Below, piece after piece: positions 1 through 64,000 of a stretch of DNA of 64,000 nucleotides. The first letter of the stretch is position 1. Every line of letters starts with the position of its first letter. Source of the DNA: Stegostoma tigrinum. Its lineage: Eukaryota. The notes beneath the pieces were generated by a model. The model did not search any database and had not been told where the DNA came from. It worked only from the letters and a program-made list of their open reading frames with translations. The stretch is taken from NCBI RefSeq assembly GCF_030684315.1, contig NC_081371.1:8759550-8823549 (forward strand). The letters are read 5' to 3'. The translations under genes were made by a program, and so were the position numbers.

Positions 1-250
1 GGAAGATTATTGGAACATGGGATATTGTCAGGGATGTGATTAACTTGGAGAGGCTGTGTTCGCAAAACCAGAAACATTCAAATGAGAACATTTCCAAATA
101 TTAGAAGAGTTTGAGATGGTGAATAGTGAAAAATTGTATTCTTGAATGAAAATATCTGAAAGGGCTAAAGTGGAGGATTGTTATGAGAACGACAAAGGAA
201 AGTTTTGAAGAATATTTTTAAAACAATATGTTATTAAGATTTTGGGCCTT
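1..250 (+). mobile_element. Highly decayed CR1 LINE 3' fragment
   Basis: Weak resemblance to the 3' ORF2 portion of other CR1 copies in the window (ggagaggctg...aaatattagaagagtttgagatggtgaatagtg). Confidence 0.4.
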
Positions 251-350
251 AGGATCTGGGGTGCTACACATTTAACCCAATCCCTACCTTCTAATAATAG
301 TATCCAGTGAAGGTATGGGTAATCTAATCATAATTACTAGTAACAAAATA

Positions 351-440
351 CAGCAAACTTCGTTTTAACTGACAACTTATGAACTGGCACATTCGATAAA
401 CTGGCAAAAATTATACTCCTGAAAATATGGAGGTTTACTG
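351..440. mobile_element. Pogo/Tigger-like MITE (~90 bp)
   Basis: TA|cagcaaacttc ... gaggtttactg|TA: imperfect TIR with TA target duplication, plus three internal aactg(g/a)ca motifs. Confidence 0.55.
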
Positions 441-676
441 TATTATTGCAATCTGTGAGTAATCAGTTGAGGGTGTGAGCGAGAAGGCTGTCTGCTGCAA
501 AGTTTTATTTAAATCAAAGTTGCATTATTATTTAAGTGATTTATGCTATAAATAAAGTGATGTGTATGCCCCTGCATTATGGTTCTATTACTTAGTGTGT
601 GCTTCTAAATTGATTGTGTGGACCTCTTGATCAACCATAAAATTTGAACTTCCAATGCACTCCTGGTCCCATAGGT

Positions 677-984
677 TAGAATCGTAGCATCCCTACAATG
701 TGGAAACAGGCCCTTCGGCCCAACAAGTCCACACTGAACCAAGGAGTATCCCACCCAGACCCATCCCCTAATCTACATATCCCTAAACATTATGGGCAAT
801 TTAGCATGGCCAATCCACCTAGCCTGCACATCTTTGGACTTGGGAGGAAACCAGAGCAAACCTACACACGCACACAGAGAGAATGTGCAAACTGCATAAA
901 GACAGTCACCCGAAGGTGGAATCGAACCTGGGTGTCGCTGGCACTGTGAGACAGCAGTGCTAACCACTGAGCCACTGTGCCACC
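677..984 (-). mobile_element. HE1-type tRNA-derived V-SINE
   Basis: Minus strand reads ggtggcacagtggctcagtggttagcactg (A box), ggttcgattcc (B box), V-domain gtttgcacattctc...caaagatgtgcagg, then a CR1-like tail gggccgaagggcctgtttccac. Confidence 0.9.
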
Positions 985-1805
985 TGCTTCTAGAGAGTAA
1001 GGTTTGCTGTATTAGCACAGAAGTGCATAAAAATCACTTGACAATTGCACAAGTTTTATTGAGAAATCACCTATTTGGGCTCAGCAACTGGGTTCGGGCT
1101 TTGTGCCGTACTTTGGAACTCTTCTTCCATTTCTTCACTACCCACCACGTCCCCAAAGCTTCTCAGCACCACCACCTCGCACGTGCACTTGCCCGCCATC
1201 CTAGCGCTCACTGTGGCCCTTTTTCACTGTTGCTGGCAACTGTAGTGTCTTCACCCAAAATGACTGTACTTCAGTATGTGAGCACAGTGGACAAATGTAA
1301 CGGCCTTGATAGCTGAGTCCAGATTTGTACAGGTGAAGCTACTCAAGACAGCAACAATGAATAGGAACTACAGTGCATAGACAGGAGGCTATGACTTCTA
1401 CGGACAGCAGTACCATGTTCCAGTCGTAAAGAGTTCATAATCCAGTGCCCTTGTAAACTCTGGAAAGTTGTGAATCATCGGACTGCGAGTCACAGCCTAA
1501 TATGCAATTGATTGATGTTTTTAATGAAAAGGGATGATTGTTTGCCACTAGCACAGCAGTAGGCTCAGCCTTTTTTCAGATCAGCAAGTGCGTTTCAGGA
1601 TTAAATTTAAGCCACTACATAGCTCAGACATGTCGTTCACATTCTCTGTAAGACGGAAACTCCCAGAGGACCTGGTGGGGGGGTTATGTTTAGTCTATAT
1701 AGATTTCTCACTGTGGAGCTTTCTAATGGGCTCATTCACTGTTGATTGGACTCACTTTAATGGCTGTTTTTGTAACTGCCCCATTTGCTGCTGCTTGAAC
1801 ATAAC

Positions 1806-4800
1806 TGAGTACAGTACAGGAACCGACCCTTTGGCCCACCTGTCTGTGTTGATCCATGATGCCATTTTAAAGTCATGCCAGCCCATGGTCCATAGCCCTG
1901 TCATCATGGCCCATATTTTGTTTGTTTGAATGCCTCTTAAATGTTGCTATCATGTCTGCTTCTACCACTTCCCCTGACAGCATGTACCAGCCACCTTCCA
2001 CCCTGGTACATTTTGAAAATTTTCTCTTCTCACCTTGAACTTATGTGCCGTAATTTTGATCTTGCAGAAAAGGGGAAAGAGACACTGCTGACCTTATTCT
2101 TACCTGTCATAATTTTATATACCTCTATCAGGCCGTCCCTCAGTCTCTGATGCTTTTGCAAAAAGTATCCAACTTTGTTGAACCTTTTCTTTTAGCCAAT
2201 GCAGTCCAATCCAAGCAAGATCCTTGTAAATCTCTTCTGCACTGACTCCAAGGCTTCCATACCCTTCCTTTAATGCAGCACCAGAAGTGCACACAATACT
2301 CCAAATGTGGCCTTATTGAAATTTTATAAAGCTGCAACATAGCTTGCCAATTTTTACACTCGGTGCCTTGACTGATCATGCCAAACACCTTCTTTACTAA
2401 CCTATCCACTTGTGTTGCCGCTTTCAGAGAGCTATAGACTTGCATCCCAAAGTTTCTCTGTGTATCAATAAAGCTAAGCGTTCTGCCATTTGCTGTATAA
2501 TTTCCTTTTGAATTTGACCTCCCAAAATGCATCACTTCACACTTGTCAAGATTAAACACCATCTGCCATTTCTTCACCCAAGGTTCCAACTGACTTACAT
2601 CTTGCTGTATCTTTTGATATCTTCCTCACCATCCACAAGTCCACAATTTTTGTCGTCTACAAACTAACTGATCAGTCCTCCGACATTTTCATCCAGAACA
2701 AACTACAGAAATCCAAGCACTGATCGTTGCGTAATGCCATAGATCACAGAACTCCAGCCAGAAACCCACGTCTCCAGAACTATCTTCTGTTGAATCACCA
2801 AACCAATTTCAAAGAATCCCTACTGTGTGGAAACAGGCCATTTGGCCCAGCAAGTCCAAACTGACTCCCTGAAGAGCATTACACCGAGCCTCACCTTATC
2901 CCTGCATTTCCTTGTGGCTAATCCGCTTAACCTACACATCCCCAGACACTCTGGGAAACTTAGCATAGCCAGTCTACCTAACTTGCACATCTTTGGAATG
3001 TGGGAGAAAACAGGAACACCAGGAGGAAACCCACGCAGGTTCAGGGAAAATGTACAGACTCCACACTGACGGTTGCCCAAGGCTGGAATTGAACCCAGGT
3101 CCCTGCTTCTTGAGGCATCAGTGCTCACCAATGAGCCACCATGCTGCCCAATTTTGTGCCCAACTTGCCAACTCACCATGGATCACATGTGACTTAACCA
3201 TCTGAAACAGCCTACCATGATGGTCCTTGTCAGATGCTTTCATGAAGTCTGTGTAGAATACATCCACTGTCTGAACTTCATTAGTCATCTTCCTGACTTC
3301 CTCAGAAAGCTCAATCAAATATGTGACACAAGACCTCCCCAACACAATGTTGCCAGCTGCTAATGAGTCCAACCTTTTCCAAATTTGAGGAAATCCTGTC
3401 CCATAGAATCATCTCCAGCCATTTCTCCATCATTGATGTAAGGCTCTCGGACCTGTATTTTCTTGGATTATCCATGTTGCCCTTCATAAACAAAGGAACA
3501 ACTTTGGCTATTTTCTAGTCTTCTGGAATCTCACCTATGACTAAAGACAATCTCTGACAAGGCCCTAGCAATCACCTCCCTTGATCCGCAGATTGATCTC
3601 ATTCAACCCTGGGGTCTTACCTACTTTATTGCATTCAAAATACCCAAACCCTCAGCCTTTTTTATATTGATATACCCTTGAATATAAACATACCCCTCCC
3701 CATTCTTACCATCATCTGTGGTCTTGGTGAATACTGATGTAAAGTTCTCATTAAGGACCTCACCACCTGGCTTTACACATAACTTGCCACCTTTGTCCTT
3801 GAGTGGACCTAACCTTTGTCTAGCTATCCTCTTGCTAATATATGGATACAGTGCCTTGGAATTCGCCTTAATCTTACTTTTGAAGGATATTTCATGGCCA
3901 GTTTAGACCTCTGAATGCTTTTCTGCTTTCTTCACATTCCTCAAGGACCTGTCTGATATCAGTTCCTAACTCTTGCAGATACTTCCTTTTCCTTTTCCTT
4001 TTTGACTAATCTTTGAATATCTCTTGTCATCCATGGTTCCTGAATCTTGCCATCCTTGTTTTTCATCCTCACAGCAACATGCTGATCCTGCATTCTGATC
4101 AACTTGCCTTTCAAAGACTCCCACAGGACTGATGTGAATTTTTCCCCACTCTGATTTCTCCAGTTTCTGCCTAATACTGTTGTAATTAGCCTTCCCCAAT
4201 TTACTGCTTTCACCCAAGGAGCAGTCTTATCCTTATACATAACTACCATAAAACTTGGCAAATTAGAATTATGATCACTGTTCCCAAGATGCTTCCCCCC
4301 ACATGAAATTTGGACCACCTGGCTGGGCTCATTCCCGAGTACAAGGTCTAGTACAACCCCTTTCATAGTTGGATGTCTGCATACTGTTTCAGGTAACTCC
4401 TCGGATATACCTACAAGTTCCGTTCCATCGAAGCGCCTGGCACTAAGAGTCGCAATCAACATAGGGGCAGTTAAAATCACCCATTATAACCACTGTATGG
4501 TTGATAATTTCTTTCCATGATCTGCTTCTCTAGCTGTTCCTCTGTCTCCCACAGGTTATTGGGAGGCCTGCATGCCCTCATCATAGTGATTTTATCTTTC
4601 TTATTCCTGATGACTACCCATATGGCATCGCTGGATGAGCCCTCCGTGATGTCCTCTTTGAAAATCTCCTGAATCAGTACTGAACTCCTCCACCCCCTTT
4701 TTTTTTTATCCTTCTCCATCATGCCTGAAACATCCCAATTCCTGAATATAGATCTGCCAGTCCTGTCCTTCTCTCAACAAAGTTTCTGGAAAGGCCTCAA

Positions 4801-5155
4801 CATTGTGGTTCCATGTACTAACCCAAGCCGTAAGATCATCTACCTTACCTGTTACATTCCTTGCAATCAAATCAATACATTTCTGGGTGCTATGCCCGCT
4901 GTCTTCATTAACCTGACCCTGCTTGTTCTTGGCTTACCTTCTCCTCAATCACTCCATATGCTAACCGGCTGCTCTGGATCCCAATCCCCTGCCACACGAG
5001 TATAAACCCTCTCAAGTGGCACAAGCAAACCTACCAGGAAGGATGTTGGTGTCCCTCCAGTTTAGATGCAACCCATCCATCCTGTCCTGGAAGAGATCCC
5101 AGTGTTTCAGATATCTGAAGCCCTCCTTTCTACACCAGCTCTTCAGTGTGTTACA
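1806..5155 (-). mobile_element. Decayed CR1 (HER1-like) LINE: ORF1 end, APE endonuclease, RT and 3' UTR
   Basis: Fragmented minus-strand ORFs: PTMKGVVLDLVLGNEP/HLGNSDHN (EN), NPRKYRSESLTS, VDVFYTDFMKASDK and KWQMVFNLDKCEVMHFG...RPHLEYC (RT). Interrupted by a SINE. Confidence 0.9.
2810..3147 (-). mobile_element. HE1-type V-SINE nested in CR1
   Basis: Paralogous to 677-984. Flanked by 7-bp TSD ccaattt (2803-2809 and 3148-3154). Confidence 0.9.
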
Positions 5156-6659
5156 TTCTTCGCTCCTAAATGTTAACTGCAAATTGGCTGCAACAAGTCA
5201 AAAATGTGGACGCCGGAGGGAACAAGTATTGCCAACAGATTGCTGTCGCTACTTACCCCGTTGAACTTACAGAAATTCATTATCTAATCAAGTGTCACAG
5301 GCGAGGAACGAAGAATGAGGATGATGGCTGGGACACAAAAGCCTGAAGCCCCTTACTTTCCATCTATTTAGTTGCACTAGATCTCCAGCGCAGTATCTTG
5401 GTCATCTTCAGGACAGCTTGTTCAAGGAATGAGAACTTACTGACACTGATACTTGGAGAATTACTTGACCATCCAGAGTGTGCGCTTGGATGTAGGTTAA
5501 GAGATGTTCCCATCTGGACACCATGACACAGTTAAAGAACCTGGCATCACTCTGTGTTACTAAGCAAGGCTTCAATTCCCCCTTTAGCCAAAGACAAGCG
5601 ATAGTCATGCAGGGAAGAATTGCAACAACCTTTTTAGAGCTATTCATGGCCAGCTAATCAAGTACAAAGTTACTTAAGGTTTTCAACTTACTTAACGTGA
5701 TTTCTGAAGATGATTCGTCAGCAAGGCTCAATGTCCAACAACTATAAATGCCTGTGCTCTCCCCATCCAGCCTTGGCTTCCCCACCTATTTTGGCAATGA
5801 TTCAAACTCCCCAGCCTTGCACCCTCCTTAACAACCACGAGACAGACCCCCCAGGATTATATTTACGCCAAACCTCTGACTGACTTTGGCCGTCCCTAGG
5901 CATGACTGACTGGACCCCTGAGCTTTGCTGTGTTTGCAACACCCCAACTGGTGATATGCTATTCCCCCTGACTGCATGAGCTGGCTGGACGCAACTGATT
6001 GTTGGAAACTCCCCAGGCTAGTGTCAGACAGCTCCCCTGACTGTCAGTGTCCCAAGTGACTGAATGACCCCTGGACCGCATGCAACCTGTGCCTGTGATT
6101 GACAATACCGGACCCCCGGGTAGACAGCCGCTATCCCTTGACTGGATGGAGGACTGGCTAGCCCCTGTTTTCTGACATGGCCATTTGGTTGAATGAAGGT
6201 GCCATACATCTGCCACACGTGCCACTGTCACATGACGTACATGTTATGTTGCTGTTACAGTGTGCTTACAGCAAGACACCCACCCATCTCTTGATAGCTG
6301 TGTAACTACAAGGATGACAAGCTTGTTTGTGAGACTGTGCACAGAAAGGTACTGCTGGCTCTTAGGCTCTGGCTCAAGTGCCAGCACACTGACACATATG
6401 ACAGGGCATGGGAACTGTGAGCAAGCATTAATAGACCAAGCAAGCAGCCCTGAGATGCAGACTAGTGCAATCCATTGGGCCCGACGCTGCACACACAGTG
6501 CTCCTGCTTTGAGTGCGAGTTATGAGCACAGCACATGTATGTTCTTGCAGAATGCCCTGCCAGTGTATCAGAGAGAGATGCCCGGTTGTTCCTGGGGATT
6601 GGCACAATTTTGCCTTAGCCCAACTTGTTCAAGCCCTTATAAGATCCCACCCTTAGGAA

Positions 6660-8240
6660 CCGTTCCAAATGCAGTTGAAAATCAAGAGGTGAATTGGAAC
6701 GAAGAATATAATACAATTGCCATCACCAGGGAAAAGGTGTTGGGAAAATTATTAGGGAAAAAAAAGGCTGTCAGGTCCCCATGACCAAATGGCCTGTATT
6801 ACGGGGTTTGAAAGAAATGGCTGCAGGGAGGCAGTGGTTATAATCTTCTAATTTTTTTTAAATTCTGGAAGATAGCTCATGCAATAACTTTATGTAAGAA
6901 AAGAGGGAGACAGAAAGCAGACCAGTTAATCTAATGTCTGCCATAGGGAAATTGTTAGATTATTTTATTAAGCAAGTAATAACAGGATATTTATGGAAAT
7001 CATAATTGCATCATAAAGAGACAATATTACTTCAGGAAAGGGAAATTGCATTTAAGGCATTTATTAGAATGCTTGAGGAAGCAACAAGCAAGGTAGATAG
7101 AGTGGAATCTGTAGATGTGGTGTATTTAGATTTCCAACAAACATTTGAAAAGGTGCGATTGTAAAAGTTAATAATTGTGGATCAGAGAACATGGCTGAAG
7201 GTGTTGGGACAACGCATTAGGATGCATGAAAGATTAATTAGCTGTAGGATGGTAGATGAGAGGGTGGTTTCAAATTCAGCGAGAGTGGAGTGCCACCAGA
7301 GATCATTGCTGGGATGTCAATTATTTAGGACATATATAAATGATTTGGATGAAAGTACTGATTGTATAGCGCTAAATTTGCCGACCACAGCTGGATCAGT
7401 CAGAACTCATTATGTCGAGAGGTAGCTGCAAAGGGATTTAGACAGATTAGGAAGTAGGAAAAATTTGGAAGATGGAGTATAATGTTGTTGAATGTGATCT
7501 TGTCCACTTTGGCAGGAAGAATAAACAAGTAGTAGTGTGTTTAAATTGAGGGAAATTGCAGAACTGGCTGGTTTGGGGGATGTAGGTATCTACAATGTTA
7601 GTGTACAGCTAGAACAAGTGATTAGGAAGGCAAATTAAATGTGGCCCGTTATTGCAAAGAGAATGGAAGGCAAAGGTAGAGAAGTTCTATCACATCTGGA
7701 GTACTGTGTCCCATTTTGATCTCCTGTTTCAAAAAGATGTAATTGTGTTTGAAGCAGTTCAGAGCAAGCTCATTCAGCTCATTCTGAGGAAGAAGTGCTT
7801 ATCTTAGGAAGAAGATTGAACAGCTTGGGCTTTTGCTCTTTGAAGTTTAAATGGATGAGAGGGGAACTTATTGACATGTAAGATCCTGAGAAGACTTAAT
7901 AGGATGTATACCAGAGAATGTTCCATCATGGGGAGATCTAGAAAAGGAGACACTTTACAAATGAAGACTCCCTTTGAAGATAGATGAGAATTTTATTCTC
8001 TGGAAAGGGCATTGGTCTGTGGAATTCTCATATTCTGGGGAAGAGACTACTTGTATATTCCATTCTCCTTACAGTAGCTGCCGACAGTGGTGGCTGTGCT
8101 GTTCAGTACATTCATGGCAGAGTCAATAGACTTTAGGTGAATCGAGGATTATGGGAGGCAAACATGAAAATGGATTTAAGAGCACAAGGAGATCACCATG
8201 ACCTAATTGAATGGTGGTGTAGGTTCAAAGGGCTGAATGG
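6660..8240 (+). mobile_element. Decayed 5'-truncated CR1 LINE (RT and 3' UTR)
   Basis: ITREKVLGKLLG..SP, gtagatgtggtgtatttagatttcc (VDVVYLDF), TYINDLDE, gagtactgtgtcc, and 3' tail aaagggctgaatgg. Confidence 0.85.
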
Positions 8241-8977
8241 TTTTTCCAGGCTAGCATGGCCTTCCTTGCTTAAACCATTGATGTTGTTTCTTTTAATATG
8301 CACGCTCAGTGTGTCAAAGGCCTAGGCACATCTTCAACTTGCCCCCACTTCAGTTATTAGATTGTTTCAATGTTTCATCTCAAAACTTCTTTTAAACATT
8401 ATTGTCAACATATTATCTGTTCCACATACCTGGCAGAACAGAATGTAATGTGCCAGATTGACTTTTCTGTAGCGTTAAGTGTTGCGATACAAGACCCCCT
8501 CGACATAACTGCCTTCTGTGCAGACCATGGAGCTTAATTTTCTCGAATCACAATCTAAAAAGAACACAGATTCCATTCTTCTCTGTTTCCTGCCTGAATA
8601 AATTGAATCATACCACCATAATGGTGTTCTTTCAAACTAACATGAGAACCAGATCTCCTCCAAACATTTCATTGGGTAATATTTTTGTTCATCTGAACCC
8701 TGGTGCAGGATAACCCTTTGACCTTGGCACTGGGCTCAAAATGAGTTATTTATTGTTTCTAAACGAGCTTTCACAAAAATATGTATTGAGGAAGGAAAAG
8801 CACTTCTGACACAGTGCCATGCCGTAGACAGCACCTTGCATTCATACAGCTTGAAGTAATTCAGAGAGGGAACGCAGCACAGAGGAGTGGTGAGAGCAGA
8901 GTTATAGCATGGTCAGTGAGACAGGCTTTGATGAGGTAGAGAGAGAAGTTGTTTGAAAGTGGCCTGAAGCGGAGGCT

Positions 8978-9225
8978 TGAATTATTGTTGTCACATGTAC
9001 CTAGGTGCAGTAAAAAGATTTGTTTGGAAGAAAGTATGACCAGGGGAGAAGGGGTCTTTGATGGTGGTTGCCTTTTCGACGCAGCGGATAGTCTTGGTGG
9101 AGTCAGTGGATAGAAGGTTGGATTGCGTGATGGACTGGGCTGTGTTCACACCTTTTTCGTTTCTGGGCAGAGCAATTGCTGTACTAAGCCATAGTTCATC
9201 TAGATTTAATGTTTTCTCTGCCCAG
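8978..9225 (-). mobile_element. Rex1/Babar-type LINE 3' fragment
   Basis: Minus-strand ORF VNTAQSITQSNL...IKDPFSPGHTFFQ matches the Rex1 C-terminal motif. Tail reads cctaggtacatgtgacaacaataa on the minus strand. Confidence 0.7.
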
Positions 9226-9374
9226 ATCATTGAGTAAAGGGAGAGGTGTCTACTGACAAAGCCAGAAAGGGGTCAAGAGCTCAGATGTCAATGAAACAGT
9301 AAACCATGCTCCATCTACTCTTTTAGGCATTGCACTGTGTTGAAAAAAGGTAGAGGAGGGAAGTTATCTTTCAC

Positions 9375-9511
9375 TACAGGACAGAGACAGGCCTTTTGGC
9401 TCAAACTAGTCCATGCTGACTAAAATGTCCATCCATGCTAACCCCATTTCCCTACACTTGGCCCATATCCTTCTAAACCTTTCCTATCCATGTATTTGTC
9501 CAAATGCCTTT
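9375..9511 (-). mobile_element. CR1 3' UTR fragment
   Basis: Reverse complement of the CR1 tails at 29150-29260 and 53210-53350. Confidence 0.7.
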
Positions 9512-9529
9512 CATGTTCTGATAATTATT

Positions 9530-9710
9530 TCTCCGTCAATCAAGATGATGAATATTTTTTTCAAAATCACAGATTATCTGAGTGTTGTTTGTGACATCTT
9601 TCTGTGCACATTAGCTGCCCTCATTTCCTGCATTACAACAGCAATTTCAAAGGCACCTCTTTGACTGCACTGAACTTTGGAACGTCATCAAAAATCAAGT
9701 GCATTCTTCG
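9530..9710 (+). mobile_element. DeuSINE/AmnSINE-like 3' fragment
   Basis: cagattatctg...gttgtttgtg...ctgtgcacattagctgcc...cattacaacag matches the other DeuSINE-like copies. Confidence 0.5.
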
Positions 9711-10097
9711 TTTCACTGGACTGTGGGACATTGCGGAGTTAGGGTTGGTTGAGAGAGTACAGATTCACGAATAAGACATGATTGAGGTAAGGGCTGAGAT
9801 GAGTTATTGCAGGATTGGAATAAAAATGGTATGTATTCAGCCAAACTTACTGTACTGCCTCTGGATGGAAGTGACAGCATGTAGGCTTTAATACATGTGG
9901 CATTCACTAAATATGCATCTATTCAGAAATGTTTCTTGGATAGCCTGTGCAGGAGGAGCTGCAGTAGGGTGTAAAGTGACTTATTTTTTTCCAGATTGAA
10001 TTGGTGATGAGACAAGTACCATGCTTCTCAAAGACATTTTACTTTGGAAGATTATGCTGTTCACTTTCTGGAACTGGAGCCTGAAGAGATTTTATTA

Positions 10098-10298
10098 GAA
10101 AAGCTCAGCAGTTCTGCTAGCATCTGTGAAGAAAACATCAGAGTTAAGGTTTCTGGTCTGGTGACCCTTCCTCAGAACCGGGCCTGAAACGTTAACTCTG
10201 ATTTTTTTTTTCTTCACAGATGCTGCCAGACCTGCTATTCCAGCAACTTCGATTTTTGTTCCTGATTTACAGCATCCACCCTTCTTTCAGTTTTTATT
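10098..10298. mobile_element. Penelope-derived fold-back mini-element, family B
   Basis: Inverted arms around ...cttcctcagaac. Perfect 14-bp TSD aagagattttatta (10084-10097 and 10299-10312). Confidence 0.85.
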
Positions 10299-10917
10299 AA
10301 GAGATTTTATTAACTATTTGCAATAATCCTACATAAAGTACACTGAAGAGCTCATGCTGATTAATTCCTGAGCCTTGACTTCCATTGTGCTCAACAGCAA
10401 ATTTTTATGCCTTGTTCATGGACTGCAGGTGATCGTTCGAAGTGCAACACTTTGATCAATCAAAGACTTAGCATGTGACCATGCTGCAGTCAGGCAAAAG
10501 GGAGGTATTCATTTTCCTTCGCAACCTGTCCATAGACTTGCAGCTTGGGTCGCAAATGTTTAAGCTTTGCCCTACATTCAGCCTCCTCGTTCGTAATGCT
10601 TTAATCTAATCGAGCACGGAACGTAGACAGCATTGCTTTTATATGGTAGTGTGAATGAACGGAATGAGACAGCCTGTCAGCAGTTTGCTGAAAGGGGTTC
10701 CATTTAGATATTAGGAGGTGGGCAGACCTCCTAATCAGACCATTTGGGCAGCAGAGGGCCTGTCCCTTGAAGTGGAACTTGCAGAATTCATTGATGGGTA
10801 ATTCTGGAAGAGCCTGAGTCAAAACTTTCTTCTCCATTTAGTGAGCTTACGATCCAAAAAAGGTGGTGTCTTTGGTTCTGTGTGTGAACAAACATGCCAA
10901 ACTAGATTCAGTGGGTT

Positions 10918-11132
10918 TAAAAGCGCAAGTTGCTGGAAAAGCTCAGCAGCTCTGGCAGCATTTGTAAAGAACAATCAGAGGTAATGTTTCGGGTCCGCTG
11001 ACCCTTGCTCAGAACACCAAAATGTCAACTCTGATGTTTTTTCCTTCACAGATGCTGTCAGATCTGCTGAGTTTTTCCAGCAACTTCTATTTTCGTTCCT
11101 GATTTACAGTATCCACAGTTCTTTCCGTTTTA
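10918..11132. mobile_element. Penelope-derived fold-back mini-element, family B
   Basis: Inverted arms. Perfect 15-bp TSD tagattcagtgggtt (10903-10917 and 11133-11147). Confidence 0.85.
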
Positions 11133-11169
11133 TAGATTCAGTGGGTTGTCGGTAATGCTACTTAATGAT

Positions 11170-11460
11170 CCTGAGTTTAAGGTAAAGTTTTGACGATATG
11201 TGACATGGTGCAGAGAGTGTCCAGATAAAAGCTCAAGCATTTAGAAATGAGATAAGACATTGTTTCACTTGATTGTCCTAATTTTTGGAATTCTCTGCTC
11301 CAGGGGGCTGCCCTGTTTTTAAGTATATTCAGCACAGGGATTGAAAGATTTTTCGATACTCAGGGGATCATTTAAAAAGTGGGGTTCATGTTCAAGTTCA
11401 GTCATGATCTTAGTGAATGAGCTGACAGGTTTGTGGGGGCTGAATAGCTGCTCCCGTTTC
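11170..11460 (+). mobile_element. Decayed CR1 3' end
   Basis: ttggaattctctgc...tcagtcatgatcttagtgaatg...gggctgaatagctgctcc, similar to the tail at 47100-47165. Confidence 0.55.
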
Positions 11461-12520
11461 TCATCATTTTTGCGTTTTGACCCATTGAGGTTGTGATGCT
11501 GAAAACTGTGACATTGAAAGGCTGGAGCAAGTAAGCATGTTGTGAGTGAGAGACGAGGTAATGTTATATCATCTGTACTTGGCAAAAAATGACTGCAGTT
11601 CAACAAGAAGCAGGAAAAAGGTTCTCCGTTCTCTTTTGGTGAGATTTACCATCGATATGACAAGTCAACAGCCCCTTTGTTCACCCTTTCTGTTTCACAG
11701 TAACATAGTTCATTTGAGAGCAGAGTGTAAGGAGATCCTTAAGTCAGAACAGTCAAGCTGTACATTTATCATAAAACCACTAGATGTTCAAATTCAAAGT
11801 AAAGCCATGGCATAAAACTGTCTGGATTAATTTTCCACTCAGGAGCTTTGACCTACTTGAAGAGTTATCACTAAATTCTGTTAATCTCAGATGCCAAATT
11901 TGTGAAGGTACAAACAATGATTACAGTTTAAAAGGTAAAGACTTCACTTTTGTTTTCTGTTATGGAATTCAGGATGAGATCAGATTTTATGATGTAATTT
12001 AACCTTTTTGAAGCTTCAGTGTATTGGTGTTAAATACAGCCATTAATATTCTTCCAGGCTACATTTCTGGGCGTGGCAGTGCCCTCACCTTATAATACAG
12101 AACCTCTGGGAGAAGATGGGAGCTGAAATACATCACTTTTTGTTAGTGAAGCTGTTTGTCTTCATTAGGCTGTAGTTTTAAATTTCAAATTATTCAAATT
12201 GATAAAACAAAATTAAATATGAGCTGTGGTAGGATAATAGACCCCCTTTTCAAACCAAAGTCAATGACCAAATCAACAATGTATCACTTTTCAGTTCAGT
12301 TGTATCACTTCTATTTGACCAGTGGATTTTCAGCAAAGCAGACGGAGTGTTCTAAAGACAAGCATGGCTCAGCGCTACCCCTCAGCTCATCTTAGCTCAT
12401 GTCTTGACTACTGAATCCCCTCACAACTTTCCTTCCAAACTCAAGCTCTTGTTTCCTCTGACTGAACACACTAGTAAGAATCTTGTTGAGATGGTGGGGA
12501 CCTCTTCTGTATGCCAGCCA

Positions 12521-13413
12521 TGATGTTAGGTGTTTATTTATTATTTCCTATAATTTCCTTTAGAGTTTGGATCTTGAACTAGTGGCATATGGGTTTTGGT
12601 TTGTATGTATGAAGACGTGCAATAATGAACTTGTCAGTCTTTCTGGAGCTATGACTTTTAACCAGTTTGTCTGAGTGAGTACCTTCAAGAATGGTAGTGG
12701 GAATTTGTTTCCATGATAACAATTCTGTGATCGAAAAGATTAAACATTGAAAAGTGTAGAGAAGCAGAAATTCATTATTTTTACCGAGTGGAAAAACACA
12801 AAAATTGGAAAGCTTTAGGTTTCAGATTGTGGGAAGATATAGCAGAGACTAGATGTAAGAACAGTTTCACCTGGAGAAAAACATTAGTTCAGAACAGTTA
12901 GGAAATAAGTTACCGAAGTGTCAGGGTTTTCATTTTGAAATTCCAGACCAGAATTATTTTGTGAGAACCCTGAAAGGATTATTTGAAACTAAAAAAACTT
13001 AAGCTCACTTGTGTGAGTCATCAAGGGAAAGTGATCAAGCTGTCAAGATCGGGAATCGAAAGAAACAGTTAAGTTGAATCTGTATATGTGATAGAGAAGG
13101 GAACATTGTCTGGTATTCTAATACTGAAGAATAATGGTGTTGGGAATAGATGGGATTTTATTTTACTTTGAGTCTTTAATCTTTCAAATTGAGATAGATG
13201 CAAATAGTTTGGTTTGTTCAGTTTATCTTTATTTCTTTTACATCATAAATGTGTTTAATTTTTAAAAGAAAATGTTCCAAGCTGCATGCTTATGTTTCAG
13301 TGAAAGACCATCTCATTAAGTTTTTTAAAAAATGACAAAATATTATCTCTCAAGCTGGATGTCAGTCTGGGATCTGAAATGTTCATTAACAATATGAGCT
13401 GAGATCAGAAACA
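12521..13413. mobile_element. Probable solo LTR (~893 bp)
   Basis: Starts TG and ends AACA. Flanked by the direct repeat cagcca (12515-12520 and 13414-13419). AT-rich interior with no ORF in the track. Confidence 0.55.
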
Positions 13414-13959
13414 CAGCCAATCAGATAGTTTTGGGGCCAGCAGCAGGCCTTTGTCTGGGACCAGGACCCTGGAGGCAAAAGGCCCACCTGGCGAGTTCCA
13501 TTGCGTGTGTTTCACAGTGCTGTCAGAACAGAGTCCCTACATCATTCCTTTATCTGATGTGACATGGTTGTGAATGCTAAGAACGAGGGCCATGAGGAGA
13601 CGGGTTGGGCAAAAAGCATAACATGGCTTCCATCTGGCTGCTGAGTGTGCAGTTCCTCAATTGTCATTGCTGGAGCGATACTCCTGAGCAAGTTTCCTCA
13701 GGGCAACAGCAGTTGTATCTGGGATCAGTCTATTCTCAATATATTGGCAAAGTGAGGGAAGGGGTCATTGACAGTGCTATCAAGATGCACTTAGCAGTAA
13801 CTTGTTCACCAATATTTTACGTTCCAAAAATGAGACCAAAGACCTGAACCTGGGAGGTGAGGTGAGAGTGAGTGCCCTTGGCATTGAGACAGCGCCAAGG
13901 AGCCTGAGCAAATCTGCAGTCAGTGGGAATTGAGGGAATGTTCTCTCCTCATTGGAGCC

Positions 13960-15150
13960 ATACATAGCACAATTAGTGGTGATGAAGGTCAGTCATCTTA
14001 GTCCAAGGATATCAATGTAGAAGTTCCTCATGTTGATGTTCCAGGCCTAGTCGTCATCTGCTGCTTCCTCCATGACCCACCATATGTCATATCACTCAGA
14101 TGTACAGCTGTTCTGGCTGCTTACCGGCTGGAGCTGTCACTGATCAAGTATAGCAAGATCTGAACAAACTCCAAGCTTGGGCTGATAGTGAGAAGCAGCA
14201 TTTTTGCTGTGCAAGTGTTAGCCAGTGGCCATCTCCAGCAAGAGAGAATCCAGGCATCTCTCCTTCACATTCACTGGCATTACCATTGCTGAATTCCCAC
14301 AGGGGCTAGCATTGACCAGAAACTGAACTGGAGCAGCTTACAAGAGCAGGGCAGAGACTGGGAATTCTCTGGTGAGTAACACAACTTCTGATTTCCCAAA
14401 GAGACAGCAAGAACTGCAGATGCTGGAGTCCGAGACAACACAGTGTGGAGCTGGAGGAACACAGCAGTCCAGGCAGCATCAGAGAAGCACGAAAGCTGAT
14501 GTTTCAGGTCAGGACACTTATTCAGAAAATGGATTTTCTGAAGAAGAGTCCCGACCCTAAACATCTACTTTCCTGCTCCTCTGATGCTGCCTGGCCTACT
14601 ATGTTCCCCCAACTCCAAACTGTGTTGTTTCTGATTTCGCAAAGTCTGTTCGCCATCTACAAGGCTCAATTGGGAAGTTTGATGGAATGCACCTCACTTG
14701 CCTAGATGGTTGTAGCTCTAACAACACTTGAAAAAGCTCAACAACATCGGTGACAAAGCAGCCTGCTTGACTGACAACCCATTCACGACCTTAAACATTC
14801 CCTGTCTTCATACCTGGTAGACAATGTGTCCCATCTACAAGATGCATTTCAGCAACTGATCAAAGCTCCCCCAACAGCATCTTCCAAAGTCTCAACTTCT
14901 GCCATTTAGAAGCAAAGGGCAAAAGATGAATGGGAACGTCACCACCTATAAATTTCCCTCCAAAGCACATCCTGATTGGAAATGTATCGCTGTTGTTTGG
15001 TGAAGATCATGGACTTGCTTCCCTGATGGCATTGTGGATCTACCTACACCAAAGGGACTGCAGCGGTATAAGAAGACAGCTCACCATCACCTTCTCATGA
15101 CACTTAGGGTTGGCCAATAAACGTTGGCCTTACGAGCAACGTTCACACTC
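13960..15150 (+). mobile_element. Decayed CR1/L2-group LINE, RT 3' half and tail (second LINE family)
   Basis: Remnants of VPQGSVLGP, DL..LQAWAD and AIYKAQLGSLME. The tail is shared with 53900-54225 and 28150-28210. Confidence 0.7.
14402..14628. mobile_element. Penelope-derived fold-back mini-element, family A, nested in a LINE
   Basis: Palindrome centred on cagaaaat-gg-attttctg. TSD ttctgatttc(c/g)caaag (14386-14401 and 14629-14644). Confidence 0.85.
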
Positions 15151-15449
15151 CAGGAGCAAGTTAGTTCTCATTAATCTCCTCAAAGATACTCCACAACTTA
15201 TGCAAAAGTTCATTTCACATTTCTAATATCTGCAGTACTTTGATTTTGTCATATGTTGATTACCTCGTCATCTGCAGAAACGGTTCCTAAAAAGGGGAGA
15301 CATTACCAGAAAAACAGCAGGCCGTTGCGTGCCTTAAGCTTGTTCTGCCATTTAGGTGAAACGTGACTGCACTGTATCTGAACTCCATTTCCACTGTTAG
15401 TGCCATGTGAACTCTTGTATCTGCTTGACAGGGAAAACAGAATCTTAGT

Positions 15450-15560
15450 TTAGCATTTCATCTGAAAAGTTGTGCCTGACAGTGCAGCACACCCTCACTA
15501 CTGCTTCGGACTATTGGCCTAAACTATGTGTTCATGTTTTAGATGAGTGTGGTGGTATAG
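15450..15560 (-). mobile_element. DeuSINE-like fragment
   Basis: tttcatctgaaaag...gacagtgcagcacaccctcactactgc motif. Confidence 0.5.
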
Positions 15561-17242
15561 AGCCAGAGCTGACGTTGTGCAAATAAATGGCATCCTTGCC
15601 TTTTATAGAGTCAGAAATCAATCCTCCTCTGTCAGAGTCTTTGTTATCTTGCTTTTGAGACCCCGGTACCACAATTGATGAGACCTTATCTTTGGTGAAG
15701 GAGAACCCTTGAGACTTTATACGTTCTGAGTGCTGTATGAAGAGTGCTGGTGTTGTGGCAAGTCATATGCTTTATGACGAGGTGTGAAATTAAATTATAC
15801 ATTGCAGAGGCTGGTTAAAAAAAGCCAAGGTATCAATAAAGCATGCACTGGATCATTACGAAGGCGTAACTTGCTCTGCCCTCAAGAACACTTTGTGCCA
15901 TTATGATTTTTGAAGTGGCCGAGAAATCTCTGATGAGGGTGCTGGTTGCCCCGTCAATCTCAAGGACAAACTCCATCCTTTCTTATGCAATACTTTCGTG
16001 AGAAGGGTAGTTTAATATTGAACTCTTCCATTAGCAATTTTGCAACTCTTGGTGTAAACAAAAAATATACAACATATTTCAAATGCAGCTTAGCCTTCGT
16101 CTGGGACTAACAGCTGTACGCACTTGAATTATGTTTCAAAAATGCACTTTTTTTTAATATTGGAATCACTTATTTGCAAAAAGCAAGGTATTGATTTCAG
16201 TCAAGTGTATGGATTGGGCAAGGTCTTTGGTGTGAGAAGCTTGTTTATTTTGAAAATAAATTCAGCAGAAAGACTTTGCAGGGCCCTGGGCTGTTATGCT
16301 CATTGTCCCAGTGTATTTATTGATGACTTGCACAAGCATTGCTGTTTGCTCTGTGTTCGGATCGGGAGACGTCAGGCTAATGAAAGGACTTTGCTGAACC
16401 TCTTGATTAATTAACTCTCTTACTCCAGGGTAAAGCACGCGGCAATGTTAATTATAACCATATTAATGAAAGCTGCAGGCCTCGTGCGCATTTAGCTATT
16501 GTTAAGCTTTCGGAAGCTGATCGGGTATTAGTTTCTGAAGGGTTGACTTTTAAAGCAAACAATGATTCTGAAGGGTCTGATAAATAGAATGGCAATTTCT
16601 GCTCAACAGTGAAATAAAATATGGGTACATATCTGAATTCTGTCTGATTTTGCTGCTGCTTTTTCGGCCGAGCCTAGCTGACGCAGGAGATGTCATTGTG
16701 TGTTGTTTATGGCTGGGTGTGGTTTGAAATGCTTCCAGGTCACAAGGGGTTGTTTGAAGACCACCTTCCATTTGTCACTGGTAATTTGGCTTCCAATTCC
16801 ACACATTGTTGGCTCACAAAACGGAATATGATATCCACTGTTTGTAGTGAACGTTTAAAGGAAGAGACTTGAGGTTTTGACCTGGTTTGTGACAAATTGG
16901 TTCTGAAAAGCGATGACATTTCTTCCAATTTTTTTCCTCCCCCAACATTTGCTCAAATCCTCCACCTTTCTCTACAGTTCTTCAAGGCTCTTGTCGACAG
17001 GTTCACATGATGCTAAATGCTCCAGCCATTTTGTCCCACCTCCACTCCCTGATCCCTTGCGTCACCATCCCTCCGTGTGTGAGACTGGTGAGTGGTCACA
17101 GCCATGCACTTGCTTTCGGAATACAGTTCTTGTCGTTGCGAGGTGTCATCTTCTCATGAGCAACTGGAAAGCAGACAGAAGCACTGTGTGCAAGTTGGAT
17201 GATCCTCATCAGTCAAATAAAAGCCTGTTCCCCAGTTCAGAG

Positions 17243-17885
17243 AATCATTGAAGCGTACAGGACAGAACAGGCCCTTTGTACTGCCAAAAATGCAATACCA
17301 CCTTTGCCAGCCCCACTTTCCGACATTGGGCCTTGAATGTTTTATCAAGTGCTCATCTGAGCACTGTATATAGCTTGGAAAGTTTCCCAGCTCAACTATA
17401 CTCTCATGCAGTGCATTCCATATCCCCAGTATCCTCTGGGTGGAAAAGGGCATTCACCCAATCCCTCTCAACCTCCTGCCTTTCATCTTAACGTTATGCA
17501 TCCTTGTTATTGACGCTTCAGTGAAGAGGAAAAGCTCCTTTCTATTCACTATCAGTGCCCCTCATAATCATATACAAGCCTCACCTCTCTGAACTCAAAA
17601 ATATCCGGCCTCTCTTCATAGCTGAGCTTTTCCAGCGCAGACAGCATCCTGGTGAATCTCCTCTGCAAACCCTCCACTGTAATCACGACTTTTCCATAGT
17701 GTGCTGATCAAAACTGCACGCAGTACTCTTAGGCTCCAACGTGACCTCTCTGCTCTTGCAGTCTGTGCTGTGAATGATAAAGGCAAGTGTCCTGTTTGCC
17801 ATCTCGTGTAACCCCATTCAACTGTCCTGCTGCCTTCAGAGATCTGTGGACAAGCATCCCAAGATCTCTCCGTTACTTTGAGCTT
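17243..17885 (-). mobile_element. CR1 3' end (RT C-terminus and UTR)
   Basis: FSTQRILGIWNAL motif. Paralogous to 1806-2500. Confidence 0.8.
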
Positions 17886-18576
17886 GTTTGTTTCTTCCCA
17901 GTATTTCCAATATCTTGATAACTAATATATAAATGTGTTCAAATAAAAGTAGTTTTTCAATGTCCTGTTAATTTTTCTCCCCAGTTGATCACAGCAGTAT
18001 CTAGCACGATTGTTGTTGAAAACTCCATGGCAATCCCTGAGGGTTAGAAATTGCTGTGGAATAACTGCAGAACCTGACTCACTGATCTTGCACCCCCAGT
18101 CCATTCCTTGAAAACAGTGCTTTTCTTAATGTAGATTTTCCAGAATGCTCTTTCTGGGCACATTGTAAGGTTTATAAATGTGGCAGAATGATTTATTAAG
18201 CAACGTAGTGGCTCTGACATTCGTTCACTGTGATTTTTAGCTGGGAAGGGGGCTGTGAATTGTGCTGTACATACATCTGATTGCTTTGTGGCAGGAGACT
18301 GGCCTGCCTCCTTCGTCTGCACGACTTAGCATTGATACCTGCTCCTGTGGTAAGGATCTCCTCAACATTTTCTGCACCCTCTGAAATAGCAACAGGCACC
18401 CAGCAGTGTTATTATCCAATCACTTGGTGCAACTTGTCTGCCTTTCCTTAAACGTCAGCTGTTCCTTAACGGGATGATGAGAACATCATTGCTGCAATGG
18501 AAGTTCTTGCTGTCTGGACACCAAGACTGCCAGACTTCTCCACACTGAGAGTTGCAGTAGTGGACACATTAGAGGG

Positions 18577-19098
18577 GTATGTATGTGTTTGTGTGACAGT
18601 ATAAGTGTATAGTATGAGTGTGTGTGTGTGTGTGTAGGTGTGAGTGTCTGTGTAGGTGTGTTGCAGGGGTGGGGAGAGTGTGTGAGAGTCTTGGGGAGGA
18701 GTGTGTGTGTGGGGAGGTGTGAGTGTGTGTGTAGGTGTGTTGCNNNNNNNNNNNNNNNNNNNNNNNNNNNNNNNNNNNNNNNNNNNNNNNNNNNNNNNNN
18801 NNNNNNNNNNNNNNNNNNNNNNNNNNNNNNNNNNNNNNNNNNNNNNNNNNNNNNNNNNNNNNNNNNNNNNNNNNNNNNNNNNNNNNNNNNNNNNNNNNNN
18901 NNNNNNNNNNNNNNNNNNNNNNNNNNNNNNNNNNNNNNNNNNNNNNNNNNNNNNNNNNNNNNNNNNNNNNNNNNNNNNNNNNNNNNNNNNNNAGGTGTGT
19001 TGCAGGGGTGGGGAGAGTGTGTGAGAGTCTTGGGGAGGAGTGTGTGTGTGTGTGCGCGTGCATGTGTGTTTGTGTATGTATGCATGTGTGTGTGCGCG
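18577..19098. repeat. GT-rich minisatellite/microsatellite spanning an assembly gap
   Basis: ~79-bp unit starting aggtgtgttgcaggggtggggagagtgtgtgagagtcttggggagg occurs on both sides of the gap, among (GT)n tracts. Confidence 0.9.
18744..18992. other. Assembly gap (249 N)
   Basis: Run of N. Confidence 1.
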
Positions 19099-19366
19099 CT
19101 TGTAGTAGGATAGACACCCAGCTCCTTTAGGGGCTAGGAAATCCTCCAGGATTCTGTTTGGAATGGAGCATGAGTAGTTGGCTCGAGGACCTATTTGGAC
19201 AACAGTAGGTGGATACTCAAGTTTAATGAATGAATGAATGAATGCACCTTGACATGATATTTCCCACACACCAGATTGCCAGCCCACTGCGTTGTTCAAG
19301 CACTCCCATGACCCAGCCAGCAGTGATTCTGACAGGCAAGACCAGTAATGCTTTGGGGATTCTGGT

Positions 19367-19471
19367 GGCATTGTGGCAGCATCCCTACCTCTGAGTCAGG
19401 AGCCCTGGGTTCAAGTCCCACCTGCCCAGAGGTGTGTACTTACATCTCTGAATAGGTTGATTAGAAAATAT
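19367..19471 (+). mobile_element. Short tRNA-derived SINE remnant
   Basis: ggcattgtggcagcatccctacctctgagtcagg...gggttcaagtccc (B box). A related copy lies on the minus strand at ~51430-51512. Confidence 0.6.
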
Positions 19472-20907
19472 TTGGAAAAAAGCACCAGTAATGCCTCTCA
19501 TTGTTTCCACCTGTGTGTAGAATAAGTTCTGTGATGTGTCAGTAACAAGTGTGCATTTGCATCACCAGCAGAAACAAAAACAAAATCCTGTACGCAATAC
19601 ATATATATATTTCAGATTTTCCCACAGGAACGAAAGAAGAATAAATATCATGCCCGCCCATTGCAAAAGCAACGAGCCCTTGCACAATTACTAGATTCTC
19701 AGAATTGCATTGAAATTTACCAGGTGGTGTTTGACCGCACAGCCACACAGTTGTCTGCTCGTTACAATAACCTCTCCACAGTCACAAGTGAATGAAGGTT
19801 TTGTCAATTTTTACAGTGCAGCGTGTATTTCAGCCATTCAACAGATGTAAAGTTGAATTGGTAGTAACGTCCCAACACAAGAGGTAAGGGTCCCGTGTTT
19901 CAATGTGACAAGCTCGAAATAGAAACAAGTGAAGGAAACTTGCCTTTTGAATTGCGAGAAAATGTGGGACAGGTAACTTAGCCTATGGAGTATCCACTTA
20001 GGACTGCATTCCACAGTGAGGGACAACATGTGAACAGGAGGGTGAAAATCAGAGAGACACTGTCCCTGTAAACTGGAATATTGCAAGAGCTGGGAAGTGA
20101 GGGAAAACTTGAGTTGTGACTCGGGAAAGACAGCACGGAGGTGAGGAGAGAATAGAATCCTAGGAGGGAGGATAACTTTTGCATTTTCTTTGGCAGGGGG
20201 ATGAGGGCAGTGAATCTGTGGCATTTATGTTGCTGGCAGTTCTTTGAGATTAAAGATTTATAAATTGAGTGTTAAATGATTTACCATTTTGCGAGTAGGC
20301 TGTCTCTTACAGTGTGTGAATTGGGCTCAGTTAATATGGAGAAGTGTGCCTTGTTTAAAGTATCATGTGATTTAATCTTACAAGAACTTTTGCACAGTTG
20401 TTTGGAGACTTGGGATTGGAATCTGAAAATTTTCATACAACCCTGAAGAAATACTCCCATGTCTTTATATGTTGAACGGCTTTGAGATGGATCTTTTAAT
20501 AATTCTACAAAACCAACTGCTACAGGAAGTGTCGGACCACTGGCCCAAAAATTTCTCTTGCTAACTCTGAATCACGTGTTAACATACCTCCTGCCTATGT
20601 CAGCCAGCTGCGACCCTCCCCTGGCCCTCTTGGCTCCCAGATCTCCCGCCTGCTTGCTATTTTGCTGTTCTCACTGTGAACAAGTGGGGAAGCAAGCAAG
20701 AGGTGCTTTGAATGGGAGCATCAGGGAGGGAAGCTGTGAGTGAAGAAGAGGCGACAAGCAGCAGGGAAGCAGCATGCAGAAAGGTCCCATTCGGAAATAG
20801 CAAGAGGGAGAGTTAAGGGAGGGAAGCAGCATGCAGAAAGATCAGATAGAGGAAGAACATGAAAAAGGGCTGTTGGGAGAAGCACTGATAGGGCATGTCC
20901 GGAAGAA

Positions 20908-21106
20908 CATAACAAGGTGTAGAGCTGGATGAACACAGCAGGCCAAGCAGCATCTTAGGAGCAGGAATGCTGACGTTTTGCGCCTAGAAGGGTCTAAGCC
21001 TGAAATGTCAGCCTTGCTGCTCCTAAGATGCTGCTTGGCCTGCTGTATTCATCCAGCTCCACACCTTGTTATCTCGGATTCTCCAGCATCTACAGTTCTT
21101 GCTATC
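20908..21106. mobile_element. Penelope-derived fold-back mini-element, family A
   Basis: Arms match the terminal repeat of the 31.7-35.0 kb element. Approximate TSD tc(c/t)ggaagaa (20898-20907 and 21107-21116). Confidence 0.85.
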
Positions 21107-21638
21107 TCTGGAAGAAGAACAGGCAACTGCTGGGCCACAGAAAAGCCATATACGGACATCGCTTTTACTTTTATCAGGAAAGTTTTGTGCTTCAGTGAGT
21201 TACATTCCTGCCTCTGATCAGGGAGGAAACAGCAGTCATAATTTATTGTATGGCACCTGATGGCCTATGCACAGGCATGTCTCTTAGATAGAACACTGGG
21301 CAGTTTCATTTACAAATTTGTATCACCTTCACTCACCTGCCAGTGCTGCCAGCCTCAGACTGACCTCAGCATGAGCTATCTTTTGATTATTGCTGGAACA
21401 GAGAGAGCTGTTGCTAAGGCTTGTTAGCTTGCATTCATCAGGGTACAAGGCAAGAATGCCAATTTGCACACAAGCAGTTATTGCCCGTTTGAAATAGTTC
21501 CACAAATTTAATTTACCTGCACTCAGGTTGCCTGGCTGATTAAATAACCACTTCAGCTCCTATCATGCCACTGCCTGCTTGTTCTTTGGGAGTTGACTGG
21601 ACCTTCGCTGTCTAATTTAGGCTTTTGGATGTCACCTC

Positions 21639-23121
21639 AGAGTAACTAGAGTGAGATAAGGGCCCATGTCAAAGGTCAAAGAGGCCATCTTCGTGTCAAA
21701 CCTCAGGAGATGGGAGAGATATTTAAATGATTATTTTGCACCAGCTTTCACTGTGGAGAAAGAAGTAAGCTAGAGAACGGGGGGAAATAAGTATTGGTGT
21801 TTTAAAAACAGTTCTCATAACAGAAGAGGAAGTGCTGGAGGTCTTAGAAAATATAAAGGTAGGTCAAGTTCCAGGACCCGATTTGGTGTATCCCAGGACT
21901 TTTGTGGGAAGTTGGGGAGGAAATTGCACAAATATTTACATCATCAAAAACGCAGATCAGGTGCCAGATAACTGGAGAGTTGTTAATGTCGCCAACGAGA
22001 AATGGAGTTGCTGGAAAAGCTCAGTACATCTGGCAGCGTCTGTGAAGAAAAAATCAGAGTTGACGTTTTGCATTCGGTGACACTTCCTCAGAACCTGGAC
22101 CCGAAACAGTAACTCTGATTTTTTTTTCTTCACAGATGCTGCCAGACTTGCCAAGCTTTTCCAGCAACTTCTGTTTCTGTCCCTGATTTACAGCATCTGC
22201 AGTTCTGTCGGTTTTTATTTGCTAATGTTGTGCTTGTGTTTAAGAAAGCCTGGGAACTATAGACCTGTGAATCTGACTTTGGTGATGTATAAGTTGATGG
22301 AAGCGATTCTGAAAGATTGGATTTATTTGCATCTGGAGAAGCAAGGAATGGTTTGAGATAGTCAGCATGGTTTTGTATGAGGGAAGCCACAAAGGTAAAA
22401 CTTATACAATTACAAGTAGGGCCTTGGGCAGTGTTTTAGAATGGAGAGACCTAGAGTTTTAGGTACATAATTCTGTGAAGTTTGCATCACATATGGATAA
22501 GGTGATTGGCAAGGTGCTTAGCACGCTTGCATGCATTGGTCACACCTTTGAGTAAAGGATGTTATGTTGAGGTTGTACAGGATGTTGGAGAGGCCTCTTC
22601 TGGAGTACTGTGTCCGGTTCTGGTCTCCCTGTATAGGAAGGATATTATTAAGCTGGAGCGGGCTCAGAACAGATGTACCAGGATGTTGCCAGGAATGGAG
22701 AGTTTGAGTTATAAGAAGCAGGATAGGCTGGGATTTTTTTTCATTGGAGCATAGGAGGTTGAGAGGTGCCCTTGTAGAGGTTTATAAAATCATGGTGGGT
22801 ATAGATAAGTTGATTGGCAGATGTCTTTTCCACAGGGTGGGGATTTTAAGACATGGGGCACATTTTTAAGATGAAAGGAGAATGATTTGGCAGAGGCAAG
22901 CAGGGCAACCTCTTTATGCAGAGCATGGTTCATGTGTGGAATGAACTTTGAGAGGAAGTGGTGGATGCAGGTACATTATAGTTTAAAAGCCATTTGGATA
23001 AGTACTTGAAAAAGAAACAGTTGGAGGGATTGGGCAAAACACAGGCAGGTGGGACGAGTTTAGCTTGGAATTATGTTCGGTATGGCCAGATTGGGCTGAA
23101 GGGTCTGCTTCTGTATGACTC
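21639..23121 (+). mobile_element. CR1 LINE fragment with internal RT deletion
   Basis: VLENIKVGQVPGPDLVYPR and QVPDNWRVVNV; jumps near 22385 from QHGF to the post-catalytic region; IKLERAQNRCTRMLPG; 3' tail. Confidence 0.85.
21992..22218. mobile_element. Penelope-derived fold-back mini-element, family B, nested in CR1
   Basis: Inverted arms. Degenerate TSD ttg(t/c)taatgt(c/t)g (21980-21991 and 22219-22230). Confidence 0.85.
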
Positions 23122-23356
23122 AGATGGTTGGACAGACTAATGGGAGAGTGCTGATCCCACATTTTCGGGTGCACACAGGGAATGTTTCTGCATGTATCTG
23201 TCTCAGTGAGGAATGCTGCATGGGCCACGGTGCTGGGCAATTTCAGAGTGAATTTTATGGCTAATATTAAGTACCATTTTCAAAACAAACCCCCGTTCAT
23301 AAGTTGAATCAGATGACAGGTGATTTTTTCTTATGTTGCAACATGAGTTAGAAGTT

Positions 23357-23541
23357 CAGAGATAGTAGGAACTGCAGATGCTGGAGACTCTGAGATAACA
23401 CAGTGTGGAGCTGGATGAACGCAGCAGGCCAAGCAGCATCATAGGAGCAGGAAGGCTGTTTCGGGCCTGAAACGTCAGATTTCCTGCTCCTCTGGTGCTG
23501 CTTGGCCTGCTGTGTCTGTCCAGCTCTACACCTTGCTATCT
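23357..23541. mobile_element. Penelope-derived fold-back mini-element, family A
   Basis: Inverted arms joined at gtttcgggcctgaaac. Perfect 14-bp TSD atgagttagaagtt (23343-23356 and 23542-23555). Confidence 0.88.
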
Positions 23542-24564
23542 ATGAGTTAGAAGTTGCTTACTACTCCATAACACTGGCTGAATTATAGTTTTACTTGGAG
23601 TGCCATCACACACTGTGTCCCTGTTTATTATGTTGAATGTTCTTAAAAAAAACTGGGACAACAGTTGACTATGAATAGACCCATCAATCATGATTGGGAT
23701 TGTAGATTAATTAAGCATGCTCAAATGCACTTGAGAAATTATACACCCGCTCAATGTATGAAATGTAAATTCTCTTTGATATGTGCCAAATACGGAACAT
23801 GTCAGATTTAAAGCTATCTGCTCGGATCGATTGGTGAAACACTATTGCAGCAACTAATTAAATAGCAGATCAAACGTGGCAGGCTATTAGTCACGGAAAA
23901 TGGATCAGAGTGCAAAACCGTCCCATGAATTACTGTTTCTCTTATCACGGCATGGACTGCTGTTTCCTGTAACATGGTCAAGAAGGTCCAAAATAAATAG
24001 GGTTAACTAAGTTGAAACGAAAGGGTGTGAGAAAAGCTGCCTGTGACTTTCACAAGCCAGGTTAATTAGGAGGATGGAAAATGTGGAATGAAGCTTCCCA
24101 TGACAAGTCTCATTTACATTTAGAGTGGAGTGTCAGGCTGGCTTCGGGTTCTGCCTCCTGCTCAGTATATGCACTGCCTTGTTCATCTCTTGTGTTGTTA
24201 AATTTGCGTGGAGATTGATGACCAATTAACGTCAGCCCAGCCTGCCACTGCTGATAAAATGAGCACCATCATTGTGCTGCTTCCTCCTGCCTCTTTTGGA
24301 GTGGGAACTCCACCCTTTGTGAAGATTCGTCAGGGAGTTGTTTGTGAAGGGAGTGTCGGCTGCATGGAAATCCAATATTGTTCAGTGCTTGCTGAGTGCT
24401 CCTCACTCCGCCCCCTCCTTCAGGGGGCTCATACTGATGTGTGTTACAGGACATTGGAATCTTCGAGCTGCCTCTTACTCTCTGAGTTTTCACTCTTGAT
24501 GAGAGACTACGTACTAATAATGGGAACGTTTATCTAACTGGATGTGCGCAAATTTCCCGCCAGC

Positions 24565-24985
24565 TGTGTGTTACCACTCTCAGATCATGCTCAATAAGTT
24601 GTGGCTATCAAGTCCCATTTGAGGACTTAAGCACAAAAGGGTAACTCCCCAGGGCAGGATTGAGGACGTTCTGCCCTGTCTGAAACTTTACCTACGTGAT
24701 AAGACTTGTCAACCCATTACCCGTCTACTCTCCTAAAGGAATATAAAATATTTCACGGCGCTGATCTGAGAAAGGGCAGAGGTTTATCTCTAGTGTCCTG
24801 GCGAACATTTGTTCCTGACTTAACAGCACAAGAATACTGTACCTGTTCACTGTGGTGTTGCTGTTCGAGTTTGTTGGGTGCAGAATGGTTGCTGCATTTA
24901 GTAGCTGCTGCTGCAAGGTATCTCAGCGATGTTAAAGTATTTTGGAACATGCTTTGAGAATGAAAGGTGATGTAAATGGAAACCT
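24565..24985 (+). mobile_element. Decayed near-full DeuSINE/AmnSINE-like SINE
   Basis: caagtcccat..gaggacttaagcaca head, tgtcctggcgaacattt core, gaaaggtgatgtaaatg tail. Confidence 0.6.
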
Positions 24986-25429
24986 TTCACTGTCATTGAA
25001 CACTGGAGAACAGTTTATCCGCTGTTGCTTCCCTTCACCAGGTACAGGGCACTGAGGCCGATTTTCGGCTCCCATTGCCACTTGGACCAAGATCAGTCAA
25101 ATGGGGAACACGTAATTAATAGTTTATGCAGATGTTGCTCTGCTGTTATTTATAAACAATCACAAATCTTTCCATGCAAAATCTGACAATGCCATCACTA
25201 AAGTTGCTTACTGTAGATTGTTTGGCAACAGCTGATTTAAAGACTCAAAACTTGTATTCTTTGGAGGCATGAAGCTATCATTAGGTGGTTTTTGGAAGCC
25301 CTTCATCAGTTAAGTGCCCATGAGAGAGTCCAATGCCTGTTTTACTTATGTTCTGGGCTTCTTGAAATCTACATCTTTTGAAGTTTTCTGTGATTGACAC
25401 TTCAGATTATAGATGAGTGTCAGCATTGT

Positions 25430-25640
25430 TAGTGTGGAATTGGAGGCACATGTAGGTCAAACCAGGCAAGGACAGGGTGCCAAGTGAACCTGTTGGATTT
25501 TGAGAGCAATCCAACGGTTTTTCCAATATTTAACCCAATGTCAGGCTTTTGTTTCCAGACCTTTTTTAATTTTCGGGCCATCATGGTCAGGATTTGAACT
25601 CTTTGGATTGCTAGTTGAGTCACAAAATTATTACACTGCT
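25430..25640 (-). mobile_element. tRNA-derived SINE remnant
   Basis: ggatttgaac B-box complement. A similar degraded copy lies at ~27620-27875. Confidence 0.45.
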
Positions 25641-26479
25641 GTGTTACTACTCTTCTCTCCTGTTAGCCTGTGCACTGATTCGTATTTCATTCCCATTACT
25701 TCTGACCTTCCTTCACTACCTTCCAGCAGTCCCCTGTAATATCTGCACTCATTCTTGATGCTGATGTTTTTACAGTCTACCCGCCTTCTCATCTCCATTG
25801 CTACCTTTCCCCCACTTGCTATCATTTCAAATTTTTCTCTTCTTTCATCACATTGTCGAATTCTGTCTGTGAAATGGGTGGAATGCTGCAGGCTGGGGAC
25901 TGACACACAATGAAGGTAGAACCACTCAATGAGTAGGAGGTTAATGGGAATCTGCAGCACAGCTGTGGACTGGCAGTGTGTGTTTCACTGCAAGGCAACC
26001 TTTTGAAAATAAAGCAGTAGTGTGAGGAATTCCAGTTCTGTTTGGGATCTCTGCTGAGTAGTGAGTTGCTGTGGGAATGGTGCACAGTTAGGTGGGGTGG
26101 AACTTGGATATAACAATCATTATGAGTGCTGAAATGCCAATTATTATGGCGAGTGTGGCGAGGAGACTTGTGCAGCCTCACCGCGAGAATCGCTGCACCA
26201 AACTTGATACAATGCACACTTTGCCTGAAAACATAAAAGTTCATTTTATATTGGTCAGTATTGTTGGTCCTCCTGGAAGTGCTGCTGATTATGGTTGTTT
26301 GAAAGATAGATTTTTACCGTCCTCCTCTAAGTGTACGAAGTGACTTGGGTAGCATTCTGGCAAATGAGCTAGGAGGTTACCGGTCAAAGTTCCACTCCAA
26401 AGCTTTTTGCACCAATCTGGGCTCACACTTCCATCCACCTTTGAGGGAGTGTTGCTCTGGCATGGGTGTGGTGTTTTCA

Positions 26480-26830
26480 ACAGGCTGCTCCTACCGTGCT
26501 TTTCACATTCTCAGAATGCCCCAAAGCACTCCACAACTGAAGAAGACTTCTGAAACATAAGCAGTGTTGAACCTGCCAGAAAAACAGCAGCCTGCTGTGC
26601 AGAGGAAGATGTTTAGACACCTGACGACATAAACTGTTTCGGTCGTGACGGTTGAGGTATAAACATTGGAGAGGGAACCAGGAATGTTCCCTTCTAGCAT
26701 TCAAAATAGTGCCATGATGTCCTTTACATTCACCCAAATGGGCGAATGGGATTCAGTTTAAATCTTTATTTCAAAGACAATCCTCCAACAGGTTGGTATT
26801 TACTTAGTATTGGCACACGAGCCTGGATCA
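26480..26830 (-). mobile_element. DeuSINE-like element
   Basis: cccaaagcactccacaac, ttgaggtataaacattgg and caaaatagtgccatg...tttacattcacc motifs. Confidence 0.6.
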
Positions 26831-26962
26831 CATAGACATGTCAACTCAGGTGGAACTTTTCCAGATATGGAGTGATTTCAAGTATTGTTACATACCTGAT
26901 TCCTGCAGGCCTCTTCAGAGTGACCCAACGTGGCTTGTCAATTCAAGCAATAAATCGTTAAG

Positions 26963-27149
26963 AGAGATAATGGGAACTGAAGATGCTGGAGAATCCAAGA
27001 TAATAAAGTGTGAAGCTGGATGAACACAGCAGGCCAAGCAGCATCTCAGGAGCACAAAAGCTGATGTTTCGGGCCGAAACGTCAGCTTTTGTGCTCCTGA
27101 GATACTGCTTGGCCTGCTGTGTTCATCCAGCCTCACTCTTTATTATCTA
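26963..27149. mobile_element. Penelope-derived fold-back mini-element, family A
   Basis: Near-perfect ~75-bp arms joined at tttcgggccgaaa. 15-bp TSD caataaatc(g/a)ttaag (26948-26962 and 27150-27164). Confidence 0.9.
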
Positions 27150-28253
27150 CAATAAATCATTAAGGCTGGTTGTCCCCGACCAGTGAGGGAATCCGGGTCT
27201 GGCATTTCCTCACCCAGGGTTTGAACTTGTTTCCCACTTCCACGATCAAGCCAGTAATGTCCATGCTCTCAGACTGTCGCACCATCTTGTGATTTATCCC
27301 TTGCCTAAGAGCAGCAAGCAGTGCCTATTACAGTCACATTTTCCACTCAGCTCTGCTGTATGGCTCTGGGCAGCTTGGCAATGGGCTCATAAATATTTGC
27401 TCTCCGTGGCACACTCCCGCACAGTCATGTTCAGCGTGTCAGCCACAGCTGGGAGCCATTTTGATCTTGAGCAAAGAATCCACGCACGGCATTTTCAGGA
27501 AGTCTTTGTGAATATGATCTGCAGCTGATGACTGTCGCTGTGTTAATTTTAACAAGGTTCAGGATGCTTCACTCTCGAAATGACATTTTATCACGCTCCG
27601 CACAAGGGCATTGCTTTTATTTGTTCTCAGGTAGTACGTGACACTGGCTAGGCCCATTTATTGCCTCTCTGTGGTTGCCGAGCGATGGTGGTGGACCTTT
27701 TATTTCAGTGATTGCTTCTAGGTATCATGACTTGTTTGGCTACCTCAGAATGTTTTTTGAAAAGCTGGTTAAAATGAATAGATTAGTTAAATTTATTATC
27801 ACAGTGCGCTATGATGAGAATTGAACTTGTGACTGCTAGTATTGATCATCGAATGCCACAACCACACAGCGCTCCTCTTATTCAATTCAGTTTGGGTCAG
27901 TTCTCCTTGGGTAGGAACCAGTCCAACACCCAGTCAGCCCATCCACCACGAGCTGAGGCGCAGTTCCTACTCAGCACTTGACCAAGCGTTGCAGTTGTAG
28001 GTTTTCCACTTGTGTTTCTGAGTTGTGTTCGGAACATGTTGAACAGCAGTCTTCCTGGGAATCATCTTTGAATGATCGCTGTGTTGAGATGCAGAAAAGC
28101 CCAATGAGATTTGAAGTCTAGTTGTTATCACTGGTGACGATATGGAGTATTTAAGGATGGGCAACAAATGGGGCCTTGTCACTGATTCCCACATCCCACG
28201 AAAGAATAAAAGCAATTTCAAAATAAGTTTCACATAAATGAGCAAAATGCTTC

Positions 28254-29262
28254 GCCAATGAGCCAAGGAGTGGCAGATGGAGTTTAATTTAGATAAATGT
28301 GAGGTGTTGAATTTCGGAAAGGCTAATCAGGGCAGGACTGATGCACTTAATGGTATAAGCCCTGGGGAGTGTTGCTGAACAAAGAGACTTTAGAGTGCAG
28401 GTGCATAGTTTCCTGAAAGGGGGACAAAAGCAGAAGTTGCTGGAAAAGATCAGCAGGTCTTTTTTGCATGCCTAGAAGAGATGTGGCAGTGAGTTGAATA
28501 CTGAATAAAAACTGAAAGAACTGCAGATGCTGTAAATCAGGATTTTCCAGCAACTTCTGTTTTTGTTCCTGATTTACAGCATCCGCAGTTCTTTCAACTT
28601 CCCTGAAAGGGGACCCAGAGGTAGTGAAGAAGGAGTTCGGCATGCTTGCCTTCATTGTTCAGGTATAGCAGTTGAAATATCATGTTGTGGTCAGACAGGA
28701 CATTGGTGGGGCTGCTTTTCGAATACTGCATACAATTCTTGTTGCCCTTCTATCGGAAGAACAGTATTAAATTTGAGAGGGCGCAGAAAAGATTTACAAG
28801 GATTTTGTTAAGACTGAAGGGTTCAAACTATACAGAGAGGCTGAATAGGCTGGGGCTCTTTCCCCATGGAGCATCAGATGCTGGCTGATGACTTTATAGA
28901 GGTTTATAAAATCATGAGGGGCATGAATAGGATGAATAGCCAAGGTCTTTTTCCCTGGAGAAGGGAGTCCAAACATCTAGGGCACAGGTTTAAGGTGAGA
29001 GGGGAAAGGTTTAAAAGGGACCTAAGGGGCAACATTTTCACACGGAAGGTGGTGCGTGCATGTGATGAGCTGCCAGAGGAAGTAGTGGAATCTGGCACAA
29101 TTACAGATATTAAAAAGTACCAGGATGGGTACATGGAAAGGGAGGGTTTAAGAGAAATATGGGTAAAGTGCTGGCAAATGGAACTAAGTCGGATCGGGAT
29201 GTCTGGTTGGCGCAGATGGTTCGGATCGAAGGGTCTGTTTCTGTGCCGTATGACCCAATGAC
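28254..29262 (+). mobile_element. 5'-truncated CR1 LINE
   Basis: WQMEFNLDKCEVLNFG, LFEYCIQF, ERAQKRFTRIL, DFIEVYKIMRG, FTRKVV, and 3' tail. Confidence 0.9.
28423..28598. mobile_element. Rearranged family-B Penelope mini-element nested in CR1
   Basis: Two inverted segments, ~40 bp of unrelated filler and one forward segment. TSD cctgaaagggg (28412-28422 and 28602-28612). Confidence 0.75.
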
Positions 29263-32140
29263 TAAGTTCTCAATAAAGCATAAACAAGTTCCCTGTTTAT
29301 TCATTGCAGCTCTGGACAGTTCTTAAGGCTGCAGCTATCTCTGTACATCAAAGGATTGCCGTGGTGAAAAGCCATCAGCACCTTAGAACAGCATTTGACA
29401 GAAACTGCAGGCTGGTTGCCAGATGAGATAACAAACTGTGACCATGTGTGACCACTGCTCCACTTCCCACAGTCTTCTGCCTCTTTTAGCTTGTAACTTC
29501 ATACAGAGGTCAGTCCTCCTCATTAACCTTTGAGCGAGCCAAAGGACAGGCACGAAGCACAAAGTAAACTCGCAGGTCGGTGACGCGAGGCTTGGTGGGA
29601 GCTTTCCAGGAAGACACCGCAGTGCTGCATGGAGTAAGTCACAGGCATCAAAGCTCAGAATAGAGGAGCCTTCCTGTTAGTGAAATTTGTCTTTCAGTCA
29701 GGCAGCCTTTTCACAGACCTGAAAGAGCCAGTGTGGAGTCCATTAAACACTTCCCTGAAGTCTTCCTCAAGCAACTGTTGACAGACAAGTGAAAAACAAG
29801 AGTCCAAAAATACTGCAAGCTGAAAAGAGCAAAGCTTGAGGTCGAAGCTATTTGACAATAACCTTTCCATCTGGAAACAAACATGTGCAGTGACCCACAG
29901 CCAGACTGAATACCTAAAGTGTGAGCAAGACTGGTGGATGAGAAATTGATAACTGAAACTCGGCGAAGTGACACTCCGTATTGTATAAATCAGGACTGAA
30001 TCACAGAAGTGGGACTAGGTAGCCTACAGCCTAATTTTACATCGGGATGTGTTACCTGACTTGGGCAGTTTCTTGCCTCAAGCAAGAGATGGGAGATATA
30101 GTGCAAAGAACAATTTATGAGGAGGGTTGAAGCACCTGCCTTTGTTGAGATATTTATGCTTCTGACTTGGTTCCTTGATTTGCTTTCCCAGGTGGTTAAT
30201 GTACGGCCAACCTGACCTGTCCAAACTCCTGAGGGCCCGAGCTGGAGCCTAATGTTTGCCACTCCCCTGCTCCACACTGCACCTTTGTTCCACGTTTCTC
30301 CCTGCACTGCCCTACCCCTTCCCAGGGTTCTTCTCTTTCTTGTCGGCTGCGATATAGCTGTCACATCAAATGCAGTCCTGGCCAGATTAATGAGGCAAAT
30401 AATGAAGCAAACCTAGGCCTTGAGTTAATGGCATCTCAGATGCCAGGTCAAACATTCGGAAGTTAGGAGTAAAAGGAGAAAGCAGTCCATACTTAAGAAA
30501 CCAGGGAGACCCTTCTTTGTGAACAGTTGAAATCAATCAAATGAGCTGTTGTAAGGGAGAGAAGGGTTTGAATCTTCTCATGAGCAAATGATTGAACAAT
30601 ATTGTTTTGTCAGGAAAAGGTGCAGACATTGGTACTATGATTTGTCTCAGTGATTTTCACCAAGTATGAAGGAAAGGCAAAGTTAAATTATCATCACATC
30701 CTAACCCCACATCTTTCAGATTTTCTCTTTAATGAAGCTCTTTTGCTGGTTTCATTGGTGTTTCATTCTTTCATTAAAGTCTTTTCCCCTCTTGTGGTCT
30801 GCAATTTGCATGCCAACACATGCCTTTCATTATGGATTATATCAGTAAATTTGAGCTTCAGAATGCTTAAATATAAACCAGCAAACACACTAATATAGAC
30901 CATATTTCATTGGGTTGAACTCCAAAGTCATTATAACACTGCTAAGTCTTAAATAAGTACTGTAATGCATTTTAAAAGCTTAGCTACAATAATAGTGACT
31001 TAATGAAATAGTCCACACAGAAGTGTAGGTACCAGACTTGGTAGCTTGTAATGGGGAGATAGTATGTGGGCAACTGCCTATATTACAGGATTTAGTTCTT
31101 GTGAGATCCTTATGGTTTGTAGTCTGTGACATCCTGTCCCCGTGAGAGGGGAGATCCCATGAATCATACCGAGGCATTCTGCACTTGTAAAAGGATAACG
31201 TTATGATGTCTACTTAATTTAAAAAGGAAGCTGAAGAATAATAAGTATTTTAGTTACAATATAATGTTTATAGAAAGGGGGTGCAGCACATTTATTGCTA
31301 AATGTTCATTCATACTGTTACATTGGTAAGTGACATCTACTGACCAGCTTTGTCAACATATGAAGCTGTTTAATTTTGATAGAAATAACAACAGGGCTCA
31401 CGACAGCCATTGTTAATTAGGCAGATCGTTTGTAGCAAGCACAGTCAATCTGCAGATTACCATCAAATGTGGAAACCTGTGTTTCCCTGGTCCACCAGAA
31501 GCAATGTGAATGGTATGTCACAGTGTTGCTTTTTCCTTTCAGGTGAATTGAACAATGTGATGTTGTCGAACTTATCTGATGGGTCTAGACTGAAGCCAAT
31601 GTAAATCCTAGGCCTTGTGTAGTAGTGGACAGTGTAATGGTCATAATTACTGTCAAGTAACAACTCTGGCACTGAAAATCAACGTTTGCAAGTGTGGAGT
31701 CACATTCCTCAATAACAAGGTGTGGAGCTGGATGAACACAGCAGGCCAAGCAGCACCTTAGAAGCAGGAAAGCTGATGTTTCAGGCCTAGACCCTTCATC
31801 AGAAATGGGGGAGGGGGAGAGGGTTCTGAAATAAATAGGGAGAGAGGGGGAGGTGGATCGAAGATGGACAGAGGATCAGATAGGTGGAGAGGAGACAGAC
31901 AAGTCAAAGAGGCGGGGATGGAGCCTGTAGAGGAGTGTAAAGGTGGGGAGGTAGGGAGGGAATATGTCAGTCCGGGGAGGACGGACAGGTCAAGGGGACG
32001 GGATGAGGTTAGTAGGTAGGAAGTGGAGGTGCAGCTTGAGGTGGGAGGAAGGGATAGGTGAGAGGAAGAACAGGTTAGGGAGCCGGGGACGAGCTGGTCT
32101 CGTTTTCAGATACGATAGGGGGAGGGGAGATTTTGAAGCT

Positions 32141-34530
32141 GCCAAAGCCACCGCCTCCATTTCCGAGACCAACACCTCAGACACTACCACCACCGATGCT
32201 GCCGTCGCCTACCCTGCTCCGCCCACCACTGACGCAGCTCCGCCCATCACGGATGCGGATGCAGATGCAACTCCGTCCACCGCCGATGCCAAAATCACTC
32301 CGTCCACAGCCAGCAGCTGCAGAGGAGACAGCCACACTGGGCCCTGCTGAATCTTCACCATCCCCCCAGACCTCCCCCTGACTGAGGACGAATGGTCAGT
32401 CCTCAGGAAGGGGCTCACCTTTGTCCCCCTCCACCCACACATCAACGAATACCAGTCAAGTTTGGACATTGAGCAGTTTTTCGCTACCTCCACCTCCACG
32501 CTTACTTCTTTAACCAGGAGCCTAACCCTTCCTCCACTGATCCCTTCACCCGCCTCCAATACAAGTCCTCCTCCTGGACACCACCCCCAGGCCTCCTACC
32601 CTCCCTCAACCTCTTCATCTCCAACTGCCGTCGAGACATGAATCGTCTTGACCTCTCCACCCCTCTCACCCACTCCAACCTCTCCCCCGCAGAATGGGCA
32701 GCCCTCCACTCCCTCCGCTCCAATCCCAATCTCACCATAAAAACCGCGGACAAGGGAGGCGCAGTGGTAGTATGGCGCACTGACCTCTACATTGCTGAGG
32801 CTTGACGCCAACTCTCCGACACCTCCTCCTACCGCCCCCTGGATCATGACCCCATCCCTGAGCACCAAACCATTGTCTCCCAAACCATCCACAACCTCAT
32901 CACCTCAGGTGACCTCCCATCCAAAGCCTCCAACCTCATTGTTCCCCAACCTCACACCGCCCGCTTCTGTCTCCTTCCCAAAATCCACATACCTGCCTGC
33001 CCTGGCCGACCCATTGTCTCCGCCTGCTCCTGCCCCACCGAACTCATCTCCACCTATCTGGACTCCATTTTCTCCCCCTTCGTCCAGGAACTCCCCACCC
33101 ACGTCCGTGACACCACCCACGCCCTCCACCTCCTCCAGAACTTCCAATTCCCCGGTCCCCAACACCTCATTTTTACTATGGACGGCCAGTCCCGAGACAC
33201 CTGCATTCCTCGTGCAGATGGCCTAAAGGCCCTCCGCTTCTTCCTGTCCCGCAGACCCAACCAGTCCCCCTCCACCGACACCCTCATCCGCTTAGCTGAA
33301 CTCACCCTCACCCTCAACAACTTCTCTTTCAATTTCTCCCATTTCGACAGACAAAAGGGGTGACCATGGGTACCTGCATGGGCCCAAGCTATGCCTGCCT
33401 CTTTGTAGGTTACGTGGAACAGTCCCTCTTCCGTACCTACACTGGCCCTAAACCCCACCTCTTCTTCCGTTACATTGATGACTGTATTGGCGCCGCCTCA
33501 CGCTCCCACAAGGAGCTCGAACAGTTCGTGCACTTCACCAAAACCTTGCACCCCCAACCTCAAGTTCATCTGCTCTATCTCGAACACCTCCCTCACCTTC
33601 CTGGACCTCACTGTCTCCATCTCGGGCAACCACTTACAAACCGATATCCATTTCAAGCCCACTGACTTCCACAGCTATCTAGAATACACCTCCTACTACC
33701 CACCTTCCTGCAGAAATTCCATCCCTATTCCCAATTCCTTCAACTCAGCCGCATCTGCTCCCAGGATGAGGCATTCCACTCCCCTACATCTTAGAAGTCC
33801 TCGTTTTTCAAGGACCGCAACACCCCCCCCACAGTGGTCGAGAACGCCCTCAACCGTGTCTCCCGCATTTCCCGCAATTCATTCCTTACACCCCATCCCT
33901 GCAATAACCAAAACAAAATCCCCTTCGTCCTCACGTACCACCCCACCAACCTCCGGATCCAACGCATAATCCTCCAACACTTCCGCCAACTGCAATCCGA
34001 GCCCACCACCAAAGACATTTTTCCCTCCCCACCTTTGCCTGCTTTCCGGAGGGACCACTCTCTCCGTGACTCCTTTGTCCGCTCCACGCTTCCCTCCAGC
34101 CCCACCTCAGCTGGCACTTTTCGCTGCAACCGCAGGAAGTGCTACACCTGCCTCTTCACCTCCTTGCTCACCCCCATCCCAGGCCCCAACAAGACTTTCC
34201 GCATCAAGCAGATGTTCACCTTCACATCTGCCAAAGTGGAATACTGCTTCTGCTGTTCCCGTTGTGGCCCCCTCTACATTGGGGAAACCGAGTGGAGGCT
34301 TGGGGACCGCTTTGCAGATCACCTACACTGGGTTCGCAATAAACAACTGCACTTCCCAGTCGCGAACCATTTCAACTTCCCCTCCCGTTCCTCAGACGAT
34401 ATGTCCATCCTGGGCGTCCTGCAGTGCCATAACGATGCCACCCGAAGGTTGCAGGAACAGCAACTCATATTCCACATTGATACCATTGGGCTGCAGGGTT
34501 CCCATGTGGATTCCACAAGCTTCAAAATCT
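32141..34530 (+). pseudogene. Disrupted Penelope ORF (RT, Cys-rich linker, GIY-YIG endonuclease)
   Basis: IKTADKGGAVVVW, LLPKIH..PGRPIVS, MGTCMGPSYACLF, FFRYIDD, GTFRCNRRKCYTC and CSRCGPLYIGETEWRLGDRFADH, with several stops and frameshifts. Confidence 0.9.
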
Positions 34531-34882
34531 CCCCTTCCCTACTGCATCCCAAAACCAGCCCAGCTAGTCCCCACCTCCCGAACCTGTTCTTCCTCTCACC
34601 TATCCCCTCCTCTCACCTCAAGACGCACCTCCATTTCCTACCTACTAGCATCATCCCATCCCCTTGACCTGTCTGTTCTCCCTGGACATACCTATCTCCT
34701 CTCCACATCCCCACCTACACTCACCTTTACTGGCTCTATCCTCACCTACACTCACCTTTACTGGCTCTATCCTCACCGCTTTAACTTGTCTGTCTCCTCT
34801 CCACCTATCTTCTCCTCTACCCATCTTCGCTTCGCCTCCCCCTCTCTCCCTATTTATTTCAGAACCCTCTTCCCCTCCCCCA

Positions 34883-34916
34883 TTTCTGATGAAGGGTCTA
34901 GGCCCGAAACGTCAGC
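34883..34916 (+). ncRNA. Minimal type I hammerhead ribozyme motif in the Penelope terminal repeat
   Basis: CUGAUGA (34886-34892), stem II GGGU-CUAG-GCCC, GAAA, C-GUC; predicted cleavage after 34913. The palindromic ACGU stem III needs a dimer and stem I is weak. Confidence 0.6.
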
Positions 34917-37570
34917 TTTCCTGCTTCTAAGATGCTGCCAGGCCTGCTGTGTTCATCCAGCTCCACACCTTGTTATCTCGGATTCTCCAGCATCTGCAGC
35001 TCCTAATATTTCTGGAGTGACGCTCCTTCAGTTTTTAACAGTGTTGCACATACAGTAATCAAGCAATTAAAAGGTTGCTGTTTACTTTTCCTTCCTACAT
35101 CTTTTAACTCTTTTTGTTATTCCAGCCGTTATTTCTTGATATATTATTGCTGTATTTCTTGCTTATTTCCTCATCCTGTGCGAGATTTAGCATTAAGTTA
35201 ATTAATTGCAGTCAATACTTCCTGGTTTAGACTGTGAGTGCCTCAGTAAGGATTCTTGAGTTCGATTGGTTCAAGAGATGTGCAGTTTCTTGCCCTCTCA
35301 CATTGGTCCCAGATGCCCTTCAGAGATTGCTGAGCTGCTTGGTGTTCGCTGACAGGAACTTCTAGTGGAAAGACAGGAGCCTCAGGAGTACCATTCAAAA
35401 CACTTTGAAGGTGAACCAAAACAAAAGGCATCAAAGTGAGTCATTAATAATTTGCACAACTGGCCACTACATGGTCATTCATAAATTTCAAAATATAGGG
35501 CGCATACAATTGTTAATCATGTACAGATCTCAAGACACTCCTCGTACTGAATGGTTTCATTGAAATACAAAGTGTGGCCCATCTGATTGCTGCTGGTCTA
35601 ATGCTTTGATCAACAACATGGTGTGGGCCAAGCCATCAAGTGTGGAGTTCCCAAGCAGGCTCAGTGCAGGCCCATACAAACCCATCTGTCTCTGCCTAAA
35701 TTCTTGAGTTTCATGGAGCCACGGAGGTTTACAGCACAGAGGGAGTTCATTCGGCCCATCATGTCTATGCTCAACCTTCTTGTAGCTTATTTCTTCCTCA
35801 ACATTTCATCTACTTTGCAGCTCTTACTGGGGAATTAGAAAACTGCTTCAGTCACTGATGGAGCAGTTCTTCACAGTAAGATAGTCTTTGTTCCAAAAAC
35901 CATGTCCTCCATGTCATGTCCTCCAACCATCCTCCGTGTTTTTGTTAGATTGATCCTGCCAGTTACAGCATAACTGCCATTTTCCATATGTGAACCTGGA
36001 AAAATTGGTGCAGTTATGCATGCAACTTAGAGAAATGCTTCCTTTATTTCAGATGTGTTAACCCTGCAGTTCTGAAAGATAATGAGTCAGTTACCTCTCA
36101 TTTAACTGGACCCTCTTGGGAACTCACTGACTAATATGTGGAGTTTGAGATGTCATGAGAGGAAGTAAATGGTGAAGTGGAACAAAATATATTTTTGGCA
36201 TGAATGCCACGTATCTCATTGGAGGTAGATGCAGTTGTGAAAGCGCACACTGATGCGACTGGTGCTTCAATTTGTTTCACATCTTGCCTGCAACTCCCTG
36301 GCAGAGATGGAATTTTCCATTTTATGTTGTGCAGTCATTCAAAATTCCCGTCTCTACCGACTCGGTAATTCAAAAACCACTGGTGCAGTCGCCATTCGTG
36401 CACAAAATGGCACATTGCTAATGACAGGTTGCAAGGAGATGGTGCATATGTTATGAGTCAAGGAACATCTGTTTTCCAAATTTACTGCCTTTGCCACTTG
36501 AAAGCACTGGAATCTAAAAAGACTGACTTAAAATGGACTCCCAGGGCTTTCTGCAGTAACAAGACTGTGGGAAGAGCATCACGAGATCTGGAAGGTCTGC
36601 TCTGGTGTACTGAGTTTTGCAATTTGTCTTGTTAACAGAGTTAATGCTGCCTAGACCATAGTGTAATTGACAGAGTGGCAAAGGGGCATAATGTTTTTTC
36701 CTCTGATGTGTGACGGGCAACCTAAGAAGGCAGTAACCCTTCTTCTGTCCTGCTGATCTGGTCGCCAAAACTTATACTCCCACCGCCTCCCTGATCTGAT
36801 CATCACTGAGCTGAACAAGCCCCTTCCTGTCCAAAACCCTGGGTTTCTTTCATCCTGCAGACTCATCGAGCCTTCTCGGGACTAGTTGCAGTGTCCACTA
36901 GCGAGCTTCCTATTGTGGTGCAGATGCGCAAATAGTCTGCACTCCCCATAGAATTCTGCCTGATGTCCTTGCCATTGATCCTTGGATAAGAAGCCCCTCT
37001 ACTACGATCAGAGAAATTGAAATGCCGTTCTGGACAGTTCCTTAAAACTTTTCTCTTGTTATCCAGACTTCCTGAATACATTGTTGAAAATTACCTCAAT
37101 CTGTTTTGCGTTGATATTGAATTGATTCATTTTGACGCAAAAGAACGTTCATTACAACAGAAAAATCCATTGCGTTGAATAAACTGATGGAGCCTGTCTT
37201 TGTTTGCGGTACTCGCAACTACATTGTTAAATCAAAGTCGAAGCTATGTAGTGTCCACTGGGATAGTAAATGAAATATTCTGTGAAGGATCATAGAATTG
37301 CTACAGGATGGAAGGAGACAATTTGGCCCATCATGTCTTGACTGACTGTCTGAATGAGTTCACCATTTCATCTGGTATCTCTACCCACCACCCAGCGCAT
37401 TCTTCCTTTTCAGATAGCAGTGGTAAATTACAGACTCAAGATTTCATTCATCTTTAAAGCCCTAAGAAATGGTTGACCAATATTTCAGTCTAAAAGACAG
37501 TGGATGAATTTTGGCATTGGGGATCAAACATACTTGGAGCGAGCCTGTGACAAGACTTTGTTCTTACAAG

Positions 37571-37728
37571 CATCAGAGGAGCAGGAAAGCTGACGTTCCA
37601 GGTCCAAACCCTTCTTCACCCAAAACGTCAGCTATTTTCCTGCTCCTCTGATGCTACCTGGCCTGCTGTGTTCCTCCAGCTCCACACTGTGTTATCGCTG
37701 ACTTCAGCATCGGCAGTTTTTACTATCT
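37571..37728. mobile_element. Older Penelope-derived fold-back mini-element, family A
   Basis: Short left arm and full right arm. Degenerate TSD, 12/15 match (37556-37570 and 37729-37743). Confidence 0.75.
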
Positions 37729-37747
37729 CTTTGTTTTTGAAAGTTAC

Positions 37748-38590
37748 TTTGGCTTATATGACTCTTCTCATTACTACCAGGCATCCCTGAGCACTTCACA
37801 ATCAATGCAATACTTTTTTCAAGCATAGTAACTGTTGTAATGTAGGAAACATAGTCAGCTATATTCATGCACCAAACTCCCATAAAAAGCAACATGATAA
37901 TGACAAGAGAATGATGTTGATTGGGGGATAAAGATTTGCCAGGACCCTGCTCCTCTTCAAAATACTGCCTTTGATTTTCTATATTGACCTGAGCAGACAG
38001 AGCCTTGGTTTAACACCTCAGTTGAAAGGCTGCCCCTCCAACAGTGTTGAAATGAATTGAATTGAATTGAATTAGCTTTATTGCCACATACATGCACTAT
38101 AAATACTGTGAAAAGGTGACAATTCACCACTTATGGTGCCATCTAAGATACCTGGGCACCGATTCTTGAGTACAAATTCTTCGGGGAAAAAAATATTCGA
38201 AAATAAAGCATTACATATTTTCAAAAGTACAAAATCATTGTAATAAATTAGAAAAAATAGAGCTAAAATGTTCAGAATAATTGTTCTTCCAAGATAATAT
38301 AACGAAAGGGAAAAGAATTAAATAAAAAGAGAAATTAAGACAAAGTCCACATGGCTCATTTCACCATTGTGGGCTCAATGACTGGACTCCCCCTCCCCGT
38401 TGGAATTGCAGATTGGGCTCACCATGATGCCAATAAAACATGGAATCATAGACTGACTGAAGCTGCTGCAATGACACCCACGCTGACGCCGATGAAACCA
38501 GTGTAGTGCTCGCTCAGTACCACCTTGGAGTGTTACACTCAGGTCCTGCTGCAGGAAGCCCAGACTGTCAGTAATTCGGACGCAAGTGTG
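37748..38590 (-). mobile_element. DeuSINE-like element interrupted by a 450-bp insertion
   Basis: DeuSINE motifs at 37748-38047 resume at 38499-38590 and end at the tRNA head ccagctgagccacagc. Confidence 0.7.
38048..38498 (-). mobile_element. Unclassified retroposed insertion with an (AATTC)n tail
   Basis: Minus-strand AATAAA followed by (aattc)n tail. 6-bp TSD cagtgt (38042-38047 and 38499-38504). Confidence 0.55.
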
Positions 38591-38844
38591 CCACCAGCTG
38601 AGCCACAGCGGTCCTTTAGATGCACCCCTCAGGTGATTTTATTGATGACTGGAGCTGTTCCAGTTCCAGACTGTTCTGTTCCAGTCTGATTCTGTGAGAA
38701 CCCTCACTAAGCTGCAGGACTGTGGCACAATATTGACTGCAGCAGGGGTAGAATATTTGGACTGTCGGTCAGTCTATAAAGATAAAACATGGCATTACAA
38801 AATAGACCATTAATTCTGCTTTATTTTCCTTCAGACCATAAACA

Positions 38845-39760
38845 GGGCATTTTCAGTTGGCACGTGGTGAGTAGTGGATTTGATGTAAGGGTTGCCAAAG
38901 CCAGCTGTCAGCTTTTTACAATCGACGCTAAAGGTTCAGAGAGTAATGTATCCATTTTTACTGATGGTACAAATCTAGGTTGGAAGTGAAACTAGGGAGG
39001 ACAAAGACACACTGTGAGGAGATATTGGCAGGTTAACTGAGTGGGCAACAAGTTTGCAGATGGAGTATATTTGATGACGTAGGAAGTAATTTGTTTGCTA
39101 CTAAGAATTGAATAGCAAAATACTTTCTAACAAGTGCGAAACCTGCAAATGCTTTTTTCCAAAGTATTTTGGATGCAACGTATGCATTTAGATAGAGCAA
39201 ACATGGAGCAAGTTAGCGTGTAGAGAGAGACAACATGCAAAAAGTTAGCATGTAGAGAGAGCAAACATGCAGGAAGTTAGCATGTAGAGAGACACAGCAT
39301 GCAAAAAGTTAGCATGTAGAGAGAGCAAACATGCAGGAAGTTTGTATGTAGAGACAGCAAGCATGCAGGAAGTTAGCATGTTGAGAGAGACAGCATGCAG
39401 GAAGGTAGCATGTAGAGAGAGCAGACATGCAGGAAGTTCGCATGTAGAGAAAGAAAACACGTAGGAAGGCAAATGGCATGTTGGCCTTTTTTACAAGAGT
39501 ATTGAGCAACAGGAATAAAGTAGATGTTTTACAAAGGCACAAGATTTTGGTGAGACAATATTTGGAGTACTGTGCATAGTACTGCAATGGATCACTAAAT
39601 TAGTACTTAGAAAGTGGAGACTGCCCTGTGGAGAATAGCTCAGCAAACTGGGTCTGAATTTACTTCTGTTCTGAAGTATAGAAAGCAATGTCCTCGGAAT
39701 AAATAAGGTTCTGAAGGGATTGATATGGTAGATGCTGAGAAGTTGTTTCCACTGCCCAGG
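38845..39760 (+). mobile_element. Decayed CR1 RT fragment
   Basis: SIFTDGTNLG, cagatggagtat, ggaaggcaaatggcatgttggcc, ttggagtactgtgc. Confidence 0.75.
39190..39467. repeat. 32-bp minisatellite, ~8.5 copies, inside CR1
   Basis: Unit approximately agagagagcaaacatgcaggaagttagcatgt. Confidence 0.92.
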
Positions 39761-40509
39761 TCATCGAAGTCACACCAAGTCATCAGTCTCAGCCCTTTTG
39801 CATGTAGCAGCTGCCTGCGTGTCAAACACTCTGCCTCTTCAGTCCAGCCAGTGGCTACTTTGGGGACTGGTACTGGACTGTCCTCAGAACATTTGAGTAA
39901 GCATCTGTGGCGACTTACCAGTCCTGACAGGCATAACTGAGTTGAGAGCTTGCTGCCGAGCTGAAGGAATGTTCGATGAAAAGTTTATGCATAAATGTGG
40001 AAACTAGCAAACCTGAGTATGGTTGTCAGCCACCCTTTGTGATATGTGGAGAGTGGGCTAGAGGAATGGTCTAAAAGACTGCATTCTGGCCAAATCAGTC
40101 TTACTTGATCGCCTCACTCATGTTCTTTTTTTTATTTTTATAGAGTAGCCACAGTCACAGTGGTCCATTCAGGCCTGTTATTTCATTTAATGTCCACATT
40201 TAATCCTAATGTATTTTCCAGTTCCATTCATTTTCAGTTGGTTGGGAAATGATTCTATAGCCTGAAAGCTGGCCCTGATATTCAAAGATCCCCTCCACCT
40301 GTCCACCTTCTCACCAATACCTCAGTCTCTAGACATCCCTGGAATTTTTAGCATCAACTCTGACACATTTGGTGACACTTCCTGCCTTCGGGGCAAAAGA
40401 TTGTAGTTTCAAGTTCTCCTCCAGAATTTGAAGGAGGAAAACCTGAAACTTAATGCTCCTGGTGAAATGATGAGGGATTGCTGTACTGTTGGAGCTGTCT
40501 TCTTGAAGA

Positions 40510-40970
40510 TTGAGCAAATAATTGGCAGATGAATTTCAATGAAGTTAAATGTTTGAGTGGAAGCATTTCCAGAATGTTTTCAGAGCTGAGTGTTTACAGC
40601 TATGTTTTTTTGTTTAGAATAGAGAAGCATGAGCGGTGATCTGATAAATTATAAATACGTCAGACAGGATAGATATGGAGGACAAGTTCCACTTGTGAGA
40701 GGTGGCCATAAACCCCAGATAGTTGCTAATAAACTCAATTGGGAAATAAGGAGAATTTTTTTTCTTCAGCAAGAAGCTAGAATATGAAACTCACGATCTC
40801 AGGATTTAGTGGAGGGAAACAGCCTAATCTTACATGCTTTCAAAGAAAGTTAGGCCTATACCTAAAGGAGAAGACAGTAATAAAAGTAATGAAGTGTAGG
40901 ATATTTGTATGAACACTGGCATCGACTAGTTGTCTCATAGGATCTGGTTCTGTACTGTAAATTTTACACA
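40510..40970 (+). mobile_element. Highly decayed CR1 3' fragment
   Basis: ggcagatgaatttcaat..aaatgt and gagcggtgatctgat motifs, plus tail ggttctgtactgtaa. Confidence 0.55.
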
Positions 40971-42189
40971 GTCTTAGCTCTGAAAAATGTGTTAATGTTA
41001 TACAACTCTCAGTGCACTCTTCAGATGCATCAACATTTACGAGACAGTCTGGAGAACTAAAAATTGATTGTTTTTTCAATGTTCTGTGGGACCAGAGTTT
41101 TAATACGCTCTTTTATGCTCACCAGCTCAGTTAATTGCAACCTGAAAGAGAAAGTCAAACTCTCAGAATATGGTTTCACAACAGTTTAGAGCAAATATCA
41201 TTACACTTTGAGATTCTAGGGGATGTATTTAGATAAGTATTTATTATAGGCTTTTTTTTCTTTCATAGAAGCAGACCCATTGCATATCTGTTTTCTACTT
41301 CTTACAAACACAATATTGGTAAAGCAGTTGTTTTTGAGATGGAGTTGTTATGGGCAGAGAGCTTCTTTACTGCTGCCTAACAGGCATGTTCACAAGTTAC
41401 TGCTTCTTTCAGATGTGGACAACTGCCTGCATGACATTATTGTGCTCAGCTTAGACGAGAGAAGAATTACCTAGTGTCACAATCACTGCTTATTTACCAG
41501 CCTTTGTCCAGCAGGCTGATGGCACAGAGTGGAAATCCCTTTGTGATTTTGATGAAATCTTCTCTGCTCCTATTTCCAGCAGATGCATTTCATTTGCTCA
41601 TCTCCCTTAGAGATTGAGCCTTCAACCTCCGCACCCCTGCACTTAGAATCCTCCCCTCAAACGTTTTTGTCCTGTTGCCGCTGGTCTCAGTAACATGTCC
41701 CACTTCGGCCTCCCTGTAACCTTTCTTTCCAGTTTCCCGCTTGCTGTCCAGTTTTTCTATGAAACACCATGTGTGTCATATGAAAATAAGAAGGCGCAGT
41801 ATTGTATTTCCCATTGAACAAGTGCAATGTTCAAACTCTCAATGTAATCCATGCTTTAACCAGGCTTGCAGTTTTTTGCAATCCACGAACTGTCACTTTG
41901 TTTGTCATTTCTGGCAACTCTTAGCTCTTGTTTGTAGGAGCCTATTGTCCATTGAATGTAGCAGCTCTTAAAAATGATATGCAACATGTAGAATGGTCAG
42001 AAAAGATTCCATCACATTTTTTAAATGTGGCGTTTTTATGCTGTTTGTAATAATCCTCATTATGAGCTTCTGATGGCCTTTAGTTGTGAGTGAGAAGAAT
42101 ATTTATTGACACTGTTTGCTGAACTGAATGTCTCCTGGGCACTGAGTGACTCGAACGTCTTCTGTCTCTTTGCGAATCTCTTCTTTCAG

Positions 42190-42348
42190 GTCCCCCGGGA
42201 CCCCCTGGAGGGGTGCGAGTTGAGAATATTGGAGACACCTTTGTGACCTTGACCTGGAGTCGAGGAACAGACAACCACAGCCCAATCTCTAAGTACACTA
42301 TCCGACAGAAGTTCGTCGATTCTGATGAATGGAAAGATGCCAGGACAG
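42190..42348 (+). CDS. CNTN1: Contactin (most likely contactin-1) internal exon, N-terminal half of FNIII domain 1
   Basis: Pyrimidine tract plus ttctttcAG acceptor (42188-42189) and GT donor (42349). 159 bp, phase 1/1. Translates (G)[52 protein letters not shown], close to recalled CNTN1 [34 protein letters not shown]. Confidence 0.93.
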
Positions 42349-42604
42349 GTCAGTACCAGCCCAGTTATACAGCAGTCTTGGATTGAATAAGAAAAACACA
42401 GCCAGGAATGTTATAATAGGTTCTGTTTCTTTTCTGTTCATAATCCAGCAAGCATTCAGTTATGTTAATCATAGTTTATGGGGTAAGATGTTGAAAACCA
42501 GTTGACCAAAGGAGTACTGTAACTTCGGTCAGGATGTGGCAGAGGGAAGGTGAGAATGTTGGGAATTGAAACAATCCCGACAAATTCCAGATTTACTTAA
42601 GAGC

Positions 42605-42735
42605 GTTCTGAGGAAGATCATTGGACCTGAAAGGTGAACTCTGACTTCTGTCTACGGATGCTGCCAGACCTGCTGAGCTTTTCCAGCAAATTCTGTTCTT
42701 GTTTCTGATTTCCACAGTTCATTTGGTTTTTATTG
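42605..42735 (+). mobile_element. Single-arm family-B Penelope mini-element
   Basis: Starts at gttctgagga (degenerate hammerhead) and ends ggtttttatt like the other family-B copies. Confidence 0.75.
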
Positions 42736-44230
42736 AGATGTGCCTCCCTGTTCACGCATTGGACAATGTGTTTCGATTACATTTCTTGTCAACCATGTTA
42801 AACATTTATTAAACTGGACACGTTAAGACATGAAACAACAGAGAAAGTTAAAGCCTCAATGTGTTTTGAGAGGATTTATATAGATGAGGATGTATCTGGA
42901 CAGCCCTGTGAAGTAACTATTTCTAAACCACGCCCAATATGAGATACACAGTAGACAATAAACATCTGTCCTTCCCAACACTCCATGCTCTTTTCTCCTT
43001 CATCATCCATTCCCAATATCGTGCCTTCAGCCATTGTACGTGTTAACAGTCTAGGATGCCATATGAGCTGCAAGAAACACATTGTTGTCTTGTCCAGATC
43101 TGTCCTTAAACAATGTCCAAGCTTCTCTTCTGTGACCAGGAATTTGTAGATAGCAGTCAATACCAGACCCCTTGGGAGGAGTTCTGTTTGAATTGCAATG
43201 TCTTAGCCTACCCCAGCCTGCAATTGGCTGATGCAGGAATGATGAGGAACTGAATTGAAGGGCTGAGTTAACCTGCATCAGTGACCTCCTACCTTGACTG
43301 GTTTATCCTGTGTTAAGTAATACATTGGAAGTCGCCATATGCATTTATATTCTCAGAGTTTTTCTGAGAGTAAAATTATGCCGTTGAACAAATACTTAGG
43401 ACTCCAGTGTTCACCGTGTGGAGCGACGATTGCCCACTGTTAAGTGAATTCAAGCCACCCACACACATCCAACTTTCAAGATGCATGGCAGTCATTCAAA
43501 GCAGCTTCTTGAAAAACATGTACTGGAGTTACAGTTGTGCGGAGCTTGTGGGAGATGGTTGCATGCCTTTACTGTTGCTTCAACTACTGTTTTCAACGTG
43601 GTATGTGCACACGGAATGAGGGCAGAAGTGAACATACACACATCTGCCACAGTGTGATTGCTACAAGACATGCATGTGTAGACTGGTTAAGCCACAGAAA
43701 GTCACTCCCAGCACACAGGCAGCATCTGAGACCACTGCCAGCTGGAGCACATGAATTGCCTTTGCTTGGAAGTTGGGGCAAGATTCAGAGGCAAAGGAGT
43801 TCTCTTTCAAATGATCTCATTTCAACCAGCATGCTGAAGCATTAAACCAGTGTCATGTCGCTCTCCCAAGCAATTCCGGAGAAACTCTTTCTCAGTTGAA
43901 AAGTGGCAAAACTTCATTTATTACCCATTGTAAAGGTGCCTTTTCTAAATGCTGTTGAGCATCCCATGTTGATATTGTGGATTGAAATGATAGCTAAGAT
44001 GCTTCAGGACATAGGGATTTAAAAAAAGGGCTTTTATCTCCTGTTGCTGCTGCATTTGACTTTGTTTCTCAACCAGTCAGAGTGGGATTTGAATGTGCAG
44101 CCTTCATGTTGCTCGTCCAGAACCACTGCATAAACTTTGTGTGGCGTCCTATTTCATTGTTTCATTTGTTGGTGATTCACAACCTAGCAGGACCTATACT
44201 CTCTAACTTATATCTTATACATACATGTGG

Positions 44231-44388
44231 NNNNNNNNNNNNNNNNNNNNNNNNNNNNNNNNNNNNNNNNNNNNNNNNNNNNNNNNNNNNNNNNNNNNNN
44301 NNNNNNNNNNNNNNNNNNNNNNNNNNNNNNNNNNNNNNNNNNNNNNNNNNNNNNNNNNNNNNNNNNNNNNNNNNNNNNNNNNNNNNNN
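44231..44388. other. Assembly gap (158 N)
   Basis: Run of N. Confidence 1.
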
Positions 44389-44399
44389 ATCATCAACAT

Positions 44400-44660
44400 G
44401 AAGAGCAAAGCAAAGGAGAACAGTCTTAAAATGAGTAGTTGGCATTTCAGAAGTCAGGCCAGAAGACACGGCTTTGCACAAGGTATAGTAGAAATCCCTT
44501 TCTGGAATAGCCGTTGGTTCATTTGAGATTTTCATTACTGAGATCAATTATCAAGGAATATGGATCAACAATGTGAAAGTGCAAGCAAGGTGTGGCTCAA
44601 CGATCATTTAGTTTAATGTGGAACAGGTCCAAGTGGTTGACTGGACCAATCCTGTTGCTT
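44400..44660 (+). mobile_element. Decayed CR1 3' end
   Basis: tcaaggaatatgg...gatcatttag...ggaccaatcctgttg tail. Confidence 0.5.
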
Positions 44661-44799
44661 TTTCACCATCGCTGTTTTTCTTGTATGAGTTTGGACGTGG
44701 TTTCAAAGCGATATTGGAAATGCAGTGATATGCACAGAAACCTCAAATGTACCTGAACAGAAAATTGATGAAATGGAATGCTCCCTCACTACATAAGAA

Positions 44800-47170
44800 A
44801 AGAGTATCAAGTGGATCTAGATTGTAATCTAGCCATGTGAGGCCCCATGGAGAAGAGTGACCATAATATTCTTTACTGGGATTGAGAGTGATATGGTTGG
44901 TTCTGTGATTAAAATCCTGAACGTAAATAAAGGAAGCCACGATGGTATGAGTGGTGTGCTGGCTATGATAAATTGGGGAATATTACTTAAAGGGATGACA
45001 GAAGAAGGTAAAGTCACCATAGTCTTACCAGACTGCAGAGAGAGAGAGAGAAAGATGGCTGGTGATAGTTTAATCAGAGGGCTACCATGTGAGGTGAGAG
45101 GTTGGGATGAAGAATCATTGGTTAACTTAGCCCTTCCATTCAGTTCCTTATCGCATCATCTAATTGCTGCATTATAATCTTAGTCAGTGTGGGATTTGAA
45201 CCCACGCTGTTGGCATCACTCTGCAATGCAAACCAGTCATTCAGCCAACTGAGCCAAGCAGGTAAGCAATAGCAAACGTTTAAAGAGCACATGGAGGAAC
45301 TACCAAAGTTGTTCACTCCAGTTTGGCACAAAAAATTAACTGGGAAAGATGGCCTGACCACAACTAACAAGAGAAATTCAGGATAATATTATACCCAAGG
45401 AAGGAACATACAAATCAGCCAAAATAGCAGCAGACCTGAGGATTGGGAGCAGTTTAGATTTCAGCGAAGAAGGACAAAGGGATTTTTTGAGGGAAGGAAA
45501 TAGTGTATGAGAGTAAGCTTGTGGGTAATATACAAACTGGTTAGAAAAGCTTCTGCAGGTCCTTGAAGAGGAAAAACTGTGAGGAAAGACAAATATTGTC
45601 CTTTGCAGCCAGAAATATAGGATGTTTTAATGGGAACAAAGAGATGGCAGATAAATTAAATGCATACCTTGGTTCTGCCTTCACAAAGGAGGATGTAAGT
45701 AATGCCCCTAAAATGTTGGGGAACACAGGGTTTAAATGGAAAGAAATCAGTAAATGTAGTGAAATGATGTTTAGAAATTGATGGGATTAACGGCCGATAA
45801 ATCCCCAGGACCCAATTCTGTATGATTCTGTATGCTTTAGGGTAGTTCCTGTGGATTGTAGGGTAAATAACATAACCCTAAAATTTAATAAGAGTTAAAA
45901 AGAAAACCAGAAATGACAATCCAGTTATCCCGTCATTTGTAATGGCGAAACTCCATTATAAAAGAAGTAATAGCAATGCAAATGGAAAACAGTGCAAGGA
46001 TCAACTCAGCATGGATTTACAAAGGGAACTTATACTTGGACAGATATTCTGGAATTCTTTGAGGATGTAACTAATGGAATTGATAAGAGGGGAGCCAGTG
46101 GATGTGGTTTACTTGGATTTTCAGAAGGGTTTGGAGAAGATCCCGCATGAGAGATTACCGTGTAAAATGAAAGCAGATGGGATTTGGAGTTGTACTGTCA
46201 TGGATAGAGAATTGTTTGTCAGACAGAAAACGAAGGCAATAAATAAGAGAGTCTTTTTCTGAGTGACATGCAGTGACTAGTGGGGTACCGCAAGGAATAG
46301 TGCCTAGACCCCAGCTCTTCTCACAGTATATATTAATTATTTGGGTGAGGAAACGAAATATAGCATTTTCAAATTTTCAAACGACAGAGAGTTGAATGGG
46401 ACAGTCAGCCATGAGCAGCATGCAAGGTTGCTTCAGTGAGATTTCAGCAAGTTGAATGAGTGTGCAGATGCATGGCCAGTGGACTACAGTGTTGGATGCA
46501 CATGGGCTTGTCCATTTTGTTTGCAAAAGCAGGAAGGCAGGTTAATATCTGAATGACGATTGATTGGAAAAGGGGAGATGCAACAGGAACTGGGTGTCAT
46601 TGGGCACCAGTCATTGAAAGTAAGTATACAGGTGTAGCACATGGTGTAGAAGGCAAATGGCATTTTGGCCTTCAGACCATGAGGATTCAAGTACAGGAGC
46701 AGGAATGTCTTGCTGTAGCGGTTACAGGCACCTGGTGAGACCACTGCTGAAATACTGTACATAGTCCTTATCTGACTGGTCTCCTTATCAGAGAGAGTGC
46801 AAAGAAGATTTACCGGACTGATTCATATGTCACCGAAACTAACATACGAAGAGAGACTGGATTGTTGCAGACGATACTCACTGGATTTTATAAGAATGAG
46901 ATGGGATATCATAGAAACCTATAACAGTATAACAGGTTTAGATGAGATGAACACAAAGTGTGGTGAGTTTATGGAATAATTCTCTGCCACCAATAGCTGA
47001 TGAGGCCAAAAGATTGAATGTTGTCAAAGAGGTAGATAGGGTTATTCGGGTGAAAGGGATCAAAGGGTTTGGGGAGAAATTGGGAGGCGGGTACTGAATC
47101 ACATGATTAGCCATGATCATATTGAATGGTGGAGCAGGTTTGAGGGCTGAGTGGCCCACTCCTGTATTCT
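44800..47170 (+). mobile_element. Decayed CR1 LINE (EN end, RT, 3' UTR) between the two exons
   Basis: EKSDHN, NKEMADKLNAYLGSAFTKED, GEPVDVVYLDFQKG, GVPQG, QRRFTGLI, and tail gggctgagtggcccactcctg. Confidence 0.88.
45003..45259 (-). mobile_element. tRNA-derived SINE nested in CR1
   Basis: Minus-strand head gcttggctcagttggctgaatg...gtgggttcaaatccc (A and B boxes). It breaks the colinearity of the CR1. Confidence 0.7.
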
Positions 47171-47614
47171 GTGATTCTTGGGACCAGTGAACAGCTGAAA
47201 ACAAGTGGGAAACTTGGAACCAGCTGACAAGAATAGAGTTCTTTGGTGAAAAATAATACAAGGAGAAGTGAAATTGAGTGGTGACAGGTAAGTGGAGGGA
47301 AGTTCTGGGGCTTTGTGCGAAATCCAATTGTAGCCACAGCCTCCCTTACCTATCAGAAGCACTTGATGTAAAAATCCTGAGCAGTTTCCACTGCTCGATC
47401 TATCATTACTAAAGTCACCGGTGTTGGTATCACTGTCACTGCTCCCACATTAGAGGATAGGATAGATTGCGAGTCTTCATGGATCCATATTTCTTAACTG
47501 CTGCTTCATAAAATAAAGTTATGGGACAATCTTTCTGGTGACAGTTGTCAAATTTAAAGGTATCTCTCCATACATCCAATTTTCAAACATGCATGATTTT
47601 TTTTCCCCATTTAG

Positions 47615-47764
47615 ATCCTCAGGATATAGAAGGCAACATGGAAACAGCAAAGGTGATCGATTTGATCCCATGGATGGATTATGAATTCAGTGTCGTGGCA
47701 ACCAATACCCTGGGCTTGGGAGAACCCAGTTTGCCATCCGCTAAAATCAGGACAGCTGAAGCAG
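47615..47764 (+). CDS. CNTN1: Contactin (most likely contactin-1) internal exon, C-terminal half of FNIII domain 1
   Basis: ttttttccccatttAG acceptor and GT donor at 47765. 150 bp, phase 1/1, in frame with the previous exon. Translates (D)[49 protein letters not shown]. Confidence 0.93.
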
Positions 47765-50700
47765 GTGGGTTGCTCGCTCCGTGGAGACTTACTTTATGCT
47801 TTGTGCCTCATTGCAAACAATTTTACATGTCCCACAGTGCATTACAGATTTCGGGAGCTTTAGTTATGAAGAGCTATGAACCACCTCATACCTGTAGTTC
47901 AGTTACTTAGGTTGACATCTACTGCAACATTGTTCCTGCATTGTTCGACACTCCCTAGCTTGTCAGTTATCAACTACATTGACACTTGTAAAGGACGTTG
48001 GATTCTGAATCACAGTCAGGAATCCTAAACTAGAAATTGCGACTGTGAAAGTTGTGTTGTATCATTGATAGTACCAGGATACCTTTCACAGATGCATCCA
48101 CCCTGTTGGTTTATCTCTTGCACAAGGAAGATTTGGGGTATCCATTGAATTGCATGAAGCATTCATGGTGAAATGATCACACACAGTAAAAGTGCACACA
48201 AAAGTTGTATTAACTGCTAACTGAAAAGATGGGACTTTGGATTGAGAACAGTACATGCTTCAGTTGCAGTTTGCATTAAATTGCGTCAATAGATGTGCAT
48301 GTAGTGCTGTTGGAATAACTGAAGTTCCAATTCCTTCAGTTAACAATCTCTTATACTGCTTTCAAATATTTGACCAATAGAAGTGCAATGTGCAGAATCA
48401 GAATTGTGGATGATTTCTCATCATTCTACTTTGCTGACCCTAAGTTCATGGTGGTTCATAAAAACAGTATCCACAGCAATATTACGCTGTAAAGGGCGAT
48501 AAAGAATGAATGGCTGCACTGCTGGTCAGTTATCTTGTAGCTGTGGCAGATTTGACTTCCTGTTGGAGTGCTGGTGAGGGTTCGTTTTATGATATGCTTT
48601 GTTAACATTCAGTTGAAAATTAAGAGCATGCCGACTGTCACTTGTTCCGCTACTGATGTGAATCAGAAAGCAGGTCCAATCAGGGAAGTCTGTAATGTCC
48701 ATGTATAGTGGTCTGTTTGGCCAGGATTAGAGAAACGATCCTGAAAAAGTGGAGGAAATGGATTTTTTTTAAGTAAATACTGCTTCTGTTTCTGTTCTCT
48801 CAACCTGACTTGAAGCACTTGATTTTGGAAGCCCAACTCTCAGTATTAAACTTCACTTGGTTTGTGAGCAGATCAGGATGGCATTACAGTGCTACCCAGC
48901 CACTTCCACACATGGCACTCTCAATTCGTGTGTTTAAGCCTTATAAAGGCAAGTTTGGTATCTTTTACTTTGCGACTTTTTATATTCAGAATGAAAGATT
49001 GGTGTTTATAATATGCATTCATATTTGTGGGAAATGCATTAACTGAGGGGAGCTGAGTTCAGGGGACATGTGAACCTGCCCAAAGAAGTAACCATTTCCA
49101 CTCGGCTCCTTTTCTTTAGAGACAAGTGAAGCCCCAGCGCTCTCGCAGAACCTATTTAATACCGGCATTGAAAAGTACACAGAAGATGAGTTTAGATAGC
49201 GAAAACTTATGGCGTTGCAATGAATTGAATCAGATTGGGTGATGATGCTGAGATGAAATGGCGAGGACTGGTATCTGAGCTGTTTTAAATCAATTGACCA
49301 TGGGAATGATGTGATCCTCAGTCCTGGCAATTCAAGCCACTAAACAGGTTGACTGTCATCCACCCGTATTTATGTTTCTTAGTTCCAGCTTCATCCTTTG
49401 ACCTTTGGTTGACCTTAAGGTTTAGAAATGGATGTCTTTTGCACTGTTGCCTCATTTGTGGGAAAATCTTCTACCAAAACGCATGACACGCATTCTGGGT
49501 TTTATATGCCTTGGTGGAAGCAAGGACAGAGGATTATAAAATGTACATACGTGACTTGCAAAGGTGTGAGAAATTAGGAGCCGACCAGACTTCGAGCTCT
49601 GTCAATTTGCAGCACACTTAAGATGTGGAATCCAACTTGACTTACTGCTCCTGGGTGGAGTTCACTGTAGAACTGACAAAGAGCTCATCTTTGCAGCTTC
49701 CAAGGCCTGAGGCAGCTGCTGTTTGTTTTCAGTAATACTGTTCAGTATCAGGACATTTCAAATGAAGTTGCTGAGTGGTGTATACAGGACAGTGAAGATG
49801 TGTACTTGGGACACCAAGACGATTAAACAAGGCTCCAATTACTAGGCTGTCTGAAATGACACAAGAGCTGCTGCTGATTTTGATCAAAGGACTCCATATA
49901 CAATGGTCACTTGAGTTCTGTGTTTGGTGGTCAATAAATATTTTCTTCACTTCTTCAACTATTCAGACATAATAAGCTGAAATGTAGATCACCTGCACTC
50001 TGTTTCAGAAGTTGCGCATGACTACTTTTATATTACAGGTGTGTAACAAATGAATCTGTGTGTTGGCAATCTCCTGTAGTGCGTTGTATTACCACACTGT
50101 CACATAGTTTCCACTGAATTTCCAAATCTAAATAAAGTTGCTTCTTTGAAATGTTCCAACTTGCTCAATTATGTTTTCAGGAAACAAAATATTACTCACT
50201 GAGAACATTTATAGTTTCTGTTGCTAGCCATGTGGAGGTGACAGGAGTAGGAATATTTGCGATAATCTCAAAGGTTCAGTTTCCATTTTATGATAATGTT
50301 TCTGTTATGAGGCACATTTGCTTCTGAATCTGACAAGTTTTACCGTTTCCAATTTTCAGTTAAAATGACAGCATGATATGAAAACAAGCAAAGTGCAATA
50401 TAGTACAGGTGAGTTTGTTGACTGTTCAAAGTCAACAACATATATTTGGCACAAGTTCCAGTGAATTTTTGGCATATTTTGGGTGACACTATTGTTCAGC
50501 TTGATCATTGATTTAACATAGCATATCTGCAAGGATATGAGTGCACTATCATCTCATTCAAATTTATCCCTGATCTCAAAGACTTGTTAAATTATAGGAG
50601 AGCTACATGTAGGGACTGTGAACATATGCATTGTTACTGAATGATAGCTGTTCACTTAAATGTTCTTTGTGGAATGCTGATCTTTTTCATCAGAATGTTA

Positions 50701-51624
50701 ACATGTATAAGTCTGTGGTTTTTAGTATATCTGAGTACATTTTTTTATCTGGGTTCATTTTGCTGCTTTCACTCGAGGTTTTGTAGCACATAGTTATTAT
50801 TTATGACAGAAATACACAGACTTTATGATGTGCATTAAGATCAATGTGACCGTCGGAAGAGCATGTCTGGCCATTCAGCCTTTCAAACAGTTTGGATTCA
50901 GTGTTACCAAGTTGACCATAATGTTTTATATAAACCATATTCAACTCTACTTCATATGTCAGAATTTGTTGTCATGTCTTCCAAATGTGCCGTGAGATAC
51001 ATATATGTGTGTGCATATTGATGCATTTCTTTTCGTGTGGATGAACATGACAGAATTTTGATGATTAATCATACTCTTGTTTTCATCAATCCTCAGGATT
51101 TTAAACATGTTGTACCTTTGCTCTATATATTGCATTTTACTGTCATTGGGCCAGAGCACCACTGCAACATTTGACTGTTTGTATCTGCATTGTAAATGAG
51201 ATTTTCATCAGCTTGGATTGTAGCTTCTTGTGAAGCCTTGTCCCTTTCCTTGTGTTGCACAGAACCACACATAGTATTGTCTTAATTCTGTTTTGCCTCG
51301 AAAAATATCAGTAAACATGAAGCACTGGTCATATGCGTGAAACCAGGCTTGAAGGGGACAATCGCATTCGCCTGTGTTGTGAGAGTTCAATCCTGTACAT
51401 CTCACAAGGAACTAGCACAACAATAAAACTCAGACACAACTCTGTAGCAGGTGGGAATTGAAGTTAGATCTTGTAGCCCAGAGGTAAAGAGGTAACCATT
51501 GCACACAAGAGATTTCCCTAATGCAATAATGATGCGTTACCTATTTCACCATATTTATTTTATATGTACGTAATCTTAAGTACCACTTAAAAGACTAAGT
51601 TTGTGTTCGTCAGCTGTTGGAAAT

Positions 51625-51960
51625 AATACTTATTTTTATATCATGCTCTTCATGACTTCAGCTCCCCAAGTGCTTTTGAAGGGTACTCACCATTTTAAGG
51701 TAATATATGGCTACCAAATTTGCATGCAGCTTGCTCCTACAAACAAGAATGCAATGTTAATTGAGGGGTAAATATTGACGAGTACATGATGAGAGTGGGC
51801 AGACAGGGTCTTGATTTAATTTCACCTCTGAAAGGCATCTCTTCAAATGATGCAGCATTCTGCTGCTATAGAGCTAGAGTGTCAGCAAAAATTTTCATGC
51901 TAAATTCCCGGAAGTATGAGTTGAGCCTAATCCCTTCTGGTTGAGAGGTGAGACGGCTTC
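51625..51960 (-). mobile_element. DeuSINE-like element
   Basis: ttgaggggtaaatattg, gggcagacagggtcttgatttaatttcacctctgaaagg and gagtgtcagc motifs. Confidence 0.6.
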
Positions 51961-52779
51961 TGTATACAGCTGCGGGCCAAACATTTAAGATGTTTCCACA
52001 GTGAAGCAGTTGAAAAGGAAGAAAATGTTAAAAGTTGCAGGCATTGCCATCAGTGAGACCAAACTCAAATTTTTCATCTCGATACATGTGTAAACCAACA
52101 GTGGCACATGCATGGAGAGCAGCTTAGAATCCAAAGTAAGTACTTGTTGACAAGCAGGAAAGTTCTGGTTCAGTTTAGCTCAGCGATTGGCAGATGTGGA
52201 GAAGTCTTTGTATTGAGACAGGAAAGGACAACATAGTAAATGATCTTCCAGCTCAAGGGTATAGACAGAACGGTTATTTCATACTTATGGAATAAACTGC
52301 TACTTAGCAACACAATGCACTCAGCTAAAACGTTCGGTTGTAAATGACAAGTTTGTTCCCAAGATTATTAAATGAGGATGGGAAGAAAGTGACCTCAGTT
52401 TATGGATAATAATCCCAAACCAAGATGAGTGACTCATTCTCAGTCCTAGTCCTGTCCTTTGCATCTTGTAAAATAGTGGTTGTCAATTACAGATTACAAA
52501 TTTATCCTTAGGATACTATCTTAAGGCAGTAGTGAGCAGCATGCACACCCTATATGTTTGACAACACTTGTTTATATCATGCTGCAAAATGAGAATTGGA
52601 ATATCTGTTGCAAGTAGTTAGTTTCTACTTAATCGTAATGTAGATGATAAGAAAGATTCAATGCAAGGCTGCACCGTCTATGGCTGACTTAAGAGGTAAA
52701 GGACTGTATCAAATTAAAACTTGTACAATGTTACCACGATCAGTCTAGATGATTGGGAAACATTTGCAAACCAGCAGAC

Positions 52780-53350
52780 CTTTGAGTATAGGAATTGGGA
52801 CATCATGTTGAGGGTGTGCAGAATGTTGGTGAGGCCTCTTCTGGAGTACTGTGTGAAAAACTGGCTGCCCTGTTATTAGAAGGATAATATTAAACAGGAG
52901 AGGATTCAGAAAAGATTTGCCAGAAAAGGAGGGTTTGAGATACAGAAGTAGCCTGGAAAGGCTGAGACATTTTTCACTGAGCATAGGAGGTTGAGGGGTG
53001 ACTTTATGGAAGCTTGTAACATGAGAGGCATAGACAAGGTGAATGACAAGGGTCTTTTCCCTCGGGTAGGGGATTTCAAAACTAGCGGGCACATTTTTAA
53101 AGTGAGAGGAGAAGATTTAAAAGGGCAAATTTTTCACACAGAGAGTGGTTCGTGTGTGGAATGAACTGCTTGAGAAAGTGATGGATGCAGGTATAGTTTC
53201 AACGTTTAAAAGACATTTGGATAAGTACTGAATAGGAAAGGTTTGCAGGGATATGGGCCAAGTCCAGGCAGATGGGGCCAGTTTAGTTTTAGGAACGTGG
53301 TCGGCATGGACTGGCTGTACCAAAGGGTCTGTTTCCGTGCTGTATGACCT
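52780..53350 (+). mobile_element. 5'-truncated CR1 3' end
   Basis: gaggcctcttctggagtactgtg, tttcacacagagagtggttcgtgtgtggaatgaactg, and tail gggtctgtttccgtgctgtatgac. Confidence 0.88.
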
Positions 53351-53899
53351 TGTGGCATTACAATAGAAAAGGAGAAACTGAAGTTTGAGTGAAAAGTAGA
53401 AAATCATATAAAAGAGAGTAAAAGCTTCTCCGAAGTATATAAAGGAAGAGATGGCAGTAATGAGCATTCATCCCTTAGAAGATGAGACTGAGGATTAAAT
53501 CCTGGTGGAATATTTGCACAAGTTCTTCATATTTGTTTTCACTGTGCACAGTCATAAAGCTTTTATTCTCTCTTGGCCAATTTCAGTATTGCTTCCTGTA
53601 AGTATCAAGCGCATCCTGTGATAGACCTGCCTGCATGCAGTTGTATCGATTGAATGCCATTGGCAGTGTTTCCGCCGCACGCCTGAACTGGATAGGAGTT
53701 TGTACTGCTCTACACTCAAAAGATAACCGTGCATCATCTGCAAAACATATCCTGCAGCATCAGCACCCATCAAGGTTATGAAAAGTGATAAAAATAAAAG
53801 CAAGCTGTGTGAACCACCACCACTATCTTGTCTCCAGGATGATCCAAAACCAATAGGAGATTAGCGTCCCACCCACCATCTTAAATATTTACCTCCACA

Positions 53900-54225
53900 C
53901 TAAACTGTGTACCATCTAGACACCATCTAGAACCTCACTAAGGCTCCTTCAACAGTATCATCCAAACCTGGGATCTTTACCACACGGCAGCAGAGCTAGC
54001 GTGGGAGTACACCACCTGCAAATACCCCTCCAAGTCACACACTGTCATTGGCTTGGAGCTATGTTACTACTCCATCAGGTCAAAATCCTGAACATCGTTC
54101 CCTAATTGCAGTGCGAGAACACTTGCTGCCTGGACTGCAACGTTTGACGAAAGTGTTTTCAAATAGACTAAAGGACAAGCAACAAACTTTGGCCTTGTCA
54201 GTGTGGCCCTCTTCCTCTGGATGAA
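53900..54225 (+). mobile_element. 3' end of the second LINE family (as 14800-15150)
   Basis: accatcta...aggctccttcaacag...caccacctgcaaa..ccctccaagtcacac. Confidence 0.6.
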
Positions 54226-57200
54226 TTTAATGGCCATTGACTACAATTTGGAAATAATAATTGCAACTCCAGACCCCACGACAGCACAAAAAGGGAGACT
54301 TCGCTTATGGCTTTCTGAAGTTATGAACCTTACACTGGATAATGCGCGTCCAGAAACTTAGTGATGCCTTTAAAAGGTCACGTAAGTTCATAGCAAACAC
54401 AGGCTCAAAGATAAGGCAGTTGGAGGTTTGTGGTTGTCAGCGACTTCTACTGAAGAATTTAGTTGCCAGGTGTAGATTTGTGTTGGAGGATGTGCAAGAT
54501 AACAAGTTCAAACGGACAGGCATAGATATAAGATGATGACGTCAAGGTTGAGGGGAACAGGAGTTATGGTCATTACCTGTACATGGAAACTCCTTCAAGG
54601 CACAATCTGAAATAAGTAATTTTTTTTTCTTGCCTGAGGAATTATTGCACACAAGTGACTCCATCGACTGTAACTGTAACATTTAGTTACTTACGTCATG
54701 CTAAGAGATGGTTTGCAGGGTCAGATTAAGATCTGTATCCAAATTCCTGACTAGCCAAGAGATTAATGAAGCTGATCTTGCTCTCCATCACCCCGTGGTA
54801 CTAATCAGCAAGTAAAAAGGTTCCTTCACCAATTAGTATTTGTTAGCCTGTCTTAACAAAATGGTATTTATTTGATTTTTTAGTACTTTAACTTTCTCAA
54901 GGGGTTTTATTTCCTCTGGTTTCCAGGTTGCTTGGAGTTGACACATGTGCTCACACTTACAAACGCATTGATCAAATCACTGTGCTCTGAACCAGAAACA
55001 GAATTTTCAAAGCCAGCAGGAATATTGTGGTGCATTATTGTTCCAATTTACTGTCATGTAAGTGGGTTCAAGCTAGATCTTTGCATCATCAGTTCTCATG
55101 CCAGCTCACTGTTTTAGAATATCACGATAACCATTGAGTGATATTGAGATCTACATGAGCCAACTGAGCACCTTATCCAGTGGGTTTCTGAGCTGTGCGG
55201 ATGAGGAAGGTACAAGGTCTAATCTTTGATCTTTGCTGCACTAGTTGTACACTGAAGCTCAGTGCAGTGCAGAGAAATCATTGGCAGGTTTTTCATTTGG
55301 GTGTGGTGAGAATGGCTGAGTCCTTTGGGAATAAAGGTAAGATCTGACTCGACAAAGGTGTACCTCACAAAGTCAGAAGACTTTCTAGCATTCTGGATGA
55401 CGAGTATTTGGGCATTCATCTCAAAACTGAGCAGGTGAGAAAAGATGCTCCTCTTTCTCTAGATTAGTAAGCATTTTAGTTTTTGTGAGATTTTTGGATG
55501 CTTGTATCCAGCCCATTTTTGGTAGATCAGACACCAGTTCCAACTAAGACTCCAGCTTACTGCTCTTAACGAACTGCACGATATTACAAAAGTGATCTAG
55601 AGTCAGTGGTAACTGCGCGCTTACTCTATCTTCCATCACTCCCTAAATGAGCTGAACATTGTAGCTGGACTTTACTGAATCAAAGCATTCTGTTCTTTCC
55701 TTTGTTAATCTGTTAAACCCTATTGTATGGGTCAGAGATCGATGATGCTTTGAATCATATAACACTTGACATTTTTAATACCTCTTTAAGGAAAACAGAA
55801 CCATAGAAGAAACTGGTGCAATATTGCATTCAAATGTCAGCCAAGTGAAGGAGCCTGTTTTTTTACTTTTTTTTGAGAAATGCGAAGCTATCATGCCAAG
55901 GTCAAGCTGTCTCCTCGACATTTTGGAAGAGCTACTTGTTTTCATATATTGAGGCAAATCCACATCTCAACCATCAGGTTTGTGTCATTTCCCATGTGGA
56001 GAGTTACGTACATTACAGGTGGCTGCCATTATCAGTTGATAATTGATAACGAAAATTATTTCAGTCACCATTATCACCCACCAGGGACCAATGACCCAGT
56101 CTGTCAGGATGTTTTTGTAGGCTTTGGATAATACCATTCTTTTTAGGATGCTGCATTGATTTGGCAGTGTCATCTATAAAAGGTTGCTGTGTGGTCATCG
56201 TACTTTTGGTGCACATTACCTACATTGGGACTCTGGACGTGCATTAGTGCAGCCTTGCATCACCAGGCTATTAGACATCAAGCTGGGGTTTGCAGAACGT
56301 GTAATGTCACACACTGATTCAAATGACTTGCAGAACACTGTCATTTTGTATTACAGAAAAAATTGTTTGGAGCAAGGCCTAAATTATCAAATTAAAAATT
56401 AATCTGCCCCATCTAGTGACCAGAATTACTTTGTTTTTACCCACTACACCAAAACCGAAACAAGATTTCACTTCACCCAGACTCAAATATGTTGCAACCA
56501 GAATTAACCTGAAATACTTCATAACATTGGTGCAGAATTAGTAACAGCCATGCTGTGACTCCAGGGCGAGGAATATAGCAGAGCTAAAAAGAAATCCAGT
56601 CTTCCAGCAGCTATGTAGAGACTTTGTAGTGTTAAATAGGAGCTATTGTGTTATTTTGACTCCCTTTCCTGCAATCTTAGGGTATCGAATGTTGTTAGGT
56701 GGAGACATAAAGATTGTGGTGATGACCTGGTTCCAAGTTTTGGGGTAGAGCTATAAAAGCAGCCAAAGGCGCCATAACCTAAGAATAAATGTCCACGTGT
56801 ATAAATTTTGAAAGCAGCGACTTAAATCAAAACCCATTTGATTTGTGAAATTGTTAAGTTTTGTTGGCAGTCTATCTGCTGTATATAATTTCGTATCCAT
56901 TCTTGAACTCCCTCCAAATAATGATTGCATTGAATTACTTATCTCAATGGAGTTCCAATTATAAACAGAGGAAGTATAAGGAAACTGTTAACCATTACCT
57001 TGGCCATCTTGAATCTCACTTAGCAAAATGATTAGTTGCTGGAATAGTTAACCTGGTCAGCAACTGTATGCAGAGTTCTGCTGATGTTAAAGAAAGAGCT
57101 CAAATTTCGACAGGAACCTACACAATCTCAGGAGACACACAGGAGGCCGCTGAGCCTGTCATACTTATTCCAGCTCCGTTTATGGGCCGTACAATTAGTC

Positions 57201-57319
57201 CCGTTCACCTCGTGAATCCCCACAGTACTGGCAATCTTTTTTGAAAATCTGATTTCCTCTAGAAAATTTCTCATGAACGAGGAGCACAGATAGTTAACAT
57301 AGGGGTACAGCAAATAATT

Positions 57320-57700
57320 AGGAAGCTCTGGTGCGTTACCGTATGTCCCGATGACTGGCAAAGCATATCAAACCACGCGACCTGTTGACCATTTGCAGTG
57401 GGCCATATCTTTTGCTTGACACTGAACCAGCCTGTGCCTGCAAACCCCAGAAACGTACATCCTCTATCAGATGTGATTCTTGCTCTTGGAAACCACTTGT
57501 TAAGCAATCCAGACTGTGCTAAGATTTACACTGGATATCAATTTAAAGTCATCAGCCAGGTGCGCAGTGTAGCTAGAAGTCATATACACAAATACGTTGG
57601 ACTCTGCTTTATGCAGTTAAAAGAAATTCGTGCAAACATTGCACCTTTTTCAAAATAAAGAGCAGTCAAGGTGACAGTCAATATCTGCTGCATCCCTATG
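57320..57700 (+). mobile_element. Decayed Penelope GIY-YIG 3' fragment (different family)
   Basis: Remnant LAKHIKPR followed by ALGNHLLSNPDCAKIYTGYQFKVISQVRSVA, resembling the C-terminus of Penelope endonucleases. Confidence 0.6.
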
Positions 57701-60574
57701 TCAACACCATGAGTAATCAGAATCTACTATGCTTTGTCTGAGAATTAAGAGTGACAATTAGCTATTCTTTCTGTATTCCCATTGTCAGTAATGGCCCAAT
57801 CAGTCAGTATTCCCTTCTCATGCTATACAACATGGTGGCCTTTTGTTCAAAAATTCATTTCTTGCATTCCAGTTCTCATGACTGCAAGATGAAGAGATAC
57901 CAAATTTTGCCTCCTTTAAGCAATGCTCAAGTTCTACACTGCCATGCAATGATTTACTGCGGACTCTGGCATATCTGGCCATCACACAGGAAACAAGACA
58001 AGGCCTATTCGATTGGATTCCAGTCTTGCTGTTCTCATGATTCAAAAATGCCAACAGAAGTGTAAAATACACTGCTTTTAACTCACTGTCTAAACCAGAC
58101 AAAACCTACCTTTGTTAGCTCTAAAGCTGAGCTTTACTGTTACTTGCTGTCATGTTTTTCTCTTGTAATTAAACTACATTCTCTTTCACTCAAGAAAAGC
58201 TGAAAATTTTCTCTCCATTTTTGAGCTGGCTAACTATTTTCTTTGAAGTGCAGTAGCAGCAAGCTACGAGTCGTGTTGTGCATGACCAGGGCGGTGACCC
58301 AACCTCATCTGGCAACTCACCGTATTTTAAAATGCCAGAACTACTGATGTGTTTTGAATCTTAGCTAACCTCACTATCCTTCAGATTGTGTGGCGGGCTT
58401 CTGAAAGGACATGATACAGTGAAGCCTTCTAAGCTCATTTAACTGAATAGAAATTTCCTTCAAACAGCCTGTTTTTATTCACTCAGCCTAACCTGAGCAG
58501 CCTAATTGTGTTCAGTTTCTCCCACAGGTCAATATATAAAGCAAAACAAAAGCAGATCCTCCAGAGGTTTGCAGTAATTTGCTGCCCAGGTCCACAAACT
58601 TCTCTGCTAGTTGCTTCGAACCAAACTGAGGGTTTTAAATTATAATCTTCTTCACATCCGAGTCAAGGTCAGGAAATGATCTGGACCATTTTGATATGAT
58701 GAAACTGACTCTGCTTTACTCGAACTCTGTCATCCTGTTTATACTGAGGGGGCTTCCCAAGATTGAATCATACATCCTTGCTAATGGGAGAATTAGACTG
58801 TGCAGAGTTCATAAATACAGAAAAGCAAAGCAAACTTTGAGAAGGAATTTTTGAAGAAGAGGTTATTGCAGCAACGCTCTTAACTGTCCTTCATAAATTG
58901 GCACCGTCCTTAGCGGTTGTTGGTTCCCGTCTGTGCTTTGTCCCAATCCAGAAACATTTGGCGCTGGAATATGGAGCTGTTAGTTAGATTTTGGATAAAC
59001 GGTTCTGTGGAGATAAGCAACCCTTCTTGTGTCTCATAAGGCACCAGTCTAAAACTGTGCTGTCCTCGGTGTGCTGCACTTATACTGAGCATTTGTGTAA
59101 TGACACACAATATGCTTGTAATTATTCATGACAACCTATGCCAAGTTGCACTTTTTACAGTTTGCTTGACTTTTGTTGCAATCCAAAATGGTGTGAAAAT
59201 GTTTGTTGCGCTGTATTGACGACTGGGCACATTTGAATGTGAACTCAGCGGAAGTAAGAAGATTTCAGCAGTGACTAGCAATTTGGACCCTTGATGTGCC
59301 TATTGACTACGTTGACGTCAGTTTCAGTAGAGCAGGACCTGCAGAAAAGGCAGCCAGGATCCAGGTTATTGCCCCCAGACTATGAGTGAAATGTAGCTAT
59401 CAGTCACTTGGACAAACTCATGTCATTAAACAGAGCTCCAGATTTGGAACGATCAGATTTAAAATGGGTCTGCGGACCTCAGTTTCCAATGACATTTCAG
59501 AAGTGTTGTACATTCCTGTTGAATATTTTTGTGTCAATGCTTGCCTGTCCAACTTGTAAATGCACACATCAGCCGACAGATTTCATAGCCTTCTTTGTAT
59601 GCACCATTCTAATTACTTGTTTTGCAACACCCAAAACAACAGACGATTTGATGCAATATCGCATTAGGCTTGGTGTCGAAATGAAATGCTGTGCCCAATA
59701 GTTTATGAACCTCGCAAGATTGAAGGTAATTGGAAAAAAAGAGTTGCTTGCCAGAAAAGTGAATTAACGCAGGTCCTATTGAGAATATTCTTTCTTTTTG
59801 TTTCTCTGCAACTCAGTGGATTTTCTAGCTTTACAATATTATTTACCCCAGAACAGGTGTCAGAGGTGACATACTACTTTATATTAATAACTGTGATTTG
59901 TCAGAGGTTCTGCATTGGAAGTATCTCAGCAGGGTGCCTACATGCTATAGGACCCTGCTGCTATGGCAACAGTTCTCCTAGACTAAGCCCCACGACCACT
60001 ACCTAGCAGGACCGGACTCGCCAAAACTTGCTCAGGGTCTTGATTGTGGGCAAAGTGACTTCCCAACACGACCCTGCGCACATTAATGATGCCTACACTT
60101 GGTGCTTTGGTAACACCATGATCGCACGCTGGCTTCTGTATTCCTGTTCTACCTTCTCTACTCGAATGCAGCTACCCATGACCTGGAGCTGGTAAGCATC
60201 AGTGGTCTCTGCTGTGCTCTTGTCTCTTTTCAGCATAAGGAGTGACCACATCCTGTCAACTCTCAATACATCATGCTGTCAAAATGCTCAGGAGCCTGTA
60301 AGATCCTCAGCGCACGTGTCTGAAAATAGTACCTAACTTGAGGAGATTTGAACAGAGCTCCAGATTTCAGGTGACTTTGGTTCAACTCTTAGTCTCTAAA
60401 GTTAACCAGCGTGTCCTTGTGGCCCTTGACTTTAGGAATGACAACTATGGAAAGGTTGCTGACGATAATTCAATGGCCTCTGCAGGGAAGTGTGCTGCAG
60501 TGGTATTTTGATATGCCAGATGGGGCTCAGACATAGCACTCTAAGCTGTGAATCTGAAGATTGTGGGTTCGAGT

Positions 60575-61115
60575 CAGGTGAGGCCGCTTTTGGGACACGC
60601 ATAGAGTACTTGTTGCCATTTTAGAGGAAGGATGTTGTTAAACTTCAGAGGTTGCAGAAAAGATTGACAAGGATGTTGCCAGGGTTGGAGGGTTTGAGCT
60701 ACAGGGAGAGGCTGAGTAGGGCTTATATCCCTGGATTGTCGGAGATTGAGGGCTGACTTTATAGAAGCTTAAAAAATTATGAGGGGCATGGATAGGGTGA
60801 ATAGCCAATGTCTTTTTACCTGGAGTGGTGTTATCAAACACTAGAGGACATAGGTTTCAGGTGCGAAGGGAAAGATTTAGCAAGGACCTGAGGGTGGTGT
60901 GTGTTTGGAACAAGCTGCCAGAGAAAGTGGTTAAGGCGGGTTCACTTACAACGTTTAAAAGGCATCTGGATGGGTAAATGAACAGGAAGGGTTTAGAAGG
61001 ACAGGGACCAAACGCTGGCAAATGGAACTAGGTCAGAATGGGACGTCTGGTCCTAACCCTAACCCTATCGCAGATGCATTAGACCAAAGAGTCTGTTTCT
61101 GTGCTGTATGACTCT
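60575..61115 (+). mobile_element. 5'-truncated CR1 3' end
   Basis: Paralogous to 28690-29260. Preceded by a SINE-like head with gggttcgagtc at ~60520-60575. Confidence 0.85.
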
Positions 61116-63019
61116 GTCCCATGCCCAGTGACTGAAATTTAAAATCTCGGCTGGCACTGTTGCTAAAGCTGATAGAAGTGGAAGATTTTTGATAGGCTAA
61201 ATATACAGACCTTAAATATGTTCTATTCCTTTTTGTATGCTGGGAGAATGGAGGATTGATCCTGAGATGGAAGCTCAGCCATGCCTTTGTGAAATTTTGG
61301 AGGAGGTCCCTGGCTCTGAGCAGCCAATGTTCTTGCCAAGTGTGGCAGTTCTGGGTAAAATATTCCCTTTTGTTTGGATGTACGCTCAGCGAGGATATGA
61401 TACATCACTCTCATTTGAATATTCTTACATAACGTGTCGCTTCATGCAAAGGTCTGTCATGAAGGTGGATTTTCACTCATCGGAAGACGCTCGCCTGCAA
61501 TAATAAGGAGTAAACGTTTTTATAGATAAATCAGCGAATATATACGTTTAAAAGGATGACTCTGTGTGTCAATTGGATGTAATCCAGCCTGCGATTTTAA
61601 CCTGTTAGCTCAGGTATAGAAGGGACAGATATGGGAAACAGAAGGATGGATTAAGTTCTATGAGGGCAGTTCTGTCATCACCAGGATCTCCTTATTCAAT
61701 ACACATCTGTTTTACATTGCAGCAACAGAGAGGGGCTTTGTCTTTTTTTTAATGCTCTGAATAGGCTGCAATTCTAAAATAATTAAGTTGAGTTTCACAA
61801 ACTGGGACTTCCGAATTTCCAAAAATGCTGTGGTGAGGAGAGTGCGTTTGAAGGATCTTAGTGCTGTTAGTTAATCTGTTTATTTTTCCTCTATTTGGAA
61901 GCAATGTTTAACCAAATCTTTGAGAGAAGGAAACATTATTTTTACTTTAAATGGGTCTATTTTTAACTTATCAAGTATATCTCAGTTCCCCAAAGAGCCT
62001 GTGATCTGTGCTTAAAAAATAGGTTGTGACACTGTTCCAAAAGCAGCGTATTTTTTTTCCAGGATACTGACCAAAGTTGTCCCTCAACGAACACCACCAA
62101 ATATTGTTTCTGGGAGCTTGCTGTGTGTGAATTGGTTTCTAGGTCTTATGCATTAATCACTATGACTATTTTTGGATTTAAATGGAATCACAAGCAGATG
62201 TCTCACTTGGCCTGACATAGTCCTGTGACCTCCACGATGAAGCACACATGCCAGAGGCAGACAACTGAAGTTCAATAAAGACCTTGTGTTGGACATAGTA
62301 TACTCAAAACATGCTGTCAGTTGTGGCTGTGAGATGACTGTTGCAGAGCTGGTCAAAAGCAGAGCTGCTTAGAATGAGACGTCCAATCAGAGCAGTGAGC
62401 TGCCATTTAAAGAAACAACGCTATTGGGAGAACCCTGGTTCAGGGAAAATGCCTGCAGATATTCCCCTAACAGCTTTCTTTTCGATGACATGGGATTTGA
62501 AGCAAAGCTGGAATTTCATCCACACACAATGACGGAATTATGAAATAACAAGGGATTTACTCCCAAAACCAGAACAGGTCACCACAGTTCCATTATTGTC
62601 GAGAAGAGACTATTGCAAAAATCTATCGAAAGAGCAATTAAAAAAACATAGAGATTTTAAAAGCTTTGAAGACAGCCTTTGCACCCCAAGTAAATGTTAC
62701 ATATGAATGGTACATGTTTAATATGAGCCAGAGTGAAAGAGAGCCCATTGATTAACACATTATGTCATTAACATGCAGAAACCTGTGAATTTGTGCCACT
62801 AAAAGATGAGCTAATTAAAGAAAGAATCGTCTTGGCCATAAGACCACGAGAGCACAATTGCTAAGAGAAGACTGACTCTGAAAGTAGTGCAGAGGCTCCA
62901 AGTTTGTAAAACAGCAGCTGCAGTGCACACGTGGGAGAGTCAGTGAGTTTGTCCACAGTGTGGACAAGCAGCCCAGATGGGTGCATTGTATTGGTAAATA
63001 AACCTGCACCGTTCATTTG

Positions 63020-63105
63020 CAATAATATGGCGAAACATAGTTTGTGAACATCGTCGACGTGGACTGGTTGGACTGAACAATCTGTTTCCACGCTATAAGA
63101 CTCAG
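63020..63105 (+). mobile_element. CR1 tail fragment
   Basis: ggactggttggactgaacaatctgtttccacgctataagactc. Confidence 0.55.
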
Positions 63106-63439
63106 ACTGTCCACAGAGACCCAGCCGAAAGAAATCACTCTCAGTCCAGGATCTCGCATAAGTTACCGGGAAGCACATCCCAGCTTAGGGAAGACCGTGT
63201 GTTAATTTGAGCAAGTGAAACCATTTTACATTCACATACTTAGCTAGGAAGCAGATCAACATGTGTATGAAGATAAATGCGATAAAAATGTCAGGCAATA
63301 ACGCAGACAAAAGGCGTGGATAGCAGAGAGATATTGCACAAAAATTCAAGTGATCCAATCCATGCCTTAGAACAGGTTGACAATGTCGAATCTTAAGGAT
63401 AAAGATAGTTTGTTGTAACTCCACGGGAGTCACCAAATT

Positions 63440-63520
63440 TGAGTTATACAACATGGAAACAGATCCTTCTGTCCAATCTGACCATACTCCCAAACTAAAC
63501 TAGTCCCACCTGCCTGCATC
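63440..63520 (-). mobile_element. CR1 tail fragment
   Basis: catggaaacagatccttc...aaactagtcccacctgcctg. Confidence 0.6.
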
Positions 63521-63747
63521 CATGTTCATCCGACTTACAAATATTCATACTTACAAATGCAGTCCCGTGCAGGGATGTAATTTCAAAGGCCCAGCACATA
63601 AACATTTTTTGTACTTATGAATGGTTGTTTCATACTGCCTGCATTGTATTCTGACTTGACTGCAAATCGATTTGCAAATGGCCTCAAGAACAGAACCCTG
63701 TACTGCCTGTATTACATTAAACACTCTGATGTGCAGTAGACTCGAGA

Positions 63748-63845
63748 CAGTGACTACACTTCAGAAAGTGTACTTTTCATTAGAAAACCCTTGGGGGCAT
63801 CCTGAAGTCTGGAAAGATGCTGTGTAAATCCAATTATTTCATTCT
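63748..63845 (+). mobile_element. DeuSINE-like 3' end
   Basis: acagtgactacacttcagaaag...ggggcatcctgaagtctggaaagatgctgtgtaaat. Confidence 0.55.
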
Positions 63846-64000
63846 TGTAGACAATGAGATTCCCATGTATCAGATGCCCTTATCCTTCTAGATGGTAAAG
63901 GCGACAAGTTTGAAAAGGTACTTTTGGAGGACATTTTTGGATGTTGGTGATGTCTGAAGGCTGAATAGGGATGTGCAGTATCCCAAACATTAACCCATTT

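Follow-up and report, generated by a model that had tools for sequence, protein, structure and literature searches.

Endonuclease-bearing (EN+) Penelope-like elements (PLEs) insert as a unit in which head-to-head arms meet at a junction palindrome, one arm carries a tail and a target-site duplication (TSD) flanks the whole; TATA- and initiator-like motifs lie in the pLTR, and solo pLTRs occur (Arkhipova 2013 PMC3846280; Craig 2021 PMC8557442). Self-priming followed by endonuclease resolution was proposed earlier for such units, and it is the reading favoured in the available parts of these papers. A CX2-5CxxC linker between RT and EN is the mark of the Neptune and Nematis clades (Craig 2021 PMC8557442). 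Minimal hammerheads of metazoan PLEs are dispersed as thousands of solo motifs, palindromic at 15.2-16.2, and as pairs on opposite strands 100-700 bp apart, in a survey whose available part names no shark (Cervera and De la Pena 2014 PMC4209133). Non-LTR retrozymes, short non-coding pLTR derivatives with type I hammerheads that are thought to be moved by PLEs, were found in the one chondrichthyan sampled (Cervera 2020 PMC7229834; Li 2026 bioRxiv 10.64898/2026.07.22.740005). In vitro, PAc Poseidon of Anolis nicks and extends both target strands, uses two internal RT start sites that flank the tail and accepts uncleaved RNA as template (Frangieh 2024 PMC11167929). The start site has been mapped inside the pLTR for Drosophila Penelope and Chlamys-3; the Drosophila promoter is internal and TATA-less, and that element has a 3' splice site at stem I.

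The locus studied here shares this canonical architecture, and its combination of inverted copy, 30-40-bp tail and TSD is the already published PLE insertion unit. Within a 64,000-nt stretch of Stegostoma tigrinum DNA (the window), nine places are inverted repeats measuring 158-227 bp between their TSDs, and one further copy is a single arm. All nine fold-backs claimed in the initial annotation were recovered. These short copies, or minis, are as follows.

10098..10298, + strand: family B fold-back, perfect 14-bp TSD; inverted arm ends at 10178, the first base of hammerhead stem I
10918..11132, + strand: family B fold-back, perfect 15-bp TSD; inverted arm ends at 11015, the first base of stem I
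14402..14628, - strand: family A fold-back, 16-bp TSD with 1 mismatch; both arms reach the equivalent of 34883
20908..21106, + strand: family A fold-back of the long element's subfamily, weak TSD
21992..22218, + strand: family B fold-back, weak 10-bp TSD; inverted arm ends at 22094, the first base of stem I
23357..23541, - strand: family A fold-back, apex at the GGCC of stem II, perfect 14-bp TSD
26963..27149, - strand: family A fold-back forming its own subfamily, apex at the GGCC of stem II, 15-bp TSD with 1 mismatch
28423..28598, + strand: family B composite of three tiny pieces plus filler, 14-bp TSD with 1 mismatch
37571..37728, + strand: family A fold-back, short arm 48 bp, weak TSD (12/15)
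42605..42736, + strand: family B single arm that begins at the first base of stem I and bears the tail; no TSD found

Profile searches with both families across the whole window gave no clear copy beyond these ten and the long element described below; a weak trace lay at 57024-57073 (E 0.03). Each of the nine fold-backs has a TSD, six of them strong: three are the perfect 14-15-mers reported initially (10098, 10918, 23357) and three have one mismatch (14402, 26963, 28423). The remaining three (20908, 10 bp with 1 mismatch or 13 with 2; 21992, 10 with 1; 37571, 15 with 3) fell within the random background in a free search. When the search was anchored at the element edges, scores as high came from 0.7-1.3% of 1500 random pairs, a lenient test because the edges were placed by eye and the candidates already known. 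The claim of a TSD for every fold-back is therefore firm at six sites and weak at three, and the separate TSDs support the claimed independence of the insertions. The small hairpin repeats are real, independent insertions of a Penelope element end piece.

A coding element in the window has a 3' terminal repeat that family A matches at 80-91%, confirming the family's earlier assignment. The element and its parts are as follows.

31710..35012, + strand: long, putatively Neptune-type PLE insertion, recognised by RT motifs, linker, GIY-YIG, relatives and TSD
31712..32140, - strand: inverted 5' arm, tail-less, the reverse complement of 34518-34976 (82% over 460 columns)
34851..34886, + strand: predicted core promoter, with TATA-like TATTTAT (first T at 34851) and initiator-like CCATTTC (A at 34882)
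34883..34916, + strand: minimal hammerhead motif of family A, with core 34886-34892, stem II 34894-34905 and GAAAC-GUC 34906-34913
34979..35012, + strand: tail of ~35 bp, bounded by the near and far 3' ends; arms that lack it stop at 34974-34978, and contigs have loose ends here

The element, ~3.3 kb long, is 5'-truncated within its ORF and interrupted by stops and frameshifts. Its translations read as RT followed by a C-terminal GIY-YIG endonuclease with a CCHH motif, as in EN+ PLEs, and the C-X4-C-X2-C linker in ORF 33795-34667 fits the CX2-5CxxC pattern, placing it as a predicted Neptune-type element. Pfam gave 0 families for five ORFs, including 0 matches for the three broken ORF pieces of this element; PF01541 was found in four of 36 relatives, which include a 78% match in whale shark and matches of 46-56% in rays and a bamboo shark. 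The long element is a fold-back too, of the same shape as the minis, its inverted 5' arm lacking the ~35-bp tail and its 15-bp TSD being weak (31695-31709 / 35013-35027, 12/15 matching). Neither this shape nor the TSD had been noted initially. Its two arms break off at positions with no relation to each other (32141 and 34518). What looked in contigs like another fold-back hotspot, at 34468-34511, proved to be a short inversion that only the window copy has.

Exactly one arm carries the tail in nine of nine simple fold-backs (eight minis and the long element), a pattern that independent 50:50 choice would give with a probability of ~0.002 by simple arithmetic. The EN+ PLE unit, with its inverted 5' copy, single terminal tail of 30-40 bp and TSD, was present in all nine, the TSDs being weak in three minis and in the long element. 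The unequal arms, of which one bears the ~35-nt tail, had gone unremarked in the initial annotation. In 8/8 simple fold-backs the apex falls within a stretch that runs from 3 nt ahead of the CUGA core to the GAAAC box, as had been claimed for every copy except 28423. That copy has no hammerhead core and joins fragments of both 3' ends, near and far, to ~48 bp of filler, which matched nothing elsewhere in the window. Arms are nested in five of six family A fold-backs and non-nested in 3/3 simple family B fold-backs; in 37571, too, neither arm is contained in the other (arm map). The short arms of 10098 and 37571 end ~20 and ~44 nt short of the near site.

These geometries bear on the published interpretation, in which one cDNA (or an antisense template) self-primes on the stem II palindrome and endonuclease resolution leaves the tail asymmetry. 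Apices inside that palindrome (20908, 23357, 26963), the nesting in family A and subfamily variants usually common to both arms are in its favour. However, the non-nested arms of four fold-backs (three of family B, and 37571) could not come from a single cDNA that folds back, the near 3' end is both an RT start site measured in vitro and a major free end in contigs, and the arms of 23357 are unusually dissimilar, differing at 11/64 columns. We regard self-priming as improbable.

Both families show the features of a minimal type I hammerhead (CUGANGA, stem II, GAAAC-GUH, a palindromic centre and a short stem I), with a stem I of 3 bp in family B and 2 bp in the family A long copy; the cut site is predicted after 34913. 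A search of Rfam at E<=1 found no hammerhead, so the ribozymes are identified here by their motif; mini copies gave weak matches to microRNA precursors. Stem II folds, yet the lowest-energy folds are not the active form, the core pairing with sequence behind it, and z-scores were not significant. We class the hammerheads of both families as predicted ribozymes. Upstream, the TATA-like box and the initiator-like A are 31 nt apart, and both motifs recur in the inverted arm of the long element; the background for the pair is 0.02% (strict) or 0.13% (loose) per site. The initiator-like motif coincides with the 5' boundary of contigs at 34883, and the TATA-like box, which has one mismatch to TATAWAW, was noticed only after that boundary was known. 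A Pol II start is predicted at 34882-3.

The starts of all ten family A mini arms fall between -3 and +17 relative to the core, a 20-nt span upstream of the predicted cut site; no arm extends 5' of 34883, and none begins where the ribozyme would cut. Three family B inverted arms and the family B single arm share one end base, the start of stem I. Ribozyme-cleaved RNA as template was rejected, as no arm begins at the cut site. A stem I splice acceptor of the kind present in Drosophila Penelope was rejected for the family A copy, which has no AG before 34883.

Contigs show the same boundary. Loose ends before 34883 occur in at least 957 contigs of run X1 and at least 984 of X2, and in 53 of X15, possibly an RNA run, among the rows listed, with unlike flanks between contigs (agreement 0.35-0.39); X1 and X2 belong to a single study, possibly the source of the window, and the counts are lower bounds. 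Among the rows listed, X11 (organism B) has none for 34883, and no loose end before the cut site appears at 34914. At the 3' side, loose ends behind 34978/34979 occur in at least 1373+2542 (X1) and 1397+2471 (X2) contigs. Head-to-tail joints from 34978/9 to 34883/5 use the same two boundaries in at least 83 (X1) and 77 (X2) contigs. Copies extending upstream of the boundary exist as well. Summed contig depth in X1, unusable as copy number, was 10-22 million over 34850-34999 and 0.3-5.3 million over 33600-34649. A pattern scan of viral contigs gave 0 matches; one of metagenomes gave five loci that matched over the seed only and were taken as chance.

Random 5' truncation with inversion would make the minis the short end of a continuum, or the product of an RT stall at RNA structure. 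The unrelated arm ends of the long element and the upstream-extending copies fit such a continuum. Against it stand a single-base boundary seen in at least ~960-980 contigs per run and the common end base of four family B arms, and stem I would presumably be unpaired from the 3' side before a stall at that point. Truncation is thus very unlikely, and the pattern named initially as the mark of ordinary truncations, continuous lengths with random fold points, was not found: the 5' boundary is sharp.

A fixed 5' end is also expected of a SINE-like, non-autonomous ~130-nt RNA that starts at stem I, arises from master loci and is moved in trans, its palindrome being made anew at each insertion. The window lacks a coding family B relative or parent and any family B upstream sequence, contigs contain head-to-tail tandems of a ~96-nt unit, and non-autonomous pLTR derivatives have been published (Li 2026 bioRxiv 10.64898/2026.07.22.740005; Craig 2021 PMC8557442). 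On the other side, the family A minis form three subfamilies, one of them common to the coding element, sequence upstream of 34883 is abundant in contigs (not a copy number), and transcripts of tandem arrays would give no fixed end at 34883. We consider this origin unlikely overall; it is most plausible for family B.

The initial annotation had asked whether short copies form subfamilies apart from full-length ones. In the shared subfamily, 20908 differs from the long element's arms at 3-6 of 65 non-CpG columns, as near to the coding element as that element's two arms are to one another; for the other two subfamilies the window contains no coding copy. The arms of 26963 differ at 3/65 columns and have private variants in common. 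The minis had been proposed as a retro-MITE-like class mobilised by Penelope RT/GIY-YIG. Their PLE origin, probable mobilisation by PLE protein and discrete short size class are supported; copying as a palindrome is not. If palindromic masters were transcribed and copied whole, the hairpin would be inherited, and the narrow size range, junctions one base apart in 23357/26963 and likewise in 10098/21992, and a column 61 variant common to two short arms might suggest this. Yet no junctions are identical, the family A look-alike pair belongs to different subfamilies, orientation and end points vary, and no variants are consistently specific to the left or the right arm. The best fold-back joint near the hammerhead, among the joints listed, reached only 9 and 7 contigs, weak evidence because hairpins break such contigs. 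Nor are the minis MITEs by structure, which would be one unit with fixed-end inverted repeats: their arms are unequal and their junctions private (9 copies). Inheritance of the hairpin is highly improbable.

We therefore favour, with a probability of roughly 0.6, a reading in which the minis are run-off cDNAs from two internal start sites, one per nick, joined via stem II microhomology. PLE protein would nick both target strands 10-16 bp apart, and each nick would prime one cDNA, at one of the two internal start sites known to flank the tail. RT would leave the template at the predicted RNA 5' end, having copied ~97 or ~130 bases, and both cDNAs would be joined head-to-head, probably after trimming and through microhomology in the self-complementary stem II. 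The two-nick part is suggested by the long coding element, which has the same geometry and TSD length as the minis, and by the single tail in every simple fold-back; the in vitro support comes from Poseidon, whereas the window element is apparently Neptune-type. Run-off is suggested by family A arms that start near the core and not at the cut site, the common family B end base, the contig boundaries at 34883 and 34978/9 that tandem joints also use, and the TATA-like box at -31 from the initiator-like A. The hammerheads in the arms are uncut. Counting against this reading, the nested family A fold-backs are also obtainable by snap-back, the short arms of 10098 and 37571 end before the near site, the TATA-like box is imperfect, and the listed X11 rows lack the 34883 boundary.

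Under the two-nick run-off reading, the minis are likely dead-end copies of the first 100-130 bases of the element RNA and not a new self-copying element. They may be supplied by any longer copy in which the promoter is retained, and would be dead ends themselves since they lack the upstream TATA-like box; given the internal, TATA-less Drosophila Penelope promoter, they might still be transcribed. From genome sequence alone, their ends would then show where the RNA starts, which two sites are primed and how far apart the nicks lie, and would favour two-nick priming over self-priming in the formation of PLE inverted repeats, tails and partial tandems. More tentatively, PLE protein may bind its own capped transcript close to the 5' end and routinely make strong-stop-like cDNA of ~97/~130 nt from the hammerhead leader, fold-backs and pLTR tandems arising from one mechanism that needs no ribozyme cut. 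If so, a dimeric enzyme making one cDNA per start site would yield one-tail palindromes, and jumps made at the run-off end and landing on the near start site would yield head-to-tail tandems seeding pLTRs and retrozyme-like arrays. Inverted pLTRs, tails and tandems would be explained together, and shark genomes would hold many thousands of frozen intermediates. In annotation, the ten copies within 64 kb can pass for MITEs and are best masked as ends of PLEs.

In L1 twin priming, two nicks prime two cDNAs that join at microhomology, and retroviral strong-stop DNA is a short cDNA running off a capped 5' end. Twin priming copies two different parts of the RNA, whereas here both cDNAs would copy the same part; unlike strong-stop synthesis, the proposed PLE route involves no tRNA primer or RNase H. 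A search of the texts of open papers found none that describes short fold-back copies of PLEs in sharks or RT run-off at a transcript start. PAc Poseidon, with a 3-bp stem I, belongs to another clade, and the available part of its report treats neither inverted products nor short genomic copies and maps no transcription start (PMC11167929). Compared with the canonical PLE unit, the minis retain only the hammerhead-to-tail piece in both arms, their TSDs measure 10-16 bp where the rotifer examples have 8-10 bp, and the 5' boundary is fixed at stem I, a feature absent from the available canonical descriptions (PMC3846280; PMC8557442). Unlike the spaced hammerhead pairs of metazoan PLEs, two cores here meet at the apex, one usually cut short (PMC4209133). 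Head-to-tail units each with a hammerhead, the mark of retrozymes, are absent from the window, and such joints occur in contigs; retrozymes are head-to-tail tandems that make circular RNA (PMC7229834; Li 2026), whereas the minis are single head-to-head insertions whose ends lie off the cleavage site.

An inverted-repeat check recovered all nine of the short hairpin-like insertions claimed in the initial annotation (minis, 158–227 bp, named below by start). Profile searches of the whole window found no further clear copies of families A or B beyond these, a single arm and a long element. A weak family B-like trace (57024–57073, minus strand, E 0.03) may be chance.

14402, 20908, 23357, 26963, 37571: family A minis
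10098, 10918, 21992, 28423: family B minis, 28423 being composite
42605: family B single arm
31710–35012: long Penelope-like element (PLE)
34883–34916: predicted minimal hammerhead motif of the long element
34979–35012: its tail, ~35 bp on one arm only

The claim that each fold-back has its own target-site duplication (TSD) stood for six, with strong TSDs of 14, 15, 16, 14, 15 and 14 bp, three of them perfect as described. The other three were weak, scoring at background level in a free search and equalled by 0.7–1.3% of 1500 random pairs when the search was tied to element edges, a lenient test because these edges were set by eye. No TSD was found at 42605. A+T content was 65% in TSDs vs 57% in the window. 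As described, the apex lay inside or just ahead of the hammerhead motif in 8/8 simple minis, with the exception of 28423, which lacks the hammerhead core. This insertion contains ~48 bp of filler (28453–28500) without a match elsewhere in the window, and adjoins one of four copies, 65–73% alike, of another repeat (22541–23114, 28663–29255, 52775–53349, 60577–61112), which may be LINE-like. An Rfam search reported no hammerhead match; sub-threshold hits, to U6 at 9885–9988 (21 bits) and to tRNA at 45181–45254 (25.5 bits), are possibly chance or old retrocopies. At 39184–39469 lies a tandem array whose repeat unit is ~64 bp long or a divisor of that length.

The long element codes at 32141–35012 for a broken, 5'-truncated RT and GIY-YIG protein, which among named proteins is most similar to those of whale shark (78%), rays and a bamboo shark, making the host an elasmobranch. 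Under the criterion of Craig 2021 (PMC8557442), its C-X4-C-X2-C linker groups it with Neptune/Nematis. The element is itself a fold-back, 31712–32140 being the reverse complement of 34518–34976, with its last ~35 bp unpaired and flanking TSDs matching at 12/15. Close to the ORF end, this copy carries a ~35–40 bp inversion (34471–34511) bounded by 5–7 bp inverted microhomology and visible as opposite-strand joints in 4/4 runs.

The arms of the minis start within narrow limits. In family A, 10/10 arms start -3 to +17 relative to the hammerhead core; in family B, three inverted arms and 42605 end at one base, the stem I start. We aligned contigs from four of 24 listed runs to 33600–35099 and counted listed rows; two sets, X1 and X2, are from one study, possibly the source of the window itself. 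Loose ends lay on the 5' side of 34883, with unlike flanks, in at least 957 (X1), at least 984 (X2) and 53 (X15) contigs, the largest such row listed for these sets; none was among the rows listed for X11, nor was any listed at the predicted cut site, 34914. On the other side, behind 34978/34979, there were loose ends in at least 3915 contigs of X1, at least 3868 of X2 and 288 of X15; in X11, 734 contigs had one behind 34979. Fold-back junctions are undercounted because hairpins break such contigs. Clustered arm starts and sharp contig boundaries led us to reject random truncation. Among the joints listed, at least 83 (X1), at least 77 (X2) and 6 (X11) contigs joined both boundaries head to tail (34883–34979, ~96-nt unit), a sign of retrozyme-like tandems at other sites in the genome; within the window, the minis do not have retrozyme form.

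A TATA-like TATTTAT starts at 34851, 31 nt ahead of the A (34882) of an initiator-like CCATTTC, and both motifs recur in the long element's inverted arm. Of 127,900 window positions, 0.02% carry a pair of this kind under strict criteria and 0.13% under loose ones; the motif was sought once the boundary was known. Start sites have been mapped within the terminal repeat (pLTR) in Drosophila Penelope, where the promoter is internal and TATA-less, and in Chlamys-3, and TATA/Inr-like motifs have been described in rotifer pLTRs. Visual inspection of the lizard template in Frangieh 2024 (PMC11167929) shows a TATA-like run ~30 nt ahead of an initiator-like motif, itself ~11 nt before stem I. From the motif pair at the boundary and these other PLEs, we infer a transcription start at 34882–3.

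In a lizard Poseidon element, both strands are nicked and then extended, reverse transcription begins at two internal sites, one on either side of the tail, regardless of the downstream sequence, and the main substrate is uncleaved RNA (Frangieh 2024, PMC11167929). If the shark element behaves likewise, priming close to the RNA 5' end would yield cDNAs of ~97 and ~130 nt by run-off. Exactly one arm carries the tail in 9/9 simple fold-backs (eight minis and the long element), as expected if two nicks use different start sites. Arms are nested in five of the nine, which may have arisen by one cDNA folding back on itself; in 10098, 10918, 21992 and 37571, however, the tail-less arm extends further 5' than the tailed arm and neither contains the other, so two cDNAs are needed. 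Being of the same polarity, these could anneal only via self-complementary sequence, which stem II would supply; this would explain the hammerhead apex without any ribozyme activity. Minis, lacking the TATA-like box, would be dead ends. Family B may instead derive from a dedicated non-coding template, no parent element of B being in view.

Across nine copies, on which the question rests, the palindrome was probably not inherited: no two junctions are identical, and no variants consistently split tailed from tail-less arms (one column is common to two short arms). The MITE-like palindromic class first proposed is not supported on either count. In family A, both arms of a copy mostly carry subfamily variants in common, differing at 3/65 non-CpG columns in 26963 and in 20908; only 3–6/65 separate 20908 from the arms of the long element, and 14402 and 37571 form a separate subfamily group. 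Junctions lie one base apart in two pairs, 10098/21992 and 23357/26963; the latter sit at a GGCC palindrome in copies of different subfamilies, which fits recurrent joining. The arms of 23357–23541 differ at 11/64 non-CpG columns, subfamily-type columns among them, and may reflect two different RNA templates or old divergence. In 14402, the two arms each extend to the predicted start and are separated by two G (14530–14532). In this single, ambiguous case the two bases might have been templated or be extras derived from a cap.

The minis are thus a real, discrete short class of PLE origin, as originally claimed, and have the PLE insertion unit; they are likely not a self-copying palindromic element. 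Outside Repbase/Dfam, where these ends may already be listed, we came across no published description of these shark copies or of transcript-start run-off. New here are the boundary seen so sharply in contigs and the geometry of the promoter. Minimal hammerhead pairs on opposite strands, 100–700 bp apart, have been known since 2014 (Cervera and De la Pena, PMC4209133). The long element's inverted arm, unpaired end and TSD match the PLE unit published in Arkhipova 2013 (PMC3846280) and Craig 2021 (PMC8557442), and the minis work like the shortest form of an ordinary EN+ PLE insertion.
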